Made by a program: the position numbers and the translations under genes. The notes beneath the pieces were generated by a model. It was given only the letters and a program-made list of their open reading frames with translations. It was not told where the DNA came from and did not search any database. Shown piece by piece: positions 1-64,000 of a stretch of 64,000 nucleotides of DNA. The stretch is from Deltaproteobacteria bacterium (GTDB lineage: Bacteria; Desulfobacterota; Desulfobacteria; Desulfobacterales; GCA-2748835): contig PDTL01000014.1 of the NCBI GenBank assembly GCA_002748835.1, positions 23,838 through 87,837 on the forward strand, read 5' to 3'. How positions within the stretch are numbered: position 1 is the first letter of the stretch; the number at the start of each line of letters is the position of its first letter.

Positions 1-181
1 CTGGGGATGATTGCTTTTTCCGTCGGTTATGCAGGTATTCGGACAGGTAGCCGAGCTCCACCAGCAGGCCGATCAGTGCCAGGGAAAAGGCCGGGTGGGC
101 ATCTGGATAGTAAAACCGCATGAGCAGGACGCCGAAAAACATGGCGATGATGATGCGGAAGATGAGCAGCTGCCGGTTCAT
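1..181 (-). CDS. hypothetical small membrane protein (N-terminal part only; gene runs off window start)
   Basis: Not in the ORF track because there is no stop in the window. A reverse-strand ATG at 181-179 opens MNRQLLIFRIIIAMFFGVLLMRFYYPDAHPAFSLALIGLLVELGYLSEY..., which contains hydrophobic helices and stays open to position 1. No family recognised. Confidence 0.3.
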   Translation of the reverse strand, partial: MNRQLLIFRIIIAMFFGVLLMRFYYPDAHPAFSLALIGLLVELGYLSEYLHNRRKKQSSP

Positions 182-545
182 GTCCGTTGTTTCCTGTATG
201 AAGGTATCCGGGCGATATTCAGTCGTCAGGGGGTATACGGAGGTAACCACTTGTTTTTACCTGGCCTGAATCGCATCCTTACACATAAATTCATTTTATA
301 GCATTTTTTTGCCTGAATTGGAATAAGCGCCAAACCAAAATCAGGTGTGATCGATGGTGACCCCTGAGCGACACGCCTTGCCTCAGACGCATTGGATATC
401 GCTGTTTGAACTTAAAACAGTGTCAAAATGAAAGGACGTTTCGATTGGAAGCGAGTAATACCCGCAGCCTGCCCCGTGGCTTTTGTATAAAAAAGGCTTG
501 CATGAAACGGCCGGTTTTGGTAGGAACTACTTCTCGTGTGATTCT

Positions 546-622
546 GGTGGGTGTAGCTCAGTTGGTAGAGCACCAGGTTGTGGCCCTGGTGGTCGAGGGT
601 TCGAGTCCCTTCACTCACCCCA
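546..622 (+). tRNA. tRNA-His (anticodon GTG)
   Basis: Cloverleaf read by eye. An extra 5' G(-1) at 546 lies opposite C619, a hallmark of tRNA-His. Acceptor stem is GTGGGTG (547-553) with CACTCAC (612-618). D-arm is TAGCTCAGTTGGTAGAGCA. Anticodon arm is CCAGG-TTGTGGC-CCTGG. T-arm is GAGGG-TTCGAGT-CCCTT. CCA is encoded at 620-622. Confidence 0.9.
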
Positions 623-633
623 TGACACACTCC

Positions 634-710
<77 letters not shown>

Positions 711-721
711 CACAAAAAAAT

Positions 722-758
722 AAGTCTTTTCAGTGAAAGCTGAAGAGACTTTTTTTTT
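722..758 (+). terminator. rho-independent terminator after the tRNA pair
   Basis: Hairpin AAGTCTTTTCAG / CTGAAGAGACTT (12 bp, one mismatch) with loop TGAAAG, followed by a run of about 9 T. Confidence 0.65.
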
Positions 759-954
759 GCTGTAAAAGTGAAAACAGATGCGGGCTGTGTGATCGACTGG
801 ATAAAGGGGAGGCTCACATATCACCGGATACCGGCCGGGGACTTCCTGAGCATCACTTGGACAAGTTGAACCGCAGCCGGAGGTTGATGTCGTGCTACGG
901 GTGTTTGATGGAAGTGTTTTAATCCCCTAGTGTGATTGGGAACATGCCCGGCAC

Positions 955-2841
955 TCAGGCGATATCGCCACGAAGCTCGGCAACCCGGGATTTGAGTATG
1001 TCAGGGGTCGCTTGTTCAGGGGGAACCCATGCACCCACATGAAACCACACCCGGGAAAAGAAACGCCTGGGCAGACCCATCATGGCCGGTCCGTGCTTAT
1101 GACTGAAAAAACTGCCCCAGAGGCCGCTGAGTGCTGTGGGAATTACCGGTACGGGATTACGTTCGAGAATGGCGGTGACGCCGTTCTTGAACACACCGAT
1201 CTCTCCATCCGGCGTGAGACGGCCTTCAGGAAAGATGCAGACAATGTCGCCGTTGTCAAGGGCGTCTGCAATGGATTCAAATGCGCGGGTATAGATCTTG
1301 GGGTTTTTCTTTTTCCCGGCAATGGGGATGGCTTTTGCTGTTCGGAAGATAAAATTAAGCAGGGGTATTTTAAAAATTGTGTGATCCATGACGAACCGGA
1401 CCGGTTTCCGGCACAGGGAAGAAAGGATCAGCGCATCCATGTAGCTGACATGATTGCAGACAATCAGTGCCGGACCGTCTGTGGGGATCCGGTCCAGGTT
1501 CGTGTGGCGGATTCGGTAAAATAGATGGGTGATGATCCAGACCAGGCACCGCATGGTGAATTCGGGCACCAGGGTGTAGATGTAAATCGCGATGGCGATG
1601 TTCATAATGGCGAGCACGAGAAAAAAAAGGGGAATGGCAAGGCCCGCCATACCGATGCTCACAGCCCCGAACACGGCGGCCACGCTCATGAAAAGCGCGT
1701 TTAAGATGTTGTTGGCCGCGATGATCCGTGAACGGACCGTTTCCTCGCTGCGCATCTGGACAAGGGCGTAAAGGGGGACGATATAGAGTCCGCCGAAAAT
1801 ACCGATGAGGATAAAATCAATGAGGACGTGGAGACTTCCCGGTGCGGTAAGAAAACCAGAAAGCGTTGAAAGCGCCCCGGTGTGCTCAAGCGGACAGGAA
1901 AGGGCGAGATCAATCCCGAATATGCTGAGTCCGATGGAACCGATGGGCACCAGCCCATACTCGACCTTTTTTCCGGACAGCCATTCGCAGAGCAGGGAGC
2001 CGGCACCGATGCCAATGGAAAAAAGGGCCAGAAGCAGGGTGACCACGGATTCAGAGCCGCAAAGAACGGTTTTGGTAAAGTTGGGAATCTGGGTCAGATA
2101 AGAGGCGCCCAGAAACCAGAACCAGGAGATGCCCAGGATTGACAGAAAGACCACACGATCTTTGCGGGCAAAAGACAGGGTCTTTGCCGTCTGGGAGAGG
2201 GGATCCCAGTTTATGGAAAGGTCCGGTGACGCCGCCCGGGCCAGGGGAATCCAGCCGCTGGCCATCCATCCGGCCAGCGCAAAACAGACGATGCTGACTG
2301 CGATCAGCAGGCGCCCGCCGTCAAGCTGTACAAGGATGCCGGCAACCAGCGTTCCCAGAAGAATGGCAAGAAAGGTCCCCATTTCCACCAGGGCATTACC
2401 GCCGATGATTTCCTGCTCGCTGAGGTGTTGGGGGATGATGCTGTATTTCACCGGCCCGAAAAACGCTGACTGGATGCCCATGAGAAAGAGCAGCAGCATG
2501 AGGAGCGGCGTGTTGTTAAAATAGAAGGCCCCGGCACCACATACCATGATGCCGATCTCAACTAGCTTGATTTGACGGATTAATCGCGATTTCTCCATCT
2601 TGTCGGCGATCTGGCCGGCGGTTGCGGAAAAAAGAAAAAATGGGAGAATGAAAAGACCGGCAGCCATGTTGATCAGGATGTCCGACGAAACTGCGGAGGC
2701 GGTCTGGTAGGCAATGAGAAGGATCAGGGCGTTCTTGTACAGGTTGTCATTGAAGGCACCGAAAAACTGGGTCCAGAAAAACGGGGCAAAACGTTTTTTT
2801 TTCATGAGCGTGAACTGGTTGGCGTGTCCGGGTTCATGCAT
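955..2841 (-). CDS. MFS (LplT-like lysophospholipid transporter) fused to a PlsC-type acyltransferase
   Basis: 628-aa ORF. The N-terminal ~400 aa are multi-TM with an LplT-like start (FFWTQFFGAFNDNLYKNAL). The C-terminal domain carries the acyltransferase motifs NHVSYMD (HX4D) and FPEGRLT. An AGGAGA RBS lies 6 nt upstream of the ATG at 2841. Confidence 0.8.
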   Translation of the reverse strand: MHEPGHANQFTLMKKKRFAPFFWTQFFGAFNDNLYKNALILLIAYQTASAVSSDILINMAAGLFILPFFLFSATAGQIADKMEKSRLIRQIKLVEIGIMVCGAGAFYFNNTPLLMLLLFLMGIQSAFFGPVKYSIIPQHLSEQEIIGGNALVEMGTFLAILLGTLVAGILVQLDGGRLLIAVSIVCFALAGWMASGWIPLARAASPDLSINWDPLSQTAKTLSFARKDRVVFLSILGISWFWFLGASYLTQIPNFTKTVLCGSESVVTLLLALFSIGIGAGSLLCEWLSGKKVEYGLVPIGSIGLSIFGIDLALSCPLEHTGALSTLSGFLTAPGSLHVLIDFILIGIFGGLYIVPLYALVQMRSEETVRSRIIAANNILNALFMSVAAVFGAVSIGMAGLAIPLFFLVLAIMNIAIAIYIYTLVPEFTMRCLVWIITHLFYRIRHTNLDRIPTDGPALIVCNHVSYMDALILSSLCRKPVRFVMDHTIFKIPLLNFIFRTAKAIPIAGKKKNPKIYTRAFESIADALDNGDIVCIFPEGRLTPDGEIGVFKNGVTAILERNPVPVIPTALSGLWGSFFSHKHGPAMMGLPRRFFSRVWFHVGAWVPPEQATPDILKSRVAELRGDIA

Positions 2842-2988
2842 GGCTTTTCTCCTATGTGAAACGGTCTGTCTGCGTTTTCATTTACAGCTCGGTGTTAACT
2901 GAAAAAAAGTCTGTCCAAAAGGGGCTGGTACAAAAATGCCATCAGCCGGACAGGATGACCCATAAACGGTGGCGGACCGTATTTTTAT

Positions 2989-3016
2989 TTGACAATCCAG
3001 TTAGAAAAGCATAAAT
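2989..3016 (+). promoter_or_regulatory. possible sigma-70 promoter
   Basis: TTGACA (2989-2994), a 16-nt spacer, then ATAAAT (3011-3016). It sits about 150 nt upstream of the 3168 start. Pattern match only. Confidence 0.3.
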
Positions 3017-3167
3017 GAGAAATCATTTTAATATCATAATAAGCGTTGCTGTAAATAGCATTTTTCTTCGTCCTGACATCGTACTCCCCAGGCCGGGCAC
3101 ATACAGTACCCGGTTTTTATCATAGGATGTTCTGCATCAATAAATGCAGGTTTTTCAGGAGGCATCA

Positions 3168-3869
3168 ATGTTTGACTGCAGAGATCGGATTGCTGGTTCA
3201 ATCGCAGGCGCCATGATTGCTGTGATGCTTCTCGTGGTCGCTGGACCGGTGTCTGGAGAAAAAACGGTCCCGGCAGACACCAACGACTGGTTTGTGGTTC
3301 CGGACTATGACACGTATAAGCCCGAAGTGATTGCGGTTCTGCCCATGGATAACTTCTCTCTGGAACCCGAGCACGAAAAAGCGCTGTTTGATGCAGTGTA
3401 TGACCGGCTCATGGCAAAAGGATACCGGAAAATCGATGTCCATCGCGTGGAACGTGTCATGAACGACCTGGGGATTCAGGTGGCTGGCCAGTTGTCCGGT
3501 ATTTCCGCGAAACGGCTGGGAAAAGCCTTGAACTGCGATGCGGTGATCAAGGGGCAGATCGATCAGGCTGCCGGCATCCACAAAGGCGTGTATGATGCTG
3601 TGGTGGTTTCCTGCTCTCTGACCCTTCAGAACTGTCATACCGGGCGCACGCTGTGGCAGACCCAGCAGTGGCGGGCCGCGCACCGGCAGTGGCAGGTGGA
3701 CCCGGTGAACCTGTTTCTTAATCTGGCCGCCCACAGTATGGGCTCCCGCAAGCAGCGGATCGCCTGGCTGGTGGAGGAAATGCTGAAAACATTGCCTGCG
3801 GGAACAGTGCAGACCGTATCCGACAATTTGCTGGATCAGGCCCTTGAGATTGAGGCGAATGAAGAATAA
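3168..3869 (+). CDS. exported protein with LpoB/DUF799/CsgG-like alpha-beta module (function unknown)
   Basis: I prefer the ATG at 3168, which is preceded by CAGGAGG, over the track start at 3144. There is an N-terminal hydrophobic signal/anchor (IAGSIAGAMIAVMLLVVAGPVSG). The core pattern VLPMDN...LMAKGY...LNCDAVIKGQI...SLTLQNCHTGRTLW resembles small envelope lipoproteins of the LpoB/DUF799 type. This assignment is by eye. Confidence 0.55.
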   Translation: MFDCRDRIAGSIAGAMIAVMLLVVAGPVSGEKTVPADTNDWFVVPDYDTYKPEVIAVLPMDNFSLEPEHEKALFDAVYDRLMAKGYRKIDVHRVERVMNDLGIQVAGQLSGISAKRLGKALNCDAVIKGQIDQAAGIHKGVYDAVVVSCSLTLQNCHTGRTLWQTQQWRAAHRQWQVDPVNLFLNLAAHSMGSRKQRIAWLVEEMLKTLPAGTVQTVSDNLLDQALEIEANEE

Positions 3870-3930
3870 ATATAAATAAATTAGGCTAGTTATGGTCTGC
3901 ATTCCAAACCTGTAATGCCGAAGGAGTGAA

Positions 3931-5094
3931 ATGATGAAACCGCAGCCGAAAGGTGTGAGTACCGGAAATTGGTTCGTTATGGTGTTTGTCGTCTGCTGTC
4001 TGATGGTACCGTCGCCTGTGATGGCTGCCAAATCACCTGACAAGGTCCGGACAAAAGTCAAACATAAGCCCATAAAATATTTCGTTTCCGGAAGCCGTAT
4101 TGAGATAAAGGCCAAAGTCAGGGATCCTTCTGGTGTTTCTCTGGTTCGGTGTTATTTCAAGGGGACTGCGGAAGCCGATTATGTGTTTGTGGAGCTGACT
4201 TCGGATAACGGCAAGCAGTACCAGGGGCTGCTTCCGGCACCAGGCGAAAACACTGAAATGATCGATTACCTTTTTCTGGTGGTGAATGGCAACCGGCAGG
4301 TGGTCCGGACCCAGTCCTATCAGGTGGAAAAAAAGGACAAGAAATACACACCGGGATGGCAGCAGGCTAAAACCGATCAGGCGGTTCAGGTATACAGCGA
4401 ACTGCCCAATCCCCCGTCAATGCCGCCAGGATTTTCCGATTCCGTGACCATGGACGTGGTCGAATCCGCGTTCCGGTTCGGTTTTGTGGTCGCAGGGATC
4501 TACACCCTTGACAAGATTGGGGAAACCGGCGGGTCTGGTGCACTTGCGGGCAGTGCAGCTTCTGGCGGTACTACTGCAGCGGCTGCTGGAACCATCACCG
4601 CTACAGCCGGTCTTTCCACCGCTGCAGTTGTCGGGCTTACTGCCGGAGCCATCGCCGCCGGAGCCGGTGCCGCCGGTGCCGCAGGCGGGGGAAGCGATGA
4701 TGATCACGGCGGCCGTGTTGATGACTCTGATCTTCAGGGAGCCTCCGGTGAAGTCCGTGTGAATCTCCAATGGTCCAACTGTGACGATCTGGACCTGCAT
4801 GTGAAGGATCCGTGTGGAGTGACGATTTATTACAGGAGCAGAATCCACGCGTGTGATGGAAAAACAGGGGCCCTGGATGTGGATGCGAATTCCCGTTCAT
4901 GTAGCGATAGTCCGGCTGAAAATATTTACTGGGAAGATGCACCCAGGGGCACCTACACGGTTCATGTTAACCATTACAGGGGAACCCATAACACCGCGTA
5001 CCAGGTGACGGTAATTACCGGAAGCGATAGAAAGGAGTTTTCCGGCACCATCTCGCCGGATCAATTTCTGGATATCACAACCTTCACATACTGA
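3931..5094 (+). CDS. secreted protein with Gly/Ala-rich linker and Cys-rich DUF2135-like C-terminal domain
   Basis: AAGGAG RBS. Signal peptide WFVMVFVVCCLMVPSPVMAAK. A low-complexity G/A/T stretch spans about 4540-4690. The C-terminus LQWSNCDDLDLHVKDPCGVTIYY...ENIYWEDAPRGTYTVHVNHY matches the DLDLHV..P.G...Y...G.Y.V.V.Y pattern that I associate with DUF2135 (YfaP-type). Confidence 0.65.
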   Translation: MMKPQPKGVSTGNWFVMVFVVCCLMVPSPVMAAKSPDKVRTKVKHKPIKYFVSGSRIEIKAKVRDPSGVSLVRCYFKGTAEADYVFVELTSDNGKQYQGLLPAPGENTEMIDYLFLVVNGNRQVVRTQSYQVEKKDKKYTPGWQQAKTDQAVQVYSELPNPPSMPPGFSDSVTMDVVESAFRFGFVVAGIYTLDKIGETGGSGALAGSAASGGTTAAAAGTITATAGLSTAAVVGLTAGAIAAGAGAAGAAGGGSDDDHGGRVDDSDLQGASGEVRVNLQWSNCDDLDLHVKDPCGVTIYYRSRIHACDGKTGALDVDANSRSCSDSPAENIYWEDAPRGTYTVHVNHYRGTHNTAYQVTVITGSDRKEFSGTISPDQFLDITTFTY

Positions 5095-5151
5095 AAACAC
5101 ACCAGTGCGGGCGAATTGTACCGCCTGTCAATAACCGTATTCACGTTTTTC

Positions 5152-5186
5152 CGGCCCGGCACTCCGCTGCCGGGCCGTTTGAGTTT
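5152..5186 (+). terminator. stem-loop / probable terminator
   Basis: Perfect 10-bp stem CGGCCCGGCA (5152-5161) with TGCCGGGCCG (5168-5177), followed by TTTGAGTTT. It separates the 3931 gene from the exporter operon. Confidence 0.45.
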
Positions 5187-6599
5187 ATGTTTATGAGGTT
5201 TCATGTGCCGTGTGCGCGGGTTATCCTTCTGCTGGTCTTGTCACAGATCGCCAGTGCTGCATCGTTGCGTCCGGAATCAGCCCTCCCCCTGGAATTATCT
5301 CTGCAAGACGCCTGTCACATCTCCCTGGTGAAAAACAAGACCCTGAAATCCGCGATGAACAGTGTGACGCGTGCACGCATGCAACGTGAGGACCGGCAGG
5401 CGGATTTTTACTGGCACATCCGGCCGGATGGCGAACTGGGGACAGCCGATGGCGACGCCTATGCCGGCATGGGAGTGCTTGCAGAGCGGAAACTGGGCTG
5501 GGGGCCGGAGGTCCATATCAAACCGTATGCGGACCGATCTCCCACCCATTATGAGAGCGGCATTTCCGCAGGTCTCCAGGTACCGCTGCTCAGGGGCCGG
5601 GGACGACCCATTGTGATGGACGGAGTCATCACTGCAGAATTCAGCGAAACCCTGACGGGTTTAAGCCTTCAGCGAGCGCGAAGCAGCGTCCTTCTGGGGG
5701 TGATCGAGACCTACTACAAGGCGCGGCTTCAGGAATCCCTTCTGGAATTGTATGACACCCATTACCGTTTTATTGAAGCCCAGGTTGAAAAAGTGATTTT
5801 AAAGGAATCCATGGGGCTTGCCACGTCCATGGATGTGTATCGGGCCCATCAGCGGCTCAACGATGATGCGGACCGTATCGCGGAAGTAAAAAATCGGCTG
5901 GCTGGGTATGTGGACCAACTCAAAGAGCTGCTGTCCATGGATCTGGACTGCCCTGTCTGTCTGACCCCGGTGCCTGAATGTTCGTTTATCCTTCCGGAAG
6001 CAGCTGCGGCAGTGAAAACCGCCCTGGCAAATCGAATAGACGTCATCATCGCCGAGCGCTCTGTGAAAGAAGCGGCGCGTCAGGCTCGCTTGGCCCGCCA
6101 TACGCTGCTGCCCCAGCTGGATATGAACGTGAACTATCGCCAGTACGGCACAGGGGAGAGCATGAGCGAGGCGTCCCAACTGGACGAACACGCCTGGCGC
6201 ATTTCACTGGGAAGCACCACGGATTTTTTCCGGCGGGCTGAACGATCTGCCTATCGGCAGGAGTTGATCAACCTTCGGAATGCGGAATTATCCAGGGAGA
6301 CCGTCCGGCAGCAGGTAATCAAAGAGGTCAATGCCCGGCTGGAGTCGATAAAAAAAAACCAGGAACAGATGGTGCTGCGTCGGCAGGCGGAATCCGTTGC
6401 TGCGGGGAAAAAGGAATTGTCCCAGATCAAGTATATGCAGGGACTGTCGGATAACGCCGATACCATGGATGCGGAAGTGGAATCTCTTCAGGCACAGGAG
6501 AGCAGGATGACGGCCGAGGTCGATTATGCACTGGGTATCTATCAACTCCAGGCTGCCATGGGGATTCTGGAATCGTTTGTCATGGGTGAGGCGCCGTGA
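5187..6599 (+). CDS. TolC-family outer membrane efflux protein
   Basis: 470 aa with a signal peptide (ILLLVLSQIASAAS). It has two repeated helical halves with typical OEP-type heptad content. Its stop overlaps the next start (GTGA at 6596-6599). Confidence 0.75.
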   Translation: MFMRFHVPCARVILLLVLSQIASAASLRPESALPLELSLQDACHISLVKNKTLKSAMNSVTRARMQREDRQADFYWHIRPDGELGTADGDAYAGMGVLAERKLGWGPEVHIKPYADRSPTHYESGISAGLQVPLLRGRGRPIVMDGVITAEFSETLTGLSLQRARSSVLLGVIETYYKARLQESLLELYDTHYRFIEAQVEKVILKESMGLATSMDVYRAHQRLNDDADRIAEVKNRLAGYVDQLKELLSMDLDCPVCLTPVPECSFILPEAAAAVKTALANRIDVIIAERSVKEAARQARLARHTLLPQLDMNVNYRQYGTGESMSEASQLDEHAWRISLGSTTDFFRRAERSAYRQELINLRNAELSRETVRQQVIKEVNARLESIKKNQEQMVLRRQAESVAAGKKELSQIKYMQGLSDNADTMDAEVESLQAQESRMTAEVDYALGIYQLQAAMGILESFVMGEAP

Positions 6600-8059
6600 A
6601 AAAGTTGACCGGTTCACAGAAATGGCGGCTTGCTGGCCTCTGCGTGATTTCAGTCATTCTCCTGGCCATGGCAGTACGCATTCAGACGTGGATGAACGCC
6701 CGTCAAATGAACGACCTGCTGACGTGTCGGGCTGAACCGGCGTCGTTTTCCGTTCAGGTGGATACCATTGGTGTTCTGGATACCTCCCGTTCCCACATGG
6801 TGGCGTCATCGCTCCGGGGTGAGGAAGCGAAAATTATTTATCTGATCGAAGACGGCGCCCATGTGTCAAAAGGGGATCTGCTGATCCGGTTTGACAATAC
6901 GCCGTATGCGGAAAAAACCCGTCGCCTTGAAGGGGATGTGCGGACCCTCACGGCAGCGGTCCGTGCCAAGGAACAGGTACTGGCCTGGGAGCGGAACCAG
7001 GTTGAGAAATCCCTGAACACGGCAGCGTACAACATGAAGGTCGCGGTGCTGGAGCTTCGGAAGCTCAAAGAAGGAGACGGCCCCCTTCAAATTGCGACTC
7101 TGACCGAAGCCGTTAACGGGGCGGCAGGAGATCTTGAAAAGTATCGTGTTTATTTGGCGAAATTGATACAGCTTCAGGAACGGGGGTATGAAAACCTGGC
7201 AGAAGTGGCCCAGGCACGAAAAAAAATCGCCGAGTTCACAGAGAAGCTTGCCACAGCTGAAAAAAAGAAACAAAGTTATGAAAACCATGTGTTCCCGACC
7301 CTTGTGGAAGCCGCCAATGCCAGGGTGGAACGGGCGGACATGGAACAGGTGGCGCTGAAGACCGGCGGGACGTTCAAGATTGCCAAAGCCATGTCGGATC
7401 TTGAAGAGAGTCGGCAGCGGCTGATCACCGCACAGACTGCCCTTGCAGAAGCCGAAGCGGAACTCTCCCAGACCGAGTTGTACGCACCGTTTGCAGGCAT
7501 TGTTATCCTGTATGAAACCTACCGGGACGGGGAAAAACGCAAACCTCGGGTGGGGGATCGCGCCATCCGGAATCAGCCCATCTTGTATCTGCCGGATGTC
7601 ACCGCCATGGTAGTGAAAACCCAGATCCGGGAAATCGACCTGAAGAAAGTGTCTCTGGGAATGCCGGCAACCGTACGGGTGGATGCCTACCCGGACCAGA
7701 TGTTCAAGGGTACTGTCGGATTTGTGGGTGCACTTGCCACAGACCGCCCCATGAATGGTTTGGGCGGCAAGTATTTTCAGCTGTCCGTCATGCTTCCGGA
7801 TGCGGGCGATGATCTCCGTCCGGGCATGACCGCCCGGGTGACCCTGCATGCCGGAGAAATCTCCGCAGCCCGTGCCCTGCCCGTGGAAGCGGTTTTTGTT
7901 TCCGGCGGAAGAACGGTGGTCTTCCGGCAGACAGACCAGGGCTGGGAATCTGTGGCGGTGCAGACCGGTGCGGATAACGGGGACTGGGTCGAAATCCTGT
8001 CCGGGATATCCCTCGGGGATGTGATCTCCCGGGTACGCCCGGAAAAGAGGCTGCACTGA
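6596..8059 (+). CDS. HlyD/MacA-family periplasmic adaptor (membrane fusion protein)
   Basis: It has an N-terminal TM, a lipoyl-like half motif (GDLLIRFD ... LYAPFAGIV), a long coiled-coil insert and a beta-barrel C-terminus. There is a 1-nt overlap (ATGA type) with the ATPase start at 8059. Confidence 0.85.
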   Translation: MKKLTGSQKWRLAGLCVISVILLAMAVRIQTWMNARQMNDLLTCRAEPASFSVQVDTIGVLDTSRSHMVASSLRGEEAKIIYLIEDGAHVSKGDLLIRFDNTPYAEKTRRLEGDVRTLTAAVRAKEQVLAWERNQVEKSLNTAAYNMKVAVLELRKLKEGDGPLQIATLTEAVNGAAGDLEKYRVYLAKLIQLQERGYENLAEVAQARKKIAEFTEKLATAEKKKQSYENHVFPTLVEAANARVERADMEQVALKTGGTFKIAKAMSDLEESRQRLITAQTALAEAEAELSQTELYAPFAGIVILYETYRDGEKRKPRVGDRAIRNQPILYLPDVTAMVVKTQIREIDLKKVSLGMPATVRVDAYPDQMFKGTVGFVGALATDRPMNGLGGKYFQLSVMLPDAGDDLRPGMTARVTLHAGEISAARALPVEAVFVSGGRTVVFRQTDQGWESVAVQTGADNGDWVEILSGISLGDVISRVRPEKRLH

Positions 8060-8721
8060 TGCGTATCTGCCTTGAATCCATCAGTAAATCCTATCGTGTG
8101 GGCGGCCGCGACCTGGCCGTGCTCCGGGAGGTCGATTTCCGGGTGAAAACCGGAGAATTTGTTTCCATCTGCGGTCCTTCAGGCTCCGGAAAATCAACCC
8201 TCCTGCATATTATCGGACTCTTGGAAAAACCCGGCAGCGGTGCCTATCTGTTTGACGGCAAACCTGTCCAGGAAATGGACGATAACAGCCGGTCGCGGCT
8301 TCGGGCAGAAGCCATCGGTTTTGTGTTTCAGGCGTTTAATCTGGTGCCGACCCTGACTGTGCTGGAAAATGTGATGCTGCCGTTTCTCTACAACGACATG
8401 GATGCGGCATCGGCAAAAACGCGGAGTTGTCATGCGATTTCCCGGGTGGGGCTGACCTCCCGGATCAACCACCGGCCGAACATGCTGTCCGGCGGGGAAA
8501 TGCAGCGTGTCGCCATTGCCCGGGCCATTGCCACGCGGCCCCGCCTGATCCTGGCAGATGAACCCACAGGGAACCTTGATTCTGCCACGGGCAGCCGGAT
8601 TCTGGATATTTTTCAAGCCCTTCATGCCGAAGGATCGACATTGCTGCTCATCACCCATGATGCGGCCGTGGCAGCTCGCGCGTCCAGACGGGTCTTCATG
8701 GAGGACGGGATCCTTGTCTGA
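8059..8721 (+). CDS. ABC transporter ATP-binding protein (MacB/LolD family)
   Basis: Walker [11 protein letters not shown]-loop, signature [14 protein letters not shown], Walker [13 protein letters not shown] and H-loop ITHD. Confidence 0.92.
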
Positions 8722-9970
8722 TGTTTTGCGCCGTTCCGGTCACGGCATTGTTTCAGCCACCCGCAGCCTGACCCAGCACCGGCTCCGGTCCGGCCTGAGC
8801 ATTCTGGGGGTGATTTGCGGGGTCTCTGCCGTGGTGTCCATGCTGGCTGTGGGAGAAGGCGCAAAAGCCCGGGTCATGGAGCGGATCGATCGGCTGGGTG
8901 CGCGGAATATCTATATTTCAGATGCCGTATACACCGAAGCGCAGCGTGCGGAAGCCGGCATGCGGGCATCCAGGGGCCTGACCCTTGAGGATCTTGAGCA
9001 GATTCGGAACCACACCTCCCTGGTGAGCTCCGCCTCCGGGGTGATCCAGATCCAGAGCCGGGTTGCCGCAGAGAGCAGCGCTGAAGCGTCCGATGTTCTG
9101 GCCTGCAGCGCCAACTACAGGGCAGTGTACGGATGGAAACTTGCGGCCGGCCGGTTTCTCACGGATTTAGACAGCCGGGAGCAACGTCTGGTCTGCGTGC
9201 TGGGCCGCTCGGTGTCGGATGACCTGGGAGCGGAGGGACGCGTGGGCGCATTGCTGCGCATCGGCGGGCATCTGTTTACGGTCAAGGGCATCCTCGACAA
9301 CGTGGCAGACGCAGGGGAGGATTCGGCTGCGCTGGCCATGCGGGATGTGAACCAGATGATCCTGATCCCCCTTGAAAGTGCCGGTGCGCTGAACAGCGGA
9401 TCCACCCAGATCGACAACACCTCACGACTGTCTGAGATCCTTGTCAGGGTGGTTGCCGTGTCCCGGGTTCCGGAGGCTGCGGCACTGATTTCACGACTTC
9501 TGGAAAAACAGCATTTTGGTGCGGCAGACTACCGCATCCTGGTCCCCATGGAGCTGCTCAACGAGGCGCGCCAGACCCAGCGGACCTTTCATCTGATTCT
9601 GGCGGCCATTGCCGGAATTTCTCTGGTGGTCGGCGGCATCGGCATCATGAATATCATGTTGGCAACGGTTACGGAACGGACCCGGGAAATCGGGATCCGC
9701 CGGGCCGTGGGAGCGACGCGGAACGATATCGCTTATCAGTTTTTAAGCGAATCTCTGGTGCTGACCCTTACCGGCGGATGCGTCGGCCTTGCTGCCGGAA
9801 GCGCTGCTGCACGGATCATCACCCGGCTTGCCGGGTGGCCCACGGTGATTACGCTGTGGTCGGTGCTGCTCCCGTTTTTGCTGGCCATGGGCGTGGGCGT
9901 TGTGTTCGGTCTGTACCCGGCAATCAAGGCGGCACGCATGGATCCGATTTCAGCGCTTAGGTTTGGATGA
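8714..9970 (+). CDS. MacB-type ABC permease (FtsX/MacB_PCD family)
   Basis: The frame is that of track ORF 8558..9970, but the first ~50 codons overlap the ATPase gene. A TTG at 8714 lies 7 nt after GGAGGA and gives the typical N-terminus (..ATRSLTQHRLRSGLSILGVICGV). The layout is TM1, a large periplasmic domain, then 3 TMs of FtsX type. The start is uncertain by a few codons. Confidence 0.85.
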   Translation: MSDVLRRSGHGIVSATRSLTQHRLRSGLSILGVICGVSAVVSMLAVGEGAKARVMERIDRLGARNIYISDAVYTEAQRAEAGMRASRGLTLEDLEQIRNHTSLVSSASGVIQIQSRVAAESSAEASDVLACSANYRAVYGWKLAAGRFLTDLDSREQRLVCVLGRSVSDDLGAEGRVGALLRIGGHLFTVKGILDNVADAGEDSAALAMRDVNQMILIPLESAGALNSGSTQIDNTSRLSEILVRVVAVSRVPEAAALISRLLEKQHFGAADYRILVPMELLNEARQTQRTFHLILAAIAGISLVVGGIGIMNIMLATVTERTREIGIRRAVGATRNDIAYQFLSESLVLTLTGGCVGLAAGSAAARIITRLAGWPTVITLWSVLLPFLLAMGVGVVFGLYPAIKAARMDPISALRFG

Positions 9971-10128
9971 AGGCTCTGTTAATCTGTATGGATAAAAGAG
10001 GGTTAGGGTAGTGGGATGAAAAAAAACAGCGCGGAGTCGGTTTAATAGTTGCAAATACGGATGAAAGTACGGTATTGATAACGCATAGCAACCAAAAGAT
10101 TGGCATCAGCTACAGGAAGTTGATCTGA

Positions 10129-10347
10129 ATGCGACGCACTCGTAACCTGATACGCAGTGGGCGGACATTTGTCAGCAGAGCTTGCATTTTTTTATTCCCG
10201 TTCACGCGACAAAAGGGCGCAGTCAGTCTGGAATATGCCTTTACACTGGCCCTTGCATCAATCTTTATGATCGGCGTATTCTATCTGTTTGTACAAATGT
10301 CCCGGGATATGCTCCGGGCATTTATCGAGATGGTCAAGTATTTATAA
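10129..10347 (+). CDS. flp: Flp-type pilin 1
   Basis: 72 aa. Prepilin motif KG/AVSLEYAF (G then E at +5 and Y at +6), followed by the hydrophobic helix TLALASIFMIGVFYLFV. A 30-aa leader is inferred. Confidence 0.55.
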   Translation: MRRTRNLIRSGRTFVSRACIFLFPFTRQKGAVSLEYAFTLALASIFMIGVFYLFVQMSRDMLRAFIEMVKYL

Positions 10348-10370
10348 AAACACCAACAGCGGAGGAAATT

Positions 10371-10637
10371 ATGAAAGTTGACATCAACGAACTGATGATT
10401 CGGGGTTATGTGGCTGCCGAAGACCGCCTGGACAGAGCGATTGAGCATGTGGCGACGAAGATTAAAGAGGAAAAAGGTGCCACGGCTGTGGAATATGCAC
10501 TTCTCACTGGCGTGATCGTCATCGGTGTCATATCCGCGTTTGCGTTTCTGCTTCCCAAGGATGAGGGAGACGAGGGGAACATGTTCACACAGACGTTTAA
10601 GATGATTATCCAGAAAGTCCAGGATTTTGTGCAGTAA
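10371..10637 (+). CDS. flp: Flp-type pilin 2
   Basis: GGAGGA RBS 5 nt before the ATG at 10371, which is an internal Met of track ORF 10182..10637. Classic Flp motif KG/ATAVEYALLTGVIVIGVI. The leader is unusually long (36 aa) and the C-terminal tail is acidic. Confidence 0.8.
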   Translation: MKVDINELMIRGYVAAEDRLDRAIEHVATKIKEEKGATAVEYALLTGVIVIGVISAFAFLLPKDEGDEGNMFTQTFKMIIQKVQDFVQ

Positions 10638-11081
10638 GTGTCGGAGGTGAATCGCATACATGCCCAGGTGCCTGTGTTGCAGCGTCACAAACCCGGAGTG
10701 ATAGACGATCACGGAGGGGTCACGGTTGAACTGGCGTTTACCCTGTTTCCGATTTTTCTCCTGTTTCTGGCGTTTGTTCAGGTCTCCGGTTTTTTGATCC
10801 TGCATGAAAAGGTGACGCTGGCCGCCAGCCTGGCATCGCGCAGTTACGGTATTCATATGAATGCCGGACAGGCGTATGAGAAGGCCGTTAGTGTTGTTTC
10901 CGGTGTTACCATGAAACAGTCCGGCAGCAGCGGCAGGGTCGAGACCCTGATTGAAAAAAAACAGCCGTTGTTTGAAGGATTCCGCCGAATCGCGTTTCCG
11001 GGACGCGCGGGTAAGCAGATGTCCGTATTCAAGGCGGTCTCGGCCTTTCAGGAAGACCAGAACCCCGGAGGAGACAACTGA
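10638..11081 (+). CDS. TadE-like pseudopilin
   Basis: N-terminal GGVTVELAFTLFPIFLLFLAF matches the TadE/TadF-type processed-pilin-like motif. The exact start (GTG 10638 or downstream GTG/TTG) is uncertain. The stop overlaps the next ATG (TGATG at 11079-11083). Confidence 0.6.
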   Translation: MSEVNRIHAQVPVLQRHKPGVIDDHGGVTVELAFTLFPIFLLFLAFVQVSGFLILHEKVTLAASLASRSYGIHMNAGQAYEKAVSVVSGVTMKQSGSSGRVETLIEKKQPLFEGFRRIAFPGRAGKQMSVFKAVSAFQEDQNPGGDN

Positions 11082-11965
11082 TGGCCGTATGCCCGGATCA
11101 CCGGCCCCTCCCCGGGATAATGGATGATGAAACGGGCGGTGCGGTACTGGTGGTGGTCTTTCTCATACCGGTTATGATTCTCATGATTCTGCTTATGTCG
11201 GATATGGGAAAAGTGGTTTTTTCCAAGATTCGGCTTCAGGCAGTGACGGATACGGCCATTCTGTCTGGTGCTGCGGTACAGGCAGCCGGCCTGAACGAAG
11301 TAGCGGATCTGAACAATGAATTACTAAAAGAAGCCCGGAAGTGCAAGGCGATACTTCAGAGTGGCATCTGGTACGGTTTCGGCCATGCGACCCGTGCGCG
11401 CACGTTTTTTACTGCCGGAAGCCCCAGAACCCCGCAGGGCGTACTCATGTACATCCGGAAGTATCAGCTGGATGCACTTGACGATTATGCGGCAGCTGCG
11501 ATTCGCGCTGTCCGGGAAGTGGTTCGGACCAATTTACCCGATGCAGTGATCAATTGGGGCATGTCCCGGTTTTCACAACCGCTCGCGCGGCTTCGGGAAA
11601 GCCGGCATGAGCAGGTTCGGTATCGCTATTATACGTCTCCATGTGACGGCTGCCCGCCCATACCGACGCTGCTATGGTTCACGCCGGACGCACCCATGTT
11701 CTCAGGCAGACATGACGGGCGGGTTTATTTTATGGCACTACGTGTGGGCGAAGCGAGTGGCCAGATCCGTATCTGCAGTTCTATGGCCAAATCCGGTCCC
11801 CCGACAAAAATTCGACTGGCAGTCGAACAACCGGTCGAGGATCTGTTTCTGGCAAAATTGTTGCGTGTACCGGAGCCGATCATCCGGTCTGTGGCTGAAG
11901 CAAAACCTGCGGGCGGTCATATCCGCGACCGGAAACCCTATTACAAGGCCGTGTTGATTAATTAG
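11081..11965 (+). CDS. TadG-like pilus assembly protein
   Basis: GGAGGAG RBS. N-terminus ETGGAVLVVVFLIPVMILMILLMSDMGKVV resembles the TadG N-terminal membrane segment. Size (294 aa) and position are consistent. Confidence 0.55.
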   Translation: MAVCPDHRPLPGIMDDETGGAVLVVVFLIPVMILMILLMSDMGKVVFSKIRLQAVTDTAILSGAAVQAAGLNEVADLNNELLKEARKCKAILQSGIWYGFGHATRARTFFTAGSPRTPQGVLMYIRKYQLDALDDYAAAAIRAVREVVRTNLPDAVINWGMSRFSQPLARLRESRHEQVRYRYYTSPCDGCPPIPTLLWFTPDAPMFSGRHDGRVYFMALRVGEASGQIRICSSMAKSGPPTKIRLAVEQPVEDLFLAKLLRVPEPIIRSVAEAKPAGGHIRDRKPYYKAVLIN

Positions 11966-12035
11966 GCATCTTCAGAATCTGTTTTGTCAGACCTGTGGGT
12001 TTTGCTGACGGTTTGATGCAGGATGGAACCTTTAG

Positions 12036-12416
12036 ATGAATGCGTCGCGAAAAAAAATGTTTCAGGATGAAACAGGTGCTGTGATGGTGGAATTTTGCCT
12101 CATTGCTCCGGTCTTTTTTGTGCTTATCGGTCTGATGCTGGTCATGCACGATTTCCTTTCCAGTTGCAGCGATGCCCAGATCGACCTGAAGAATCGGATG
12201 CGAAAGTCCATGCACAGTGCCCGGAAAGGTCCGTTCCGAAAAATGCCTCAGGCCGTGGCAGAGGTCCGGATCGAGATACCCGGGAACCTCAGGAAATTTG
12301 CCGGGCATGATCGGATGACAGCCCGTTACACCCTGGATGGATACGGCGGCTGCTACCAGGGGCTGGGTATCAGCATATATGCAAAGAGACGACGGATACG
12401 CAAAATAGCGTTTTGA
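12036..12416 (+). CDS. TadE-like pseudopilin
   Basis: N-terminus ETG/AVMVEFCLIAPVFFVLIGLML has G with E at +5 and F at +6, followed by a hydrophobic helix. Confidence 0.6.
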   Translation: MNASRKKMFQDETGAVMVEFCLIAPVFFVLIGLMLVMHDFLSSCSDAQIDLKNRMRKSMHSARKGPFRKMPQAVAEVRIEIPGNLRKFAGHDRMTARYTLDGYGGCYQGLGISIYAKRRRIRKIAF

Positions 12417-12458
12417 TTCATTGATTCATTTTTACAACGATCTTATGGAGTTGTCGGC

Positions 12459-13328
12459 ATGCAGAACCGGAAGGCGGTATTGATCTCGCTTGTATGTGCA
12501 CTGGTGGCCATGGTGATGGTCGTCTCCTATGTTTCACAGAAAGAGCGGCGCATCCTGCGCATGGCATCTCCGGTAAAGGTGGTGCTGGCAGCCAGGGATA
12601 TCCCGGAAGGGACAAGGCTTGACCGGTCCTGGCTCAAGGTGGCCAAGATCCCCAAAAAGTTCGTCCAGCCGGGTACGTCGGGAGATGTGGAAGACTGGCT
12701 GGGGAAAACCGTTGTCATTCCTGTCCTGAAAGATACCCAGGTGATGGAGCCCATGTTCTCGAGTTCCCGACAGGGGCGGTTTTCCGTCAAGGTGCCGCCA
12801 GATCAGCGGGCGTTCAGTGTGGCTGTGTCTGAGGTGTCGGCCGTGTCCGGGCTGATCGGACCGGGGGATTTTGTGGATGTCATGGTCACTGTGGAAGAAG
12901 GGGATATTGTGAACGGTCAGGCCGTGAGTCGGGACATCAAAACCCGGACCATTCTGCAGAACGCACTGGTTCTTGCCGTGAACCGGATTTATTCGGACAT
13001 GCGGTTCCGCCAGGCCTCCGACCTGAAGCAACAGTCCCGGGGAAGCCTGCTGGCATCCCCCACAGACGATGAACCGGCCATGGAAAAGTTGGACAACATC
13101 CGAACGGTGACCTTGTCACTGAGCCCCCAGGATGCGCAGAAAATGAGTCTGGCCCAGGAAATCGGATCGATTTCCCTGATGTTGAGATCAAGCTGGGATG
13201 AGAGCGGCGGCGCGGCACCCATTCCATCGATCAATGCACGGGAGTTTCTGGGCATCAAAAAAATGGTAATTCCGCGTTCGAGACCGGCGTGGGTAGAGAT
13301 CCGCGGTGCGGAGGAAGTGTACCGCTAA
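12459..13328 (+). CDS. cpaB: Flp pilus assembly protein CpaB/RcpC
   Basis: N-terminal TM (VLISLVCALVAMVMVV). SAF-like segment VKVVLAARDIPEGTRLDRSWLKVAKIPKKFV. RcpC-type beta-clip C-terminal region. Confidence 0.85.
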   Translation: MQNRKAVLISLVCALVAMVMVVSYVSQKERRILRMASPVKVVLAARDIPEGTRLDRSWLKVAKIPKKFVQPGTSGDVEDWLGKTVVIPVLKDTQVMEPMFSSSRQGRFSVKVPPDQRAFSVAVSEVSAVSGLIGPGDFVDVMVTVEEGDIVNGQAVSRDIKTRTILQNALVLAVNRIYSDMRFRQASDLKQQSRGSLLASPTDDEPAMEKLDNIRTVTLSLSPQDAQKMSLAQEIGSISLMLRSSWDESGGAAPIPSINAREFLGIKKMVIPRSRPAWVEIRGAEEVYR

Positions 13329-13344
13329 GTGCAAGGAGACAGAC

Positions 13345-14775
13345 ATGAAACTGCGACCCAATGACAGATGTCCGGCCCGGATGTCTCTGATACTTGTGAT
13401 GTTCATGATGGTTACCGGCTCGACTTGGGCCGCAACCCCGGTGAATGTGACCCAGGGCCAGAGCAAAACCCTTTCTGTGGGATTTACCATTGCAAAGGTG
13501 GCCACCGGAGACCCGTCCGTGTGCGGTGTGCTGAAAACCGCAGATCGGGAGTTGCTGGTCAATGCCAAACAGGCGGGCCGGACCAATGTAATTGTCTGGG
13601 GTGCTGACGGCTCCACGCGAGAATATGCGATTACCGTCACCGGATCCGGACTGACGATTACCGCAGGCGAACTGAAATCCCTGCTCTCCACGGTAGAGGG
13701 AGTGAGCGTGCGGCTGGTGGGTAGCCGGGTCCTGGTGGAAGGAGAAGTCTTCACCAAAAAAGACCTTGAAAGGGTCCGCCGGGTGACCCAGGGGTTGTCC
13801 AATGTCATCAACATGGTGGAACTCAGCCCCCTCATGAAGACCATTGTAAAAGACGAGATCGAAGGGGTGCTCAAGGACGAAGGCTTTTCCAACCTGCGGC
13901 TGAAGTTTGGAAAGAACAATTTTATCCTCACCGGCCAGGTGGGGAGTCAGGCAGAGATGGAACGGGCGCTTAAGCTGGCCGGGGCCTATGCCGCGGATAT
14001 CGTGAACGCCATTGAAGTGGATGACCGGATCGTGGAAACAAAGGCCGAGCTTATCGAGATGAGCCTGCAGGTTATGGAGATCGAAACCAGCGCGCTGAAG
14101 AATATGGGCATCCATTGGAACCCCGGCGGTTCCCTGGGAGGCTCCGGGAGTTATTCCGGCCAGTCGGGAAGCAAACCCTCCTTGAGCGGTTCCCTGACCG
14201 GGACCATATCTAGCCTGTTTCCGAAGATGAAACGGATTCAGGACACGGGCGCAGGAAGGTCTCTCATGGAACAGAGCCTCATCACCCAGAGTGGGGGAAC
14301 TGCAGACTTTTTTGCCGGCAGCGAAGTCCCGATACCGGTGGCCCAGGATGGCGGGAACATGAGTGTGGAATACAAGAAGGTAGGGGTGACCCTGGAATTC
14401 TCTCCGGTGATCGATCCTTTCGGTCGGGTGACCAGTCCGATTAAAATTGAAGCCAGTTCCGTGTCCGGCGAAGGGCCGGGAGGGGCGCCCGTCATCAGTA
14501 CATCCAAACTCAATACCATTGTCGGCCTTGAAAACGGGGAATCTGTAGCGCTGGCCGGCCTGGTGGGTCAAAAGGAAATGCGGCTGCTTTCCAAGTCCCC
14601 GCCCGGCGGTGGCAGCGCCCTGTTTCAGGCAAACAAGGAAACACTGAAAAGCGCGGACACACGTGAGGTGGTGATTTTCGTCACCCCGCGGATTCTGAGC
14701 CGTGCCGGAGACGGGGTGGACCGGATTCAACGGCGGGTGAAGGAAGGGTTCAAAGCCCAGGACCGTCAGGAGTAA
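13345..14775 (+). CDS. cpaC: CpaC/RcpA secretin
   Basis: I prefer the ATG at 13345, after GGAGAC, over the track start at 13306. It has a signal peptide and a pilus N-terminal domain (VNVTQGQSKTLSVG..VATGDPSV..NAKQAGRTNVIVWG). The secretin C-domain is SKLNTIVGLENGESVALAGLV...EVVIFVTPRIL. Confidence 0.9.
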   Translation: MKLRPNDRCPARMSLILVMFMMVTGSTWAATPVNVTQGQSKTLSVGFTIAKVATGDPSVCGVLKTADRELLVNAKQAGRTNVIVWGADGSTREYAITVTGSGLTITAGELKSLLSTVEGVSVRLVGSRVLVEGEVFTKKDLERVRRVTQGLSNVINMVELSPLMKTIVKDEIEGVLKDEGFSNLRLKFGKNNFILTGQVGSQAEMERALKLAGAYAADIVNAIEVDDRIVETKAELIEMSLQVMEIETSALKNMGIHWNPGGSLGGSGSYSGQSGSKPSLSGSLTGTISSLFPKMKRIQDTGAGRSLMEQSLITQSGGTADFFAGSEVPIPVAQDGGNMSVEYKKVGVTLEFSPVIDPFGRVTSPIKIEASSVSGEGPGGAPVISTSKLNTIVGLENGESVALAGLVGQKEMRLLSKSPPGGGSALFQANKETLKSADTREVVIFVTPRILSRAGDGVDRIQRRVKEGFKAQDRQE

Positions 14776-14822
14776 ACGGGGTGACACGTTAAGGTAAGAC
14801 AGATTGCAGGCAGGTTTGTCAG

Positions 14823-16886
14823 ATGGGCAGTGGTCAGGTCATTACGGTATATGGATCCAAGGGCGGCACAGGCAGAACCTTTGTGTCTGTCAACCTTGCG
14901 GTGGACCTGTTTATCACCACACGGCAGCCGGTTCTGCTGCTTGATTTTGTGCGACCGGTTTCTGTGGGTGTGAAGGCGATGCTGAACGCCTCTGGTATCC
15001 GTTTTGCGGATGCCATTCTGACCACAGCTCCGCAGCTGAAACCGGTGGTGCTTTCGTCGTATTTTACCCCCCATGACTCCGGCATTCAGCTCCTTGCCCT
15101 GACATCGGGAGAACGGCCGCTGGAAAACAGCGGGTATACCGGTGACACCGTACAGGGGCTGATCGGAAAACTCAAAGAACAGTTTGCGTTTCTGGTCATT
15201 GATGCAGGCAGCCGCTGGGATGAAGGGACCATTGCGCTGGTTGCCGCCTCGGATCGCGTGTTGATGGTGGTATCGCCAGAACTGGAGACGCTTGATCAGG
15301 CACGGGCGGATGTGGGTCGCCTGAGGCTCCAGAATTTTCCTGTGGGCGGCATCGGCGTGGTCCTGAACAAGGTGGGACTCAAGGGCGGGGCGGATGTGCC
15401 GGCAGCTGAGCGGGCACTGAAGCTGCCATCCATGGCGGCCATACCCTATCATGAAGATGTGCTCTCCCTGCAGTGGGCTGGACCGTTCCCCTCCCATCAC
15501 AAGCGGCACGCGGTGAACCGGGGACTTCAAGGGGTGACCACCGCCCTGCTGCAGTCTTTTGGAAACACCCCTCCCGTAGCCCGGGCATCGGCTGCTGCGT
15601 CAGCGGAGACCCATCCTGCGGATCAGCTGAAGCTGACCATTCACCGGAAACTGCTCTCGACCATTGATTTTAAAAAGCTTGATACGGAAGTTGAAAACGA
15701 TCCGGTGAAAAAAGAGGAGCTGGAGCGTGAGGTTCGCCGGGTGGCCGTGGCCCTGATTGACGAGCTTGCTCCCCACCTGGTCAGGGAGGAAAGGAACACC
15801 CTGCTGCGGCAGGTGATCCAGGAAACCCTGGGCCTGGGTCCGCTGGAGGATTTGCTCGCGGACACGGACATCACCGAGATCATGGTCAACCGGTGGGACC
15901 AGATCTACATTGAACGATCCGGACGCCTGATCGAAACCGGGCTCCAGTTTTTTTCAGACGCGCATCTGGTGAACATCATTGGCCGCATTGTCGGTCCCCT
16001 TGGACGTAAAATCGATATCAGCACGCCCATGGTCGATGCCCGGCTCCCAGACGGTTCCCGTGTAAATGCCGTGATCCCGCCCCTTGCCATCAACGGTGCC
16101 TCGCTGACCATCCGTAAATTTGCCCAGGAGCGGCTGAACATGGAGGCTCTCGAAGCCTTCGGATCCCTGAACCGCCAGGTGGCCGAATTTCTCATGGCGG
16201 CGGTGTGCGCCCGTCTGAACATTGTGGTGTCCGGCGGTACGGGCAGCGGTAAGACCACGCTGCTCAACATCCTGTCCGGCTATATCCCGGAAGGTGAACG
16301 GATTATTACGATTGAGGACTCTGCGGAACTCAAATTGCATCAGCCCCATGTGGTGCCCCTGGAATGCCGGCCCCCGAACATTGAGGGAAAGGGTGAGATC
16401 ACGATCCGGGATCTGCTCCGCAACGCCCTTCGCATGCGGCCAGACCGGATTGTGGTGGGCGAGTGCCGGGGCGGGGAAGCCCTTGACATGCTACAGGCCA
16501 TGAACACAGGGCATGACGGGTCCATGACCACCATCCATGCCAACACTACCCAGGAAGCCCTTGCGCGGATCGAGACCCTGGTCATGTATACGGGATTCGA
16601 ACTTCCGTCACGGGGCATCAAGGAACAGATCGCCGGTGCCGTGGATCTGATTATCCAGGTCAAACGATTCAAGGACGGGAGCCGGAAGCTGATCCAGGTG
16701 AGTGAGCTCCGGGGCATCTCGGAAGACCGGATCCGCATTGATGACGTGTTCCTGTTCAACCAGATCGATGAGGTGGACGGCACCCCCAGGGGCATGCATG
16801 TGGCCACCGGTTTTGTGCCGGAATCAGTACAGCGGTTCCAGGAAAAAGGGATTCATCTGCCCAGGGAACTGTTCTGGGCCAACTGA
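14823..16886 (+). CDS. cpaF: fusion of TadZ/CpaE-like ParA/MinD domain with CpaF/TadA secretion ATPase
   Basis: Residues ~1-250 look ParA/MinD-like: [21 protein letters not shown] is a deviant Walker A with Arg in place of the usual Lys, and LVIDAG follows. Residues ~270-687 are a full CpaF: Walker [15 protein letters not shown], Asp/Glu boxes ITIEDSAEL, Walker [13 protein letters not shown] and His box [13 protein letters not shown]. It is one uninterrupted ORF. Confidence 0.9.
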
Positions 16887-16986
16887 TATGCCGGTTTGAA
16901 CAACCAGCCCGTCCTGCGGTACTGGTGTCGAGCGGAGGGCACTGTCTTTTTTTTTACGATCTTATTGCCCGTAAGATCAGGGAGCG

Positions 16987-18210
16987 TTGCAAGTGAACTG
17001 GATATATTTTGCCATTGTGTTTGTGCTGATCTGGGTGGTGGTTTATCTCCTTGTCAAAGAGCGGACCGGCCTGTTCTCTCAGAAGCTGGATCAGGAAACA
17101 GAAAAAATAACCGCCATGCTTGATGCCCTGTTCATGGTAGCGCGGCCATCCTTGATCCGGAAGGCGGTTGTCTGCTGTTGTCTCGTCGGCGTCTTCACGG
17201 GGATCGTGATGCCCGGTCTGATTGCCGATATTGACGTGAAAGCGACCGTCAGCAAAGCAATTTCGCTGAATCAGTCAGGGGACCACGAGGCGGTGCTCGC
17301 GTTACTGGATGGCAGCGAAAAACGTGTTTCTCCGCTGCTTCAGAACGAACTCGGCGTCGCCTACGCGGGCACCGGAAATTACGGGCTGGCAGAGCAGGCG
17401 TTCAAAAATGCACTGGATACAGTACCGGAATATGTGCCGGCGCGGGTGAACCTGGCCGGGGTCTACATGAAGCTGGGACGGCTGGAAACGGCGGGTTTTG
17501 AACTGGCACGGGCACGGGAATATGATGAAATCCCGCTGTCCGAAACCGCAGTGATTGGCAAACCCCGGCAAGAAGACCGGTGGATCATCTCCGCTGTACT
17601 GGCGCTAATACTCGGGGTGATCGGTTACCGGATACCCGGATGGGGATTGGCTTGGCTGAAGAATCGGCGCCTCAGCAGATTCGAGGACCAGCTGGCTGAC
17701 GGGCTGGTCATGGTCTCTAACGGGCTCAAGGCCGGATTGAACCTGACCCAGGCATTTGAAAATGTCAGCCGGGAAGGTGACCCGCCACTGGCCCAGGAGT
17801 TCTCGCTGGTGCTCAAGGAAACCCGGCTGGGCTATGATCTGGATGATGCTCTGATAAGGCTCTCTGCGAGAATGCCCACGGATGATACTAAACTGCTGGT
17901 GAACTCCATCCTGATTCTGCGGGAAAGCGGGGGAAATCTGGCATCCATTTTTGATACCCTGGTTCACACGATCAATGAACGGAAACGGGTGCTGAAAAAA
18001 ATCAAGACCATGACGGCCGAAGGAGAGACCCAGGCCTATATGCTGGCGGTCCTCCCCCTGGCACTCGGATTTCTGCTCTCGCGTCTCACGCCGGATGTAT
18101 TTGCACTCATGTACACCACGTTTTTTGGATGGTGCCTGATCGCACTCATGGTCCTCATGGAGGGGATCGGTTTGATCTGGATGCTGAAAACGGTGAAAGT
18201 GAAGATCTGA
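16987..18210 (+). CDS. tadB: TPR-containing TadB-like platform protein (single T2SS-F domain)
   Basis: N-terminal TM, then TPR-like repeats (ELGVAYAGTGNYGLAEQAFKNALDTVPEYVPARVNLAGVYMKLGRLETA). A T2SSF domain follows (GLKAGLNLTQAFENVS...DDALIRLSARMPTDD...ESGGNLASIFDTL...KTMTAEGETQAYMLAVLPL). The start is TTG 16987 or GTG 16993. Confidence 0.85.
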   Translation: MQVNWIYFAIVFVLIWVVVYLLVKERTGLFSQKLDQETEKITAMLDALFMVARPSLIRKAVVCCCLVGVFTGIVMPGLIADIDVKATVSKAISLNQSGDHEAVLALLDGSEKRVSPLLQNELGVAYAGTGNYGLAEQAFKNALDTVPEYVPARVNLAGVYMKLGRLETAGFELARAREYDEIPLSETAVIGKPRQEDRWIISAVLALILGVIGYRIPGWGLAWLKNRRLSRFEDQLADGLVMVSNGLKAGLNLTQAFENVSREGDPPLAQEFSLVLKETRLGYDLDDALIRLSARMPTDDTKLLVNSILILRESGGNLASIFDTLVHTINERKRVLKKIKTMTAEGETQAYMLAVLPLALGFLLSRLTPDVFALMYTTFFGWCLIALMVLMEGIGLIWMLKTVKVKI

Positions 18211-19241
18211 TGGCCGTTGGGCGGTTGTCCGTTCTGGGTCTGCTGATCGGACTGCTGGCGTCTGATACGGCGGCCGGGTTCACCTGGCTGGGATATGAAA
18301 AAAACGCTGATTTCACTGCACCGGAATGTGTCCGGATTGATTACCGGATGCGCATCCGGGTTGAGGATGATGCTGATGCCGCGGCCCTTCGCCGGATGCC
18401 GCTTCCGCAAACGACGGGATACCGGAAAATCCTGGGGGCATTCGCACGGATTGATACCCGGCACACAGCGGACAGCGCAACGGTTGCAGACGGCTGCATT
18501 TGTATGACAACCGTCCGGCCCGGAGATGGGGTGGTTTACGGCTATACCCTTGTTCATGACGGCATTGGAAACGCGGGTGGTGCCGCAGACCGGCTGGTGA
18601 TTCCAGATCCCTCAGCCCCCTGCCGGGTGGTGTATACGGTGCAGTTCCCGTCCAGCGGTTTGTATCGATGGATCGAAGGCTCTGGCTGCAGCGCTGTGCA
18701 TACGGCGTCCGGAGATTGTTTCAGGTATGTGCGTGATGGGGGCGTTTGCCATCTTCCCGATCAGATTCGGGTGAGCTCCTGGGCATCCTGGGCCTGTGTG
18801 CGTAGGCAGTACGACGCCGCCTGGCCGGCAGACCCTCAGGGACTGATGGATCCTGCGGACCTGACCGGTGGTTCCCCTCCGGATCCGGAACGGCTCGCCT
18901 CCCAGCTTGCTGAACAGGTCGTCTATGAAATGGAACCGCGTGCCGGTCATCTGCATCAGCCGTCGAAACCGGCATCGGTGATGTCCCGGGGCCGGGGTGA
19001 CTGCAAGGATCTGGCCCTGCTGGTGGTGACGCTTTTAAGAAAATACGGCTTTAAGGCCGGATGTGTGCTGGCCGGAAACGACGGGTGCAGCACATTTCCA
19101 GACCCGCTGGTCTTCACCCATGCCTATGCGGCGGTGAAAACCGAAGGCGGTAAGTGCCTGTACCTGGATCCGGCCCGGAAATTGACATCGGTGGTGCCGG
19201 CAGAAGATTGGCTCCTGCCGCTTTCCCTGTGTGAGTATTGA
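18210..19241 (+). CDS. exported transglutaminase-like (Cys-His-Asp) domain protein
   Basis: The ATG at 18210 overlaps the tadB-like stop (TGATG) and is an internal Met of track ORF 18129. Signal-like N-terminus LSVLGLLIGLLASDTAAG. TGase-core pattern GRGDCKDLALLVVTLLRKYGFKA...FTHAYAAV...LYLDPA. Confidence 0.75.
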   Translation: MAVGRLSVLGLLIGLLASDTAAGFTWLGYEKNADFTAPECVRIDYRMRIRVEDDADAAALRRMPLPQTTGYRKILGAFARIDTRHTADSATVADGCICMTTVRPGDGVVYGYTLVHDGIGNAGGAADRLVIPDPSAPCRVVYTVQFPSSGLYRWIEGSGCSAVHTASGDCFRYVRDGGVCHLPDQIRVSSWASWACVRRQYDAAWPADPQGLMDPADLTGGSPPDPERLASQLAEQVVYEMEPRAGHLHQPSKPASVMSRGRGDCKDLALLVVTLLRKYGFKAGCVLAGNDGCSTFPDPLVFTHAYAAVKTEGGKCLYLDPARKLTSVVPAEDWLLPLSLCEY

Positions 19242-19273
19242 CCTTTGCTTACAGTTTATAGAGGAGTTACGCC

Positions 19274-22200
19274 ATGAAAACGCCAAAATGGTTGCATCTG
19301 GTGATTCTTGCCTTTTTTCTGTTCCAGACCCTGATGCCTGTACCGGCAATGGCCGCAAAAAAGTCAACGGAAAAAATCGTTCCGATTCCAGGTGGTTATG
19401 CCGTTGATTCGGCCGATTTTATGGATGGGATTGCATCGCTTGACCGGGACTTGATCCGAAGTTACTTGGCTTATATGGGCAAATCTGCGACCATTCGAGC
19501 CGGGATGCGCAAGCGGAGTGAGGAATTCAGTGAACTGCTGAAAGCCGGCGCCCCGCTGGTGCGTGTTCAGATCGCCGATCCCACCTATGCCTCACTTGCC
19601 AACGAAGCAGAACGCAGTCTTGCCTATGTGACCGATGCGCTTTCCCGTACAGAGCAAGATCATAACAAAAAAACAGAATCCCTTGAAAAGACGGTTCGCG
19701 CAGGTTTTTCCGGCAGCCGGCTTCCGGACGGCCTTCTCGGTAAGACCCGGCTGCTTGAAGACCTGTACCGACAGCAGGACACCCTGGTTCAGATGAAACT
19801 GAACATGGCGGCTAAGCTAACCGGTATCTATGACAATATTCGGGTTAACGGGAAGGTGTTTCCCCAGCCAGAAGCCGTGAAAACATGGCTGGCAGCCGTG
19901 GATGGCCTGATGATCGCCCTGGAGGCTCAGACCCTGGTTTTGAAACAGGAGACCGAGGCGTTTGAAGCGGAAAAACGGACGTATAACGAGGCTGCGCTGG
20001 CAGCGCTTTCCCTGGAACGGGAACGGACCCTTGCGCTGAAAGCGGAAAATGATCGCCAGATTGATTATCTGACATCCGTGGGGACGCCTTATACACGGGA
20101 TCAGGCTGCGCTGCTTTCCGGTGTTCAGGATGTCCTGGACTACCGGCTCAATGAAATAGAGGCACGGGAACGGGCGGTTGAGCAAGACGTATCCGGAACC
20201 GGTAACTTCCTGTATCTGCCCGAATCCCTCGATGCGGTCGCCGCCATCCGGCCGCTTGTGAACCGCTACCGGAACATCGCTTCGGGCTGGATTGAACTGA
20301 CCGGCGCCCGGATAGGTGACGCAGACCACCTGATCCGGGCCTTGGATGATGCCATTGCCGCCATGACCGATGAGTCGTCTCAGTTGTCCGCATGGCTGTC
20401 TACGGCATCCGGTGTTTACAGCCCTGAAGGAACGGCTGCCCTGAAACAGGGGCTTGAGACACGGTATGACGGGTTTCTGAATATCCTTATTGCAAACAGG
20501 GATGCTCTTAAGAAAGCCCGGAACGACCTCTCCAGCATCTCCTTTTCAGATCCGGATGCGCTCACCCGTGATGCGGCAGCCACCGCCCGCATTGTCCGGT
20601 TTAATCAGCTTGTTGAAGCAGCGATTGGCGGACTGGACGGGATCTCCGTGACGAGTTTTGTCATGGATGTGCGAACCACAGCCGACCTGGAATCTCTTGC
20701 AACAGCCATCGGACCTGGATCCCTTGAATCGGTGTTTAACGCCAGCGAGCAGCGTGCCCGCGCGATTTCGCAAGTAGCTGATCTGCTTGAGGCGCTTGAA
20801 ACGGGACTTACGGCTGATCGAGATCAGTCCGCACTGCTTCGAATGCTGGCATTGGATCTTGTATCTGAAGGAAAACGGATCTATCAGCAGAAATCCAGAG
20901 CCGTATCCCGGGCGTTGACGCACGCACCTTCGGGCAGCGGGAAGGTATATCGGTCATTTCTGGAAGGGACACAGCTTCATCTGTCCGGCCGATATGAAGA
21001 ATTGAAGGCCTATGATGCGGCCATACCTGCAGGTTTTTCTTCCCGCCTGACCGAGGCTGCCTGCCCCCTTTGCCTGGATACCCGGGTCTGGAATGACACG
21101 GCGCAGATCGGGACCCTGTTTCAGGAGCGGTTTGAAGAACTGGCAAAACTCGAACAGCTGGATCCGCTGCTGTCAGCCGCCTATCTCACTGAAACCGATC
21201 CCTACCGGGTGGCGGAACATCTGTTTGCGCTGTCTCTTGCCGTTGACAGCCCGCCTCTCATGACCCTGAAAGAAGACAGTATCGATGTCACCTTCGTGAT
21301 CGGTGATAAAGCAACTGCTATTTTAAACGTGGGAAAGACAAACAGCGTATCCGCCTCACGCCTGATCCCGGAAACAGATCCCTGGATTCAGGGGCCGTAT
21401 ATCGGATGGTCCTTTAACCCCAAAACCGCTTGGGGCTCGGAGAAAAAAAGGGTTGCTGACACGGGGGCAATGATCATTTCCGCCAGGAAAGGCTTTGCCA
21501 ACACCGCCAGTGAGATCCTTGAAGGTGCAAAGGTGATCGGCGGAAAGATCACGACGCGGCTTTCCGAATACCGGAAAAAAGCCGGTGAAGTGATTGAAAA
21601 AACAGGTGCAGGTCTTGTTAAGGCAAAAAATGCACTCTGGGATACAACCCAAAAGGCGGCAGCTGTCAGCTGGGATGTGATTAAAAATATCGGTACTCAG
21701 GCGTTTCTGGATGAACATGTGGATGCCCATGGAAATAAAACCTACAGTGTGGGGTGGATGAAACTGGTCGGTTACGGCCTTGGCGGCGCAGCCTGTGTTG
21801 TCACGGGTGGTTTGGCCTGCATTCCGCTGGCCGTTTCCGCGGGTGCTGCCGGGCTCAAGGGCGTCTTTGACACCATGGCCATGAAAAAATATAATATTAT
21901 TTCCGAAAACACCCAGTGGTATCTGAATACAGCAGTCGATATCGCGGATTTGATCGGCAGCGGTATTTTGAACATCAAAAGTGCCGGCAAGGCCTGGCAG
22001 GGTATGAGCAAAATGCATAAAGCCCTTGTGTTTTTAGGTCTGGACCCTGATAACGTCAAACATTTGGGGGAGCTGTTTTCCGTAAAAGCCTATAAAGGAC
22101 TGAAAACGATCTGGAAATATGTGGCAGAGGGCCGGTTTTCAGCCATCCGTTCTGTTTTGGAAAAATTCCGAATCCCTGTAAAAATGGCAGAGCGGTTTCT

Positions 22201-22918
22201 TAACGGTCTGAATGCGGGGAAGACCCTGTATGATGCGTACATGATGGTGACGGGACTTCCTGCGAAGCTTGCTGATTACTACACGTATGTGATCTCCCCC
22301 GCCGGATCCTTGCTCATGAATGGCGTCAAAAAATTGGCCTCCCTGGACCCGATGACCCTGCTGAAATACGGGCTGTTTTTAGGTCCGGGCTGGTCACCGC
22401 TTACGAACGGGACACCCCTGAATTGGTCCATGACCCCGCAGGATGCCCTGGATGCCTTGGGCCGGGCGATCGGATGGGCATACACGTCGGGTGATGCTGC
22501 TGTCAAATGGATTGCCGACCTGGTGATGGTCCATGAAGCACTGGCCTTAAATCCCATGTCGCCTGCAGCTCAGTCCTATCTGGAAAGCCTGATCGCGGCG
22601 TTTATCTCCCGATCCACGCTGGATACACTGAGCGGACTTCCGGATACGGTGTTCAGCGGCCTTTCTGCCGCAGATGATTATATCGACCTGTTGAGCCGAT
22701 ATGGGGAATTTATGCTAGCGGCGCCCTGGGCGATTGCCGATGATTACGCTGGAGGGGATGTTGTCCATTCAGAGACGGGCACGCGCCTGACCGGTGGTTC
22801 GGCAACCGATACCGGGACCGCCGCGAAGACAGCGACGCCTCCGAAACATCGCGCACCCACGACCTACAGGAAACCTGTACCCGTTAAACCGGGTAAGATG
22901 CGAAAACTGCCGTGGTAA
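19274..22918 (+). CDS. large (1214 aa) secreted/membrane-associated protein of unknown function
   Basis: Signal peptide LHLVILAFFLFQTLMPVPAMAAKK. The first ~700 aa are Leu/Ala/Glu/Arg-rich and look helical. A Gly/Ala-rich hydrophobic hairpin VGYGLGGAACVVTGGLACIPLAVSAGAAGL spans about 21765-21860. The C-terminal tail is basic and Pro/Lys-rich. I see no catalytic motif. Confidence 0.7.
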   Translation: MKTPKWLHLVILAFFLFQTLMPVPAMAAKKSTEKIVPIPGGYAVDSADFMDGIASLDRDLIRSYLAYMGKSATIRAGMRKRSEEFSELLKAGAPLVRVQIADPTYASLANEAERSLAYVTDALSRTEQDHNKKTESLEKTVRAGFSGSRLPDGLLGKTRLLEDLYRQQDTLVQMKLNMAAKLTGIYDNIRVNGKVFPQPEAVKTWLAAVDGLMIALEAQTLVLKQETEAFEAEKRTYNEAALAALSLERERTLALKAENDRQIDYLTSVGTPYTRDQAALLSGVQDVLDYRLNEIEARERAVEQDVSGTGNFLYLPESLDAVAAIRPLVNRYRNIASGWIELTGARIGDADHLIRALDDAIAAMTDESSQLSAWLSTASGVYSPEGTAALKQGLETRYDGFLNILIANRDALKKARNDLSSISFSDPDALTRDAAATARIVRFNQLVEAAIGGLDGISVTSFVMDVRTTADLESLATAIGPGSLESVFNASEQRARAISQVADLLEALETGLTADRDQSALLRMLALDLVSEGKRIYQQKSRAVSRALTHAPSGSGKVYRSFLEGTQLHLSGRYEELKAYDAAIPAGFSSRLTEAACPLCLDTRVWNDTAQIGTLFQERFEELAKLEQLDPLLSAAYLTETDPYRVAEHLFALSLAVDSPPLMTLKEDSIDVTFVIGDKATAILNVGKTNSVSASRLIPETDPWIQGPYIGWSFNPKTAWGSEKKRVADTGAMIISARKGFANTASEILEGAKVIGGKITTRLSEYRKKAGEVIEKTGAGLVKAKNALWDTTQKAAAVSWDVIKNIGTQAFLDEHVDAHGNKTYSVGWMKLVGYGLGGAACVVTGGLACIPLAVSAGAAGLKGVFDTMAMKKYNIISENTQWYLNTAVDIADLIGSGILNIKSAGKAWQGMSKMHKALVFLGLDPDNVKHLGELFSVKAYKGLKTIWKYVAEGRFSAIRSVLEKFRIPVKMAERFLNGLNAGKTLYDAYMMVTGLPAKLADYYTYVISPAGSLLMNGVKKLASLDPMTLLKYGLFLGPGWSPLTNGTPLNWSMTPQDALDALGRAIGWAYTSGDAAVKWIADLVMVHEALALNPMSPAAQSYLESLIAAFISRSTLDTLSGLPDTVFSGLSAADDYIDLLSRYGEFMLAAPWAIADDYAGGDVVHSETGTRLTGGSATDTGTAAKTATPPKHRAPTTYRKPVPVKPGKMRKLPW

Positions 22919-22941
22919 ACACCACAGGAAAGGAGCCACAA

Positions 22942-23466
22942 ATGACGGCAAAAAAAACGATGGTTCTGCTTTTGGGGATGCTGGTGTTGAACGCCTGCGT
23001 CCAGAATCGGCCCCGCCCGGCAGCAACGCAACCGCCAGCAAAAACAGGCGGAGAAACGGTTGCCATTAACCTGGATCATGCCTCGCTTCGTACGGAAATC
23101 ATAGGGGCAAACGGGTATGCCCTCGCACTTTTTTACAACAATCAGTACCGGCCCTCTGCTGAGCTCGAGGCGATTTTTGACGCGCTTTCAGTCAAATACA
23201 AAGACGCTGCCGTGTACGGAAAATTTTTCTGGTATCTGGATTGGAACGGGGAACAGTACGGACTGGACATGCTACCCACGGTCATTCTCTTTAACAATGG
23301 AGAAGAGATCGATCGGATCCGGGGAATGGACACGGACAAGAACCGGATCCAAAAGGACATGGATCTCTGGCTGAGGAAAAATGTCGTGAATCCGCAAGGG
23401 GACGGGTTCTCGGGTGCGTTCACCTATCGGTTCAACAATACCTATACCCTGTCGATTTCAAACTGA
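22942..23466 (+). CDS. thioredoxin-fold lipoprotein lacking the CxxC motif
   Basis: ATG at 22942 after AGGAGCC. Lipobox LVLNAC. The Trx-like layout is ALALFYNNQYRPSAELEAIFDAL...LPTVILFNNGEEIDRIRG, with NNQY where WCGPC would sit. Confidence 0.55.
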   Translation: MTAKKTMVLLLGMLVLNACVQNRPRPAATQPPAKTGGETVAINLDHASLRTEIIGANGYALALFYNNQYRPSAELEAIFDALSVKYKDAAVYGKFFWYLDWNGEQYGLDMLPTVILFNNGEEIDRIRGMDTDKNRIQKDMDLWLRKNVVNPQGDGFSGAFTYRFNNTYTLSISN

Positions 23467-23482
23467 TACAAGGACCTGGTGC

Positions 23483-25189
23483 ATGGCAACAGCCCGCGAC
23501 ATACTGAACGCTGACATCCGGCGAATTGCCGGAATGAACGGTATTGATCCCCTGCCGGAAGCCGGCAGCATCGAGGGGCTGTTGTCCGACCACCTGATCG
23601 AATCCGGGCGTGCAGCGGCAGATGCCGTGAATGTCATGCTGGAAGAGGCCACCGGCGTGCCGGCACTGGATCCGTCCCGCGTGTCGTTTTCCGATGCGTT
23701 CATCTCTCTGGCAACGGCCCTGATCCCGCGGGATTTGCTGGTGGCTCTTGGGGTTTTCCCGGTGCGGCTGAATAAACACCGGCTTCATCTGGTCATGGCG
23801 GTTCCCGGTGATTCAGAGGCGATACACCGGATTGAGGCGTGGACCGGTTCTCTCGTGGTCCCGTATGTCTGTCATTCACGGGGAATCATCAGTGCCATTG
23901 AGCGGATTCTGCCGGCAGCCGATGCAGTAGGAGAGATACCTGATGATCTGGACGCGCTGACCCTGGCGGCTGCCGGAACCGTTTCCGCAAAGGTGTCGGA
24001 CCAGGTGGAGACGCTGCGGGTGCTCACGGATGTGCCGCTGATCCGATTGGTGCAGGGGCTGTTAGCGGCTGCCGTTGAACGGGGTGCCAGTGATATCCAT
24101 ATTGAACCGGGACGGGAAGGGTGCCGTATCCGGATCCGGAAAGACGGTGTCCTTAACCGGTTCCATACCACGCCTGCCGTTTTGCGGGAGCCCATCATGA
24201 ACCGCCTGAAGCTGATGGCGGATATGGATGTGACAGACCGGCGAACGCCCCAGGACGGGAGTATTTCCTTTGGTGTGATTCCCGGCCGGGAGATCGACCT
24301 GAGGGTCTCTTCCCTGCCCACGGTGAACGGCGAAAAAGTGGTGCTCCGGATTCTGGACCGCGCGGATGTTGGGTTTGACCTGGAAGCTCTCGGCATGGAA
24401 GTTCCAGATCTGAAACGACTGAACCGCTCGATCTCTCAGCCCAGCGGCCTGGTCCTGGTGACAGGACCTACGGGCAGCGGGAAAACCACCACCTTGTATG
24501 CGATCCTGAATCATTTGAATCAAACGTCTGTGAATATCGTAACTGCGGAAGACCCTGTGGAATACCGCCTGGAGGGGGTTACCCAGGTGAACTGTTCCGA
24601 GGAAAGCGGGGTTTCCTTTGCCGATGCCCTGCGGTCGTTTCTCCGGCAGGATCCGGATATTATCATGGTGGGCGAAATCCGGGATCTGGAAACCGCCGAG
24701 TTTGCTGTCAAGGCCGCCATGACCGGCCATCTTGTTTTTTCGACCCTTCACACCATGGATGCGGTGGGAGCGGTTCAGCGCCTGGTCAATATGGGGGTAC
24801 CGCCGTACCTGATCGTCTCTGCCAAAGTTACGGTGGTGGCCCAACGGCTCCTTCGCCGGATCTGCGAAAACTGCCGGGTTGTGGATGAAGGCAGGGCAGA
24901 GGCGCTGAGCGTTCTTTCCATTGACAATCCAGCGTCGCTTTCCCTGTTTCGGGGCAGTGGATGCGATGACTGCAACGGAACCGGATACAGCGGGCGGCTC
25001 GGCGTCTATGAACTGTTTGCGGTGTCTGAAGCGGTGTCTGAATTGATTTTAAAGGATGCATCATCCGAAGCCTTGCGGAAAGTGGCGAAATCCGAAGGGA
25101 TGATTACCCTTCGGGAAGCCGCGCTTTTGAAACTCAAAGACGGCCGTACGACACTGGATGAAGTGCTACGGGTGACCATGGACATGTAG
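23483..25189 (+). CDS. GspE/PilB-family secretion ATPase with N-terminal T2SSE_N-like domain and tetracysteine motif
   Basis: ATG at 23483, an internal Met of track ORF 23414. Walker A VTGPTGSGKTTTLYA, Asp box TAEDPVEY, Walker B DPDIIMVGEIRD and His box TGHLVFSTLHT. Cys4 cluster CENC...CDDCNGTGYSGR. Confidence 0.9.
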   Translation: MATARDILNADIRRIAGMNGIDPLPEAGSIEGLLSDHLIESGRAAADAVNVMLEEATGVPALDPSRVSFSDAFISLATALIPRDLLVALGVFPVRLNKHRLHLVMAVPGDSEAIHRIEAWTGSLVVPYVCHSRGIISAIERILPAADAVGEIPDDLDALTLAAAGTVSAKVSDQVETLRVLTDVPLIRLVQGLLAAAVERGASDIHIEPGREGCRIRIRKDGVLNRFHTTPAVLREPIMNRLKLMADMDVTDRRTPQDGSISFGVIPGREIDLRVSSLPTVNGEKVVLRILDRADVGFDLEALGMEVPDLKRLNRSISQPSGLVLVTGPTGSGKTTTLYAILNHLNQTSVNIVTAEDPVEYRLEGVTQVNCSEESGVSFADALRSFLRQDPDIIMVGEIRDLETAEFAVKAAMTGHLVFSTLHTMDAVGAVQRLVNMGVPPYLIVSAKVTVVAQRLLRRICENCRVVDEGRAEALSVLSIDNPASLSLFRGSGCDDCNGTGYSGRLGVYELFAVSEAVSELILKDASSEALRKVAKSEGMITLREAALLKLKDGRTTLDEVLRVTMDM

Positions 25190-25208
25190 CGGGAAGGATA
25201 AACGAAAC

Positions 25209-26087
25209 GTGGAAAATCTCATTGTCTTTGGCGGCGTGGCAGCGTTTGCACTGGCTGTGGCCGTATGCGTCTATCATCTGTTTCCGTCCGGAACCGATGA
25301 GGCCATTCGCGGCCACATGGAGGGACCGGGGACTTCTGCAGGCGAGACGGCGCAGTTTGTGGCAAAGTTCCGTCTGTTTATCGAGTTGCTGAATCCGGTG
25401 GTCTCCATTCTGCCGATACAGGGATACCGAAAACGGATTCAAAAATACGCCATTTCTGCGGGCGTGGAACGGGAATTGAGCGCAGAAGATTTTATCGGTC
25501 TGCAGCTCACCATTACCCTGCTCCTTCCCTTGCTTCTGTACACAGCCTTTAAGAATCCCCTGTATTCCAGCATCGGGGCTGCTGTGGGCCTGATTTTTCC
25601 TTATTACTGGCTTTGGGACAAGATGAATACCCGCCAGAAAGCCATTCGTTCGACGATCCCCGACATTCTCGATACCCTGTCCCTTGCCGTGGCAGCCGGG
25701 CTTGATTTCAATGCCGCTATCCGGAAAATCTGCGACATTTATGCGGATGACGGCAACCCCTTTACCGAAGAGCTGCACCTGATGCTGCAGAACATTACCC
25801 TAGGACGCTCCCGGGAAGAGGCGCTCCGGGAAATGGCTGCTCGAATTGATATGACACCGGTCTACTCGTTTGTCTCCATTCTGATTCAGGCGGAAAAAAT
25901 GGGGAGCAGTATTGCCGATACCCTGAAGTCCCAGGCAGAGCGCTACCGTGAAGATCGGTTTCTGGAGGCGGAACGGGCCGGGGCGGTGGCAGCCCAGAAA
26001 CTTTTGGTGCCCATGATTATTTTTATTTTTCCCTTGCTGTTTGTTGTTATTTTTGGGCCGTATGTACTTCAGTTTATTTATAAGTAA
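25209..26087 (+). CDS. tadC: TadC-like platform protein (single T2SS-F domain)
   Basis: GTG start. T2SSF pattern DILDTLSLAVAAGLDFNAAIRKI...ALREMAARIDMTPVYSFVSILIQAEKMGSSIADTL. It has a C-terminal TM pair. Confidence 0.85.
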   Translation: MENLIVFGGVAAFALAVAVCVYHLFPSGTDEAIRGHMEGPGTSAGETAQFVAKFRLFIELLNPVVSILPIQGYRKRIQKYAISAGVERELSAEDFIGLQLTITLLLPLLLYTAFKNPLYSSIGAAVGLIFPYYWLWDKMNTRQKAIRSTIPDILDTLSLAVAAGLDFNAAIRKICDIYADDGNPFTEELHLMLQNITLGRSREEALREMAARIDMTPVYSFVSILIQAEKMGSSIADTLKSQAERYREDRFLEAERAGAVAAQKLLVPMIIFIFPLLFVVIFGPYVLQFIYK

Positions 26088-26122
26088 GCATACGGTTCAC
26101 ACAGGTCAGATGATAGCGGGTT

Positions 26123-27511
26123 ATGCACTGGATACTTGAAATTACAGATGAAAATCAACCGGCCCAGGTGATGGAACTGGCCCCGGGTGAGTACCGCATC
26201 GGCCGGGCAACGGTGTCTGAGGTGCATCTGGATGACCGGTCCGTGTCCAAACTCCATGCAACTCTGCATGTTTCAACGGACGGCGTGCTCACGGTTCGGG
26301 ATGAGAAAAGCGCCAACGGCACCCGGGTGGATGGCAAACCGGTGATTGAAAAGCGACTTGCCGGCAGGGCGGAAATTCAGATCGCCGGATTCCGGTTGAT
26401 GCTGTCGCCGCCGGATATCGTTCTTGGAAAACCGAAAAAAGGCTTCCTGCCTGATGCACGGATGATCTTTATTGCGGTGATGGTGCTGTTTCTGTCTGTG
26501 GTCATACTGACGTCTCACCTGCAGATGAAAGGGACGCTCAAGGCGTTTCGCGAAAAAGGCTCGCTCTCCCACGGCGCCACGCTGGTGACCTGGCTGGGAG
26601 AAATGAACCGGTATTTTTTGTCCGGGAAGCATCATGACCAGCTGACCCTGGATCCGGTGGCATCGGAAACCGGTGTGTTGCAGGCCTTTATCGTGGGTAG
26701 TACCGGCCGAATCCTGAAACCCCTGGAGTATTTCGGCAATTATCTGGAGATGGCGGATCTCGACGCCATCCTGACATCGGGTACCCTGACCATTCGATCT
26801 CAGGGGCCAGATGAGACGCTGATGATCTATCCCATTATCGGTCCATCATATCCCTATGGCGCGGCGGTTATCCGTTTCCGGACCTCGGACTGGGGACGGG
26901 ATCTGCCGGCTCCGGGCAGTGGACAGTTGATGCTGTTTCTGATTTCAGGAGGGCTGATCAGTCTGGTGACGGGTCTCTGGCTGTATCGCCAATTGTTGTC
27001 TCCTGTGCGGCTGCTGACTGCAGATCTGGACCGCGCACTTACGGAAAACGACACCCGGCTCCAGACACCACCGCCCACAGACGACCATCTACCCCTCTGG
27101 GAAGCGGTCAGCCGTCTTCTGGTCAGAGTGGCCTATCAGAAAAAAACGGAATCCGCGATCCCTGCAGGTTCACACCGTCCAGCCGCGCCCCCACTATCTG
27201 CGCCTGAATGCCGTTTATCGACCCATCCCTACCCGGCCTGCCGTGTGGCAACAGACAGTTACCTAATCAAGGCGTGGAATCCGGCCTTTAAAGAACGATT
27301 TTCATCTGAAAAAGAACTGACAGCCGACACCCACCTTATTGAGGTGATTCAACACCCGGAGCTGGTCAATATGGCATTTGATCTGCTCCAGTCAGAAAAT
27401 CCAAAACCCGCAATCGCCGGCACCTGCAAGCTGAGCCTGTATCCGTCGGCAGATGATTCCGGCACGTCAGTGGTGCTCTCGTTTCAGGAGATAGAAGATG
27501 CAAACAGGTAA
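26123..27511 (+). CDS. FHA-domain membrane protein (FHA - TM - extracytoplasmic region - TM - C-terminal domain)
   Basis: FHA core YRIGRATVSEVHLDDRSVSKLHATL...RDEKSANGTRVDG. TM segments MIFIAVMVLFLSVVILT and LMLFLISGGLISLVTGLWLY. The 3' end overlaps the next gene by 14 nt. Confidence 0.8.
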   Translation: MHWILEITDENQPAQVMELAPGEYRIGRATVSEVHLDDRSVSKLHATLHVSTDGVLTVRDEKSANGTRVDGKPVIEKRLAGRAEIQIAGFRLMLSPPDIVLGKPKKGFLPDARMIFIAVMVLFLSVVILTSHLQMKGTLKAFREKGSLSHGATLVTWLGEMNRYFLSGKHHDQLTLDPVASETGVLQAFIVGSTGRILKPLEYFGNYLEMADLDAILTSGTLTIRSQGPDETLMIYPIIGPSYPYGAAVIRFRTSDWGRDLPAPGSGQLMLFLISGGLISLVTGLWLYRQLLSPVRLLTADLDRALTENDTRLQTPPPTDDHLPLWEAVSRLLVRVAYQKKTESAIPAGSHRPAAPPLSAPECRLSTHPYPACRVATDSYLIKAWNPAFKERFSSEKELTADTHLIEVIQHPELVNMAFDLLQSENPKPAIAGTCKLSLYPSADDSGTSVVLSFQEIEDANR

Positions 27512-28400
27512 TTCCGCCGCAGGCAAACATGCTTCAGTGGCGCTGGTGATGACCGCCGGTAGCGCCAAAGGGCGTTCCTTTGCGCTGAATGAAGGTGGGG
27601 TGTACCGGATTGGCCGGTCACCGGAATCTGAAATCGCCCTGGATCCCCAGGATAAAAGTGTGTCCCGGCTGCATGCGCGTGTGCAGGTGAAATCCGGGAG
27701 GATTTTGTTTGCAAACGCCAGCCAGACCAACCCGGCTGTGGTGAACGGCAAGCTTGCGCTGAAAACGCTGGAACTGAGAAACGGCGATACCCTTCGCATT
27801 GGCGCTTCCGTTTTTCAGCTTCACACCGCTCGCACGGCAGGAGGGCCAGATAAAAAAACAATAAAGACAGGTGAGGAAAAACGACCGGTGCTGCTCTACG
27901 CAGTGGCGGGCGTGGTTGTGCTGATTGCGGTGCTGGCCGGTGTCAAACGATTTATATCTGATCGTGGCGGCGGGAGTGGAGATGACACACTGACTATCAG
28001 CAGCAACGCGTCGGATCCGCTGCTTGAAGGTGACGGGCTTCCCATGGCTTCCCTTTCGAATGCGCCGGGAAAGGGCGGCAATACACAGGCGGATTCGCTG
28101 TTTCACCAGGGGCTTTTTTTCTATGACGCCGGAAAACTCAAAAATGCCATTGACCGTTTTGAGGCGGCGCTGAAGGCGCAGCCTGATCACACCCTTTCCG
28201 AGCAGTGGCTGATGAAGACAGAATCGGAGCTGGCTGCCAGTGTGGATGTGCATTATCAGAAAGCCCTGCAGCACATGAAGTATATGCGTTACGGTGAAGC
28301 TGTCACCGAGTTTACCATCGTGGTTCAGCTGTCCCAGGATCCGGCAGATGAAAAATTTATGAACGCAAAAGAACAGCTGCTCAAGTTGAAAGGAAAGTAG
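27498..28400 (+). CDS. FHA-domain membrane protein with C-terminal TPR-like region
   Basis: FHA core YRIGRSPESEIALDPQDKSVSRLHARV...ASQTNPAVVNG. TM VLLYAVAGVVVLIAVLAGV. TPR-like segment ADSLFHQGLFFYDAGKLKNAIDRFEAALKAQPDH. Confidence 0.8.
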   Translation: MQTGNSAAGKHASVALVMTAGSAKGRSFALNEGGVYRIGRSPESEIALDPQDKSVSRLHARVQVKSGRILFANASQTNPAVVNGKLALKTLELRNGDTLRIGASVFQLHTARTAGGPDKKTIKTGEEKRPVLLYAVAGVVVLIAVLAGVKRFISDRGGGSGDDTLTISSNASDPLLEGDGLPMASLSNAPGKGGNTQADSLFHQGLFFYDAGKLKNAIDRFEAALKAQPDHTLSEQWLMKTESELAASVDVHYQKALQHMKYMRYGEAVTEFTIVVQLSQDPADEKFMNAKEQLLKLKGK

Positions 28401-28404
28401 AGAG

Positions 28405-29901
28405 TTGATCACGCTTTCAATATCGTTTGCAGATGGCAGTCAGGAAACACGGGAAGCGCTGCCGGAAAACACGGTGATGATCGGTCGGGCCGATGACTGT
28501 GATGTTCAGCTGGCCGGAGGCCGGGTGTCTCGGAATCATGCCCGGATTTACAACGAAGACGGTCGATGGATGGTTGAGGATCTCAAATCGACGAACGGGC
28601 TTTCCGTCAATGATATTCAATCGACCCGATATGCACTCAATAACGGGGACGTGATCCGCATCGCGGAGAACCGGATCCGGGTGACCCTGCCTGTGGAAAC
28701 CGGCGGCGCAGAAGATAGCGGTGTTGATCCGGATGCCACCTGTATTGAACCGGTCATGGGAGACCCGGAACCGGATGCCACCTTTGTGGTGAGCCGTGAG
28801 GCGATGATGGGGTCTGTTACCGGAAAGGGCGCTGCCACAGGCAACGTGGCCGCCTTTGTTCGGGAAAAACCGATTCTGGCACTGGTTGGCGCATTGCTTT
28901 TGGTGATCCTTATCAGCATAGTCGTGTTGCTCAGCGGAAATGAAAACCCTGCACCGGAGACACCCAAATTGGCAGTTGTGCCTGAGGATGCGGACACCGC
29001 CAAGGCTGCGTTGGAGCAGAAACGAAAAATCGGGGCCTATCTTCAGCGAGGGGAAATGCTGCTTGCTGCCGGTGAAGTGGAAAATGCCCTGATCCGGTTT
29101 GACGCCATCCTGGAGCTGGATCCGGGACATCGGGCGGCAGCGACACTTGCCGCCCGGTGCCGGCGTGAGATCGATGCAAGAGACGCAGCGCGCAGGCAGG
29201 CGGAAGAAAAGGCGTCCCTGGCAGCGGAAAAGCTGAATAAGGGTCTGGAACTGGCCCGGTATTATCACAGTCACCGGGAATGGGATCAGTGCATTGCCAT
29301 GCTCGATTCCTTGGCTGGCCAGATTGCAGAAGGGTCTGCTGAGGCCAAAGAAGTGTCGGCCTTGCGCCAGACCGCATCTGATGCGCTGAAAAAGGCAGCC
29401 GCTGCCCGGAAAAAACAATCTGAAGTGACGGGCGCCATCCAGCGCCAGGTGAACAAAGGATCCGGTTACTATAAAAAACGGAACTATTACAAGGCGCTTC
29501 TTGCCTGGCGTAAAGGGGTGAAGATTTCTCCGAACCATCCCCTTGCGCTTGAAATAAAAGATCAGATGATTCCAAAAGCCGTTTCGGCCCTGAATCAACG
29601 GGTGGCTGGTGATTACCAGCGGGCGGTTCAGTATAAGAACCGCGGGGATGACGGAGAAGCTCTGATCTATTTTGACCGTGTGGTCAATCGGTGGCCTGAA
29701 TACAAGGATGCGGCACGTCAGCGCAACGCAATCGAAAAATGGCTGGAAGATGAGGCGAAGCGTCTGTACCAGGAAGGGAAAGTTTACGAAGGCATCGGAC
29801 AGATGGACAAAGCAATTCGCAAATGGGAGGCTGTGCTGGAAAAGATGCCGCTGAAATCGAATGCCTATTATAAAAAAGCCGCTGCCAAGCTGGGGCGCTA
29901 A
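28405..29901 (+). CDS. FHA-domain membrane protein with extended TPR region
   Basis: TTG start. FHA core MIGRADDCDVQLAGGRVSRNHARI...DLKSTNGLSVND. TM ILALVGALLLVILISIVVLL. Several TPR-like repeats extend to the C-terminus. Confidence 0.8.
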   Translation: MITLSISFADGSQETREALPENTVMIGRADDCDVQLAGGRVSRNHARIYNEDGRWMVEDLKSTNGLSVNDIQSTRYALNNGDVIRIAENRIRVTLPVETGGAEDSGVDPDATCIEPVMGDPEPDATFVVSREAMMGSVTGKGAATGNVAAFVREKPILALVGALLLVILISIVVLLSGNENPAPETPKLAVVPEDADTAKAALEQKRKIGAYLQRGEMLLAAGEVENALIRFDAILELDPGHRAAATLAARCRREIDARDAARRQAEEKASLAAEKLNKGLELARYYHSHREWDQCIAMLDSLAGQIAEGSAEAKEVSALRQTASDALKKAAAARKKQSEVTGAIQRQVNKGSGYYKKRNYYKALLAWRKGVKISPNHPLALEIKDQMIPKAVSALNQRVAGDYQRAVQYKNRGDDGEALIYFDRVVNRWPEYKDAARQRNAIEKWLEDEAKRLYQEGKVYEGIGQMDKAIRKWEAVLEKMPLKSNAYYKKAAAKLGR

Positions 29902-29908
29902 CGATGGG

Positions 29909-31663
29909 ATGTCAGGGGGGCAGATGACAACCGATACCGTGTCCGTATTATCCAATCTTATCGGTGACAAATATCATGTGGGAGAGGTGATCGCCCGGGG
30001 CGGGATGGGCGAAGTTTACACCGGCACCCATGTGGCGTTGAACCGGAAGGTGGCCATCAAGATTATCCGTACCCATCTTTCCTCAGACGCCCAGATCCGG
30101 GAGCGGTTTCTCCGGGAAGCCCGGCTCACGGCCCAGCTGACCCATCCGAATATCATCGAAATCTTTGATTTTGGCGGCAATGAGGCCTTTGACTACATCA
30201 TCATGCCCTATATTGACGGGATCACCCTGAAAGATCGTCTGACTGGAACCGGACCCGTGCCGGCGGACGAAACCCTGAAACTGGTCCGGCCCGTGGTCGA
30301 TGCCCTGGCCCTGGCCCATGACAGGGGGGTGGTGCATCGGGACGTGAAACCGAGCAATATCCTGGTAACCTCAGGCGGGATTCCCATTCTGACGGATTTT
30401 GGCATCTCAAAGAATCTGAACGATTCTGACATGACCCTGTCGGACACCATGCTGGGCGCTCCCCGATATATGAGCCCCGAACAGATTCGCGGCGAGCGGG
30501 TGGACGGGCGCAGTGATCTTTATGCCATCGGGATCATTCTGTATGAAATGCTTTGCGGATCTCATCCGTTCAAGGGGGATCAGGTGGCTGCCATCTGCTA
30601 TCAGCAGATGCATGAGGTGCCGTCGCCTCCGGATACGGTGAACCCCGCGATACCGGAGTGGTTATCCGGACTTGTCATGCAGCTGGTGGAAAAAAAACCG
30701 GAAGACCGGTTTCTGGATGCCCATGCACTGCTCAAGGCCATGGATGCAAAAGGCGATGTCGCAGCGATCCGTTCTCTCGGGTCAGCGCAAGACATCATGG
30801 CCGGTGACAGGACGATCGTGGGGGACGCAACCCGTGTCGGAGATGCGACGGTGGTCGGCCCTGAACCGGCAGCCGTTTCCCTGAGCGATGCCACACAGAT
30901 TGGTGAAGCGACCGAAATCGGTGGTCCGGTTGTCCATGCGTCGGCAGGCATACCGGCGGCCGGACCCAACCGGAAACGCTGGTATGCCATTGCCGGTGCC
31001 GTGATGGGACTGCTAATCATCATCGGTATCGCCGGAAAGCTGCTCAGGTCTCCTGATGCAGAAAAATCTGTGGAAACGCCCATAAAAGCTGAAGCACCGG
31101 TATCATCCGAGGTCGACACAGGCGGTGTGGTATCGCCTGGCTCCGAAGATCGTGCGGAATTGGAACCGCTGACTGAACCGGTGACCCGGAAAGATCTGAT
31201 TCAGGCCATTCAACAGCTGCCTGTGACAGGCGCACAGGCCAGCGGCATTCATATCGACTTGAGCCAGCCATCCTTCCGGGTGGGCGACCCCATTGCCTAC
31301 CGCCTGAAATTTGACAGGCCCGGTTACGGGGCCGCAGTGCTCCTGACGACGTCCGGGGAGCTCATCTGTCTGTACCCGAGCGGCAGCCAGTCAGGCGCTT
31401 TGGTGGAACCCGACCGTGTGTACCCGGTTCCCCATACATCCCTGGGCATTGATCTTGAAGTGGTGGGGCCGGAAGGCAAAGAACGGGTTGTTGCGTTTCA
31501 CAGCACTGTGCCGGTGATCGAACCGGCTGTGAGTGCGGACGCTCCCTTTACAGAGATCACGGATGCAACCCCGAAGCTGGTCAAGGCCTTGCATGATGCA
31601 GTGAAGAAATCCGGGACTGGCATGAGCATTGCGGTCACAGACTATTTTGTCTTTACCCCCTGA
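29909..31663 (+). CDS. Hanks-type Ser/Thr protein kinase with TM and DUF4384-like ectodomain
   Basis: Kinase motifs GRGGMGEVY, VAIK, HRDVKPSNIL, DFGISK and APRYMSPEQ. TM WYAIAGAVMGLLIIIGIAG. The C-terminus FRVGDPIAYRLKFDRPGYGAAVLLTTSGELICLYPS...GKERVVAFHS resembles DUF4384. The start is ATG 29909 or 29924; the track start at 29861 overlaps the upstream gene. Confidence 0.9.
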   Translation: MSGGQMTTDTVSVLSNLIGDKYHVGEVIARGGMGEVYTGTHVALNRKVAIKIIRTHLSSDAQIRERFLREARLTAQLTHPNIIEIFDFGGNEAFDYIIMPYIDGITLKDRLTGTGPVPADETLKLVRPVVDALALAHDRGVVHRDVKPSNILVTSGGIPILTDFGISKNLNDSDMTLSDTMLGAPRYMSPEQIRGERVDGRSDLYAIGIILYEMLCGSHPFKGDQVAAICYQQMHEVPSPPDTVNPAIPEWLSGLVMQLVEKKPEDRFLDAHALLKAMDAKGDVAAIRSLGSAQDIMAGDRTIVGDATRVGDATVVGPEPAAVSLSDATQIGEATEIGGPVVHASAGIPAAGPNRKRWYAIAGAVMGLLIIIGIAGKLLRSPDAEKSVETPIKAEAPVSSEVDTGGVVSPGSEDRAELEPLTEPVTRKDLIQAIQQLPVTGAQASGIHIDLSQPSFRVGDPIAYRLKFDRPGYGAAVLLTTSGELICLYPSGSQSGALVEPDRVYPVPHTSLGIDLEVVGPEGKERVVAFHSTVPVIEPAVSADAPFTEITDATPKLVKALHDAVKKSGTGMSIAVTDYFVFTP

Positions 31664-31738
31664 TCGTCCGGATTTTAATGAATTTTCTGTGAAATGTGCT
31701 ATACTGTTTTATCACTCATGAACAGGGAGAAACCAATC

Positions 31739-33820
31739 ATGAAAATACATGTCAAACCATGGATGTATGCGGCCCTTGCTGCCATCTGTACGGTCATCGT
31801 GGGGGCGGGCGCGGCGGCAGCTGATGAAAACGTCCTGATTTTGGTCAACCCCCAGGCCGGATCCGGCAGCGGGGTGAGCGTCCAGGTGGTGAACGGGGCT
31901 GATGGCGGCGTGGATACCATGGCCATTGAAAACGAACTGGCCCGGGGTCTGATGGAGAACGGGTATACGGCGACACTGGGCAGCGAGCTCATGTCCGGCC
32001 GGGATCTGAGTGAGAAGGAAGTCGAAAAGGCACGCACCGGGAACATGCAGCTGCTTAAAAAAGCTGCGGCCCTTCACGATGCCGGCGTATTTTGCGTGGC
32101 GAAGGTTTCTTCCCGCATGTCCACGGAATCGGTTCTGGGTATGGAGATGACACGGGCAGACCTTACGCTCTCCTACCGGATCTACGACACCATCACTGGA
32201 AAAAATATTGCCCGGAATGTACTGAAATTTTCAAACGCCGACCGGTCTCCGGGTGCGACCTTGAATGCCCTATATGCGAAGATGGCAGACGGATTTGCCG
32301 CAGATGTGGCTGGAAAAGTGGCTAAGGATGTTTCTTCCAGCCGCCGGAAAGCCATGGCAAAAGCCAAAAAATCGTACAGGAAAAAAGTGGTGGTAGCGGC
32401 AAAACCCAAGTCAAGACCCAAACCCGCGGCTGCGCCGTCACCGGCCATAACGGAAAACCTGAAAATTGTCATTGTGAATCCCCCCCTGGGGCGCGGCTTT
32501 ACGATTAAGGAAAAAAGGAAGACCATCTCCCTTGAAGGGATGGTCGTGGATCCCAGCGGTGCCGGCGTGTCCCATGTCATGGTCAACAACACTGCCGCCA
32601 ATCTCGCTTCAGACGGGCGCTTTACCTACCCGCTGACCCTGAGTGCCGGCGCTAATACCATCGATATTCTGGCCGTGAACCGGCAGGGAAAAACCGCGCG
32701 CAAACAGATCACCCTGAACAGGGCGTTAGACACCCTGCCACCGGTGATCCGAATCACTCAGCCGGTGATTACCCGTGGGTTTAAAACCGTTGTTAAACCC
32801 AAGGCCTCTTATTTGAAAGTCAGCGGCACGGTGACCGACGACAGTGAAATTCTTTTTGTGAAAATCAATGGGTCACCTGTGGTTCTGGGTTCTGGAGGCG
32901 CATTTTCCACCAATCTGCCGCTGGATTCTGCAGCGCGCTCGGAAATCAGGGTGGCGTCGTCAGATGTGCACGGGAATGTGAGCCATAAAGAGATTCCCAT
33001 CACTCGGGGTGTGGCAGCTACATCCTCACCCGCACCCGCTTACCCGTCCGCTGCCGGATTCCGGCCGGTGCTCTGGGGACTTTCGGTGGGGGTGTCTGAT
33101 TATAAATCCGGAATGATTGATCTCGAATATGCGGATGATGACGCCAAGCTGATTGCGGATTTTTTCAGTCGCAAAGGAAAAGGGATTTTTCACAAGGTCC
33201 AGTTTAAGACTCTGCTGAATACCGATGTTACCCGGGACAGCATCATTGATGCCATGACCACCCACCTGGGAAAAGCCGGACCCGATGATGTGGTGATGAT
33301 TTTTGTGGCCGGCCACGGGATCAAGCACCGGCAAACCGGTTCTTATTATTTTGTGCCGTCAGACGCGGACGGTGACTCCCTCATCTCCAGAGGGCTGCGC
33401 ATGTCCGATTTTGAGGAGTCGATCAAAATTCTCTCCCAGAACGTGAACAAGGTGATCGTTGCCATGGATACCTGCCACTCGGGTGCCATGCAGATCGGCC
33501 TCCGGGGTGCGGAATCCGAAAGCCTTGCCGAGAAGCTGAAAGCCGCATCCGGCCTCTATATTCTCGCAGCATCAAAGAGCGGTGAAAGCTCCATGGAAGG
33601 AAAAGACTTTCGGATTGACGGAGACAAGGGGCACGGCGTATTCACGTATGCCCTGATCAACGGTATGCGCGGTGCTGCGAATTTTGACCAGGATACCTAT
33701 GTCTCTTTGAACGAGGTTTTTCATTATGTGGCAAAAGAAGTACCGGTGCTGACCAACGGACGGCAGCACCCGTATCAGAAAGTGGATGGGAATGATCTCC
33801 CCCTGGTGCGTTTGAAATAG
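31739..33820 (+). CDS. exported caspase-like (peptidase C14) protein with N-terminal LpoB/CsgG-like module and Ig-like middle region
   Basis: ATG at 31739, 8 nt after AGGGAGA. Signal peptide WMYAALAAICTVIVGAGAAAA. C14 pattern LSVGVSDYKS...YADDDAKLIADFF...VMIFVAGHGI (His) ...VIVAMDTCHSGAM (Cys). Confidence 0.85.
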   Translation: MKIHVKPWMYAALAAICTVIVGAGAAAADENVLILVNPQAGSGSGVSVQVVNGADGGVDTMAIENELARGLMENGYTATLGSELMSGRDLSEKEVEKARTGNMQLLKKAAALHDAGVFCVAKVSSRMSTESVLGMEMTRADLTLSYRIYDTITGKNIARNVLKFSNADRSPGATLNALYAKMADGFAADVAGKVAKDVSSSRRKAMAKAKKSYRKKVVVAAKPKSRPKPAAAPSPAITENLKIVIVNPPLGRGFTIKEKRKTISLEGMVVDPSGAGVSHVMVNNTAANLASDGRFTYPLTLSAGANTIDILAVNRQGKTARKQITLNRALDTLPPVIRITQPVITRGFKTVVKPKASYLKVSGTVTDDSEILFVKINGSPVVLGSGGAFSTNLPLDSAARSEIRVASSDVHGNVSHKEIPITRGVAATSSPAPAYPSAAGFRPVLWGLSVGVSDYKSGMIDLEYADDDAKLIADFFSRKGKGIFHKVQFKTLLNTDVTRDSIIDAMTTHLGKAGPDDVVMIFVAGHGIKHRQTGSYYFVPSDADGDSLISRGLRMSDFEESIKILSQNVNKVIVAMDTCHSGAMQIGLRGAESESLAEKLKAASGLYILAASKSGESSMEGKDFRIDGDKGHGVFTYALINGMRGAANFDQDTYVSLNEVFHYVAKEVPVLTNGRQHPYQKVDGNDLPLVRLK

Positions 33821-33870
33821 GCTTATCGACTGTTCATTGAAACATGGAAAGATGCGGAAAGGAGTGGCGC

Positions 33871-34584
33871 ATGCGCCTTGAGAAAAAAGAAGAAAGACTA
33901 AAACAGCGTCTCAGCTGGATGCTGTTGTTCCTTATTTTCGTGCTGACCACAGGATGCGTTGCCAGCAGTCAGCCGTCAGCACCGCCGCTGCCGCCGGCCA
34001 ATGATACGCAGGTGAATATGCGGGATCTTCCCTATCCGAACGGAAAACGGGCGCTTGTTGCCATTGCCGGTTTTGAGAACAAGAGTACCTATTCTGCTGA
34101 CCGACTCTGGGATACATCGTCCCGGCTTCTCGCCTCCGCATTGATACAGGCCAACTATTTCCGGGTGGTGGAATGGGAAAAAATGAAGCAGCTCTTTGAC
34201 TGGGACACACTCTCCAACGCCAGCCTTGTGAAATCGCCGGACGATCTGAAACGGGCTCAGCGGATTCTTTTGTGTGAATATTTTGTCACCGGCACCATCA
34301 CGTTCTTCAATATCAAGCAGCATGCCCAGGTGAGCGCCATGTCCAAATCCAAAGTACTGGATACCACGGTCCGTGTCGATTTGCTGCTGCAGGACGCACG
34401 CACCGGAGAATATCTGAGCGCATCCAACGGTGAGCACACGGTGCGCCAGTCGTACACAGCAGGCATGTCCGGCGGTCAGACCGGCAGCTGGGACAGCCAC
34501 TCCGGTGATGAAGCCCTGTCACAGGCCATTAACAAAGCCCTGTATAACCTGGTGTTGAATTTTCATTCCAGGCGACGTGGATAA
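33871..34584 (+). CDS. CsgG-family lipoprotein
   Basis: ATG at 33871 after AAGGAG. Lipobox VLTTGC. CsgG-like core VAIAGFENKSTYSADRLWDTSSRLLASALIQANYFRVVEWEKM...YFVTGTITFFN...VRVDLLLQDARTGEY. Confidence 0.75.
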   Translation: MRLEKKEERLKQRLSWMLLFLIFVLTTGCVASSQPSAPPLPPANDTQVNMRDLPYPNGKRALVAIAGFENKSTYSADRLWDTSSRLLASALIQANYFRVVEWEKMKQLFDWDTLSNASLVKSPDDLKRAQRILLCEYFVTGTITFFNIKQHAQVSAMSKSKVLDTTVRVDLLLQDARTGEYLSASNGEHTVRQSYTAGMSGGQTGSWDSHSGDEALSQAINKALYNLVLNFHSRRRG

Positions 34585-34912
34585 AGGCTTCATCTCCGTA
34601 TGCTGCCCCCTGGGAGTTCGTCTCGCTGCCGATTCGGCGGATGTCGGCGCAACGGGGGTATCGTCATATCGGTTCTTGCTGTCTGATTTCGATCCTGGTA
34701 AGGGTTTATTGCTGCGCAACATTTCCATCTACTAATGGCAGGAGGATTGGCAAGTGGAAACGGGGTGGAATGGTGCATGATTTTTAAATTTTTGATTTTT
34801 TTGTACCAAAAGAGTGACATCATCGGTTGGCATGTCTATAGTAACTCAGGTATGCAGTGAATACGCATATGCACAAAATAATTGTCTGGAACACATCCGT
34901 GGTTTGGATAGG

Positions 34913-34953
34913 CGTGGTGTCCGGCAGCGTCAATATCTGACTGAGACACCACG
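34913..34953. promoter_or_regulatory. perfect 9-bp inverted repeat upstream of the 34991 gene
   Basis: CGTGGTGTC (34913-34921) and GACACCACG (34945-34953) are separated by 23 nt, ending 38 nt before the ATG. It could be an operator or a 5'-UTR hairpin. Function unknown. Confidence 0.3.
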
Positions 34954-34990
34954 ATGTGTGTTTCAAACGTGGACGTGAGAGGAGAGACTG

Positions 34991-37195
34991 ATGTTTTCTA
35001 ACGACCTGTATGCGTCAATGGACCATTCCCTGATGCCTGAGGGAAGTCTCGGCAGGGAAGCCTGCGATTATCTGCTGGACACGGTTCAGCGCTCCATTCT
35101 ATTCTGGGATGTGATCCGCCAGCGCGGCACCAATTATATCGCGCACATCAACGATGATCAGCCGCCGGTGTTGGTGTTTGATTATGACACGATTCTCGAT
35201 GCCAGGGAATTTGACCGGCCGACCAATTATTCGCTGGTGAAAATCAAGAACCGGCGACTATCGCAGGCGGCTGGGGATAAACAAGGGGATGCGGACGACT
35301 TGCAGGAAACGGAATCTCCCTACAAGCGTCCCCTTGTTATTATCGACCCGCGTGCCGGACACGGCCCGGGAATCGGCGGCTCTAAGGAACTGTCTGAAAT
35401 CGGTATGGCCCTGAACCAAGGCCATCCGGTCTATTTTGTGATGTTTTTTACGTATCCCATGCCGGGTCAGACCCTGGCTGACGTTAAAAATGCTGAAATC
35501 CGTTTCCTGGAAGAGGTCCGCAGACGGCATCCCAAGGCAGCGAAACCGGTGGTCATCGGTAACTGTCAGGGCGGCTGGGCGTCTGCGATTTTGAGTGCGG
35601 ACCGGCCGGATTTGGTTGGTCCCCTGGTGCTGAACGGAGCGCCGCTTTCCTACTGGTCTGGCGTGGACGGGAAAAATCCCATGCGGTATAAAGGCGGGCT
35701 CCTGGGGGGGGTCTGGCTCAACTCCCTGATGAGTGACATGTCAAACGGCATGTTTGACGGTGCTAACCTGGTATGGAACATGGAAATGCTCAACCCCGCA
35801 AACACCTACTGGAAAAAAGAATACAATCTGTATGCGAAAGTCGATACGGAAAAAGACCGGTACCTGAATTTCGAACGGTGGTGGGGTGGTTTTTTCTGGA
35901 TGACCAAGGAGGAAATTCACCGGATCGTGGATGGCCTGTTTATCGGGAACCAGTTGGTGCGGGGCACCTTTGAGATGGCGGATGGTTCCCGCATTGATCT
36001 GAAAAATATTGAGGGGCCGGTGGTGGTTTTTGCCTCTGAAGGCGATAATATCACGCCCCCCCAGCAGGCGTTGAACTGGATTCCCCAGGTATATGATTCG
36101 GTAGATGAAATTCGGCGGCAGAAGCAGGTGGTGGTCTATATCGTGCATCCCAAGATCGGCCATCTGGGGATTTTTGTCGCGTCGTCTATTGCCCAGAAAG
36201 AAACCAAAGAGATTATTGGCAGTGTGGAAATGCTGGAATACCTGTCCCCGGGTCTGTATGAACTGATCATTGATGAAGAACCGAATAAAAACGGGAACAA
36301 TGATTACAAGGTGCGTTTCGAGCCCCGTGAAATGGAAGATATTCTGGCCCTTGACGATGGGTTTGACGATGAAGAGCCCTTTGGCCATGTGCAGGCATTG
36401 AGCGAGCTCATGGACCGCTATTACAATGCCTATCTCAGCCCCTTTGTCCAGAGCTTGTCTTCTGAATATACACGGGAGATATTCCGGCTGCTGCACCCCC
36501 TGCGGGTCCAGCGCTACGGGTTTTCCGATCTGAACCCGGGAATGGTCGGCGTAAAGACGCTTGCCCCGTATGTTGTTGAAAACAGAAAAGAAGCACCTTC
36601 TACAAATATGTTTCGGAAAATGGAATCTGCGGTTGCTGAGAGTGTGGAAAACATGTGGAACCTGTACCGTGACCTGCGTGACATGGGGCAGGAGATCATG
36701 TTCCAGGGGATTTACCACAATCCCGTTGTACACCACCTGTTCCCGGATCCCGGTACCACACCGGAGCGAGAAGCGGAAAAAGCAAAAGCAAAGGCACAGC
36801 AGGCAATCTCACAGAAAGCAGACCGGGCTGCGTTGGTCGCTAAACTCGAATCCGGCGACTACGGAGAAGCGCTTATCCGAATGCTGCTTGCCGTCATTGG
36901 GGCAGATGGCTCCATTGATGAAAAAGAGATGAAGCATGCTGAAACGATTATCCGCGAGCGCCGGAGGCTTCAGAAAATGAAACCGTCGGAATTGAAGGCC
37001 ATTGTAGTGGAACAGTCGCGCATTCTGCAGACTGATTTTGATGGGGCTATCAAGGCGCTGCCCAAAATGATGTCACGAAAGGTGGACCGCAAGCGGGCGT
37101 TTGCCTTAGCTGAAAGCGTCTCTACGGCAGATGGCGAGCTCCATGAAAATGAGGCCAGGGTGCTCGATCAGATCAAGGCTGCACTGGCGCTTTAA
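34991..37195 (+). CDS. DUF3141-like alpha/beta hydrolase (PHA-synthase-like GxCxGG box) fused to TerB-like C-terminal domain
   Basis: 734 aa. GAGGAGAG RBS. Lipase-box-like VVIGNCQGGWA. The overall N-terminal pattern (YLLDTVQRSILFWDVIRQRGTNY...PPVLVFDY) is what I recall for DUF3141. The C-terminal ~130 aa (EALIRMLLAVIGADGSIDEKEM...STADGELHENEARVLDQI) are TerB-like. Confidence 0.65.
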   Translation: MFSNDLYASMDHSLMPEGSLGREACDYLLDTVQRSILFWDVIRQRGTNYIAHINDDQPPVLVFDYDTILDAREFDRPTNYSLVKIKNRRLSQAAGDKQGDADDLQETESPYKRPLVIIDPRAGHGPGIGGSKELSEIGMALNQGHPVYFVMFFTYPMPGQTLADVKNAEIRFLEEVRRRHPKAAKPVVIGNCQGGWASAILSADRPDLVGPLVLNGAPLSYWSGVDGKNPMRYKGGLLGGVWLNSLMSDMSNGMFDGANLVWNMEMLNPANTYWKKEYNLYAKVDTEKDRYLNFERWWGGFFWMTKEEIHRIVDGLFIGNQLVRGTFEMADGSRIDLKNIEGPVVVFASEGDNITPPQQALNWIPQVYDSVDEIRRQKQVVVYIVHPKIGHLGIFVASSIAQKETKEIIGSVEMLEYLSPGLYELIIDEEPNKNGNNDYKVRFEPREMEDILALDDGFDDEEPFGHVQALSELMDRYYNAYLSPFVQSLSSEYTREIFRLLHPLRVQRYGFSDLNPGMVGVKTLAPYVVENRKEAPSTNMFRKMESAVAESVENMWNLYRDLRDMGQEIMFQGIYHNPVVHHLFPDPGTTPEREAEKAKAKAQQAISQKADRAALVAKLESGDYGEALIRMLLAVIGADGSIDEKEMKHAETIIRERRRLQKMKPSELKAIVVEQSRILQTDFDGAIKALPKMMSRKVDRKRAFALAESVSTADGELHENEARVLDQIKAALAL

Positions 37196-37224
37196 GCGTC
37201 TCTACTCCCTGAATAGACTTATAG

Positions 37225-37270
37225 GGGCCGCCGGAAACCTTAAAGCGCGTTCCGGCGGCCATTTTTATTT
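37225..37270 (+). terminator. rho-independent terminator
   Basis: Perfect 11-bp stem GGCCGCCGGAA (37225-37235) with TTCCGGCGGCC (37249-37259), followed by ATTTTTATTT. Confidence 0.7.
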
Positions 37271-37390
37271 CAATAATGATACTGCTTTGATTTCGGGGTC
37301 AGGATTCTGATTGATGGACCCGTTTTTCGTTCAACTCCGAGCGGCTGAATCGCTATGGGAAATAAAGCGGAAGGGCGCAAGGGGTGTTAT

Positions 37391-37684
37391 CTAAGAGACA
37401 GGGAACGTTGTATCCATCGCCGAAATCTGGCGGAGAATACCGCTCTTGCGAAGGGTTTGTATGTTTTTGAATCGCGCTTTTGTGTTTTTTGTCGTATCAA
37501 TCTCGACAATCTCGATTACTGCCGTGATATGCTCTTTACGAAAGGGCAGTAGAATATCCACAAAACACCAGTCTCCCATGGGAAAATGCCCGTTTTTGAA
37601 AATGAGTCCATGGGGGGTGATTTTGATAACCGGAAACCATGTACCATTTATCTGTACCATGACCGGCTCTTTTGTGGATTTCAT
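37391..37684 (-). CDS. small beta-rich hypothetical protein (possibly PilZ-like barrel)
   Basis: 97-aa ORF, 160 nt downstream of the crotonase gene on the same strand. No diagnostic RxxxR/DxSxxG motif is visible. Coding status is uncertain. Confidence 0.35.
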   Translation of the reverse strand: MKSTKEPVMVQINGTWFPVIKITPHGLIFKNGHFPMGDWCFVDILLPFRKEHITAVIEIVEIDTTKNTKARFKNIQTLRKSGILRQISAMDTTFPVS

Positions 37685-37843
37685 ATGATTAACGTCCCTG
37701 TCATCTGTGAGCCCCGGTATTGATAACCCCTGATGCTGCGCCTTTGGGCGAAGGTGTCATCCCGCCTGCCATTGGATGTGAATTGTCCGGGCCGACAAAA
37801 AAGGAGGCCGCCGTAAAATCACAGCATCAGGAGATACGCTGAG

Positions 37844-38635
37844 TTATGCGTTCAAGGAACCGGTAAAGGCTGCTTTCCGTTTTTCAAGAAACGCGGAGGT
37901 GCCTTCTTTTGCGTCCGGACTGGCCATGCACAGTGCAAAGGCGTCTTTTTCGATTTTGCATCCAGTGGCGAGATCCACATCCATGCCGGCGTTGATGGCC
38001 TGTTTGGCTGCTCGTATGGCGACTTTGCCTTTGGCTGCGATACTGGCCGCGACTTTTTTCACCTCATCCATGAGAGCCTCCGGTGCACAGACACGGTTGA
38101 CCATGCCGAGATTCCGGGCTTCTTCCGGGTCCAGCATGCGACCGGTGAAGATCAGTTCCTTGGCCATGCTTTTCCCGATCTGACGCGGGAGGCGCTGGGT
38201 GCCGCCGAATCCGGGAATCAGGCCCAAGGTTTCTTCAGGCAAGCCGAATTTCGCGGATTCGGAAGCATAGATAAAGTCGCAGGCAAGGGCCATTTCATTA
38301 CCGCCGCCCAGGGCAAATCCGTTAACCGCAGCAATTACAGGAATCGGCAGGTCCTGAAGTTTATCCATGACCGCCTGACCGGCATCGGCAAAAATTTTAC
38401 CCTGCAGCGGGTTGAAGGTAGCCAGCTCACTGATGTCAGCGCCAGCGATAAAGGCTTTGTCGCCGGCACCGGTGAGAATAAGGACCCGGATTTCTTCATC
38501 GGCTGCAATACCTTCCAACGCCTGGCCAAATTCTGCGAGCAGTTCGGCGTTCAGCGCATTGAGCGCCTTCGGTCGATTAAAGGTGATTGTGGCAATTCCG
38601 TCTTCTACTGCAACTAAAATATTCTGATAATCCAT
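37844..38635 (-). CDS. enoyl-CoA hydratase (crotonase family)
   Basis: Crotonase signatures ITFNRPKALNAL, FIAGADI, VIAAVNGFALGGGNEMALACD and GLIPGFGGTQRL. Confidence 0.9.
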   Translation of the reverse strand: MDYQNILVAVEDGIATITFNRPKALNALNAELLAEFGQALEGIAADEEIRVLILTGAGDKAFIAGADISELATFNPLQGKIFADAGQAVMDKLQDLPIPVIAAVNGFALGGGNEMALACDFIYASESAKFGLPEETLGLIPGFGGTQRLPRQIGKSMAKELIFTGRMLDPEEARNLGMVNRVCAPEALMDEVKKVAASIAAKGKVAIRAAKQAINAGMDVDLATGCKIEKDAFALCMASPDAKEGTSAFLEKRKAAFTGSLNA

Positions 38636-38667
38636 GGTGTCGTCTCCTGACAGCGTGATTCAATAGG

Positions 38668-39207
38668 TTAATGTTTGTCATTGTCCACTGTGAAGAATTC
38701 GTTCGGATCCGTATACTTGCGCGCAAGTTCCTGATACGCTTTGGTTGAGTAGGGGATAATATCCGGCGTTTCATCAAACGTACGCTTGACTTTCCCAGGA
38801 ATCCCCACCACCAGTGAAAAGGGCGGTATCTTCGTGTTCTCAAGGACGATGGCCCCGGAAGCGACGATACTTCCCCTGCCGATGATCGCACCGTTCAAAA
38901 CACTAGCACCTATGCCGATCAAGCATTCGTCTTCAATGGTGCACCCATGTATCATGCAGTGGTGGCCCACGGTAACGTTATTACCGACGGTCAGCGGAAA
39001 CTGGCTATCCACATGCCCCATGGTGAAATCCTGGATATTGGTGTCGTCACCGATTTGAATCCTGTTCATATCTCCCCGGAGCACGGTGTTGAACCAGACC
39101 GAGGAATGCTTTCCGATCACGATATCTCCGATCAACGATGCGGTGGGGGCGATAAACGACGTTGCGTCGATGATGGGTTGCTTATCAGAGAGTTTGTATA
39201 CGGGCAT
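38668..39207 (-). CDS. gamma-carbonic-anhydrase-like / hexapeptide-repeat (PaaY/YrdA-type) protein
   Basis: Left-handed beta-helix hexapeptide repeats, for example SVWFNTVLRGD.NRIQIGDDTNIQD...VTVGHHCMIHGCTIEDECLIGIGASVLNGAIIG. Confidence 0.85.
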   Translation of the reverse strand: MPVYKLSDKQPIIDATSFIAPTASLIGDIVIGKHSSVWFNTVLRGDMNRIQIGDDTNIQDFTMGHVDSQFPLTVGNNVTVGHHCMIHGCTIEDECLIGIGASVLNGAIIGRGSIVASGAIVLENTKIPPFSLVVGIPGKVKRTFDETPDIIPYSTKAYQELARKYTDPNEFFTVDNDKH

Positions 39208-39301
39208 GGTCTGTCTCTCGTTGTGTCAGGCGTAATACGCGATCCGGATACCGTGGTGATCGTTCATGCGACCTGATGATTGATTTTTTTTCGGTATTTC
39301 T

Positions 39302-39347
39302 ATCGGGATCGGGATCAATACGTGCGATCCCGATCCCGATTTTTTTA
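39302..39347. repeat. perfect 15-bp inverted repeat (stem-loop) inside the beta-oxidation operon
   Basis: ATCGGGATCGGGATC (39302-39316) and GATCCCGATCCCGAT (39326-39340), with a T-run at 39341-39347 on the plus strand. It lies between the CoA-transferase B stop and the gamma-CA-like start. Confidence 0.5.
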
Positions 39348-39360
39348 ATATACCAGAGAA

Positions 39361-40170
39361 TTAGGGCAGAAAAATGCCTTCCGGATCAATGACCTTGTAA
39401 AGGAGTTCAATCTCTTCGTGCGTGGGCAGCTCGGTCTCGCCGCTGACCCGGGAAATATTGAGATCAAAGCTGCAGTTTTCTTTTACCATTTCCGGCGTTG
39501 TGCCGGGGTGGTAGGTGTCAAGGTACATCTCTCCTTCCTCATCAAACCGGAACACACCCATGTTCGAGATAACCGCCGAGGGTCCACCTCGGAACGCGCG
39601 GTTGTACACCTCTTTTTTGTGAACCATTTCACCGGACGGCCACTTGGGAATCCGCCACCCCGGAGAGGTGATGAAATCGACCCGCTCCTTGAACCGGCGT
39701 TTTTCCTGGGGCATGATGAAAACGGTTTTGCGGGCTAACGCATTGATATCCGAGTTTCCACCGCTACCAGTGAGACGTTTTTGCGGCACTAAACCGTATT
39801 CGCCCATGCCGGTGGTGTTCACGTTGCCGTATTTATCGACTTCCGCACCGCCCAGAAACGCGAGATCCACAACCCCCCGCTGAAGCTGGTTGAACACGTC
39901 CGTCAGACCGGATGCAATGGAGGCCTGGTAACTGCACCTGGCATCGCCCACGGATGTGGGCAGGGAAATGGGGCGGCCGTCAACACTGCCAGCTTCGTAA
40001 ATACAGACCGCATTGGGCGAGTTGTTATGCTGGGCCAGCATAATGGCCAGCATGGGCAGGCCGGTACCGGCAAAAACAATGTCGCCATCTTTTACTTCGC
40101 GTGCAGCTGCAACAGCGAGCAGATCAATGGGCTTGAATTCACCTTCTTTGACGTAATTTTTTGTTGTCAT
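39361..40170 (-). CDS. family I CoA-transferase, subunit B (GctB/AtoA-like)
   Basis: 269 aa. The start overlaps the subunit A stop by 4 nt. Motifs LAFLGGAEVDKYGNVN and SGGNSD are typical of beta subunits of 3-oxoacid/glutaconate CoA-transferases. Confidence 0.85.
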   Translation of the reverse strand: MTTKNYVKEGEFKPIDLLAVAAAREVKDGDIVFAGTGLPMLAIMLAQHNNSPNAVCIYEAGSVDGRPISLPTSVGDARCSYQASIASGLTDVFNQLQRGVVDLAFLGGAEVDKYGNVNTTGMGEYGLVPQKRLTGSGGNSDINALARKTVFIMPQEKRRFKERVDFITSPGWRIPKWPSGEMVHKKEVYNRAFRGGPSAVISNMGVFRFDEEGEMYLDTYHPGTTPEMVKENCSFDLNISRVSGETELPTHEEIELLYKVIDPEGIFLP

Positions 40171-41144
40171 GATCGCGTCCCCCTTTTCACCTTAGTGGAA
40201 TAACCGAATGCCGGATTTGCCCGGAGGATTTCGAGTTTTTCAACCCCTACCTTCTCCAGATACGCGTCAAAATCTTCCACACCGGTTATCCATTCTTCAA
40301 TCCACGCATCCAGGCCTTCCTGGGTCCGGGTTGCGTTGAAAAAATTGCGGATAAAGTCACCGTCTGTTTCGTACAGGCCATAGCATCCGGTGGGATGTCC
40401 GGCCCAAGAGCGATCAACGATGTAGGTGATTTGGTGGCCGGGCACCAGGTTCCGGGTCGGTTCCCGGCGAATATACTCTTCGGTGACCACCTGTTCAGCG
40501 ATGATGATGACCTTGTCAGCGGCCTTGATGGCTTCTGCGTCTGAATAATGCTGACCCTCAACCCGGACCGTGCCTTCTTCGCCCACCATCTGGACATGGG
40601 CGATACACCAGTCCGGATTACAGGCCGGCACGTGAAGCAGCTGACTGCCATAAAACGGTTCGTCGACGATTTCATATTTTTTTTTGGGAATCTTCGGATG
40701 CGAGCCATCCCGGAGACCCAGCTTACCCAGATGATCGTATTCAGGATTGAGCATATCTGTTCCCAGGCTGGCATAGGTGGGCATATAAGGAAGGCCCATG
40801 GCACCGGCCTGCATGCGGGCCAGAATCTGAACATGGGAATAGTCTTCGATCACCACCTCCCCGGCTTCAGCTCTCCGTGCCACGTTAGCACCAATCTTAC
40901 CATAAAGCTCATGTCCGGCCCAGCAGGATTCCCAGTATTTCACGCATCCAGCACCGATGAGTAAATCGCTGTGGGTGCCGCCATTGACTTCCACCAGATG
41001 AAGATCCTTTTTTTTCTGGCGGATAAGCTCATAGATGGCTGCCATGGGACGACGCCAGATGGTGAACCCGCTGAATGTCAGCATGTCACCATCGTTTATC
41101 TGGCTGATGGCCTCTGATAGTCCGATCCTCTGTGGTTTACCCAT
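40167..41144 (-). CDS. family I CoA-transferase, subunit A (GctA/AtoD-like)
   Basis: 325 aa. N-terminus LSEAISQINDGDMLTFSGF and the overall alpha-subunit pattern. It is paired with subunit B. Confidence 0.85.
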   Translation of the reverse strand: MGKPQRIGLSEAISQINDGDMLTFSGFTIWRRPMAAIYELIRQKKKDLHLVEVNGGTHSDLLIGAGCVKYWESCWAGHELYGKIGANVARRAEAGEVVIEDYSHVQILARMQAGAMGLPYMPTYASLGTDMLNPEYDHLGKLGLRDGSHPKIPKKKYEIVDEPFYGSQLLHVPACNPDWCIAHVQMVGEEGTVRVEGQHYSDAEAIKAADKVIIIAEQVVTEEYIRREPTRNLVPGHQITYIVDRSWAGHPTGCYGLYETDGDFIRNFFNATRTQEGLDAWIEEWITGVEDFDAYLEKVGVEKLEILRANPAFGYSTKVKRGTRS

Positions 41145-41298
41145 TCTACTCTCCTTTCAAATGAACCCGTTGATGCCTGGGAACGGTCATGGTTCAACGG
41201 CTGAACCTGTCATGACGGCAGGCCTGCGGATATATTACAGCCGTCTCGGGACATCCCCGGGGGAAGCTATTTTCCCCCGGGCACGGTGAATAACGGAC

Positions 41299-42450
41299 CT
41301 ATTTTTTCTTCTTGTCTTTCAAAAGGTCGTTTGAGATCACGATGCGCTGTACCTGGTTGGTCCCTTCGTAGATGGTGGTGATGCGGGCATCTCGGTAAAA
41401 ACGTTCCACCGGATACTCTTTGGTATACCCGTAACCGCCGTGAATCTGAATGGCCTGTCCGGTCACGCGCTGGGCCATCTCGGATGCATAACACTTGGCC
41501 ATGGAAGCCTGTGCTGTGCAGGTTTCGCCCCGTTCCTTGGTGGCTGCGGCGTTCAGCACCAGCAGACGGGCTGCTTCCACATCCATGGCCATGTCCGCGA
41601 GCATCCAGCGGATTCCCTGGAATTCTGAGATGGGTTTACCGAATTGCTCACGCTGTTTCGCATATTTTTTTGCTTCGTCAAGGGCTGCCATACCAATGCC
41701 CAGGGACAGGGACGCAATACCAATTCGGCCGGCATCCAGACCAGACATGGCAACGATGAACCCTTCGCCTTCTTTTCCTAACATGCGGGAAGCGGGCACA
41801 CGGCAGTTGGTGAAGTTGAGGTCTACGGTATCAGACGCGCATTGGCCCATCTTTTCTTCTATGCGCCCAACTTCAAAGCCCGGCATATCCGGCGTAATGA
41901 GGAAGGCTGTGATGCCTCTGCTGCCAGTGGGCTGGGTGCGTGCCAGCAGGAGAATCAATCCGCCGTTCTTACCGCTGGTGATGAATCGTTTGGTTCCATT
42001 GATGATGTAGTCGTCCCCGTCTTTTTCCGCTGTGCAAGACATGGACTGAGGGTCGGATCCGGCTTCGGGCTCACTAAGGGCAAAGGCACCGATGAATTTT
42101 CCGGCTGCCATGGGGCGGAGGAACTCTTCCTTCTGTTCTTCGGTGCCGAATCTTTCGAGACTGCCGCAGCAGATGGAGTTATGCACGGACATGATAACCG
42201 CCGTTGACGCACACGCATAGGCGATTTCGGTCAGGGCCAGGGCGTAAGCGACCGTTCCCATGTCTTCTCCGCCGTATTTTTCGGATACCAGCATGCCGAG
42301 CAGACCCAGTTCACCCATCTGCTTTAGGCTGTCTGCAGGATATTCATGCGTACGATCCCGTTCTGCTGCTTTTTCCGCGAGATCTTTTGTGGCAAATTCC
42401 CTTGCCATCTTTTGAATCATTAGTTGTTCTTTAGTCAGTTGAAAACCCAT
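41299..42450 (-). CDS. acyl-CoA dehydrogenase (short-chain/butyryl-CoA type)
   Basis: I prefer the ATG at 42450 (MGFQLTKEQ...), preceded by GAGAGGAG, over the track start at 42483. ACAD motifs GAFALSEPEAGSD, RFITSG and QIHGGYGYTKEYPVERFYRDARITTIYEGT. Confidence 0.9.
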   Translation of the reverse strand: MGFQLTKEQLMIQKMAREFATKDLAEKAAERDRTHEYPADSLKQMGELGLLGMLVSEKYGGEDMGTVAYALALTEIAYACASTAVIMSVHNSICCGSLERFGTEEQKEEFLRPMAAGKFIGAFALSEPEAGSDPQSMSCTAEKDGDDYIINGTKRFITSGKNGGLILLLARTQPTGSRGITAFLITPDMPGFEVGRIEEKMGQCASDTVDLNFTNCRVPASRMLGKEGEGFIVAMSGLDAGRIGIASLSLGIGMAALDEAKKYAKQREQFGKPISEFQGIRWMLADMAMDVEAARLLVLNAAATKERGETCTAQASMAKCYASEMAQRVTGQAIQIHGGYGYTKEYPVERFYRDARITTIYEGTNQVQRIVISNDLLKDKKKK

Positions 42451-42515
42451 GTGATACTCCTCTCTGTAATGGGCTTTGGACACGGTTCCGCGTCCGGAGC
42501 GATTTACGACACCGC

Positions 42516-43370
42516 TTATTTGCTGTAATCGTAGATCCCTTTACCGGTTTTGCGGCCCAGCCAACCGGCGTTCACATACTGCTTGAGCAGGGGTGAGGGG
42601 CGGTACTTGGGATCGCCGTAGCCGTCGAGCATGACGTTGAGGATCGCCAGGATCGTATCCAGACCGATAAGGTCTGCGAGCGCCAGCGGGCCCATGGGGT
42701 GGTTCATGCCGAGTTTCATGATGTTGTCGATGCCTTCTGCTGTGGCGACACCTTCATAGAGTTCCCAAAGGGCCTCGTTGATCATGACCTGGAGTACACG
42801 GTTGGAGACAAAACCCGGAACGTCTTTGCACTCAACAGGGGTCTTGCCCATTTTCACGGAAGTTTCTTCAATGACTTTATAGACGTCGTCAGTGGTGGCA
42901 ACACCGCGGATAACCTCGACCAGTTTCATGACCGGTACCGGGTTCATGAAATGCATACCGATGACCTGACCCGGACGGTTGGTGCAGGCCGCGATCTGGG
43001 TGATGGGCAGAGACGAGGTGTTGGTTGCCAGAATTGCGTGGGCCGGTGCAATTTTGTCCAGCTCTGAAAAGACCTTTGCCTTGATATCCATGTTCTCGAC
43101 AATGGCTTCGACAATCAGGTCGCAGTCCTTTGCGTCTTCAAGACTGGTCGATTTCTGGATCCGGCCAAGGATGGCGGCTTTTTCGTCTTCGGTCATTTTG
43201 CCTTTAGAGACACTGCGGGACAGATTCTTGTCCATGACCGCCATACCTTTATCAACGAGTTCCATGTTGATATCGTACTGAACGGTTTCAAAACCAGCCT
43301 GGGCAGATACCTGTGCAATGCCGCCGCCCATCTGTCCCGCACCAATCACCATAATTTTTTTGATTTCCAT
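42516..43370 (-). CDS. hbd: 3-hydroxybutyryl-CoA dehydrogenase
   Basis: NAD-binding motif [18 protein letters not shown] signature TNTSSL.IT...[16 protein letters not shown]-terminal LGRKTGKG. Confidence 0.9.
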
Positions 43371-43465
43371 TTGACGTCTCCTTAGTGTTGAGTTTTTAAG
43401 TGTAAGTAAATACGGGTGAGTTCATGTCGAGTGCCGGTGCTTTCGCACCGACACCTCATTTTAAG

Positions 43466-44827
43466 CTAAGGTTCCACGTGAATGAGCATGGCATCGCCCT
43501 GGGCATGGCCGGAGCAGATACCGCAGACACCGAAACCGCCGCCTTCACGGCGCAGTTCATAGGCCAGCGTCATCACGATTCGGGCGCCGGTGGCGCCAAT
43601 GGGATGGCCATAGGCAATGGCGCTGCCGTTCACGTTTACTTTTTCAAACATTTCTTCTTTGCTCATGCCGAGAATGGTCCGTGAGCTGACCAGAGCAACG
43701 GCAGCAAATGCTTCGTTGATTTCAATTCGCTTCATGTCCTTATACGTGAGATTGTTTTGATCCAGTACCTTTTTGATGGAAAGACCTGGAACCGTTGCAA
43801 TGTCTTTGGTGGGCTGGGACACTTCGGCATAGTCGACAATGGTAAACAGTGGCTTCACGCCCAGTGCTTCTGCTTTTTCACGGCTCATGAGCAGGCAGAC
43901 ATCGCCGCCGTCGTTGACGCCCGGTGCATTCCCGGCAGTGACACTGCCCGGTTTGCCGGTGACGGTGCTCTTGTGACCGAATACCGGCGGAAGCTTGGCA
44001 AGACCTTCCATGGTTGAAGAGGGACGCGGACCTTCGTCTTTGGTCATGACTTCAACCTTTTTGCCCTTGCGATATTCGACTGGAAAGATTTCATCGTCGA
44101 GTTTACCCGCTTCCATGGCTGCGACGGCAGCTAACTGGGAGTGGAGTGCCCATTCGTCGTTGTCTTCGCGTGTAAATCCGAATTCATCGCTGGTTTCAGA
44201 ACCGTGGATGGCCATGTGACGGTTGTAAAAGGCATCCCACAAGCCGTCGTAGACCATGAGGTCTTTGATTTCACCACTGGGCAGTCCCATCCGCTGACCA
44301 AATCGCATATTGGGAATGGAATAGGGGCAGTTACTCATACTTTCCTGTCCGCCGGCAATGCAGATATCGGCACGGCCCAGTTGAATCATCTGAGCAGCCA
44401 GGTCGATGGTTTTAATACCAGACGAGCAGACCTTGTTAATGGTGATGGAGGGAACTGACTCGGGAAGCCCGGCAAGCAAGGTCGCCTGACGACCGGGAAT
44501 CTGGCCGCAACCCGCCGGAACTACCTGGCCCATGAAGACGTAATCGACATCTTCTGGCTTGACCTTTCCTTCCACACGGCGAAGCACTTCCTTAATCGCA
44601 AGGGCACCCAGCTCCGGAGCGTCATACTGCTTGAGCAAACCGCCCATCACACCGTAAGGCGTGCGGCAGGCTTCGACGACAACCACATCACGATGACTTT
44701 TAAAACGGTTACCAAAATTTTTACCCATTCCCTGGAAGTCCGGCTTTCGTTCACCGAATCCGGCAATCTTGGCATCCTTGTAATAATCTGCGCGCTTGAC
44801 ATCAATTTTTTGAACAACGTCTGACAT
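43466..44827 (-). CDS. acetyl-CoA C-acetyltransferase (thiolase) with ~45-aa N-terminal extension
   Basis: Active-site contexts VCSSGIKT (Cys), NGSAIAYGHPIGATG (His) and GICSGHAQG (Cys). A strong AAGGAGA RBS before the ATG at 44827 supports the extended N-terminus. Confidence 0.9.
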   Translation of the reverse strand: MSDVVQKIDVKRADYYKDAKIAGFGERKPDFQGMGKNFGNRFKSHRDVVVVEACRTPYGVMGGLLKQYDAPELGALAIKEVLRRVEGKVKPEDVDYVFMGQVVPAGCGQIPGRQATLLAGLPESVPSITINKVCSSGIKTIDLAAQMIQLGRADICIAGGQESMSNCPYSIPNMRFGQRMGLPSGEIKDLMVYDGLWDAFYNRHMAIHGSETSDEFGFTREDNDEWALHSQLAAVAAMEAGKLDDEIFPVEYRKGKKVEVMTKDEGPRPSSTMEGLAKLPPVFGHKSTVTGKPGSVTAGNAPGVNDGGDVCLLMSREKAEALGVKPLFTIVDYAEVSQPTKDIATVPGLSIKKVLDQNNLTYKDMKRIEINEAFAAVALVSSRTILGMSKEEMFEKVNVNGSAIAYGHPIGATGARIVMTLAYELRREGGGFGVCGICSGHAQGDAMLIHVEP

Positions 44828-45076
44828 GAGCGTCTCCTTTTTGGTGTTCTATGTGTGGCATCGCAAAATCAATTAACCGGTTAGCGGAAACGGGGTTGCA
44901 GGGAGCACCCTTCAGTTTGCAGGAGAAGAGGCGTCCCTGCGGCAACCCCACAACACAGACGGTCCTTACGGGTTCGATCTTTTCAGGTTCAGATCACCAT
45001 GGCTAAATGATCTGAATTTAAAGGGGCGGGATTCTCCCCCGAAAGCTTCGCCGTGTGTATCCTCCTCCACAAAATT

Positions 45077-45092
45077 AGCATGTACCGTGCCA
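45077..45092 (-). promoter_or_regulatory. sigma-54 (-24/-12) promoter of the beta-oxidation operon
   Basis: The reverse strand reads TTGGCACGGTACATGCTAAT, that is TGGCAC-N5-ATGCT with GG and GC correctly spaced. It lies about 250 nt upstream of the thiolase ATG, and an EBP gene is adjacent. Confidence 0.65.
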
Positions 45093-45350
45093 ATGCATCT
45101 TTTTTGTGTGTGAGTCAACGGGGCGGCACACGCTATAATTGATTTGAATTGTTTTGATTGTTGCTTACCGGGAGGGCCGAATGTGGCGTTTTTTATCCAG
45201 TTTGAATTGTGGTGATTTCGCCACGATGATTTGGAAGAGAATCATATAAAGTTTTGTAATCATATTATTAAGTATTGAGTGGGCGGGAGGGGAATTTCGG
45301 GGTAAGATATATCCGTTAATCGGGGGGATGGCAACAACGGAGAAGTCAAT

Positions 45351-47678
45351 TTATTCTATCAACTTGTATTTTTTCATCTTGGCAAACAGGGTCTTGCGGT
45401 GAATATTCATCATGGCAGCCGCCCGCTCCCGGTGCCAGTGGCAGGTTTGAAGCACATTGATGATGGTTTGTTTTTCAAAGGCCTCCACCGTAAGTTTTAA
45501 ATCTGTTATTGATTTCGGATCCGAGCCTGCAGGGCGTTCTATACCCGATCCGACAGCGGTTGTAAAATCGGTACTTAGATTCAGCTCGTTAATGGATATA
45601 TAGCGTCTGAGGGTATTTTGGAGTTCCCGGACATTGCCGGGCCAGTCGTAATTGCTCAGGGTTTCCATGACCTTTCCGTTGATGGGCGGGAGTTTTCCGT
45701 CTTCTGAAAATTTTTTGAGAAAATGTTCGATCAGAAGGGGCAGGTCTTCTTTACGTTCCCTGAGGGGTTTTAAATATATGGGGATAATGTGGAGCCGGTA
45801 AAAGAAATCTTCCCGCATGAGGTTTCTTTTTACATGATCCATCAGGTTTCTGTTGGTGGCGGCGATGATACGCAGGTTCGGTTTTTTCACCGCATTGCTG
45901 CCTACCGGGGTGAAACCGCCGCCATCAATTGCCCGGAGGAGCTTGACCTGCATGTTAAGAGCAATTTCTCCGATTTCATCGAGAAACAGGGTGCCGCCAT
46001 CCGCTTTATCTAAAAATCCTTGATGGTTGCGGTCAGCACCGGTAAAGGCGCCTTTCTTGTGCCCGAAAAATTCACTTTCAATGATATTTTCATTGATGGC
46101 GCCGCAGTTGACCGGGACAAAATTCTGGTTCGACCGCTTGCTTGCATCATGGATGGCTTTTGCCACCAGCTCTTTTCCTGTGCCAGACTCACCGTAAATG
46201 ATAACATGGGCATCGCTGCTCGCTGACTTCATGATCAGCTCGTAGACCGACTGCATGGCCTGGCTTTTCCCGACGATATCACCAAACCGGTACCGATCTT
46301 TCATGGCGGATTTCAGGCGGATGTTTTCCTGGAGCAGGTCTTTTTCCCTTTCCATGAGCGCTTCTTCTGCAAGCTTTTCTTCGGTCACATCCCGAAGAAT
46401 TCCCTGAACCCGTGATACCGATCCGTCGGAGCGGATCACCGGAGAAATGATTGCATCATACCAGCGGGCATCCTTGGCGCATTTCACTTTCTTTTTCACC
46501 GAATGGCCTGCAAGCAATGTCTCTTTGTTACACCAGGAACAGGGCGCATTCAGGTTGTAGATCACCTTGTGACAGCGTTGACCGTTGCAGACCCCGCCGA
46601 TGAATTCAATGAACTTACTGTTCATGAATTCAATTTCGTAGTTCATATTCCGGATATAAATCATGCCGTCAAAGTTTTCGAAAATCGTTCGCAACTGGGA
46701 TTCCCGCTGTTTGAGCCGGTCTTCTGCCAGTTTGGCGTTGGTGATATCCATGAACGAGGCAATGCTGATCTGGGTGCCTTTTACCATCCCCGCCTTCATC
46801 AGCATGGTTCGGATTTTCTTGCTTTTGGTCACCATCCGGCATTCATACACATCCGGTGCGCGCCCCGGTTCAGTCCGCCGCCAGTTGTGATATCGGGTCA
46901 TTCGGGCCTGATCATCTTCGTGGATGACGTCCCACCATTTCATCCGGTCGATGAGTTCGTCATGGGTGTATCCGCTGTAGGTTTCAAAGGTGGAGTTCGC
47001 AAAGGAGATGAGTCCGTCGTTTTCAATCAGAATGGTCCCGGTTCCGGTATTTTCCAGAACCCCCCTGTACCGGGCTTCGGTTTCTTTGAGCATCTCCTTT
47101 ATATTTGCACCCTCCTGATTGGATCGGATATTGATGACCCCGCAGGCAATATCCCCGGCCAGTTCGGTGAGCAGCTCGACCTTGTCTGCTTCAAATGCGT
47201 GTGCATCATGCGCGTAGATGGAAATGGCGCCAAACACGGTGCTCTCGTTTTTCAAAGGAAAAGCGACGACAGAACCGAACCCCCGCATAATGGCTTCATA
47301 CTGCCAGGAAGAGAAATTTCCTTTTGCATCAATATCCGGAATATTGAACACGGTTCCGGTGGAAATGGCGCTGCCAACAGGGGTGGGGTTTTCTCCGCGT
47401 TCTGACCAGGACAGGTCGATGGCTTTCAGGTAGTTGTCTTCGTATCCGAATGTCGCAACAGGGGTAATACCGATTTTATGATCGTCGTCTGTAAATCCGA
47501 TCCAAACAAAGGGAAAATTTCCTGCTTCAACGATGATACGGCAGATTTCAACAAGCAGTTTTTCTTCGCTTTTTTCATGAATAAAGGCTTTCTTGCACCG
47601 GCTGAGGATTTTGATGAAGCGCCGCATCTTCCCCAACTCTTTCATGAGATGGCTGTCGCTTGTTGTTTCGATTCCCAT
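45351..47678 (-). CDS. sigma-54-dependent transcriptional activator (GAF-PAS-PAS-AAA+-Fis HTH)
   Basis: AAA+ motifs YGESGTGKELVA, GAFTGA (GAFTGA loop), LFLDEIGE and RVIAATN-like IIAATN. C-terminal HTH RERAAAMMNIHRKTLFAKMKKY. The N-terminus has a GAF-like domain and two PAS-like blocks. Confidence 0.92.
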   Translation of the reverse strand: MGIETTSDSHLMKELGKMRRFIKILSRCKKAFIHEKSEEKLLVEICRIIVEAGNFPFVWIGFTDDDHKIGITPVATFGYEDNYLKAIDLSWSERGENPTPVGSAISTGTVFNIPDIDAKGNFSSWQYEAIMRGFGSVVAFPLKNESTVFGAISIYAHDAHAFEADKVELLTELAGDIACGVINIRSNQEGANIKEMLKETEARYRGVLENTGTGTILIENDGLISFANSTFETYSGYTHDELIDRMKWWDVIHEDDQARMTRYHNWRRTEPGRAPDVYECRMVTKSKKIRTMLMKAGMVKGTQISIASFMDITNAKLAEDRLKQRESQLRTIFENFDGMIYIRNMNYEIEFMNSKFIEFIGGVCNGQRCHKVIYNLNAPCSWCNKETLLAGHSVKKKVKCAKDARWYDAIISPVIRSDGSVSRVQGILRDVTEEKLAEEALMEREKDLLQENIRLKSAMKDRYRFGDIVGKSQAMQSVYELIMKSASSDAHVIIYGESGTGKELVAKAIHDASKRSNQNFVPVNCGAINENIIESEFFGHKKGAFTGADRNHQGFLDKADGGTLFLDEIGEIALNMQVKLLRAIDGGGFTPVGSNAVKKPNLRIIAATNRNLMDHVKRNLMREDFFYRLHIIPIYLKPLRERKEDLPLLIEHFLKKFSEDGKLPPINGKVMETLSNYDWPGNVRELQNTLRRYISINELNLSTDFTTAVGSGIERPAGSDPKSITDLKLTVEAFEKQTIINVLQTCHWHRERAAAMMNIHRKTLFAKMKKYKLIE

Positions 47679-48131
47679 AATTCGTTTTCCCAGTCGTTGT
47701 ACCGTTTGTCGTTACCGGATCGACACGGAATGTGCAAGGGGGGCACGTCGTCTCTGACAGTTTGGCACGTATATTCTGTTTAATAACATGCGTATCGAAC
47801 CCTGTCCAATGGAATTGTTTCATATACATGTGTAGCAAGTGTGAATGCTGTTTATGACATGTGAACAAATCGACACATGAAGCTGTTGAGTATGTATAAA
47901 ATGAAGTCCGTATTTAGGATCATTCTTCTCGAAAAGGTGTTACCTAATAACCCCATTCTGTTTCGATTTTATTCCATGGTTAAAATATTTTTTTATTTTA
48001 ATTGGTTGAAAGAGCGCAACAGGGGAATCCGTGGCAGTTTGTTCACAGAGAAAGGTCGTTTATTCGTGAAGATGACGATTTTGTATTTGATAACGTTTTA
48101 TATCCAGTTGGTTATATTTTATTTTTTCTCT

Positions 48132-48146
48132 TGGCCCGGGTATTGC
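48132..48146 (+). promoter_or_regulatory. sigma-54 (-24/-12) promoter upstream of the SatP-like gene
   Basis: TTGGCCCGGGTATTGCTAAT, that is TGGCCC-N5-TTGCT with correct GG/GC spacing, about 120 nt upstream of the ATG at 48268. It is nearly identical to the element at 45077-45092. Confidence 0.65.
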
Positions 48147-48267
48147 TAATTACTCCTGTACCGATAGAAAGTGCGGTTTATTGTTTCGCAGACCAGATGC
48201 TGCCTGAGGGGAATGTGGCGGGGCTGGTTGATGATTACTTTTTTAAACGGACAAAGGGAGGTATTAC

Positions 48268-48867
48268 ATGTCAGGTCATGCAGAACATTCGTTTGCAACA
48301 CCAGGTCCCGCAGGTTTGGGTGCGCTTGCTGTCGCATGTTTCGGATTCGGTGCCGTGTTTCTTGGACAGGTCAAATTAGAGGGATTGCCGTTGCTGGCCG
48401 CATGGCTTGTCGGCGGGGGAATTGTTCAGTATACGGTCGCAGTTATCGAACTCAAGGATCACAACCTTACCGGCGGAAATGTATTTCTTTTCTTTTCAGC
48501 CTTTTTCATGTTCGGTGCATCGCTGAGTGTGTTTGCGAAATTCATGCTCGTCAAGTTCGGTATGACGCCGCATGCGGTGGTCGAAGGATGGTGCTGGCTG
48601 GCGGGGGCGCTCTTTTTGACCGGTGCTACACCTGCATACCTGAAATCAACCAAGCTGTTGTTTACCATTGTCGTGCTTCTTGATATCGCACTCTGGCTCA
48701 TCTGTCTGCTGGATCTCGGAAAAATCAACCCGGCAACCTATAAGCCGGTCGTTGCGTATCTGCTGATCGCTTCCGGTGCCATTGCCAGTTATATTGTGGC
48801 GGCGATTATGACGAACGAGGCCTTTGGCCGAAGTGTCTTGCCCTTACCGGGACCGTTTGCAAAATAG
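48268..48867 (+). CDS. GPR1/FUN34/YaaH (SatP) family acetate/succinate channel
   Basis: 199 aa, 6 TM. N-terminus FATPGPAGLGALAVACFGFG corresponds to the family NPAPLGL motif. AGGGAGG RBS. Confidence 0.8.
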   Translation: MSGHAEHSFATPGPAGLGALAVACFGFGAVFLGQVKLEGLPLLAAWLVGGGIVQYTVAVIELKDHNLTGGNVFLFFSAFFMFGASLSVFAKFMLVKFGMTPHAVVEGWCWLAGALFLTGATPAYLKSTKLLFTIVVLLDIALWLICLLDLGKINPATYKPVVAYLLIASGAIASYIVAAIMTNEAFGRSVLPLPGPFAK

Positions 48868-48893
48868 TCGGTCAATAAAAAGACGGAAATGTA

Positions 48894-48929
48894 AGCCTCC
48901 GGCAGCCTGCTGCCGGAGGCTTTTTTTTC
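48894..48929 (+). terminator. rho-independent terminator
   Basis: Perfect 12-bp stem AGCCTCCGGCAG / CTGCCGGAGGCT with loop CCTG, followed by 8 T. Confidence 0.8.
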
Positions 48930-49114
48930 TTCTATTCATGGGGTTGTATTTTTTTTGTCTTCAGGGCACATTCCCCCGAAACTAGCCACTGACGGTGGTG
49001 AAGTATCGTGCATGCCGAGGATGCCAGGCTGGCTGAAGGAAAGGACATCATCCCAGCGGCAAGAAAACTGATGAAGAACGCTTTAACTAAACGCGGCTGC
49101 ACAGGTCATGGCGG

Positions 49115-50470
49115 CTAAAGAAGGGGCGCTGCCTGACTGCGCGCCTCTGGATTCAGACAGCGTCCCTCGGAACCGTTTTTCCCGGGAATCAGCTCAAATA
49201 TCTGCCGGGGGAACAAGCCTTTTTCATTCCTGTGTGACACATAAATGATCGCTGTACGACTTTCTTTTCCGATCTTGTTGACCAATGCGGTCAGGATGGC
49301 GACATGGGCGTCATTCAGGCCATGGGTGGGTTCATCTAAAATCAGCAAGGGGGGATGCTTGATCATGGCGCGTGCAATGAGGACCATGCACTGCTGGTCT
49401 TCGGACAGATCCGAAAACCAGGTATGTCTGAAATCCGTCAGCCCGATCAGGTCGATCCACTGGCCGGCCAGATGCTTTTGCAGGCTCGAGGGTTTTTTGT
49501 ACAACCCGATGGAATCATAGAGGCCTGCAGTGATCATGCTCTCCACCGTATGTCTGCCACCAAACAGCACGGTCATGGCAGGGGTCACATAGCCGATCTT
49601 CTTTTTGATATCCCAGACACTTTCGCCGCTCCCTTTTTTCCGGCCGAAGAGCATCAGGTTCTGACCATACGCCTTGGGATTGTCTCCGGTTATCAGGGTC
49701 AGAAGTGTGGTTTTTCCGGACCCGTTCGGCCCCACAAGTTGCCAAAAATCTCCCGGACGAATCTCCCAGGAAATGTGGTTTACGATCGCCTTTTCGCCGT
49801 AGAGAACAGAAACGTCCTGAAACGAAATGAGCGGATCTGTTACTGGTTCCGGGTCGCCTAATGCCGGCGGAATCATCCGGTTTGAAAAAACGGGCGGTGC
49901 CTCCGAATCGTGTTGCAGATAAGCTGCGATGGTGCCTGAAAAAGCGATGGTGCCATCTTTGATCTGCAACACGTGGTGGATGAAAGGGAGGATACTCTCT
50001 TTTCTCCGGAAGATTTGAATCAGGGTGATTTTTTCCGAAAGCAGGTGCAGCTGGTCACGCAGGCTTGATTGCGAGGCCGCGTCCAGCATGTCAAACGGGT
50101 TATCGAGGATCAGAAAATCCGGATGCCGGGAAAGGAGATGATTCAGCAGCGCTTTCTTCTGTTCACCACTGGAAAAGGTCTGGATACTGCGCTGTTCCTG
50201 ATGTGAAAGCGTATAATCATCATGGATGGCCTCTTCTTTGATAAAATGGTTCAGTGTGGCGGTTGAAAAAAGTGCCCCGGTTTTTCCGGCAAGATCCTGA
50301 AAGGGTGGACCTGCTGTTCCCTTGAGCAGGCGTTTCATGAAATCAGCTTCCATGGAAAGCCCGGATCCGTCGATGGCCCAGTGTGTCATTTTTTTCATAG
50401 GTTCGTTCATGTGTCGCAGTATGCCATTTTTTTGATCCGAGAAACAGTGAATTTTATAGCTGTTGTTCAC
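49115..50470 (-). CDS. modF: ModF-like tandem ABC ATPase (degenerate first nucleotide-binding domain)
   Basis: The second half closely follows the ModF pattern ([53 protein letters not shown]...LILDEPTHGLND). The first half keeps the signature (FSSGEQKKALL) and Walker B (FLILDNPFDMLD). Its Walker A position reads IDGSGLSMEAD, with no GKS/T. Confidence 0.75.
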   Translation of the reverse strand: MNNSYKIHCFSDQKNGILRHMNEPMKKMTHWAIDGSGLSMEADFMKRLLKGTAGPPFQDLAGKTGALFSTATLNHFIKEEAIHDDYTLSHQEQRSIQTFSSGEQKKALLNHLLSRHPDFLILDNPFDMLDAASQSSLRDQLHLLSEKITLIQIFRRKESILPFIHHVLQIKDGTIAFSGTIAAYLQHDSEAPPVFSNRMIPPALGDPEPVTDPLISFQDVSVLYGEKAIVNHISWEIRPGDFWQLVGPNGSGKTTLLTLITGDNPKAYGQNLMLFGRKKGSGESVWDIKKKIGYVTPAMTVLFGGRHTVESMITAGLYDSIGLYKKPSSLQKHLAGQWIDLIGLTDFRHTWFSDLSEDQQCMVLIARAMIKHPPLLILDEPTHGLNDAHVAILTALVNKIGKESRTAIIYVSHRNEKGLFPRQIFELIPGKNGSEGRCLNPEARSQAAPLL

Positions 50471-50570
50471 TTCAGCATCAGATCGGCTTGACTGACGTGT
50501 TTGGATGGTTAGTTTCCGTTTTCAGCAACTCGGGTCGCCTTTTACGCAGGAAAGGCCTTGGAGGAAACAA

Positions 50571-53162
50571 ATGCGATTTGACAAATTGACGGTAAAATCC
50601 CAGGAATTGGTTCAGGATGCCCATTCTCTGGCATCTGAAAAACATCATCAGCAGATCGAACCGGAACACCTGTTTGACCGGATGCTCGCCGATCCCGACG
50701 GAATTGTCCGTTCCATTCTGGTGAAAATCGGTGTATCTCCAGATTTCCTGGCCGCAGAAGCAGCGGGCTTGGTTGGGCGTCTGCCATCGGTCACCGGATC
50801 TGGTCTGGCAGATATCCATATTTCAGCAAAAACCCGCAGTCTTCTGGATGCTGCATTCAAAGAAGCCGACACCATGCATGATGCCTATGTGAGTATTGAG
50901 CACCTGTTTTTGGCCATGACATCGGATACCGCGTATGCGGTGGGCAGGCTGCTCAAACAGCAGGGGATAAAGCGGCAGACCGTGCTCGCGGTTCTCATGG
51001 AGATCCGGGGAAACCAGCGGGTCACAGATCAGAATCCTGAAGACAAGTATCAGGCGCTTGAAAAATACGCCCGGGATCTTACGGAGCTGGCCCGAAAGGG
51101 AACGCTTGATCCGGTGATCGGCCGGGACGAGGAAATTCGCCGGGTGGTGCAGGTACTCTCCCGTCGTCAGAAAAACAACCCGGTGCTGATCGGTGAACCG
51201 GGGGTCGGTAAGACGGCCATCGTCGAAGGCCTGGCCCTTCGTATTGCCGAAGGGGATGTGGCGGAAACCCTGAAAGATCGTAAAATCGCCTCACTCGACA
51301 TGGGGGCCCTCATTGCCGGTGCAAAATACCGGGGTGAGTTCGAAGATCGGTTGAAAGCCGTGCTGAAAGAGGTGGAACGGGCCGAAGGTGACGTCATCCT
51401 TTTTATCGATGAACTCCACACGCTCGTAGGCGCCGGTGCGGCAGAAGGAGCCATGGACGCCTCGAACATGCTGAAACCGGCCCTGGCGCGCGGAACACTT
51501 CGGTGCGTGGGTGCTACCACCTTAAAGGAATACCGGAAATACATTGAAAAGGATGCCGCCCTGGAACGGCGTTTCCAGCCGGTGTTCTGCGACCAACCGT
51601 CGGTGACCGATGCCATTGCCATTCTCCGGGGGCTCAAGGAAAAATACGAGGTACACCACGGGGTAAAAATAACCGATTCCGCCCTGGTGGCGGCAGCCAC
51701 TCTTTCGGACCGCTACATCACGGACCGGTTTCTGCCGGACAAGGCCATTGACCTGATGGATGAATGTGCCTCCAAACTGCGTATTGAAATCGACTCCATG
51801 CCCACGGAAATCGACGAAGTTCAGCGAAAAATCCTCAGGCTGGAGGTTGAACGGGAGGCGCTGAAAAAAGAGTCGGACCACCGGTCTGTGGAACGGCTGG
51901 AAAAGATCAAGGCCGAACTATCTGCTCTCGGGGAAGACCTGCATGAGATGAAGGCCCATTGGCAGAATGAAAAGGGAATGATTGCCGAGATCCGTTCGGT
52001 GAAAGCGGAGCTGGAACAGCTGGGTGTTGAAGAACAGTTGGCAGAACGTGACGGAAATCTTGCCCGGGTGGCCGAACTCCGGTATGGAACGGCGAACGCC
52101 CTGAAGCAGAAACTGGACGCGGCCAATGCACGCCTTGCCGACCTTCAGGCCAGCCGGAAGATGTTAAAAGAACAAGTGGATGCGGAAGACATCGCCGAAG
52201 TGGTCAGCCGCTGGACGGGGATACCGGTTTCCCGAATGCTTGAAGGCGAAATGGAAAAACTGGTTCACATGGAAGACCGGCTCCAGCAGCGGGTGATTGG
52301 CCAGGAAAAAGCGGTAACAGCGGTATCGAATGCCGTTCGCCGGTCCCGGTCCGGGCTTCAGGATCCGAATCGCCCCATGGGGTCGTTTATTTTCATGGGG
52401 CCCACCGGTGTGGGAAAAACCGAACTGGCCAAATCATTAGCGGATTTTTTGTTTGACAGCGAGCAGGCCATGGTGCGCGTTGATATGTCCGAATTCATGG
52501 AAAAACATGCTGTTTCCCGGCTCATCGGTGCACCGCCGGGATATGTGGGATACGAGGAAGGGGGATACCTGACCGAGGCTGTGCGTCGGCGGCCGTATGC
52601 GGTGATCCTGTTTGACGAGATCGAAAAAGCGCATCCCGACGTGTTCAACGTGCTGCTCCAGATTCTGGATGACGGCCGGCTCACGGACGGTCAGGGAAAA
52701 ACCGTGGATTTCAAGAACACGCTGATCATCATGACTTCCAATGTGGGCAGTCAGATCATACAGGACTTTGGTGCAGACAAACGATCGGAGATGGAAGCTG
52801 CCGTGAAACAGGTGCTGCGAGCTCAGTTTAAACCAGAATTCTTGAACCGCATTGACGAGACCCTCATCTTCAGGAACCTGAACGCGGATGAGATCGGCCG
52901 GATTGTCGATATCCAGCTGTCCCGGCTTGAAACGCGTCTGGAAGCGCGGGGCCTTTCTCTTGAGCTTGACGATGCAGTCCGCCGTCTGCTCGCTGAAAAA
53001 GGATATGATCCGGTCTATGGCGCCCGGCCCTTGAAACGGGCCATCCAGCAGTTCATTGAAAATCCGCTTGCCATGGAAATGCTCAAAGGCAGATTTCCCG
53101 AAGGAACGCAGATTCTCGGCGTGCTTGCAGAAGACGGGGAGATCGATTTTCGGGTAAGGTGA
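50571..53162 (+). CDS. clpB: ATP-dependent chaperone ClpB
   Basis: ATG at 50571 after GGAGGAAACAA; the track start at 50505 is upstream. Clp_N repeats. NBD1 has [13 protein letters not shown] and ILFIDELH. There is a long coiled-coil M-domain. NBD2 has [12 protein letters not shown] and [10 protein letters not shown]. Confidence 0.95.
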
Positions 53163-53496
53163 ATGGCATCGGTTATCTGAGATCTGAGAAACACAAAAAA
53201 AGGAGTGGATCCGCATTTACAAAAAGAGATGTTTACAGTATCGTTTATTGGTGTTATCGGGCAGCGGGGCTGGAACCGCTCCGATGCTGTGACGGAAGCA
53301 TTGAGTTGATTGGCGTATGATCTGTTGTTGTTTTGTACCCCCCCAGTGTATGACCCGTTATTGGCTCTGGCAGTCTGCAGGCAATCCCTGCATGACTGCT
53401 GGAGCTTTGTCGTTTCAGGATGTCGTGTTCACATGCCGCGCCCTGCGGCGGTTTCCCGGGCGTTGTCGTCCCGCATGATGCGATTCAGGAGGACCC

Positions 53497-54795
53497 ATGC
53501 AGATTGTAACATCCCATCGCAGTACCGATTTTGATGCCCTGGCTTCCATGATTGCCGCGACCGTCCTTTACCCGGACACCATACCCGTGCTCCCCAACTC
53601 GGTGAATCCCAATGTGAAGGCATTCCTCTCCATTCACAAAGATATTTTTGATACCTATGCACCCAATGAAATCGCACTTGACGCTGTGGACCGGTTGATT
53701 GTGGTGGATACCAGTAACTGGGATCGACTTGACGGGATGAAACCGCTGAAAAATAAAACGGATTTGGATATCATTTTGTGGGATCATCATGTGGAAGGAG
53801 ATATCAAGGCGGGTTGGGTCTGCCGGGAAGAGACCGGGTCCTGCATCACCCTGATGGTCCGGGAGATGAAAGCCCGGCGAAAGGTGATTTCTCCTGTTCA
53901 GGCGACTTTGTTTCTCATGGGATTGTATGAAGACACGGGGAACCTGTCGTTTCTGAATACAAAGGCAGCAGATGCCATGGCCGCAGCCTGGTTGCTCGAG
54001 CGGAAAGCGGATCTCAACGTGCTGTCTTCTTTTATCCGTCAGGCATACGGGGAAAAACAGAAGGGGATCCTGTTTGATGTGCTAAAAGATGCCCAGCGGC
54101 AGAAGGTGAGCGGGTTTTCCATCAGCATCACATGTGTGGAAATCGCCGGGCATGTGGGAAACCTGTCTGTAGTAGTGAATATGTTCCGGGAAATCATGAA
54201 TGTGGACGCGGCATTCTGCATTTTTGTGGACATCAGCCGGGGGCGTTCCATCGTCATCGGACGCGGCAGCTCGGATGCGCTGAATATCGGGACCATCATG
54301 CGGGGCATGGGCGGCGGCGGTCACCCGGGTGCCGGGTCTGCCATGCTCAAAGGGGTGAAACCTGAGGCCATTGAAGAGATGATCGTGGATCTCATCAAGG
54401 GAAATCAGCAGTCGTCGGTACGGATCAGCGACCTCATGAGTTTTCCGGTCTTCACTGTGCGTTCGGATACGCCCATGAACGAAGTGGCCCTGGTCCTTCG
54501 GGAAAAAGGCTGCACCGGTCTACCAGTGGTGGATGACGATAAACTGGTGGGCGTGATTTCCCGAAGGGATTTCCGGAAGGCGCGGAAAAAAAGTCAGCAC
54601 ACAGCCCCGGTCCGGGCGTTCATGAGCCATGACCCGGTTTCCATCATGCCGGATCAGAGCCCCATGGAAGCGGCCCGGATCATGATCAAACACGATATCG
54701 GGAGATTGCCGGTCCTGGATGAAAACGGCCGTATTATCGGCATCGTGTCACGCTCCGATACCATGACTTATTTCTATGATTTGCTGCCGGATTAA
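53497..54795 (+). CDS. DHH/DHHA1-family phosphoesterase with tandem CBS domains
   Basis: AGGAGGA RBS. Motifs H.STDFDALAS (DHH motif I-like), VVDT, WDHH and GGGGHPGAGSA (DHHA1 GGGH). Two C-terminal CBS repeats (TGLPVVDDDKLVGVISRRD and IGRLPVLDENGRIIGIVSRSD). Confidence 0.8.
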   Translation: MQIVTSHRSTDFDALASMIAATVLYPDTIPVLPNSVNPNVKAFLSIHKDIFDTYAPNEIALDAVDRLIVVDTSNWDRLDGMKPLKNKTDLDIILWDHHVEGDIKAGWVCREETGSCITLMVREMKARRKVISPVQATLFLMGLYEDTGNLSFLNTKAADAMAAAWLLERKADLNVLSSFIRQAYGEKQKGILFDVLKDAQRQKVSGFSISITCVEIAGHVGNLSVVVNMFREIMNVDAAFCIFVDISRGRSIVIGRGSSDALNIGTIMRGMGGGGHPGAGSAMLKGVKPEAIEEMIVDLIKGNQQSSVRISDLMSFPVFTVRSDTPMNEVALVLREKGCTGLPVVDDDKLVGVISRRDFRKARKKSQHTAPVRAFMSHDPVSIMPDQSPMEAARIMIKHDIGRLPVLDENGRIIGIVSRSDTMTYFYDLLPD

Positions 54796-54838
54796 CAGCG
54801 TTAACTCTGGGTGGCTCTCACAAAAGGCCCGAAATCTG

Positions 54839-55465
54839 TTAAAACGCTTCATCCAGGGCCGCCAGATCCATGTTTCGGGCAAAGGCTTTCAGCACACTTC
54901 CGGATTCGATCCCGCTGCCTTCAATGTTCAGGGTCACTTTGTCCCCCACCTGAAGGGTCAGGTTACCGCTTTTTTCTGAAGCATCAAAGGAGAGTGTTCC
55001 TGTATATCCCTGAATCCGGGTCGATGTCATGTTGGGGCCGCCGGTATCCCCGCCGCCGAACGCTGCAAACAGGGCACCCATTTTGGCCATGCTGCCCACG
55101 GAGCCGCCAATACCGCCCGTGACAAGGGACAGCTTTACAATCGCATTATTCTTACCCGTATATTCCGCTTCTGCGCCCGCATTGCCGACGACCGAAGCGG
55201 CCTGGCCCATGCCCTGGGCGTTCTTGGCTGTCAGTTTGAATCCGGCCGGTGCGTCGGGGATAAAGTTGATCAGACTTCCCGCATTCAATTCATTTACTTT
55301 GGAAACCGCATAATTGAGTTCTTCGATGGCTTTGTTGAAGTCGCCTTTTTCAATGAGTCGTTTGGCCGTGTTCAGGCTGTCAAGCGCCTCTTCTTTAGCT
55401 TCATTTGCAAACCCCACCGTAGCCGCCAGCATGATCATTGCGCAGAATAGACATATCTTTTTCAT
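54839..55465 (-). CDS. secreted hypothetical protein
   Basis: ATG at 55465 after GGAGGAAG (MKKICLFCAMIMLAATVGFA signal peptide). Gly/Ala-rich beta-type sequence. No family recognised. Confidence 0.55.
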   Translation of the reverse strand: MKKICLFCAMIMLAATVGFANEAKEEALDSLNTAKRLIEKGDFNKAIEELNYAVSKVNELNAGSLINFIPDAPAGFKLTAKNAQGMGQAASVVGNAGAEAEYTGKNNAIVKLSLVTGGIGGSVGSMAKMGALFAAFGGGDTGGPNMTSTRIQGYTGTLSFDASEKSGNLTLQVGDKVTLNIEGSGIESGSVLKAFARNMDLAALDEAF

Positions 55466-55590
55466 AAAACTTCCTCCAGGATGCGTATCAATCAATAAAT
55501 CTGGTTAACCTAAAAACAGGGACACTGTAATCCGCAATTCTTGAAAATTCAATTTTAAATCGCACCAGCCCCACTATTTTCGATCTATCG

Positions 55591-56136
55591 TCACGTCATC
55601 GGGTGACCGTTTGCTGGCAGAGCCCTTAATGGTGCTGCAGGCGTTCCAAGCAGTGTTTGAATTCGGGAAATAACCCCTTCAACAGATGGCTCGGTAAAGA
55701 TAGGGGCGGTTTGCGGCCTTAGTTCCTGAAGCGCAGTTGAAAGGGCGGCAGATGGGGCAAGGAGAATAACAGATCGACCGGCTTTAAGGGCCATGACCAC
55801 TTCTGAGACCGTGCCCGGCCCTCCGGCACAGGCCACAATCACATGACTGGATAAAACATTGATCACGTTTCGGGCTTGACCCATTCCGGTGAGAACAGGG
55901 ATTCGAATGTGCGGACTGGTGAGGTCTGCGGTGGTATCCGGGAGGATACCGATGGTCAGTCCGCCCGCCTCGTAGGCACCTTTGGCGGATGCTGCCATGA
56001 TGCCGGCGTTACGGCCGCCATTGAGCAGAATCCAGCCATGTTCCGCAATTTTTTTTCCGAGGATGCGGGCGGTTTCCAAGTGGGCGTCACTGACCCTTCC
56101 GCCACCCATGACGCCGATGATCGGCTGATGGTTCAT
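55591..56136 (-). CDS. TIGR00725/LOG-like (SLOG-fold) protein
   Basis: IGVMGGG...LLNGGRNAGIMAASAKGA..AGGLTIGILP...ACAGGPGTVSEV is the LOG/TIGR00725 Rossmann-like pattern. Confidence 0.7.
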   Translation of the reverse strand: MNHQPIIGVMGGGRVSDAHLETARILGKKIAEHGWILLNGGRNAGIMAASAKGAYEAGGLTIGILPDTTADLTSPHIRIPVLTGMGQARNVINVLSSHVIVACAGGPGTVSEVVMALKAGRSVILLAPSAALSTALQELRPQTAPIFTEPSVEGVISRIQTLLGTPAAPLRALPANGHPMT

Positions 56137-56283
56137 GCGCGACTCCAGTGTGTTAAATTACAACTATATCGTAAACGTCAAGGTGCGTAAACCCGTATTG
56201 AAAAAAAAGCGTGCATGGGCTATAGAAAAGGTTCATATGTTCCGTGACCGTTGCGCTGTCTTGACTGAACGTCTGTAAAAGGA

Positions 56284-56976
56284 GTGCTTTTCGTGTCTCA
56301 GCAAGAAACCACAAAAATTCTCATCGTAGATGACCATCCGCTGTTCCGGGAAGGACTGAAGACCATTGTGGAACTGGACAAACGGTTCCAGGTCGTCGGG
56401 GAGGCCGGTACCGGTCGGCAGGGGATCCACATGGCAGCGGAGCTTAAACCGGATATCGCGGTTGTCGATATTTCCCTGCCCGATATCAACGGGATCAATG
56501 TGACCAGTGAAGTTCGAAAAAAAGCGCCGGGAACACGAATTATGATCGTCAGCATGCATTCGAAAATTGATTATATTGCCGAAGCGTTTCAGGCCGGTGC
56601 CACTGGATATGTTGTCAAAGATTCTGCTTCGGAACGGCTGATTCAGGGCCTGGAAGCGGTGCTCAAAGGGGAGTATTTTCTGGACAGCTCGGTTTCTCGT
56701 CAGGTGGTGGAAAAGCTGATGAAGTTTCCGATAAAGGAAGCAAAAATCGCGGACACGGAATACGGCGCACTCACTCCCCGCGAGCAGGAAATCATGCGTC
56801 TTCTCGCAGAGGGATCGACTCCCAAGGAGATTGCGGATAAGCTTTGCATCAGTCCGAAAACAGTGGAAAATCATCGTTCAAATATCATGAAAAAACTCGA
56901 TATCCATTCGACCATGGAGCTGGTTCGGTATGCCGCCAAACTCGGTCTCATTGATGTTGATCTCTGGAAGGAATAA
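56284..56976 (+). CDS. NarL/LuxR-family response regulator
   Basis: REC domain ILIVDDHPLFREGL..PDIAVVDISLPDING (phospho-Asp context). C-terminal LuxR HTH LTPREQEIMRLLAEGSTPKEIADKLCISPKTVENHRSNIMKKL. The start is GTG 56284 or 56293. Confidence 0.9.
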   Translation: MLFVSQQETTKILIVDDHPLFREGLKTIVELDKRFQVVGEAGTGRQGIHMAAELKPDIAVVDISLPDINGINVTSEVRKKAPGTRIMIVSMHSKIDYIAEAFQAGATGYVVKDSASERLIQGLEAVLKGEYFLDSSVSRQVVEKLMKFPIKEAKIADTEYGALTPREQEIMRLLAEGSTPKEIADKLCISPKTVENHRSNIMKKLDIHSTMELVRYAAKLGLIDVDLWKE

Positions 56977-56984
56977 GGGGTTAT

Positions 56985-57854
56985 ATGACAATTGAATTCT
57001 CACGACTGGCCGTCTGGTTCGCAGCCGCAAAGTCGGCCTTTTTTGCCGGGGAGAAAATTCTTGAAGTCTATGGAAAAGCAGATTTCGGGGTTGCTGAAAA
57101 AACGGACCAGACCCCGGTCACGGATGCAGACCGGAAAGCACATGCTGTGATTGCTGACATGCTCGCAGAGACCGGCATCCCTCTGCTGAGTGAAGAAGGC
57201 CGGGATATCCCCTTTGAGGAACGCAGAAAATGGAAGCACATGTGGCTGGTGGATCCCCTGGACGGGACCAAGGAATTTATCAAACGGAATGGAGAGTTTA
57301 CCGTCAACATCGCGCTGATAGAAAATGGTAACCCGGTGTTCGGAGTGGTCCATGTACCGGTAAAGAATCGGCTTTATCTGGGTGCAGCCGAATGGGGTGC
57401 ATGTGTGAGTTCGCCAACAGAGAAGATGTTCCGCGACCCGTTGACCTGGTGGGAATCCATACAGATGTCGGAAAAATTGATCCCGCAGGTGTATAGCGAA
57501 TCAGACCGGGCGAAAAAAAAACCGTATGTACTGGTGGCCAGCCGGTCCCACCTCACACCAGAGGTGGAGGCGTTTGCTGAAACCTGCAGGCAGCGGTATC
57601 CGGCGGTCTCGTTTGTGTCTGCTGGCAGCTCTCTGAAGTTCTGCCTCCTGGCAGAAGGATCGGCCCATATTTATCCGCGCTTGGGGCCGACCATGGAATG
57701 GGATACGGCAGCGGGTCAGGCCGTGGCACAGGCTGCCGGTGCAACGGTTGTGGAATGGGTGTCCCGGGAACCGCTTCTGTACAATAAACCCTCCCTCAAA
57801 AATCCCTGGTTTGTGGTGTCGCCTTCAGCCGATACCCGTGGAGGTCTCAGCTAA
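56985..57854 (+). CDS. cysQ: 3'(2'),5'-bisphosphate nucleotidase CysQ
   Basis: Inositol-monophosphatase-family motifs SEE, WLVDPLDGTKEF and WDTAAGQAV. The size and context next to APS kinase fit CysQ. Confidence 0.85.
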   Translation: MTIEFSRLAVWFAAAKSAFFAGEKILEVYGKADFGVAEKTDQTPVTDADRKAHAVIADMLAETGIPLLSEEGRDIPFEERRKWKHMWLVDPLDGTKEFIKRNGEFTVNIALIENGNPVFGVVHVPVKNRLYLGAAEWGACVSSPTEKMFRDPLTWWESIQMSEKLIPQVYSESDRAKKKPYVLVASRSHLTPEVEAFAETCRQRYPAVSFVSAGSSLKFCLLAEGSAHIYPRLGPTMEWDTAAGQAVAQAAGATVVEWVSREPLLYNKPSLKNPWFVVSPSADTRGGLS

Positions 57855-59557
57855 TGATTACCGCAGCACACACCGATCCCCACGGCGGTGAATTCATCAA
57901 TCTGGTTGTTTCTGAAGAACGGGCGGCTATTTTAAAGGATATTGCGTTTAACCTGCCGGATATTGCTCTGAATGAACGCCAACTCTGCGATTTTGAAATG
58001 CTGGCCACCGGGGCGTTCTCTCCTTTAACAGGATTTATGACTCAGGCAGATTATGAGCCGGTTGTTGACCGCATGCAGCTGGCTGACGGCACCTTATGGC
58101 CGGTTCCCATCTGTCTGGATGTGAATCGTACCACAGCAAAACAGCTGGAGGCCGGGCAGTCTGTGGCACTTCGGGATCCGGAGGGATTCCTTTTAGGTAT
58201 ACTTCACATTGCGGATATCTGGCCCGTAGACAGGGAAAAGGAAGCGCTGCGGGTGGCCGGAACCTCAGATACCGGTCATCCGGCTGTTCATTATCTCATG
58301 CATGCATCCGGTGATTTCTATGTCGGCGGCAGGCTGGAAGTGATCAGTCTGCCCATTCATCCGACATTTAAATCCATCCGTCAGACGCCACTCGAGGTGC
58401 GTGAAATTTTCAGAAAGCTGGGGTGGAAACGGGTGGTCGGGTTTCAGACCCGCCAACCCATTCACCGCCCCCAGTTTGAAATGACACTAAATGCCATGAA
58501 GGATGCCCGGGCCAACCTGCTGCTGTTGCCCAACGCGGGTCCCACATTCCCGGGAGATTTTGATTATTACACCCGGGTCCGTTGTTATCGGAGCATGGCT
58601 CATTATTATCCACCAGAAGCGTTTGTCATGAATCTTCTTCCCCAGGCATCCCGGATGCTGGGCCCCCGGGATGCCGTGTTGCACCTGATTATCGGTAAGA
58701 ATTTCGGCTGCACCCACTTTATCATCGGTAAAGGCCACGCATCACCGGATGGCGGGGCGTATTATGCGGATGGAGACGCCGCACAGGTGGCCACAGCGTT
58801 TTCCGAAACCATTGGTGTTACGACCCTAGCGTTTGAAGAACTGGTCTATCTTCCCTTTGAGGACGCGTACAAACCGCGGAATGAAGTTTCAAAAACCACT
58901 GATATCATATCCTTTTCAGGAAACGACATCCGCAAACGCATCCGTGAAGGCCGAAGCATACCTGAATGGGCCACGTTTAAAGAAGTCGTGGATCAGCTGC
59001 AGGTCACGTATCCGCCACCCAGAAAACAGGGGTTCACCATATTCCTTACCGGTCTTTCCGGTGCGGGGAAATCTACAGTGGCGCGCATTCTGTATGCCAG
59101 ATTTCTGGAGATGGGCGAACGCCCTGTGACGCTTTTAGATGGTGATATCGTACGCCGCAACTTATCGTCAGAACTCAACTTTTCAAAAGAACACAGGGAT
59201 ATCAACGTCCGAAGAATCGGGTTTGTTGCCAGTGAAATTACAAAAAACAGAGGGGTCGCCATCTGCGCTCCCATTGCGCCCTATGCAAAAACGCGTGCCG
59301 AAATCCGGAATAATATCGAAACGTATGGCGGCTTCATCGAAGTACATGTGGCAACACCGCTTGATATTTGTGAAAAGCGGGATCGTAAAGGGATGTACGC
59401 AAAAGCACGGGCCGGGTTGATCAAAGGATTTACCGGTGTGGATGATCCGTATGAAGTTCCGGAAAAATCTGAGCTGAGGATTGACACAACAAGTTTGACG
59501 CCGGATGAGGCGGTGCATGAGATTCTCTTGTATCTGGGACAGCGGAAGTTTATTTGA
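57854..59557 (+). CDS. cysC: APS kinase (CysC) with N-terminal ATP-sulfurylase-like domain whose catalytic motifs are degenerate
   Basis: The C-terminal APS kinase is intact (FLTGLSGAGKST, LDGD..R, REHRDINVRR). The N-terminal ~390 aa align to ATP sulfurylase. However, they read QTRQPIHRPQ where the canonical motif is QTRNP.HRAH, and IIGKGHAS where it is VGRDHAG. The ATG overlaps the cysQ stop. Confidence 0.88.
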   Translation: MITAAHTDPHGGEFINLVVSEERAAILKDIAFNLPDIALNERQLCDFEMLATGAFSPLTGFMTQADYEPVVDRMQLADGTLWPVPICLDVNRTTAKQLEAGQSVALRDPEGFLLGILHIADIWPVDREKEALRVAGTSDTGHPAVHYLMHASGDFYVGGRLEVISLPIHPTFKSIRQTPLEVREIFRKLGWKRVVGFQTRQPIHRPQFEMTLNAMKDARANLLLLPNAGPTFPGDFDYYTRVRCYRSMAHYYPPEAFVMNLLPQASRMLGPRDAVLHLIIGKNFGCTHFIIGKGHASPDGGAYYADGDAAQVATAFSETIGVTTLAFEELVYLPFEDAYKPRNEVSKTTDIISFSGNDIRKRIREGRSIPEWATFKEVVDQLQVTYPPPRKQGFTIFLTGLSGAGKSTVARILYARFLEMGERPVTLLDGDIVRRNLSSELNFSKEHRDINVRRIGFVASEITKNRGVAICAPIAPYAKTRAEIRNNIETYGGFIEVHVATPLDICEKRDRKGMYAKARAGLIKGFTGVDDPYEVPEKSELRIDTTSLTPDEAVHEILLYLGQRKFI

Positions 59558-59774
59558 AGTCTTAAACTGAGGATCTTTTCAAAAATAATAGCCCCAAATT
59601 CTTGGTGTGATCAGGTAGACCCATTCTTCATGGGAATTCTGCTTGTTCTATTGATAGTGCACCCATCTCGGTATCTGTCACAGTTAGGCCATTCCATACA
59701 CCCACTTTCATCACCACAGATGTCACCGCATGATGTTTCGATCCGATTTTTTTTATATTGTGCGGGGTTAAGGC

Positions 59775-59804
59775 TTGACAAAATGGAGTATCCTTCTCTA
59801 TGAA
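59775..59804 (+). promoter_or_regulatory. possible sigma-70 promoter for the glycan-export locus
   Basis: TTGACA (59775-59780), an 18-nt spacer, then TATGAAT. It is followed by a ~140-nt leader before the TTG start at 59950. Pattern match only. Confidence 0.3.
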
Positions 59805-59949
59805 TGAGTAGCGTTTCTACTCGTAAAGTGTTCCGGACCTAAGGGCGAAGCTGTATCTGGAAAGTTCGTTTTTGAGCCCCTGCGAATCCATTTTGTGTGG
59901 GTACGAAGCCGGAGACGTGAGCCTTTGCCTATCTTCCTAAGGAGGCATT

Positions 59950-60507
59950 TTGCAACACCTCTTTTCCGGATTGATCTCATCCAAAACACGGATCAAGCTC
60001 CTTGTTCGTTTTTTTTTCAACCCTGCGGCTCAGTCCTATCTCCGGGGGCTTGCCAATGAGTTCGGCCTTTCCACCAACGCAGTCCGGGAAGAATTGAACC
60101 AGCTCAGCAAGGCCAAGCTGCTGATTTCGAAACGGAGCGGAAGGCAGATCCTGTATTCTGCCAATGAGAAACACCCCCTGTTTCCGGAACTCAAGGCTAT
60201 GGTGACCAAGGTCATTGGCCTGGATCAGGTGATCGACGGCATCATCCGACGCCTGGGGCAAATCGAATCCGCTTATTTGATGGACGACTACGTTGAGGGC
60301 AAGGACACCGGTATCATCGACCTGCTTCTTGTGGGCGACATTGATGACTATCATTTGAATGATTTGTGTCGGAAGACGGAGCGGTACATCAATCGGAGGA
60401 TCCGGTCCCTGGTCGTCACGCATGACGAATTTACAAAGCTCGAGCCGATTCTGGCTCAAAGACCGATGCTGCTGGTGTGGGAGGCGACATCTGAAGTAAA
60501 GGATTAA
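59950..60507 (+). CDS. winged-helix (ArsR-like) transcriptional regulator
   Basis: TTG start 6 nt after AAGGAGG. N-terminal wHTH pattern KTRIKLLVRFFFNP...YLRGLANEFGLSTNAVREELNQLSKAKLL. The C-terminal half is uncharacterised. Confidence 0.55.
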   Translation: MQHLFSGLISSKTRIKLLVRFFFNPAAQSYLRGLANEFGLSTNAVREELNQLSKAKLLISKRSGRQILYSANEKHPLFPELKAMVTKVIGLDQVIDGIIRRLGQIESAYLMDDYVEGKDTGIIDLLLVGDIDDYHLNDLCRKTERYINRRIRSLVVTHDEFTKLEPILAQRPMLLVWEATSEVKD

Positions 60508-60517
60508 TTGTTTTAAC

Positions 60518-61351
60518 ATGAGATCTAAAAAATCAACTGTCATCACAATCGAGGCTGGTAGAATGGAGCGCCGGTACTGGGTCGATTTGTGGAATTACAG
60601 AGAACTTTTTTATTTTTTTTCATGGCGGGACATCCGGGTTCGGTACAAACAAACTGTGATTGGTTTAGCGTGGGCTCTTATCAGACCCCTGATGACCATG
60701 ATCGTTTTCACCATCGTATTCGGAAAACTGGCCAAGCTTCCATCGAACGGCACGCCCTATCCTATCTTGGTTTTTTCAGCACTGTTGCCCTGGAATTTCT
60801 TTTCATCCGCCTTTTCAGAGGCCGGAAACAGCTTGATTAACAATGCAAACATGATTTCCAAGGTTTATTTCCCACGCTTGATCATTCCAGCCAGCAGTGT
60901 CATTGTTAATTTTGTGGATTTCCTAGTCTCATTTTTTATTTTAACCTGTCTCATGGCATGGTATTCTTTCGTCCCGAGTCCCCGTATATGCTATCTTCCC
61001 CTGTTTATTTCTGTCGCTTTTGCCGCTTCTCTCGGAGCTGGATTATGGATATCGTCTCTGAACGTGCGCTATAGAGATTTTCGTTATATTATCCCATTGA
61101 CGGTACAGTTGGGTCTTTATATCTCTCCCGTGGGTTTCAGCAGTTCCATCATACCGAAAAAGTGGTTGCTGCTGTACTACCTGAATCCCATGGTCGGCGT
61201 GATTGATGGATTCAGGTGGGCCATTCTCGGTGGCAGCTACACCCTTTACTGGCCTGGGTTCTTGATTTCGTTGCCTTTGGTTCTCTTTATCCTTGTTTCC
61301 AGTATTGCATTTTTCCGAAAAACAGAAAAAACATTTGCAGATGTGATTTAA
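60518..61351 (+). CDS. ABC-2 type polysaccharide export permease (Wzm/TagG-like)
   Basis: 277 aa, 6 TM. N-terminus YRELFYFFSWRDIRVRYKQTVIGLAWALIRPL and the later KVYFPR motif are typical of Wzm/KpsM-type permeases. Confidence 0.85.
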   Translation: MRSKKSTVITIEAGRMERRYWVDLWNYRELFYFFSWRDIRVRYKQTVIGLAWALIRPLMTMIVFTIVFGKLAKLPSNGTPYPILVFSALLPWNFFSSAFSEAGNSLINNANMISKVYFPRLIIPASSVIVNFVDFLVSFFILTCLMAWYSFVPSPRICYLPLFISVAFAASLGAGLWISSLNVRYRDFRYIIPLTVQLGLYISPVGFSSSIIPKKWLLLYYLNPMVGVIDGFRWAILGGSYTLYWPGFLISLPLVLFILVSSIAFFRKTEKTFADVI

Positions 61352-61357
61352 ATCGCC

Positions 61358-62641
61358 ATGACTCCCATAATCAACGTAGAAAATCTATCTAAAAAATATA
61401 TGATTAACCATGAAGAAACGAGTAGTTATCATTCTCTTAGAGAAGTGATCATGGAAAAAATGCACAAGTCTGGCAAGCGGCTTCTACATCCCTTTGCTGC
61501 CCGTTTTCACAGTCCAGTTAAAACCGAGGCTTTCTGGGCGTTGAAGGATGTTAATCTCAAAGTTTTCCAAGGGGATAAAATCGGAATCATTGGTCGAAAT
61601 GGTGCCGGGAAATCAACATTGCTGAAAATCCTCAGCCGGATTACTGAGCCCACGCGCGGGCGCGTCACAATGAGGGGACGGGTGGCAAGCCTGCTGGAAG
61701 TTGGAACCGGATTCCACCCTGAGCTCACAGGCCGGGAGAACATCTTTCTTAACGGCGCCATTCTGGGCATGAGCCGTATCGAAATCAAGCGGAAGTTCGA
61801 TGAAATTGTCACCTTTGCTGGGATGGAAAAGTTTCTCGATACGCCTGTTAAGCGATATTCATCGGGGATGTATGTTCGCCTTGCATTTGCCGTCGCCGCC
61901 CACTTGGAGCCGGAGATATTGATCGTCGATGAAGTTCTGGCCGTGGGTGATATCCAGTTTCAAGATAAATGCATCGGTAAAATGCAAGAGACTGCGGAAG
62001 CGGACCGAACAATCATATTCGTTAGTCATAATCTCGGGGCAATAGAAGCCCTGTGCTCAAGGGTATGCGTACTGGACAGCGGCGTATCTCTCTTTGATGG
62101 CGATGTCGAAAACGGCATACGGACTTACACCTCAGCCCTGATGGCCCAGCACGCCAGTTGGTCATTTGAAAATCGTACTGATCGCCAGGGATCCGGAATC
62201 ATAAGGATTATCTCCTTTGAGATTTTGGACCCTGCGGGAAACGCTGTGGATGTGGTCATGACTGGCAAGGATTATACCTTCCGTTTCAGATATGTGTCGT
62301 TTGTCGAGCAAGTTCGTGATCTGGACTTCAGCTTTACCGTCAGGGACATGAAAAATGTAAATCTCTTTAGAAACAACACGGGCGAGCGAGGTTTCTCGGC
62401 TGCGAAGCGCATTCCCTGCATGGGGTTTATCGACTGCAAGATCCCCCGTCTACCGCTTACGGCGGGCCGGTATGGCTTCGGTTTCAGGCTTCTTGTCAAC
62501 GGGTATGAGGCCGATTATATCACGGGGCCTTTTGCGGCATATTTCGATGTGGCAGGAGGTGACTATTACGGAACCGGTCTCGTTCCAGATCACGCTCCCT
62601 TTGTGATCGACCACGACTGGGTGTTGTCATCGGATTTGTAA
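61358..62641 (+). CDS. polysaccharide ABC exporter ATP-binding protein (Wzt/TagH-like) with C-terminal substrate-binding-type domain
   Basis: Walker A GRNGAGKSTLLK, signature YSSGMYVRLAFA and Walker B ILIVDEVLAVGD. An extra ~160-aa beta-rich C-terminal domain occupies the position of the Wzt glycan-binding domain. Confidence 0.88.
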   Translation: MTPIINVENLSKKYMINHEETSSYHSLREVIMEKMHKSGKRLLHPFAARFHSPVKTEAFWALKDVNLKVFQGDKIGIIGRNGAGKSTLLKILSRITEPTRGRVTMRGRVASLLEVGTGFHPELTGRENIFLNGAILGMSRIEIKRKFDEIVTFAGMEKFLDTPVKRYSSGMYVRLAFAVAAHLEPEILIVDEVLAVGDIQFQDKCIGKMQETAEADRTIIFVSHNLGAIEALCSRVCVLDSGVSLFDGDVENGIRTYTSALMAQHASWSFENRTDRQGSGIIRIISFEILDPAGNAVDVVMTGKDYTFRFRYVSFVEQVRDLDFSFTVRDMKNVNLFRNNTGERGFSAAKRIPCMGFIDCKIPRLPLTAGRYGFGFRLLVNGYEADYITGPFAAYFDVAGGDYYGTGLVPDHAPFVIDHDWVLSSDL

Positions 62642-62691
62642 ACGGCAGAGAATCATTGATACCTAAACCATTCACACGGTATGAGGTGATC

Positions 62692-64000
62692 GTGAAAAGG
62701 TCTCAGAACGTCAAGCGGGTATTGAAAAGTTTTCACATGCGTAAATTGTTTTCGATCCTCATCAGGCCATTGATTTATCATGCCAGATCCTTTTCAAAGA
62801 GAGATCGCAGCGCGGGTATTCTCAGGCGAATCTTTGCCCTTCTACCCCAGACGATGCAAGAGACTGTTCGCGGGTACTTGCGGGAAACCATCCCGGACCC
62901 AGGCAATGGGATCGATGTGGGGCCTTGGCCTCGGATGTTGTTTCCATTGTCTCCCACATGGGAGGAAATTATTTTCGCCCCTTTTCACGATCCAGCCATT
63001 GCCACCTGCTTGCCTGTATCCTTTTCTGAAATCAAAGCACAAAGATGCACTTTACAGCATTTCTGGTGTTGGACCAATCTGTTATGGGAAACGTGTCCTT
63101 CGGGCGGAGAGGCTGCCTGTCTCCGCCTCGAAACCGATCTTTCACTTCCTCAATATGATAAGATGGTGTTTTGTCTGTCCATGATTCCAGAAACCGCAGT
63201 GCGGTTCGAGTTTGAAGTGGACGGAAAGATTGTGCCCCATGAAGGTGATTTCTGGGGGACGGGTACCCGTATGGAGATCTGCATACCTGTGCCCCAGGGG
63301 CACATTACCGCAGTCTTGATGAAAATCAAGACCGTCTATGAATTGGCGCAGATGATTTCGTTAAGTTGGTTCGGCTTGCAGGACAGCACCCTGGTCGAAC
63401 AGTTGCGCAAATCGGTTCAACCCTATGATACGCATTGGCCGGGCTTGGTAAAACCTCTCGCGTCATGGGGGAATATTCGTTTTCAAAAGGGACTGCTATT
63501 TAGCGAAACAGATTTGGGGTGGTTAAGGGAAAAGCGCAAAAAAACGGGGTGGAACGATCATTATGGGTTCCTTGAGGACAAGGCAAGCGAGTTTCTATCC
63601 CGTTCCCCCGAAGCAGACTTGGGTGAGTTTCTGCCCACAGATGACCGGCGGTACATTCGCGAGCGCGAACATGCCAAAACTCCGTATCATTTCGAAGCGC
63701 TGGTCCTTGGTTTTGTTGGGATCGTAAACGAAGACAATCGAATGATGCGCCATGCCCTGAGGTATTTAATGTGTATGCTTCATACCCAGAACTGGGTCCA
63801 GTCTGCGGAGCATAAACTCACAGGATCAACATGGAGCATTCGGTGTTTCATGGAAGAGATGACCGTGACTAGCGTCGTCCTGCTGGCAGACTGGTACGCA
63901 TTTGCGTTGACTGAAAGAGCCAAGGAGCTTGTCCGGCAATGCATCTGGGACAAGGGGCTTGCAACGATTGACCGTGATATGATGAAATATGACTATCTAT
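62692..64000 (+). CDS. unlisted long ORF, 3' end beyond window (possible polysaccharide lyase/heparinase II/III-like; low-confidence function)
   Basis: Found by manual translation. The frame is open from GTG 62692 (GAGGTG RBS) or ATG 62737 to position 64000, at least 436 codons, and is absent from the track because it has no stop. The sequence runs ...GDFWGTGTRMEICIPV...FQKGLLFSETDLGWLREKRKKTGW...EALVLGFVGIVNEDNRMMRHALRYLMCM.... The track ORF 62780..63184 is in another frame. Confidence 0.6.
   Translation, partial: MKRSQNVKRVLKSFHMRKLFSILIRPLIYHARSFSKRDRSAGILRRIFALLPQTMQETVRGYLRETIPDPGNGIDVGPWPRMLFPLSPTWEEIIFAPFHDPAIATCLPVSFSEIKAQRCTLQHFWCWTNLLWETCPSGGEAACLRLETDLSLPQYDKMVFCLSMIPETAVRFEFEVDGKIVPHEGDFWGTGTRMEICIPVPQGHITAVLMKIKTVYELAQMISLSWFGLQDSTLVEQLRKSVQPYDTHWPGLVKPLASWGNIRFQKGLLFSETDLGWLREKRKKTGWNDHYGFLEDKASEFLSRSPEADLGEFLPTDDRRYIREREHAKTPYHFEALVLGFVGIVNEDNRMMRHALRYLMCMLHTQNWVQSAEHKLTGSTWSIRCFMEEMTVTSVVLLADWYAFALTERAKELVRQCIWDKGLATIDRDMMKYDYL

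Follow-up and report, generated by a model that had tools for sequence, protein, structure and literature searches.

A predicted non-canonical Tad-type system with two motor ATPases, FHA proteins and a kinase, conserved in sulfate-reducing Desulfobacterota

The window analysed here, a stretch of 64,000 nucleotides from a deltaproteobacterial contig, contains a gene run (10129-34584) of 20 genes, all on the forward strand in the list of open reading frames. With start codons corrected, the intergenic gaps within the run range from -14 to 100 nt, and abutting or overlapping junctions are seen at 10637/10638, 11079-11083, 18208-18212 and 27498-27511. This confirms the operon-like run of about 20 same-strand genes, spaced by at most 100 nt, described in a first-pass annotation, together with all four junctions it had cited. 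Its Tad, motor, FHA, kinase, C14 and CsgG calls are likewise upheld by the Pfam and NCBIfam profiles with which we assigned the domains of the gene products. The limits first drawn for the unit, however, prove too narrow: six further forward-strand genes (3144-9970) are members of the same conserved set. From sequence comparison we delineate a conserved unit of 26 genes, all on the forward strand, spanning 3144-34584 (~31 kb).

The Tad core (Flp, TadE/G, CpaB, secretin, CpaF and two T2SSF proteins) is upheld, its four pilin-like members by N-terminal motifs of the form G/xxxxE(Y/L/F) plus tblastn matches in related loci. These are: Flp-type pilin 1 (10129..10347; motif G/AVSLEY, tblastn matches in loci L009 and L059), which has 8 aromatic residues among the 42 of its mature part and finds no match in Pfam; Flp-type pilin 2 (10371..10637, start corrected; G/ATAVEY), subthreshold for Flp_Fap (27.1 bits, cut-off 32.2); a TadE-like minor pilin (10638..11081) with syntenic matches in related loci, borderline for the TadE model (22.5 bits, cut-off 22.9); and a second TadE-like minor pilin (12036..12416; GAVMVEF), conserved in position in related loci, for which Pfam yields weak, non-significant matches. 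The remaining core comprises a TadG-like protein (11081..11965; Pfam Tad, PF13400, E 3e-8), CpaB/RcpC (12459..13328; Pfam RcpC, E 3e-26, plus SAF) and a CpaC/RcpA-type secretin (13345..14775, start corrected) with T2SS-T3SS_pil_N, a weak BON and Secretin. These are followed by a 687-aa fusion of a TadZ-like ParA/MinD domain to a T2SSE-type CpaF/TadA ATPase (14823..16886), which is kept in every related locus; its TadZ part has the motif KGGTGRT and no receiver-like domain, and residues 269-665 match Caulobacter CpaF (E 8e-113). Two platform proteins have one T2SSF domain each: a TadB-type protein of 407 aa (16987..18210), present in all related loci, with a TPR region inserted between TM2 and TM3, and a TadC-type protein of 292 aa (25209..26087). 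Among the window ORFs scanned there is no A24 prepilin peptidase.

Upstream of TadC lies a second motor, a PilB-type ATPase of the T4aP/T2SS clade (23483..25189; the corrected start is identical to that of NCBI protein P0001) with MshEN and T2SSE domains. It scores 565 bits with the PilB model in the NCBIfam/Pfam search, its whole length matches Geobacter PilB (E 5e-128), and it retains the MshEN-like N domain, Walker A/B, the His box and a tetracysteine motif; Walker A/B and the His box are intact in the CpaF part of the other motor as well. The matches to Caulobacter CpaF and Geobacter PilB thus bear out the earlier claim of two motors of different clades. In a neighbor-joining tree these PilB-like proteins form their own clade of 49 sequences, with an ordinary PilB outside it, and all those whose context was checked lie within such loci. 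The earlier description, in which a platform gene comes after each of the motors, is better taken to mean a single TadB/TadC platform that an insertion interrupts and that both motors serve; each platform protein has a single T2SSF domain. Directly before the PilB gene is a thioredoxin-fold lipoprotein (22942..23466, start corrected), which every related locus but L009 has. Its Pfam thioredoxin match is weak, and its profile matches PDB thioredoxins at E 1.7e-12; across the family the lipobox Cys is invariant and CxxC absent.

Between TadB and this lipoprotein is a slot of variable content. Depending on the locus, it is empty or holds a transglutaminase-like protein plus the 1214-aa family, members of a 425-aa family, or MopE-domain or mucin-like proteins. 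Two copies of the system that differ in what their slots contain occur in one genome. In the window the slot holds an exported transglutaminase-like protein (18210..19241, start corrected; Transglut_core, E 2e-6), otherwise restricted to L008, L012 and L060, and an exported 1214-aa protein (19274..22918) with orthologues in L008 and L012 and no family match in Pfam or NCBIfam. Signal peptides are present in all slot proteins inspected, none of them a MopE-domain protein, and most of those inspected have a C-terminus of short basic tandem repeats (NPYKDWV, TDPNKGW, KKDAPSAKEME), common to unrelated families. The L008 and L012 orthologues of the 1214-aa protein carry C-terminal NPYxDWx heptad repeats, a tail absent from the window's protein. 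A Gly/Ala/Cys-rich hydrophobic segment near residues 830-865 is conserved in this family, and it could be a membrane anchor, which would make the protein something other than exported cargo.

Three FHA proteins come after TadC. FHA1 (26123..27511) combines an FHA domain, a TM helix, a periplasmic domain, a second TM helix, a HAMP-like segment and a C-terminal domain, with both the periplasmic and C-terminal domains conserved; FHA2 (27498..28400) and FHA3 (28405..29901) each have FHA, TM and a periplasmic TPR region, long in FHA3. The FHA1 profile matches GarA, Rv1747 and FhaA, kinase partners whose FHA domains bind phosphothreonine, at E ~1e-14, and YscD only at E 0.02. Next is a Hanks Ser/Thr kinase (29924..31663, start corrected; Pkinase and DUF4384), laid out as kinase domain, four tandem juxtamembrane (D/E)ATxxG motifs, one TM helix and extracytoplasmic DUF4384. 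Across the family this array consists of 3-5 tandem DATx(I/V/L)(D/G) motifs, terminating in G and not D in the window's kinase, and is found in nearly all full-length orthologues with a juxtamembrane segment; two metagenome forms (L025, L026) lack that segment. The four window motifs fall within 30 residues, compared with 10 in 128,000 six-frame residues. The gene adjoining FHA3 encodes a kinase in 12 and a PP2C phosphatase in 4 of 16 loci. PP2C takes the kinase position in the Desulfovibrionales-type loci (L004, L016, L059, L062); in L059 a kinase lies upstream of flp, with the PP2C downstream, and L060 has DUF4384, kinase, PP2C and C14 together.

The run ends with an exported caspase-like protease (31739..33820; the corrected start agrees with P0121) and a CsgG-like lipoprotein (33871..34584, start corrected; Pfam CsgG, E 3e-11) of a family with an invariant lipobox Cys. 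The caspase has a signal peptide, a conserved N domain, two Ig-like domains and a Peptidase_C14 domain with an intact His/Cys dyad, kept in 15/15 orthologues. The linkage of both genes to the run, noted earlier, holds; overlooked was the larger envelope module to which they belong. Its other members here are: a GNA1162-like (DUF799) lipoprotein (3144..3869; PF05643, E 6.5e-11), 50-65% identical to the product of the gene directly 3' of CsgG in L009-L015 and L027; 'ds2' (3931..5094), an exported orthologue of the gene after the GNA1162-like one in other loci, its N-terminal domain conserved and followed by a Gly/Ala-rich stretch and a variable C-terminus, with a weak DUF2135 match and no relative in a PDB search; a TolC-like outer-membrane efflux protein (5187..6599; Pfam OEP, E 2e-25), likewise after ds2 in L020, L023, L026, L027, L035, L040, L045 and L046; a HlyD-like membrane-fusion protein (6596..8059; HlyD_D23 and synteny); a MacB-type ABC ATPase (8059..8721; 47-58% identity to syntenic genes); and a MacB-type permease (8558..9970; MacB_PCD and FtsX), whose true start is probably between 8657 and 8726. 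The GNA1162-like, ds2, TolC, HlyD and MacB genes come after CsgG in other genomes, as in L027, where the caspase is directly followed by CsgG-GNA-ds2-TolC-HlyD-MacB; the window is therefore read, from these comparisons, as a permuted version of the conserved order, with the GNA-to-MacB block shifted 5' of the tad genes, still adjacent and on the same strand. This envelope module stands without tad, FHA or kinase genes in L035, L040, L041, L045 and L046 (L045 has a caspase-CsgG fusion adjoined by a caspase-DUF4384 fusion), and the Desulfovibrionales-type loci have no caspase, CsgG or MacAB at the locus. Hence, its coupling to the pilus machine is optional.

The order CpaB-CpaC-TadZ~CpaF-TPR~TadB-[variable slot]-Trx lipoprotein-PilB-TadC-FHA1-3 is found in ~18 distinct loci at 42-52% amino-acid identity, in Desulfococcaceae, Desulfosudaceae, Desulfosalsimonadaceae, Desulfobacteraceae and Desulfovibrionales MAGs, and on metagenome contigs. 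About 98 TadC clusters of the system type score at least 364 bits, and the next score drops sharply to 258 bits. Below the drop, L063 has TadC and three FHA genes without PilB, and L064, next in rank, is a canonical tad locus devoid of FHA genes. The downstream region is visible in 11 kinase-type relatives, which come from Desulfobacterales MAGs or unassigned metagenome contigs; in each of these a kinase and then a caspase gene come after the FHA trio, with CsgG next wherever the contig extends. The first-pass annotation had proposed that a fortuitous adjacency would show as related tad loci lacking these genes; they retain them, although the continuation is not universal, given the PP2C-type loci. 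On this comparative evidence we regard the locus as a real, conserved, non-canonical Tad-type system of sulfate-reducing Desulfobacterota.

Comparison with the literature reveals no gene-for-gene match to any named system. The five features singled out earlier as non-canonical are present; three of the five, however, are already published. Bdellovibrio tad loci possess a TadZ~TadA fusion, TadC apart from TadB and no TadV (10.64898/2026.07.08.737194). The window resembles these, by description, in its TadZ~CpaF fusion, TadB/TadC split and lack of TadV in the locus. In the Kil system of Myxococcus, FHA and FHA+TPR proteins adjoin the platform genes (PMC8460266); the window has comparable neighbours, again by description, and its secretin has the domain list of KilC. 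We found no published report of the second motor, Trx lipoprotein and variable exoprotein slot, nor of the tandem DATxxD motifs of the kinase and the caspase/CsgG/MacAB module. The combination of a Tad machine, PilB-type motor, three FHA proteins, kinase/phosphatase and envelope module is undescribed. TagQRST-PpkA-PppA-Fha1 offers a further precedent: in TagQRST an outer-membrane lipoprotein and ABC transporter activate PpkA-Fha1 for the type VI system.

Building on the observed gene content, conservation, modularity, intact catalytic motifs and Thr-motif array, we hold it slightly better than an even call that the window encodes a phosphothreonine-gated, two-motor Tad machine, one supra-operon assembled from three evolutionary modules. 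There may instead be several transcription units, as suggested by the 158-nt gap between MacB and flp1 and by a terminator-like hairpin (5152-5177), the strongest of the region, inside the envelope module. We infer every functional step of the phosphothreonine-gated machine, and its biological role, as follows. The first module is a type IVc (Tad) filament machine like those of Kil and Bdellovibrio, with a platform-splitting insertion bringing the slot, lipoprotein and PilB-clade motor. Its two hexameric motors might alternate on one platform, like PilB/PilT in type IVa pili; the redox-dead thioredoxin-fold lipoprotein would act as a chaperone or pilotin, and the Sec-exported slot proteins would be displayed or secreted by the machine, whether as cargo, tip adhesins or structural parts. 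The three bitopic/polytopic FHA proteins would form an inner-membrane and periplasmic scaffold coupling the machine to phosphothreonine signalling. The second module is the membrane kinase with extracytoplasmic DUF4384, for which PP2C substitutes in the Desulfovibrionales version; its tandem DATx(I/V/L)(D/G) motifs are predicted to be autophosphorylated and to dock the three FHA domains. The third, the envelope module of exported caspase, CsgG-like and GNA1162-like lipoproteins, ds2 and the MacAB-TolC-type pump, would convey envelope or contact signals to the kinase, with TagQRST as the template, and might in addition process the slot proteins' basic repeat tails. The system would thereby serve attachment to a surface or partner cell with regulated display or secretion; a secretion or contact apparatus and a simple adhesive pilus, of which the first-pass annotation had favoured the former, are both candidate readings of the sequence. 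Cultured hosts among the TadC clusters include Desulfolutivibrio and Desulfonatronovibrio, so the system is open to experiment.

The locus is a conserved arrangement and not a chance adjacency. A TadC-alignment scan with one genome per species recovers 11 loci, all from Desulfobacterota MAGs (related loci in other genomes, MAGs and metagenome contigs carry L-numbers here). Every sufficiently long one displays the same gene order: CpaB, CpaC, a TadZ~CpaF fusion, a TPR~TadB fusion, a slot of variable genes, a thioredoxin-like (Trx) lipoprotein, PilB, TadC and three FHA membrane proteins, FHA1, FHA2 and FHA3. The core proteins are 42-52% identical in tblastn searches with the window proteins, and the single exception to the shared order is L009, where the slot genes and the Trx gene are both missing. 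The PilB-TadC-FHA1-3 block, accompanied by a kinase or phosphatase, is kept in 16 of 16 loci, with identities of about 45-50%. The first-pass annotation had joined a Tad machine to FHA, kinase, caspase and CsgG genes; synteny bears this out for the FHA trio and the kinase/PP2C, but not throughout for the caspase and CsgG genes, which, like MacAB, are absent at Desulfovibrionales-type loci.

A TadC profile search returns approximately 98 sequence clusters at 364 bits or above, followed by a sharp drop. The hosts are mostly MAGs; those with names above the drop include Desulfolutivibrio sulfoxidireducens, Desulfonatronovibrio magnus, Solidesulfovibrio and Desulfovibrio, and the complete Desulfolutivibrio genome (CP045508.1, 14.5-35.4 kb) has the full arrangement. 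Below the drop, a 38%-identical TadC belongs to a locus of the form TadC-DUF192-FHAx3-pilins-RcpC-secretin that lacks PilB, and a 36%-identical one (L064) to a canonical Flp-TadZ(REC+ParA)-TadA-TadB-TadC locus that lacks FHA genes.

Within the window, the + strand run first delimited at 10129-34584 is unbroken, with gaps of -14 to 100 nt, and all four of the start/stop overlaps originally cited in favor of an operon-like organization are present. The 20 gene assignments made from sequence inspection are upheld by Pfam, NCBIfam and PDB-sequence searches, with several gene starts corrected, and PDB-sequence matches confirm that the two motor ATPases belong to different clades, CpaF-type and PilB-type. 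The boundary itself proves too narrow: synteny with other loci places the conserved unit at about 3144-34584, with 26 genes. The 5' part of the run, on ORF and family searches, encodes two Flp-type pilins, a TadE-like, a TadG-like and a second TadE-like protein, and CpaB. Family searches further identify a secretin protein with pil_N, BON and secretin domains; a 687-aa protein with a ParA/MinD (TadZ-like) domain fused to CpaF; the slot genes for a transglutaminase-like protein and a 1214-aa orphan; the thioredoxin-like protein and the PilB-type ATPase; and, in the 3' part, the three FHA proteins, a Pkinase-DUF4384 protein, an Ig-Ig-caspase protein and a CsgG-like protein. The two platform proteins, TPR~TadB (16987-18210; 407 aa, with an inserted TPR region) and TadC (25209-26087), have one T2SSF domain each; all these genes are on the + strand.

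The Tad core has the parts expected of canonical Tad/Cpa systems (Aggregatibacter tad, Caulobacter cpa): the Flp motif, TadE/G-like proteins, RcpC/CpaB, RcpA/CpaC, TadA/CpaF, and TadB with TadC. By inspection, Flp1 (KG/AVSLEY) and Flp2 (KG/ATAVEY) carry the G/xxxxEY processing motif; Pfam Flp_Fap matches Flp2 at only 27.1 bits and does not match Flp1. The RcpA/CpaC secretin and RcpC/CpaB are both recognized by Pfam. The CpaF part of the first motor matches Caulobacter CpaF structures (E 8e-113) and scores 326 bits on TIGR03819, under the 373-bit cut-off. For TadZ/CpaE there is just the ParA-like domain at the N terminus of the CpaF protein, with KGGTGRT and lacking a receiver-like domain, whereas canonical systems have a separate TadZ with such a domain (as does L064), as well as TadV and TadD, and lack FHA proteins. 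A scan of the locus genes and of 20 further ORFs in the window revealed no A24 (TadV/CpaA) prepilin peptidase. Of the 42 residues of the predicted mature Flp1 (gene at 10129-10347), 8 (19%) are aromatic, and no long stretch is free of them. Such aromatic-rich composition recalls proposals for conductive pilins, which for a Flp-type pilin is pure speculation.

Where canonical Tad systems have one bifunctional ATPase (PMC6920026), the single motor by which Tad pili are defined, this locus has conserved within it a second ATPase of the PilB clade. Its entire length can be aligned to Geobacter PilB (E 5e-128), with an MshEN-like N-terminal domain and the tetracysteine motif retained, and PilB is the better of its two NCBIfam matches: 565 bits against a cut-off of 676, versus 515 bits against 630 for GspE. 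Walker A/B and the His box are intact in both motors, and the c-di-GMP motif RLGxx(L/V/I)... was not evident by eye in the MshEN-like domain. The protein is identical to a 568-aa NCBI MAG protein, and its nearest other relatives are only about 50% identical, with the same arrangement around each one looked up. In a neighbour-joining tree built from the top PilB matches, the six proteins of verified context mark out a 49-sequence clade, with one PilB of housekeeping context falling outside it. The likeness to the T4aP/T2SS motors is accompanied by differences: a clade of its own, and a single-domain TadC partner instead of PilC/GspF. Within the 1214-aa gene, some 1 kb before the Trx and PilB-like genes, lies a perfect 12/12 sigma-70 consensus (21867-21895; TTGACA, 17 nt, TATAAT), which may serve as an internal promoter or be due to chance; a consensus promoter scan of the region did no better than on shuffled sequence, and a terminator scan was suggestive only.

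The FHA genes begin 35 nt past tadC and are joined by a 14-nt overlap and a 4-nt gap. FHA1 has an FHA domain, a TM helix, a conserved periplasmic domain, a second TM helix, a HAMP-like segment and a conserved C-terminal domain; FHA2 and FHA3 have an FHA domain, a TM helix and a periplasmic TPR region. The FHA domains retain the Arg, Ser and His residues, and a profile of 16 FHA1 orthologues matches the phosphothreonine-binding FHA domains of GarA/OdhI, Rv1747 and FhaA, partners of mycobacterial kinases, at E of about 1e-14, as against only E 0.02 for YscD-type domains; against PDB sequences nothing beyond the FHA domain is matched. The gene visible after FHA3 encodes a Hanks kinase in 12 of the 16 loci and a PP2C phosphatase in the other four. 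The kinase of the window (Pkinase, E 1e-50; VAIK, HRD and DFG present) has, between its catalytic domain and membrane helix, a segment typical of the family: 3-5 tandem copies of D-A-T-x-(I/V/L)-(D/G), e.g. DDATLIDDATLIDDATLV. Its four copies in 30 residues compare with 10 in all of the 128,000 six-frame residues of the window. The segment is missing from the kinases of L025 and L026, truncated or divergent metagenome forms. Two loci have both a kinase and a phosphatase: L060 has a stand-alone DUF4384 protein, kinase, PP2C and C14 protease in a row, and L059 has the kinase directly upstream of flp and PP2C downstream. PP2C is also present in L004, L016 and L062, while tblastn finds no PP2C match in the whole 64-kb window at E 0.01. 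As judged from these domain architectures and motifs, phospho-signalling appears to be integral to the system.

A further set of genes forms an envelope module. Upstream of the Tad genes in the window, on the + strand, are genes for a GNA1162-like lipoprotein (3144-3869), orthologous to the gene after CsgG in other Desulfobacterales loci; an exported protein we term 'ds2' (3931-5094), orthologous to the gene that follows the GNA1162-like gene elsewhere; and TolC, HlyD and MacB (5187-9970), assigned by synteny and Pfam. Family searches match CsgG, GNA1162-like, OEP, HlyD, MacB_PCD and FtsX in this module. The full order is seen in L027 and L028, contexts obtained from a metagenome scan with a CsgG alignment: PilB, TadC, FHA1-3, kinase, caspase, CsgG, GNA1162, ds2, TolC, HlyD, MacB-ATPase and MacB-permease. 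In the window the block is 5' of flp, adjacent and co-oriented, which therefore represents a permuted form. Compared with CsgG/GNA1162/MacAB-TolC sets, the module here adds the caspase and ds2; of curli components only the CsgG-like domain is present in the locus, with no CsgA/B/E/F found by Pfam.

The caspase has 693 aa and a signal peptide at its start, and all 15 of the orthologues compared retain an intact His/Cys dyad (xAGHG, DTCH[S/A]G); a direct homologue search returns only 9 weak matches, missing orthologues that are 42-44% identical. An hhalign comparison of its N-terminal domain with the CsgG-like family gives a probability of 2%. Profile searches against PDB sequences give nothing for this domain or for ds2, and permissive Pfam scans of unassigned regions give nothing but a weak DUF2135 match in ds2. 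Single-sequence AlphaFold models are poor (pLDDT 52 for the CsgG-like protein, 39 for ds2). In L045 one ORF (1549-3423) fuses Peptidase_C14 to a CsgG-like domain and the upstream ORF (186-1844) fuses Peptidase_C14 to DUF4384; hence C14, CsgG-like and DUF4384, the outer domain of the kinase, are linked in a Rosetta-stone manner. In Desulfolutivibrio sulfoxidireducens (L062, CP045508.1) the gene after PP2C (16154-19048) encodes a 964-aa clostripain-like Peptidase_C11 with PPC domains; a clan CD protease therefore accompanies the system there too, although its family is not the C14 one seen in Desulfobacterales.

The coupling of this module to the machine is optional across lineages: it also occurs with no tad, FHA or kinase genes, for instance in L035 beside the housekeeping genes cmk-ispH-rpsA-sppA. 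In the tad-less module of L035 two proteins with a FlgT_N-like domain adjoin CsgG and follow MacB (10642-11910 and 17823-18983); these may correspond to the caspase protein's N-terminal part. The independent occurrence of the module, along with the lack of caspase, CsgG and MacAB at Desulfovibrionales-type loci, favors reading the locus as mere neighbours, in which a plain adhesive Tad pilus lies beside genes for general Ser/Thr signalling and beside an unconnected lipoprotein/efflux module of the envelope. A 158-nt gap before flp1 and a strong hairpin at 5152-5177 would likewise permit separate transcripts. This hairpin is the strongest terminator-like one of the region, with 10 pairs, 9 of them G-C, and a T-rich tail; it falls in the 92 nt that separate ds2 from the TolC-like gene and may act as a terminator or attenuator within the module. 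Against independence stand the constancy of the PilB-TadC-FHA1-3-kinase/phosphatase set in all 16 loci; the overlapping or nearly abutting FHA genes directly behind tadC; the placement of the PilB-like and Trx genes inside the tadB/tadC interval; the succession of FHA trio, kinase, caspase and, wherever the contig continues, CsgG in all 11 kinase-type loci; and the module's adjacency and co-orientation in the window despite rearrangement. We accordingly regard independence as unlikely.

The slot between TPR~TadB and the Trx gene differs between loci. It holds a transglutaminase-like gene and a member of the 1214-aa family in the window, L008, L012 and L060; a 425-aa family (418-436 aa), the commonest occupant, in L002, L003, L010, L013 and L014; several MopE-domain proteins in L003/L011 and L065; and mucin-like proteins of 281-312 aa in Desulfovibrionales-type loci. 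It is empty in L015 and L009, with the rest of the machine kept apart from the missing Trx gene of the latter. Signal peptides are present on the slot proteins inspected (the 1214-aa, 425-aa and mucin-like families). Common to these unrelated families are basic, short C-terminal tandem repeats: NPYKDWV/NPYADWK in the 1214-aa family of L008 and L012 and in the 425-aa family; TDPNKGW and GWDKVQP variants; and KKDAPSAKEME 11-mers in the mucin-like proteins. The 1214-aa protein of the window lacks a repeat tail. Profile searches against PDB sequences found no solved-structure relatives of the 425-aa and 1214-aa families. From these features we infer that the slot proteins are machine-associated exoproteins, either cargo or tip/surface factors. 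The Trx protein that closes the slot is a lipoprotein with a thioredoxin fold (E 1.7e-12) that lacks CxxC and is therefore no redox enzyme. Two complete PilB-TadC-FHAx3-kinase-caspase-CsgG-GNA1162 copies, L003 and L065, lie on a single 7.36-Mb contig (at about 5.02 Mb and 0.05 Mb), and their slots differ: MopE-domain proteins occur with a C-type lectin in one and with a Wzy_C protein in the other.

Among the closest of the described systems is Kil of Myxococcus xanthus, which shares CpaB, a short pil_N+BON+secretin protein, a CpaF-type motor, two single-domain platform proteins and Flp/TadE/TadG-like pilins; which has FHA and FHA+TPR proteins beside its platform genes (MXAN_4648/4649-KilH-KilG; KilD), as FHA1-3 directly follow TadC here; and which has many associated genes of unknown function (PMC8460266). 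Kil differs in that its single ATPase, KilF, is fused to an FHA domain, where a ParA/MinD-like N-terminal domain is found here; in its clustered prepilin peptidase, two separate gene clusters and predatory hosts; and in that no PilB-type motor, Trx lipoprotein, kinase/PP2C, caspase, CsgG/GNA1162 or MacAB-TolC is given for it (PMC8460266). Because an FHA-fused motor is absent, we would place the locus outside the Kil family proper.

The Kil-like layout, with its same secretin domain set, invites the explanation that the machine mediates contact-dependent killing or antagonism, with slot proteins such as the 1214-aa and transglutaminase-like ones delivered as toxins into neighbours. The variable, polymorphic slot content would fit this, as would the conserved hydrophobic Gly/Ala/Cys stretch of the 1214-aa family, although the latter could alternatively be a membrane anchor. 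A toxin-antitoxin pair, with a MazE-like antitoxin and a PIN-domain toxin, is inserted in L012 (6780-7600) between the 1099-aa protein and the Trx gene. We nevertheless consider such a function rather improbable: the hosts are sulfate reducers, not known predators; no immunity-like gene is evident beside the slot genes; family and PADLOC searches detect no toxin family; the commonest slot family, that of 425 aa, and the mucin-like proteins resemble surface or adhesive proteins; and the motor of Kil is a single ATPase whose FHA domain replaces the TadZ domain seen here.

Equally doubtful is a type II-like secretion system, in which a PilB/GspE-type motor would power a short pseudopilus of Flp/TadE proteins, and the slot proteins, once exported by Sec, would be pushed by it through the secretin. 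The 515-bit GspE match of the second motor, the signal peptides of the inspected slot proteins and the position of the slot genes between motor and platform genes are consistent with it. Type IVb pilus operons also encode secreted proteins (TcpF, CofJ), a precedent in its favor. On the other hand, GspC/L/M proteins and a two-domain GspF are absent, PilB remains the best model for the second motor with both scores under the curated cut-offs, and the machine is kept where the slot is empty. Family searches of the locus likewise detect no PilM/N/O/P or type IVa pilins. A caspase/kinase anti-phage or conflict system lying beside a pilus operon by chance is highly improbable, and we reject a defence reading: the kinase does match PADLOC PD-T4-6 kinase models (E 6e-99) and the caspase a PADLOC caspase model (E 7e-11), but these are matches of generic domains, 8 other proteins tested match no defence model in PADLOC, the signal peptide marks the caspase as exported and so no cytoplasmic executioner, the kinase sits in the membrane and carries its DUF4384 domain on the extracytoplasmic side, and the linkage to tad genes is conserved.

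The initial proposal of an undescribed system is only partly sustained. The tad genes of Bdellovibrio bacteriovorus already display a TadZ (ParA/MinD-like, K/RGGxGxS/T) fused to TadA, a tadZA-tadB unit with tadC apart from tadB, TPR and FHA proteins near tad genes, and tad loci that lack TadV, for which PilD is used (10.64898/2026.07.08.737194). The FHA/TPR neighbours, described there and in Kil (PMC8460266), are thus not novel. Bdellovibrio differs in having its genes dispersed over several loci, with neighbours that include PilZ proteins and histidine kinases; a PilB-type motor is unmentioned for its tad loci and no kinase/caspase/CsgG/MacAB module is described (10.64898/2026.07.08.737194). 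Literature searches yielded no account of a tad locus with a conserved internal PilB-family motor. Nor did they find reports of a Trx lipoprotein, repeat-tailed slot proteins or a kinase Thr array in such a locus, of the caspase/CsgG/GNA1162/ds2/MacAB-TolC module in a tad context, or of the whole system, including tad with FHA in sulfate reducers. On gene content, then, the locus is best regarded as a variant of the Tad/Kil type, not as categorically new.

A parallel of another kind is offered by the TagQRST-PpkA-PppA-Fha1 pathway of the Pseudomonas H1-T6SS, where a membrane Hanks kinase, together with a PP2C phosphatase and an FHA protein, controls whether an envelope machine is assembled, and where the kinase is activated by a sensing arm further upstream that comprises a lipoprotein of the outer membrane, a periplasmic protein and an ABC transporter (PMC7817224). 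The counterparts here would be the kinase/PP2C, the three FHA proteins, the CsgG-like and GNA1162-like lipoproteins, the exported proteins and the MacB-type pump. The differences are that a Tad filament would be controlled here, that three membrane-anchored FHA proteins take the place of one soluble Fha1, that the pump has TolC and HlyD partners and that a caspase is present. The resemblance, drawn by analogy, is one of logic, and we make no claim of family.

The reading we tentatively favor is that of a phosphothreonine-gated Tad machine with two motors. In such a machine the CpaF-type and PilB-type motors would alternate on one TadB/TadC platform, and the three FHA proteins would form a membrane and periplasmic scaffold. 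The Thr array of the kinase would be autophosphorylated and dock the three FHA proteins, whose recruitment would require phosphothreonines that the kinase adds and PP2C takes away; the mycobacterial PknB-FhaA/GarA pairs and PpkA-Fha1 of the T6SS are precedents. The DUF4384 domain of the kinase would receive input from the lipoprotein/caspase/ABC-pump module. More speculatively, the Lys/Arg-rich repeat tails of the slot proteins may be cleaved by the clan CD protease. Orthocaspases and clostripain cut after basic residues. A bolder and rather unlikely possibility is a distinct type IV filament class: a Tad core with a recruited PilB-family motor and a membrane FHA trio, in which an envelope-contact signal would pass via the lipoprotein/ABC-pump/caspase module to kinase-laid phosphothreonines, FHA docking and assembly, followed by delivery or display of locus-specific, rapidly diversifying, basic-repeat-tailed exoproteins. 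Maturation of the repeat tails would then fall to the clan CD protease, of family C14 in Desulfobacterales and C11 in Desulfolutivibrio. Adhesion, partner-cell contact, secretion and antagonism are all candidate roles; if the distinct-class reading holds, the system could underlie partner-cell attachment in the syntrophic consortia of sulfate reducers, or interbacterial antagonism.

CpaF and PilB-family motors on a split TadB/TadC platform constitute a natural experiment in the division of motor labour. In Kil-type systems the role of the FHA proteins and the trigger of assembly are open questions (PMC8460266). The present locus unites in one putative operon a kinase/phosphatase, a candidate phosphothreonine docking array and three FHA proteins matching bona fide pThr readers, and this combination makes the model directly testable; the presence of the system in cultured Desulfolutivibrio sulfoxidireducens and Desulfonatronovibrio magnus makes genetics and imaging feasible. 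The variable exoprotein slot and the caspase~CsgG~DUF4384 linkage further point to an unexplored envelope biology in Desulfobacterota.

Beyond the 3' end of the locus, after a 406-nt gap, is a 734-aa protein (34991-37195) with DUF3141, a PHA-synthase-like alpha/beta hydrolase domain, and TerB; it is not conserved beside the system in other genomes. The locus is further flanked by an MFS-acyltransferase fusion (955-2841, - strand) and by genes for enoyl-CoA hydratase, CoA transferases, acyl-CoA dehydrogenase and 3-hydroxyacyl-CoA dehydrogenase (37844-44827, - strand). These flanks are ordinary metabolism, and the locus is therefore chromosomal and not carried by a mobile element.

Follow-up and report, generated by a model that had tools for sequence, protein, structure and literature searches.

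A receiver-less TadZ/CpaE-like domain joined to a complete CpaF/TadA motor: a probable TadZA-type protein in a Tad-like operon of a Desulfobacterota-like MAG

The gene at 14823..16886 (+ strand) of the window, by which we mean the whole 64-kb stretch of DNA analysed here, very likely encodes a protein of the TadZA type. Such a protein joins a TadZ/CpaE-type ParA/MinD domain lacking the receiver, a linker and a complete CpaF/TadA motor in one polypeptide; the gene would be part of a Tad-like operon without a separate TadZ, and the N-terminal domain would probably form a nucleotide-bound collar. The fused architecture is not new: the database survey of ParA-like plus CpaF layouts that an earlier note on this DNA had suggested found them to be widespread and present in several bacterial phyla, and the arrangement has been published as TadZA.

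The gene starts with ATG and encodes 687 aa followed by a stop codon, and the ORF is uninterrupted, as the earlier note had described it, with no internal stop in 14823..16886 (+). The note had also considered that a missed stop or frameshift might lie near the junction of the two halves, at about 15550–15650. This region was re-inspected and the frame is open, nt 15400–15700 containing no stop in the coding frame and six in each of the other frames. Loci in species-representative genomes were surveyed using a profile derived from a 5-sequence alignment of the N-terminal part, and in 32 of the 79 loci both halves were found in one frame without a stop, the ParA-like domain beginning at residue ~1. 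Among the 120 best database homologues, about 100 have lengths of 682–750 aa and align over 97–100% of the query; these full-length homologues, from Desulfobacterota and Vicinamibacteria, share 42–53% identity with it. An artificial fusion, in which a sequencing or assembly error near 15550–15650 merged separate tadZ and cpaF genes, would agree with the public annotation of the same MAG, which gives only a 484-aa protein (P0001) starting from Met204. However, residue 204 lies within the ParA fold and not at the junction, so that P0001 is a start-codon miscall, and an error of this kind is made vanishingly improbable by the stop counts, by the 32 independent genomes and by some 100 protein clusters, obtained from many samples, that are collinear across the junction. 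We regard it as effectively settled that the fusion is a genuine gene and not an assembly artefact. That the gene might instead be an antisense ORF at 14766..15530 (254 aa) was dismissed, the sense frame being conserved at the protein level in more than 100 homologues. It may be added that the shortened public annotation misses the N-terminal domain, and that automated names across the fused family range from 'MinD' to 'CpaF', the JGI label for one member being 'CpaE/CpaF'.

The C-terminal half is a complete CpaF/TadA ATPase with all motor motifs, in agreement with the earlier note. Pfam T2SSE (PF00437) matches residues 337–612 with an E value of 2e-65, and the CpaF/TadA N-terminal and catalytic domains (15825..16883, +; assigned by Pfam T2SSE, 8rkd and a motif scan) contain the Walker A motif at residue 471 (16233–16259), the Asp box IEDSAE at residue 497 (16311–16328), the Walker B motif DRIVVGE at residue 541 (16443–16463) and the His box TGHDG at residue 562 (16506–16520), all on the + strand. 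These domains are preceded by the CpaF N-terminal helical bundle (residues 265–334; 15615..15824, +), which was delimited by helices in the AlphaFold2 (AF2) model and by an alignment starting from CpaF residue 86 of 9e24, and whose K270 and H274 do not vary within the family. The Caulobacter crescentus CpaF structures matched the C-terminal half with E values of 6e-113 (8rkd) and ~1e-112 (8rjf and 9e24); query residues 270–665 are collinear with CpaF residues 86–476 of 9e24, helical bundle included, and all catalytic motifs are conserved from the bundle to the C-terminal domain. Caulobacter CpaF differs in having ~85 N-terminal residues before the bundle, where the window protein has the ParA-like domain and the linker. 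The NCBIfam model TIGR03819 (TadA-family, conjugal-transfer-associated) scored 326 bits, below its cut-off of 373; this model describes a specific subfamily, and the general CpaF assignment is based on the PDB alignment. The two halves are connected by an Ala/Ser/Pro-rich flexible linker (residues ~248–264; 15564..15614, +), with an open frame and a pLDDT below 50 for residues 250–262, and its length differs among homologues. The last helix of the ParA fold is predicted by AF2 to pass straight into this disordered linker, whereas a C-terminal amphipathic membrane helix has been reported for Caulobacter CpaE.

The earlier note had also described the first ~250 aa as ParA/MinD-like, and this assignment holds. 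A ParA/MinD-fold domain comprising residues 1–247 (14823..15563, +), which corresponds to the atypical ATPase domain of TadZ/CpaE, was delimited by Pfam, the AF2 model, Foldseek and the family profile. Both Pfam CbiA (PF01656; residues 7–213, 30.5 bits, cut-off 25.4) and Pfam AAA_31 (residues 5–154, 27.3 bits, cut-off 27) scored above threshold, and the AF2 model of residues 1–335 shows the ParA/MinD fold with good confidence (pLDDT 88.9, pTM 0.86). The protein is not a member of NCBIfam NF047398 ('KGGVGR-motif variant AAA ATPase'), which reached only 19.7 bits over residues 5–42, the cut-off being 90 bits. When the AF2 model was used in Foldseek, 3ea0 ranked first (TM 0.84 on target), followed by MinD, FleN and FlhG, with E values from 1e-12 to 1e-8 for 3ea0, MinD, FleN and Soj; ErTadZ (3fkq) ranked only 47th, and it gave no match at E ≤ 1 in a single-sequence PDB search of the N-terminal domain. 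The N-terminal domain might be a generic positioning or number-control ATPase of the MinD/FlhG/FleN type, recruited independently and not derived from TadZ/CpaE: in the fold ranking MinD, FleN and FlhG stand right after 3ea0 and far above ErTadZ, the best single-sequence PDB matches were archaeal MinD (9e-9) and FleN, and NCBIfam minD_arch matched residues 109–213 (1.5e-11). We consider such an origin very unlikely, since the family profile favoured 3ea0, with its TadZ-style KGGDGGS motif (E 3e-39, 138 bits), by 35 bits over any MinD (best 103 bits), since the Walker A motif of the window protein matches the published TadZ consensus, and since two very large searches gave receiver plus ParA-like proteins as the closest unfused relatives. 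The best solved relative by both profile and fold, 3ea0 is a receiver-less 'ParA family ATPase' of 245 aa from Chlorobium tepidum, which is probably a TadZ orthologue and encoded in a tad locus. Like the window domain it has a Walker A without the canonical lysine and a switch I, in its case of the D-x-S-x-P form (D-I-S-L-P), without the second Asp, but it is a standalone protein.

As to these unfused relatives, 33 of the 79 surveyed loci encode a 380–430-aa protein with an N-terminal extension of 120–165 aa directly upstream of a separate cpaF, and the standalone relatives of this size consist of Response_reg plus AAA_31/ParA according to Pfam. A comparison of residues 1–335 with 1.8 billion library representatives gave mostly proteins of ~400 aa among the best 150 matches, aligned from residue ~130–160, and ~11 of the 150 were fused. 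The nearest unfused relatives are canonical TadZ/CpaE proteins with a receiver and a ParA-like domain, encoded immediately upstream of cpaF. Three longer proteins (P0132, P0167 and P0214; 814–1077 aa, ParA-like match from residue ~142) were considered as triple fusions of receiver, ParA and CpaF and rejected, as Pfam found no T2SSE in them. No receiver/ARD domain precedes the ParA-like fold of the window protein, which begins at residue ~4 according to Pfam and AF2. With canonical TadZ/CpaE proteins, such as Aggregatibacter TadZ, Caulobacter CpaE and Eubacterium rectale TadZ (3fkq), it shares the ParA/MinD (SIMIBI) fold, a variant deviant Walker A and a place in a tad locus, beside and upstream of the tadA/cpaF coding sequence. 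Those proteins, in contrast, are separate, ~380–430 aa long and carry an N-terminal (atypical) receiver, whereas the window domain has no receiver and, its coding sequence running in frame into the 5' end of cpaF, is covalently joined to the motor. Because the receiver is absent, the protein is TadZ-derived and not a canonical full-length TadZ. The assignment of the N-terminal domain as a receiver-less derivative of TadZ/CpaE is based on where the gene lies, on profile similarity and on its nearest relatives, and not on a TadZ-specific model.

The gene order around the fusion is that of a Tad-like pilus operon: Flp pilin, TadE/G, CpaB, secretin, fusion and platform protein, all on the + strand. 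The probable Flp prepilin (10371..10637; start codon inferred) contains Pfam Flp_Fap and a G/ATAVEYALL processing motif. It is followed by a TadE-like minor pilin (10638–11081) and a TadG/Tad-like minor pilin (11081–11965), forming the upstream and downstream parts of 10638..11965, respectively. CpaB/RcpC (12459–13328) lies upstream of the gene for the secretin CpaC/RcpA (13306–14775), which is directly upstream of the fusion, and this upstream pair is syntenic in relatives. Directly downstream, the platform protein (16987..18210) has a single T2SSF domain and an N-terminal TPR region. No separate TadZ was found within the 64-kb window or in any of the 32 fused loci, and in each of them the fused gene is the only source of ParA-like sequence. 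The earlier note's reading of a single-polypeptide fusion of a TadZ/CpaE-type domain with a complete CpaF stands. The window cluster also contains three FHA proteins, a Ser/Thr kinase and a second, PilB-like ATPase, and in the Desulfobacterota branch the fusion appears to belong to a conserved Tad-like cluster that has two ATPases and FHA/Ser-Thr-kinase signalling. A partly similar case is KilF of Myxococcus xanthus, an FHA-CpaF fusion of the Tad-like Kil system, whose locus is rich in FHA-domain proteins and for which a single ATPase has been reported (PMC8460266). In both proteins a CpaF motor carries an N-terminal regulatory or adaptor domain, and both loci encode FHA proteins, but the appendage of KilF is an FHA domain and not ParA-like, and the Kil system is reported to have one ATPase, the window cluster having two.

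The nucleotide site of the ParA-like domain has diverged at two positions. Its deviant Walker A KGGTGRT (residues 13–19; 14859..14879, +) keeps the signature Lys13 and has Arg18 in place of the canonical Lys. In switch I (D41-F-V43; 14943..14951, +), as aligned to MinD and FleN, the Mg-site Asp is kept and the water-activating second Asp of the MinD/FleN/Soj DxD is replaced by Val. The Walker B region LVIDAG (residues 124–129; 15192..15209, +) contains D127, which is invariant in the family. The Lys-to-Arg change highlighted in the earlier note is thus present, but the arginine is no special signature: the canonical Lys position varies freely in the family (K in 66, A in 22 and R in 12 of 107, with Q, T and S also occurring), and R or S occasionally replaces the signature Lys. 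The published TadZ Walker A-like motif, K/RGGXGXS/T, does not require this Lys either (bioRxiv 10.64898/2026.07.08.737194). According to column statistics the second switch-I position is G, S or T in 96 of 107 (G 57, S 32, T 7), and DxD is kept by a few distant members (P0107, P0108, P0112 and P0117). The fused family nevertheless does not appear to be uniformly inactive, since the Walker Lys is kept in most close relatives of the window protein and distant fused members (Omnitrophota and Bdellovibrionales) keep both the Lys and DxD.

From these residues, the earlier proposal that the ParA-like half binds but does not hydrolyse nucleotide seems plausible, and loss of hydrolysis appears better supported by the absent catalytic Asp of switch I than by the K-to-R change alone. 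The domain could instead be a still-working ATPase switch that relocates the motor dynamically by hydrolysis, with Arg18 replacing Lys; Lys13, Thr19, Asp41 and Asp127 are kept, and distant fused members possess the full catalytic set (KGGVGKT and DxD). Against this, the window protein has neither the canonical Lys nor the water-activating Asp; Walker A K-to-R mutants such as RecA K72R retain ATP binding but are poor at hydrolysis, and in Soj D44A the dimer is trapped. ErTadZ, whose motif is degenerate in a similar way, reportedly binds ATP in order to dimerise. Bdellovibrio TadZA is highly dynamic, with sub-second movement from pole to pole (bioRxiv 10.64898/2026.07.08.737194), and we still find a working switch in the window protein quite unlikely. 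At the other extreme, the domain would be a nucleotide-free pseudo-ATPase with a decaying P-loop, a purely structural appendage. The drift of the Walker Lys position, together with the far greater divergence of the N-terminal half (31–38% identity, against ~60–64% for the C-terminal half), is what such decay would produce, but among 19 diverse members G15, G17, N24, D41 and D127 never change and G14 hardly does, indicating selection on the nucleotide/Mg site, and the ATP binding reported for ErTadZ also speaks against it, making this reading unlikely.

We therefore return to the nucleotide-bound collar. Residues 1–247 would be tethered by the disordered linker (~17–25 residues) to the helical bundle of the hexameric CpaF/TadA motor, and the fusion would have taken over the job of a standalone TadZ. 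The kept residues Lys13, Thr19, Asp41 and Asp127 are presumably needed for ATP-Mg binding and for an ATP-sandwich dimer. Since Arg18 stands in place of the canonical Walker Lys and Val43 in place of the water-activating Asp, the domain is most likely a collar for dimerisation and docking on the motor that stays nucleotide-bound and hydrolyses slowly or not at all, and not a cycling positioning ATPase. With the fusion, each motor subunit would carry exactly one helper domain (1:1); in Caulobacter, CpaE has been modelled as six dimers around the CpaF hexamer, giving 12 CpaE per hexamer (in-situ maps, 2025–26). The earlier note went further, stating that the fusion hard-wires the localisation and docking factor to the motor. 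Only the ATPase-like half of TadZ is fused, and the localisation part of this statement is too strong, because the receiver-like domain to which published work attributes polar localisation is absent. For the same reason any positional cue would have to come from a separate partner, by analogy with RomR in Bdellovibrio.

That analogy comes from TadZA of the B. bacteriovorus tad locus 1, described in a July 2026 preprint as TadZ without the ARD, a flexible linker and TadA, in which the TadZ region and linker bind the polar hub RomR and need this external receiver-domain partner (bioRxiv 10.64898/2026.07.08.737194). Like the window protein, it combines all three parts in one polypeptide without a separate TadZ, and KGGTGRT likewise matches K/RGGXGXS/T. 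The Bdellovibrionales 'TadA' P0123, a MAG protein and not the studied HD100 TadZA, aligned with the window protein across both halves and the junction at 41% identity (residues 19–687 against 22–716, E 4e-171). The window linker is much shorter, that of P0123 being ~18 residues longer in the alignment, and the Bdellovibrionales proteins have the full catalytic set (KGGVGKS with DFD/DMD) where the window protein has KGGTGRT with DFV. The hosts differ as well: Bdellovibrio is a predator, whereas the window comes from a Desulfobacterota-like MAG ('Deltaproteobacteria bacterium') that is not.

The fusion occurs in at least five groups: Desulfobacterota, Bdellovibrionota, Omnitrophota, Acidobacteriota and Planctomycetota-labelled MAGs. 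In an N-domain tree, with clades counted against receiver-bearing TadZ only, 61 of 62 fused proteins, those of Bdellovibrionales and the window among them, fell in one clade, which is weak evidence as the tree was built by neighbour-joining without bootstrap. The ATP site is found as K with DxD in Omnitrophota and Bdellovibrionales, as K without the second Asp in most Desulfobacterota, as R without the second Asp in the window, as R at both Walker A lysine positions without the second Asp in Desulfovibrionales, and as A in Vicinamibacteria. It is conceivable, if in our judgement rather doubtful, that the receiver-less TadZ-CpaF proteins go back essentially to one old fusion, that they have spread to at least five phylum-level groups and replace standalone TadZ everywhere, and that their ATP site has decayed stepwise. 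A positioning switch powered by hydrolysis would then have turned into a structural collar locked by its nucleotide, the window protein being a late-stage example.

Current work on the Tad motor asks what determines its position and how it is coupled to the ParA-like helper. The window protein adds one more member to the known TadZA kind, and the survey shows that the 'atypical' TadZA of Bdellovibrio belongs to a broad family and is not an oddity of predators. The start-codon miscall and the inconsistent automated names make this architecture easily overlooked. A natural, receiver-less covalent fusion with 1:1 stoichiometry would be a useful minimal system for finding out which TadZ functions (docking, dimerisation or ATP sensing) belong to the ATPase-like domain itself, and the natural active-site variants (K, R or A, the catalytic Asp being present or absent) are open to direct comparison.

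The fusion gene occupies 14823..16886 on the forward strand as a single uninterrupted ORF of 687 codons that starts with ATG. When the junction between the two halves was re-inspected for a missed stop (nt 15400-15700), the reading frame was found to be open, as opposed to six stops in each other frame. Domain searches bore out the order claimed in the earlier note, i.e. a ParA/MinD-like half followed by CpaF. In Pfam, the N-terminal half matches CbiA above the cut-off (residues 7-213, 30.5 bits against 25.4) and AAA_31 (residues 5-154), and NCBIfam gives weak, sub-threshold matches to the actinobacterial CpaE homologue Ssd (residues 3-238) and to MinD. The C-terminal half matches T2SSE (residues 337-612, E 2e-65, Pfam) and the TadA-family model (residues 298-627, NCBIfam), and it aligns to the solved Caulobacter CpaF structures (E about 1e-112) from CpaF residue 86, the N-terminal helical bundle, onwards. 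All motifs are present: KGGTGRT (residues 13-19) and LVIDAG (124-129) in the first half, and the Walker motif [10 protein letters not shown] at residue 471, the Asp box IEDSAE at 497, Walker B DRIVVGE at 541 and the His box TGHDG at 562 in the motor half. AlphaFold2 modelled residues 1-335 with confidence (pLDDT 88.9, pTM 0.86) as a ParA/MinD fold (1-247), a disordered stretch (250-262, pLDDT <50) and helices (265-334).

To survey the architecture we used a collection of 5.8 billion proteins, in which about 100 of the best 120 matches were 682-750 aa long with 97-100% query coverage and 42-53% identity. The precomputed domains of these full-length homologues combine ParA/CbiA/AAA_31 with T2SSE, and one bears the JGI name 'CpaE/pilus assembly protein CpaF'. 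They originate from Desulfococcaceae, Desulfobacteraceae, Desulfosalsimonadaceae, Desulfonatronovibrio magnus, Desulfolutivibrio, Solidesulfovibrio and Vicinamibacteria. With the N-part alignment as query, searching one genome per species yielded 79 loci, and ORF analysis found ParA-like and CpaF parts in one frame without a stop in 32 of them. The collinear homologues and the 32 fused loci rule out an artefactual fusion. The fusion gene is thus confirmed as real and its architecture as correctly observed; this architecture has a published precedent in one organism and is found widely in sequence databases. The only identical public protein among the matches listed is P0001 ('CSA22_02535', a hypothetical protein from a Deltaproteobacteria MAG), whose 484 aa equal residues 204-687 exactly. 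Since its start lies inside the ParA fold, this annotation is a start-codon miscall and not evidence of two genes. The deposited annotation begins at an internal Met and misses the N-domain (residues 1-203, window 14823-15431), a stretch overlapped by an antisense ORF of 254 aa (14766..15530).

With a single-sequence search, the best solved relatives of the N-domain were archaeal MinD (1g3q, 9e-9), FleN and Soj, and the Eubacterium rectale TadZ structure (ErTadZ, 3fkq) gave no match at E<=1 among solved structures. A fold search gave the top rank to 3ea0, a 245-aa receiver-less 'ParA family ATPase' from Chlorobium tepidum, ahead of MinD, FleN, FlhG and Soj; 3fkq came 47th. Much more decisive than either search was a profile built from 19 diverse fused N-parts, which matched 3ea0 at E 3e-39 (138 bits) compared to 103 bits for the best MinD and an E of 1e-6 for 3fkq. 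Like the fused family, 3ea0 has a lysine-less P-loop (KGGDGGS in 3ea0) and a D-x-S-x-P switch I.

What decides the assignment of the N-domain to TadZ/CpaE is genomic context. At 33 of the 79 loci, a separate cpaF is directly preceded by the gene for a homologue of 380-430 aa that has an N-terminal extension of 120-165 residues. These standalone homologues score Response_reg (true or degenerate) together with AAA_31/ParA, the layout of canonical CpaE/TadZ. Residues 1-335 were also searched exhaustively with HMMER against 1.84 billion representatives, giving 498 matches at E<=1e-10; the majority of the best 150 of these were about 400 aa long with the match starting at about 130-160, and about 11 were fused proteins matching from residue ~1. 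Context and HMMER relatives together identify the N-domain as the ATPase-like half of TadZ/CpaE, its receiver-like half being absent. No second ParA-like sequence was found in the 64-kb window or at any of the 32 fused loci (flank up to ±10 kb), indicating that the fused domain replaces, rather than supplements, standalone TadZ. The earlier note was partly right, in that the protein is a TadZ-CpaF fusion and probably impaired in hydrolysis, but the suggestion that a localisation factor is hard-wired to the motor was overstated, as the receiver domain is missing.

The earlier note had also attached weight to Arg18, which replaces the canonical Walker A Lys. Among 107 full-length family members (window included), this position is K66/A22/R12 with a few Q, T or S, and the signature Lys at position 13 is K94/R10. 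The nearest relatives of the window protein have KGGVGKS/T, Desulfovibrionales-type members RGGVGRT and Vicinamibacteria KGGGGAS, and standalone TadZ proteins carry K, T, C, V, A or R at position 18. Because the site is this variable and the sequence fits the TadZ consensus Walker A, K/RGGXGXS/T (bioRxiv 10.64898/2026.07.08.737194), Arg18 represents one state of an unconstrained site and is not distinctive; its significance had been overrated. Switch I is more informative than Arg18. MinD, FleN and Soj have a DxD switch I in which the second Asp activates the attacking water; the classic mutant that is dead for hydrolysis and traps the dimer is Soj D44A. Aligned to MinD and FleN, the window protein reads D41-F-V43. 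Position 43 is G, S or T in 96 of the 107 members, and its Asp is kept only in distant ones (Omnitrophota and Bdellovibrionales fused proteins, Firmicutes-type standalone TadZ). G15, G17, N24, D41 and D127 do not vary among 19 diverse members, which points to continued selection on a nucleotide/Mg site. The domain probably still binds ATP and forms sandwich dimers, with hydrolysis probably very slow or lost.

In a midpoint-rooted neighbour-joining tree of 245 ParA-like domains, built without support values, a single clade devoid of receiver-bearing TadZ holds 61 of the 62 fused proteins. This shared clade tentatively suggests a mainly single origin of the fused family, from a short 3ea0-like TadZ. 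The one fused protein outside the clade, from Bacillota locus L079, may represent an independent fusion event; this MAG encodes a 718-aa ParA-like+CpaF fusion at 10001-12150. Other elaborations were seen among the database matches. P0002-P0006, P0019, P0066 and P0074 (584-919 aa) appear to represent another type of motor fusion, tandem CpaF-CpaF; in most of them the CpaF Walker A motif (GGTGSGKT) occurs twice, with a spacing of about 360 residues. P0132 (899 aa), P0167 (814 aa) and P0214 (1077 aa) are TadZ-like with the ParA-like part starting at about residue 142-148, and two of the three have a Pfam receiver match. Their C-terminal extensions (400-680 residues) are not CpaF and gave no Pfam match, and these proteins are another, uncharacterised TadZ elaboration.

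Upstream of the fusion gene, all on the forward strand, lie an Flp prepilin gene (about 10371-10637, G/ATAVEY site) and genes for TadE-like and TadG-like minor pilins, a 126-aa unknown protein, CpaB and the secretin CpaC. Directly downstream (16987-18210, +) is a platform protein with a TPR region (residues about 118-180) followed by a single T2SSF domain (244-362), a layout kept at 41-46% identity in Desulfobacterota-type fused loci; TPR modules of Tad systems are usually separate TadD-type proteins. On the same strand follow genes for transglutaminase-like, 1214-aa unknown and thioredoxin-like proteins, a PilB/GspE-like ATPase with an MshEN domain, a second, single-domain T2SSF protein, three FHA proteins and a Ser/Thr kinase. 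This cluster of about 20 kb (window 11081-31663, +) is syntenic across Desulfobacterota-type MAGs (loci L001, L003, L004, L005, L006, L009, L012, L013, L014 and L016), with nearly the whole gene order from TadG-like to kinase kept and the transglutaminase-like and 1214-aa proteins lying between the TPR+T2SSF and thioredoxin-like proteins. The combination of a two-ATPase Tad-like system with FHA/kinase signalling is reminiscent of the Kil system of Myxococcus. Among the larger ORFs of window 10000-37200, scanned with Pfam, there was no prepilin peptidase (Peptidase_A24/TadV/CpaA), despite the Flp prepilin, and the same lack is noted for the Bdellovibrio tad loci (bioRxiv 10.64898/2026.07.08.737194). 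An OEP / HlyD-like / ABC ATPase / MacB-FtsX tripartite efflux set (5187-9970, +) lies immediately upstream of the operon. Directly after the kinase, at the cluster end, are genes for a 708-aa caspase-domain protein (Peptidase_C14, Glucodextran_B-like repeats) and then a CsgG-like lipoprotein (31694-34584, +).

The described case, from a July 2026 preprint, is the 'atypical TadZA fusion ATPase' of Bdellovibrio bacteriovorus, in which a flexible linker joins an N-terminal TadZ region that lacks the atypical receiver domain to a C-terminal TadA; its TadZ and linker region is necessary and sufficient for binding RomR, a polar hub with a degenerate receiver domain of its own (bioRxiv 10.64898/2026.07.08.737194). 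The window protein shares this architecture, and over residues 19-687 it has 41% identity to a 'TadA'-annotated protein from a Bdellovibrionales MAG. However, the linker of the window protein is much shorter than the Bdellovibrionales one, so the partner interface may differ. TadZ binds ATP to dimerise; in Caulobacter, CpaE is required for secretin localisation, and six CpaE dimers around the CpaF hexamer were fitted into in-situ maps (PMC13170226). The fused domain would provide each motor subunit with a built-in docking and dimerisation module, probably locked in the nucleotide-bound state, and would be present in six copies per hexamer, half the twelve CpaE of the Caulobacter model. As the receiver-like domain is gone, any spatial cues would be read via a separate partner. 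The main value of the window protein is that it shows the breadth of the fused family and its natural active-site variation.

What the first reader, a model, noticed from the sequence alone, without database searches (positions are those of the whole stretch)
23483..26087. Second, GspE/PilB-clade ATPase (Cys4 zinc-type motif, T2SSE_N-like N-domain) paired with a TadC-like platform inside a Tad locus
Seen: a 568-aa ATPase has all GspE/PilB boxes plus CENC...CDDC, which is distinct from the CpaF-type motor at 14823. A single-domain T2SS-F protein follows immediately. Established: Tad systems typically use a single bifunctional CpaF/TadA motor, whereas T4aP and T2SS use PilB/GspE-type motors. Inference: the machine may be a hybrid or dual-motor design, for example with separate extension and retraction or separate loading functions. 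Alternatively, modules from two systems may have merged.
Basis: partly seen in the sequence, partly recalled or inferred. Interest (0 to 1): 0.65.

Follow-up and report, generated by a model that had tools for sequence, protein, structure and literature searches.

The report
PilB-type second ATPase in Tad locus
A sulfate-reducer-type bacterium carries a Tad (tight-adherence) pilus gene cluster that, besides its normal CpaF motor, always includes a second, intact motor ATPase of the PilB type borrowed from a different pilus lineage; this is a conserved and apparently undescribed variant, and a natural test case for how Tad pili are driven.

Summary
Window 23483-25189 encodes a 568-aa PilB/GspE-clade ATPase with an MshEN/T2SSE_N N-domain, all catalytic boxes and CX2C-X29-CX2C. 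A 292-aa single-domain T2SSF protein follows at 25209-26087. Both lie inside one co-directional Tad-like locus (about 10.4-34.6 kb) that has its own CpaF-type motor, here a TadZ::CpaF fusion at 14823-16886.

The interpretation needs one correction. The T2SSF protein is not a private platform for the second ATPase. By reciprocal BLAST it is the orthologue of TadC, and the gene at 16987 is the orthologue of TadB. Outgroup Tad/Kil-like loci have the same TadC, one of them with the 3xFHA module, and no PilB-like gene. Only the ATPase, with a thioredoxin-like lipoprotein upstream, was added.

The addition is not a chance merger. The ATPase belongs to a 55-member subfamily (NJ bootstrap 76/100), and all 8 members examined sit in the same context, across Desulfovibrionales and Desulfobacterales-type genomes. 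Its N-domain is subfamily-specific and lacks the conserved N-terminal motif of ordinary PilB.

Best reading (inferred): a second motor acting on the shared TadB/TadC platform. I found no published description. I rate it a new variant of a known kind, with moderate to high interest.

The parts
10371..10637 (+). Flp-type pilin (leader ...KEEKG|ATAVEYALL)
   Evidence: Pfam Flp_Fap. It is the only prepilin-type motif in the window.
10638..12416 (+). TadE-like (10638-11081), TadG/Tad-like (11081-11965) and a second small TadE/F-like ORF (12036-12416, no Pfam hit)
   Evidence: Pfam TadE and Tad PF13400. The same order is seen in L082, L092 and L093.
12459..13328 (+). RcpC/CpaB
   Evidence: Pfam RcpC 92 bits, plus SAF.
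13306..14775 (+). Secretin (RcpA/CpaC type)
   Evidence: Pfam Secretin, T2SS-T3SS_pil_N, BON.
14823..16886 (+). TadZ(CpaE, ParA/MinD-like)::CpaF fusion, the resident Tad motor ATPase
   Evidence: Pfam CbiA/AAA_31 at residues 5-213 and T2SSE at 337-612. NCBIfam TadA-family 326 bits. PDB best hit is Caulobacter CpaF at 377 bits. Catalytic boxes are intact. T-Q replaces Caulobacter P386-R387.
16987..18210 (+). TadB orthologue with an inserted TPR region
   Evidence: Pfam TPR and T2SSF. Reciprocal BLAST gives 121/99 bits against canonical TadB and 35/27 against TadC.
18129..22918 (+). Variable region between tadB and the Trx-like gene: transglutaminase-like protein (ORF 18129-19241, true start probably later) and a 1214-aa signal-peptide protein with no Pfam domain (19274-22918)
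   Evidence: Pfam Transglut_core and no hit. The content of this region differs between related loci.
22942..23466 (+). Thioredoxin-fold-like lipoprotein without CXXC, always directly upstream of the PilB-like gene
   Evidence: Weak Pfam Thioredoxin hit. Alignment of 8 orthologues shows a lipobox Cys and the motifs LPT and G.E.DR..G. Not detected by tblastn in outgroup loci.
23483..25189 (+). PilB/GspE-clade ATPase: diverged N1 (MshEN-like), N2, CTD and Cys4 Zn motif. This is the finding.
25209..26087 (+). TadC orthologue (single T2SSF domain)
26123..29901 (+). Three FHA-domain proteins, each with a hydrophobic (putative membrane) stretch after the FHA domain (26123-27511, 27498-28400, 28405-29901; the last two also have TPR)
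   Evidence: Pfam FHA and Yop-YscD_cpl. Hydrophobic stretches read from the translations; no topology prediction was run. Conserved after tadC in all related loci and in outgroup L089.
29861..34584 (+). Ser/Thr kinase with DUF4384 (29861-31663), caspase-like Peptidase_C14 (31694-33820), CsgG-like (33844-34584)
   Evidence: Pfam. The same genes occur in L081 and L083. PP2C and/or Peptidase_C11 occur in other loci instead.

Best explanation
Shown: the gene at 23483-25189 encodes a catalytically intact PilB-class hexameric motor ATPase. It belongs to a small, distinct subfamily found, in every case examined, inside one type of Tad-like (T4cP, Bdellovibrio/Kil-related) locus of Desulfobacterota. 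In that locus it is always flanked by a thioredoxin-like lipoprotein gene upstream and tadC plus three FHA genes downstream. It always co-occurs with a TadZ::CpaF motor and a TPR-TadB. The neighbouring T2SSF protein is TadC, partner of TadB, and not a PilC/GspF-type platform.

Inferred: a duplicated T4aP-type PilB was recruited into the Tad machine. Its N1 domain was remodelled: it lost the conserved N-terminal motif of ordinary PilB and gained subfamily-specific motifs. It now docks on the single TadB/TadC platform as a second motor, alternating with TadZ::CpaF much as PilB and PilT alternate on PilC. Every characterised member of the PilB/GspE clade is an assembly motor and this one keeps the N1-N2 face, so the most likely assignment is that the PilB-like ATPase drives filament extension. 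TadZ::CpaF would then provide positioning plus retraction or a second mode. Activity is probably gated by the locus-encoded Ser/Thr kinase or PP2C and the FHA proteins.
For: Family placement. Intact Walker A, Asp box, catalytic Glu, His box, Cys4 and both Arg fingers (R274/R289, equivalent to PilB_Gm R271/R286 in PMC5424180) are invariant across the alignment.

Distinct clade of 55 sequences, bootstrap 76/100, with 19 diagnostic positions. It is separate from ordinary PilB, which sits in pilB-pilT-pilC operons or loci without Tad genes.

Synteny holds in 8 of 8 members, including the cultured Desulfonatronovibrio magnus and Desulfolutivibrio sulfoxidireducens. Identity levels are similar for PilB-like, TadC, TadB and TadZ::CpaF across loci, which fits one co-evolving system.

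TadB and TadC orthology. Outgroup loci keep TadC (one with the FHA module) and lack the PilB-like and Trx-like genes.

The window contains no pilC, pilT, T4a prepilin or prepilin peptidase. Gene spacing of 16-35 nt suggests co-transcription.

Pro386 of the CpaF retraction motif is lost throughout this clade, and in the window R387 is also lost (with preprint 10.64898/2026.02.24.707734).
Against: There is no direct evidence that the PilB-like ATPase contacts TadB/TadC. Those platforms are of the archaeal-derived Tad lineage, for which no PilB-type partner is known. The direction of any division of labour is undetermined. CpaF is itself an extension-type catalyst, and most clade members keep R387, so the sequence data do not show that CpaF has lost either function. 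Sister systems (Bdellovibrio TadZA, Kil) work without a PilB-like ATPase. The tree is a distance tree on 121 sequences with only 76% support, and no curated reference set was included. Whether these genomes also have a separate T4aP could not be checked.
Confidence: 0.5

Rival explanations
1. One reading: the PilB-like ATPase and the adjacent T2SSF protein form their own ATPase-platform module (a second machine or sub-machine), while TadZ::CpaF works with the TPR-TadB.
For: The two genes are adjacent (19-nt gap) in every locus examined. tadB and tadC are separated by 2-6 genes here, unlike canonical cpaF-tadB-tadC loci.
Against: The T2SSF protein is a TadC orthologue and the other is a TadB orthologue. 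Established knowledge holds that Tad platforms are TadB/TadC hetero-assemblies. The locus has only one of each. TadC directly followed by FHA genes exists without any PilB-like gene in outgroup L089, and TadC directly follows TadB in the Kil-like L091. The adjacency therefore reflects insertion upstream of tadC, not a co-inherited pair.
Confidence: 0.1
2. The PilB-like ATPase is part of the system but is not a filament motor on the platform. It might energise export or loading of the variable cargo-like proteins encoded between tadB and the Trx-like gene in a T2SS-like manner. Or it might act as an ATP-dependent scaffold or switch bound to the FHA proteins.
For: Variable large secreted or unknown proteins and a transglutaminase-like protein lie just upstream. 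The N1 domain is strongly remodelled and rare: only 12 cluster representatives at E<=1e-10 among 1.84 billion. That suggests a new binding partner. The FHA, kinase and phosphatase genes are conserved neighbours.
Against: All motor-specific residues, including the arginine fingers, the pore-loop Asp (D401, invariant) and the neighbouring pore-loop Glu (E403, majority residue in the subfamily), are retained. The FHA module predates the ATPase. The cargo-like genes are not conserved, whereas the ATPase is.
Confidence: 0.22
3. The ATPase serves a T4aP or T2SS encoded elsewhere in the genome and is merely co-located or co-regulated with the Tad locus.
For: Sequence and fold are closest to Geobacter T4aP PilB. 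The rest of the genome could not be inspected.
Against: Strict synteny holds across distantly related Desulfobacterota (8 of 8). It forms a separate clade from operon-encoded PilB. The N-terminal regulatory domain has diverged. The gene is tightly packed in the operon between Tad genes.
Confidence: 0.1
4. The arrangement is a chance juxtaposition, a recent merger of two systems, or a decaying gene.
For: None beyond the unusual combination itself.
Against: The ORF is intact and all catalytic motifs are conserved. The arrangement is conserved at 44-52% protein identity across orders.
Confidence: 0.02

Closest known systems
T4aP assembly ATPase PilB (e.g. Geobacter metallireducens/sulfurreducens PilB, PDB 5TSG/5TSH/5ZFR)
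   Same: N1(T2SSE_N)-N2-CTD architecture, Cys4 Zn motif, Walker A/B, Asp and His boxes, both Arg fingers. Core identity is 49-50% and TM 0.94.
   Different: It scores below the NCBIfam equivalog cut-off (565 vs 675.65 bits). There are no pilT, pilC or pilMNOPQ neighbours. The N-terminal 150 residues are subfamily-specific and lack the motif conserved in ordinary PilB. There are 19 diagnostic substitutions, e.g. C371, N436 and P440, and the Arg of 'PQDGR' is usually Ser (>=50% of the subfamily, including the window). It is embedded in a Tad locus.
Canonical Tad/Flp (T4cP) system with single bifunctional CpaF/TadA (Caulobacter, Aggregatibacter, Pseudomonas)
   Same: Flp pilin, TadE/G-like minor pilins, RcpC/CpaB, secretin, TadZ/CpaE, CpaF, TadB and TadC are all present.
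   Different: There is an additional PilB-class ATPase. TadZ is fused to CpaF. TadB carries TPR. tadB and tadC are separated. FHA, kinase and protease genes are present. No prepilin peptidase is in the window.
Bdellovibrio bacteriovorus Tad (TadZA fusion, FHA/TPR neighbours; bioRxiv 10.64898/2026.07.08.737194) and Myxococcus Kil system (PMC8460266)
   Same: The TadZ-TadA fusion architecture is as described for Bdellovibrio. FHA-domain proteins are associated with the Tad core, as in Kil. The nearest TadC outgroup hits that carry a source name are Bdellovibrionota.
   Different: Those systems are described with CpaF-type ATPases only. Kil is described as having a 'single ATPase', and Bdellovibrio has extra tadA paralogues. 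Neither paper mentions PilB or GspE. The present carriers are sulfate-reducer lineages that are not known to be predators.
T2SS ATPase GspE
   Same: Same clade and same Zn motif. GspE N1E is also a T2SSE_N-type domain.
   Different: It scores lower than PilB (515 bits, cut-off 630.25). There are no gspC, F, L or M genes and no pseudopilins.

Membership tests
PilB/GspE clade of PilT-like secretion ATPases | T2SSE ATPase core with Walker A, Asp box, atypical Walker B with catalytic Glu, His box and two Arg fingers | tested here: met
   Pfam T2SSE E=1.2e-126. K334, E360, E398, H416/H423 and R274/R289 are invariant. Mapping onto PilB_Gm R271/R286 uses.
PilB/GspE clade of PilT-like secretion ATPases | Tetracysteine Zn motif (present in PilB/GspE, absent in PilT/PilU and FlaI; PMC5424180) | tested here: met
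   C461, C464, C494 and C497 are invariant, with spacing CX2C-X29-CX2C.
PilB/GspE clade of PilT-like secretion ATPases | N-terminal T2SSE_N/MshEN domain preceding N2 and CTD | tested here: met
   Pfam MshEN 40.4 bits at residues 58-146. The AF2 model shows a folded N-domain with pLDDT mostly above 85.
T4aP PilB (NCBIfam TIGR02538 equivalog) | Score at or above the curated cut-off (675.65 bits) | tested here: not met
   565.1 bits.
T4aP PilB (NCBIfam TIGR02538 equivalog) | Genomic association with pilC/pilT/pilMNOPQ and T4a pilins | tested here: not met
   None is present in the 64-kb window or in related loci. An ordinary PilB control (L085) does show pilB-pilT-pilC.
T2SS GspE (TIGR02533 equivalog) | Score at or above the cut-off (630.25 bits) and gsp gene context | tested here: not met
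   515 bits. No gsp genes are present in the locus.
CpaF/TadA family | Sequence or fold membership in the CpaF/FlaI/VirB11-like branch | tested here: not met
   TIGR03819 scores 49.6 bits against a cut-off of 373. No CpaF appears in the Foldseek top 50. The locus's true CpaF is at 14823-16886.
MshE/PilB-type c-di-GMP-binding MshEN | Conserved N-terminal Leu/Gly-rich MshEN motif pair (motif definition recalled from the literature, not re-derived here) | tested here: inconclusive
   The consensus of 65 ordinary PilBs shows a conserved motif in this region (GG.Lg.nLvK.GaisE...). The 55-member subfamily does not conserve it and has different conserved residues. Binding itself was not tested.
TadC (Tad inner-membrane platform subunit), for 25209-26087 | Single T2SSF domain and reciprocal best similarity to the second platform gene of canonical cpaF-tadB-tadC loci | tested here: met
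   101/111 bits against TadC of Paraburkholderia/Microvirga, 39/34 against their TadB, and 17 bits or no hit against PilC halves. JGI names homologues 'tight adherence protein C'.
Tad/T4cP system (for the whole locus) | Flp pilin, TadE/F/G-like, RcpC, secretin, TadZ, TadA/CpaF, TadB, TadC | tested here: met
Tad/T4cP system (for the whole locus) | Dedicated prepilin peptidase TadV/CpaA in the locus | tested here: not met
   tblastn with a TadV from L089 found no significant match in the window (best E=0.54, 19 residues). It may be encoded elsewhere, as reported for Bdellovibrio.

The most novel reading that the evidence does not exclude
These loci encode a natural dual-motor Tad machine. A PilB-lineage (bacterial T4aP/T2SS-type) assembly ATPase and a TadZ-tethered CpaF alternately engage one archaeal-lineage TadB/TadC platform. 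This would be the first case of a motor from one type IV filament lineage adapted to the platform of another. It would also be an evolutionary alternative to the 'single invertible motor' solution proposed for Caulobacter CpaF.
Probability: 0.35. Interest if true: 0.8.

Novelty: new variant of a known kind. Interest (0 to 1): 0.6.

Why it matters
How one CpaF drives both extension and retraction of Tad pili is an active question (Sci Adv 2019, PMC6920026; Nat Commun 2024/2025, PMC11300603 and PMC12019362; inversion model, bioRxiv 10.64898/2026.02.24.707734). A clade in which evolution added a dedicated PilB-class motor to an otherwise complete Tad machine gives a comparative handle on it. In that clade TadZ is fused to CpaF and Pro386 of the proposed retraction motif is lost. 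One can ask which function CpaF gave up, and how a PilB-type hexamer recognises a TadB/TadC platform. Two carriers (Desulfonatronovibrio magnus and Desulfolutivibrio sulfoxidireducens) are cultured, so the question can be tested. The finding also shows that annotation pipelines mislabel this protein: the sources name its homologues GspE, PilB or TadA.

Tried and rejected
(1) The genome-contig scan with the ATPase returned only ordinary PilB loci at 38-46% full-length identity with no Tad-system neighbours beyond an occasional weak secretin, CpaF or kinase match. The degenerate patterns came from generic motifs, so this capped scan was effectively lost for context.

(2) The homologue search with the Trx-like lipoprotein found only itself. 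The word index is too coarse for orthologues at 26-39% identity. I aligned orthologues taken from the loci instead. Its structure could not be predicted with that alignment because locus-derived sequences are not accepted.

(3) Chance merger or pseudogene: rejected on synteny and motif conservation.

(4) Private-platform reading: rejected by the reciprocal BLAST of the two T2SSF proteins and the outgroup contexts.

(5) c-di-GMP control via an MshEN motif: the motif region of ordinary PilB is not conserved in the subfamily. This is not pursued further.

(6) Test of whether the resident CpaF is 'extension-only' under the criteria of the 2026 inversion preprint: inconclusive. The window has T-Q at P386-R387, but five sister loci keep the Arg and lose only the Pro.

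(7) N-domain search of 1.84 billion representatives: it showed the domain is rare and divergent but gave no new architecture or context.

(8) Literature searches found no description of a PilB-class ATPase inside a Tad locus. Absence from this library is not proof of absence.
Full report
**1. What is there**

The + strand from about 10.4 to 34.6 kb is one tightly packed, co-directional gene array. Pfam and NCBIfam identify these genes:
- Flp pilin (10371-10637)
- TadE-like and TadG-like minor pilins (10638-12416)
- RcpC/CpaB (12459-13328)
- Secretin (13306-14775)
- A 687-aa fusion of a ParA/MinD-type TadZ/CpaE domain to a CpaF/TadA ATPase (14823-16886; TIGR03819 326 bits; best PDB hit Caulobacter CpaF at 377 bits)
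- A T2SSF protein with an inserted TPR region (16987-18210)
- A transglutaminase-like protein (ORF 18129-19241)
- A 1214-aa protein with no recognisable domain (19274-22918)
- A thioredoxin-like lipoprotein (22942-23466)
- The ATPase of the finding (23483-25189)
- A 292-aa single-domain T2SSF protein (25209-26087)
- Three FHA-domain proteins (26123-29901)
- A Ser/Thr kinase, a caspase-like peptidase and a CsgG-like protein (29861-34584)

The contig is a 169.9-kb MAG contig labelled Deltaproteobacteria. The protein is PIE71408.1, annotated 'GspE'.

**2.

- The ATG at 23483 has an AAGGA site 7 nt upstream and gives the family-typical 568 aa.
- Pfam finds T2SSE (E=1.2e-126) and MshEN/T2SSE_N (residues 58-146).
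- NCBIfam ranks PilB (565 bits) > GspE (515) >> ComGA (245) > PilT (195) >> FlaI (76) > TadA-family (50).
- The best solved relatives are the Geobacter PilB entries, aligned over residues 34-566.
- An AF2 model built on a 53-sequence alignment has pLDDT 91.4. Its core superposes on Geobacter PilB at TM 0.94, about 2 A and 49-50% identity. Thermus PilF and Vibrio GspE follow. PilT scores far lower, and no CpaF is in the top 50.
- The CENC...CDDC motif has the canonical CX2C-X29-CX2C spacing.
- Walker A (K334), the Asp box, the catalytic Glu (E398) and the His box are invariant. So are the two arginine fingers, R274/R289. These correspond to R271/R286 of G. metallireducens PilB, mapped and PMC5424180.
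- It is therefore a bona fide, presumably active PilB/GspE-clade motor, clearly distinct from the CpaF-type motor at 14823.

**3. The platform protein is TadC, not a private partner**

- tblastn of the two T2SSF proteins against plasmids hit canonical cpaF-tadB-tadC loci.
- In a reciprocal BLASTP matrix, the 16987 protein matches TadB (121/99 bits) rather than TadC (35/27).
- The 25209 protein matches TadC (101/111 bits) rather than TadB (39/34).
- Neither resembles either half of a PilC (25 bits or less across the set; 17 bits or no hit for the two window proteins).
- A homologue search with the 25209 protein gave 77 close relatives (231-345 bits; JGI calls several 'tight adherence protein C'). 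Scores then drop sharply to 175 bits or less, where the named hits are Bdellovibrionota TadC.
- Three outgroup contexts are informative:
  - L089 has TadC-DUF192-3xFHA-Flp-TadV-...-RcpC-secretin with no PilB-like gene.
  - L090 has an orphan PilZ-TadC.
  - L091 is Kil-like: RcpC-secretin-FHA::CpaF-TadB-TadC.
- No PilB-like or Trx-like gene was detected in any of the three.
- The tadC + 3xFHA arrangement is thus found without the PilB-like ATPase (L089), and the ATPase was inserted just upstream of tadC.
- The window has no PilC, PilT, prepilin peptidase or T4a/T2SS-type prepilin. The only prepilin motif is the Flp.

**4. The second ATPase is a conserved component, not an accident**

- Among the best 120 homologues, an NJ tree rooted with the window's CpaF domain recovers a 55-member clade (bootstrap 76/100). 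It is separate from ordinary PilBs.
- I looked up seven members at 44-52% identity. They include the cultured Desulfonatronovibrio magnus and Desulfolutivibrio sulfoxidireducens and MAGs of Desulfosalsimonadaceae/Desulfobacterales type.
- All seven, like the window, show: Trx-like lipoprotein -> PilB-like -> TadC -> FHA x3 -> kinase and/or PP2C.
- All loci with upstream coverage (the window plus six) also carry Flp..RcpC-secretin-TadZ::CpaF-TPR-TadB.
- An ordinary PilB just outside the clade (P0057) lies in a pilB-pilT-pilC operon.
- The 80 loci from the genome scan are ordinary PilB loci without the Tad context.
- PilB-like, TadC, TadB and TadZ::CpaF diverge to similar extents between loci.
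- The genes between tadB and the Trx-like gene vary between loci. Depending on the locus they include transglutaminase-like proteins, 1000-1270-aa proteins, or small unknown proteins.

**5. What distinguishes the subfamily**

- The catalytic core is conserved.
- The N-terminal ~150 residues do not keep the motif conserved in ordinary PilBs. They have their own conserved motifs (vN.vLeEvtG.qalDPt.vSF; VFP.kHE....HlVMa.P.D).
- phmmer with residues 1-180 against 1.84 billion representatives finds only 84 hits at E<=1e-3 and 12 at E<=1e-10.
- Nineteen positions are fixed differently in the two groups, e.g. C371 vs V, T367 vs N, N436 vs D, P440 vs E and A547 vs G.
- The Arg of 'PQDGR' in ordinary PilB is usually Ser (in at least half of the subfamily, including the window).
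- These changes are compatible with adaptation to new partners. That is inference.

**6. Mechanism**

Shown: there are two intact hexameric-motor genes, one TadB, one TadC, one Flp pilin set and one secretin, all conserved together.

Inferred (confidence about 0.5): the PilB-like ATPase is a second motor on the shared TadB/TadC platform, analogous to PilB and PilT sharing PilC.

- PilB/GspE-clade enzymes are assembly motors that engage the platform with their N-terminal face (PMC5424180; preprint 10.64898/2026.02.24.707734). I therefore favour an extension role for the PilB-like ATPase.
- TadZ::CpaF would provide localisation plus retraction or a second mode.
- The kinase/PP2C and FHA module would gate the system, as suggested for Kil.

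I tested one prediction. The inversion preprint reports that retraction by Caulobacter CpaF needs R387, and that 'single-orientation' orthologues degenerate at P386/R387. In the alignment:
- The window's CpaF has T-Q at these positions.
- The five sister loci have S/A/C-R, so Pro is lost and Arg is kept.
- Kil-like and Paraburkholderia CpaFs keep P-R.

This is suggestive of an altered C-terminal face in the clade but is inconclusive. It does not fix the direction of any division of labour.

The rivals are a private TadC-based module, a non-motor or cargo-loading role, service to a distant T4aP, and chance. They are weighed in the rival section.

**7. Comparison with known systems and novelty**

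- The locus is a Tad/T4cP system of the Bdellovibrio/Kil-related kind. The TadZA fusion with FHA/TPR neighbours has been described for Bdellovibrio, and FHA-rich Kil has been described for Myxococcus.
- Neither of those papers mentions PilB or GspE.
- The Denise et al. 2019 superfamily survey yielded no mention of a second or additional ATPase in Tad in my term search.
- Five other full-text searches also found no description of a PilB-class ATPase inside a Tad locus.
- The ATPase fails the PilB and GspE equivalog cut-offs and lacks their genomic context, so I do not file it as PilB or GspE proper. It is a new subfamily of the PilB/GspE clade, and the locus is a new variant of the Tad kind.
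Its 'dual-motor' idea survives, and its 'paired platform / merged modules' idea does not.

**8. Limits**

- The tree is a distance tree on the nearest 120 hits.
- No multimer modelling was possible.
- Whole genomes of carriers could not be inspected for other T4P or T2SS systems.
- Every functional statement about motor roles is inference.

Noticed in passing
window 14823-16886: The resident Tad motor is a TadZ(CpaE, ParA/MinD-like)::CpaF fusion of 687 aa. This is the same atypical architecture recently described as TadZA in Bdellovibrio. It is conserved in all six related loci with upstream coverage. The TadZ Walker A reads KGGTGRT (Arg instead of the second Lys).
   Followed up: partly
window 16560-16570 (CpaF residues aligned to Caulobacter P386-R387): The window's CpaF has Thr-Gln where Caulobacter CpaF has Pro386-Arg387. 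R387A gave non-retracting pili in the 2026 inversion preprint. Sister loci have S/A/C-Arg. Kil-like and Paraburkholderia CpaFs keep Pro-Arg.
   Followed up: partly
window 16987-18210: The TadB orthologue carries a ~100-residue TPR region between its first hydrophobic (putative transmembrane) stretch and the T2SSF domain. This is conserved in all related loci (405-410 aa).
   Followed up: no
window 21867-21895 (+): A perfect sigma-70 consensus (TTGACA-17-TATAAT, 12/12) lies inside the 1214-aa ORF, about 1 kb upstream of the Trx-like/PilB-like/tadC genes. It could be an internal promoter for the distal half of the locus. Only about 0.007 such matches would be expected by chance in 20 kb on both strands (my estimate). 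Conservation was not checked.
   Followed up: no
window 16923-16952 (+): The only intergenic terminator-like hairpin in the locus (7-bp stem followed by T8) lies between TadZ::CpaF and tadB. It may act as an attenuator or partial terminator.
   Followed up: no
window 22942-23466: Thioredoxin-fold-like lipoprotein (lipobox Cys19) lacking the CXXC active site. It is invariably the gene immediately upstream of the PilB-like ATPase in all 8 loci and was not detected by tblastn in outgroup Tad loci. Its function is unknown.
   Followed up: partly
window 18129-22918; L081-L084, L092, L093: The stretch between tadB and the Trx-like gene varies between loci. It holds a transglutaminase-like protein plus a 1000-1270-aa signal-peptide protein without Pfam domains in some loci, and only a ~300-aa unknown protein in others. 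It looks like a cargo or effector slot.
   Followed up: no
window 26123-34584 and 3144-3869: Three FHA-domain proteins are followed by a Ser/Thr kinase with DUF4384, a caspase-like Peptidase_C14 with Glucodextran_B-like repeats, and a CsgG-like protein. A GNA1162-like lipoprotein, which follows CsgG in L081 and L083, lies upstream at 3144-3869 in the window. Other loci have PP2C and/or Peptidase_C11 instead.
   Followed up: partly
window 5187-9970: A TolC-like OEP (5187-6599), an HlyD-type adaptor (6596-8059), an ABC ATPase (8059-8721) and a MacB-type permease (ORF 8558-9970, true start probably later) form a MacAB-TolC-like tripartite exporter directly upstream of the Flp gene. It is not conserved upstream in L082 or L093. 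An OEP gene does appear downstream in L086.
   Followed up: partly
whole window: No prepilin peptidase (TadV/CpaA/PilD) was detected anywhere in the 64 kb. Flp processing must depend on a gene elsewhere, as reported for Bdellovibrio, which uses PilD.
   Followed up: partly
window 34991-43370: Downstream of the locus lie a DUF3141 + TerB-domain protein (34991-37195, + strand) and, on the - strand, a fatty-acid/CoA metabolism cluster: enoyl-CoA hydratase, hexapeptide transferase, two CoA-transferase subunits, acyl-CoA dehydrogenase and 3-hydroxyacyl-CoA dehydrogenase. They appear unrelated to the finding.
   Followed up: no
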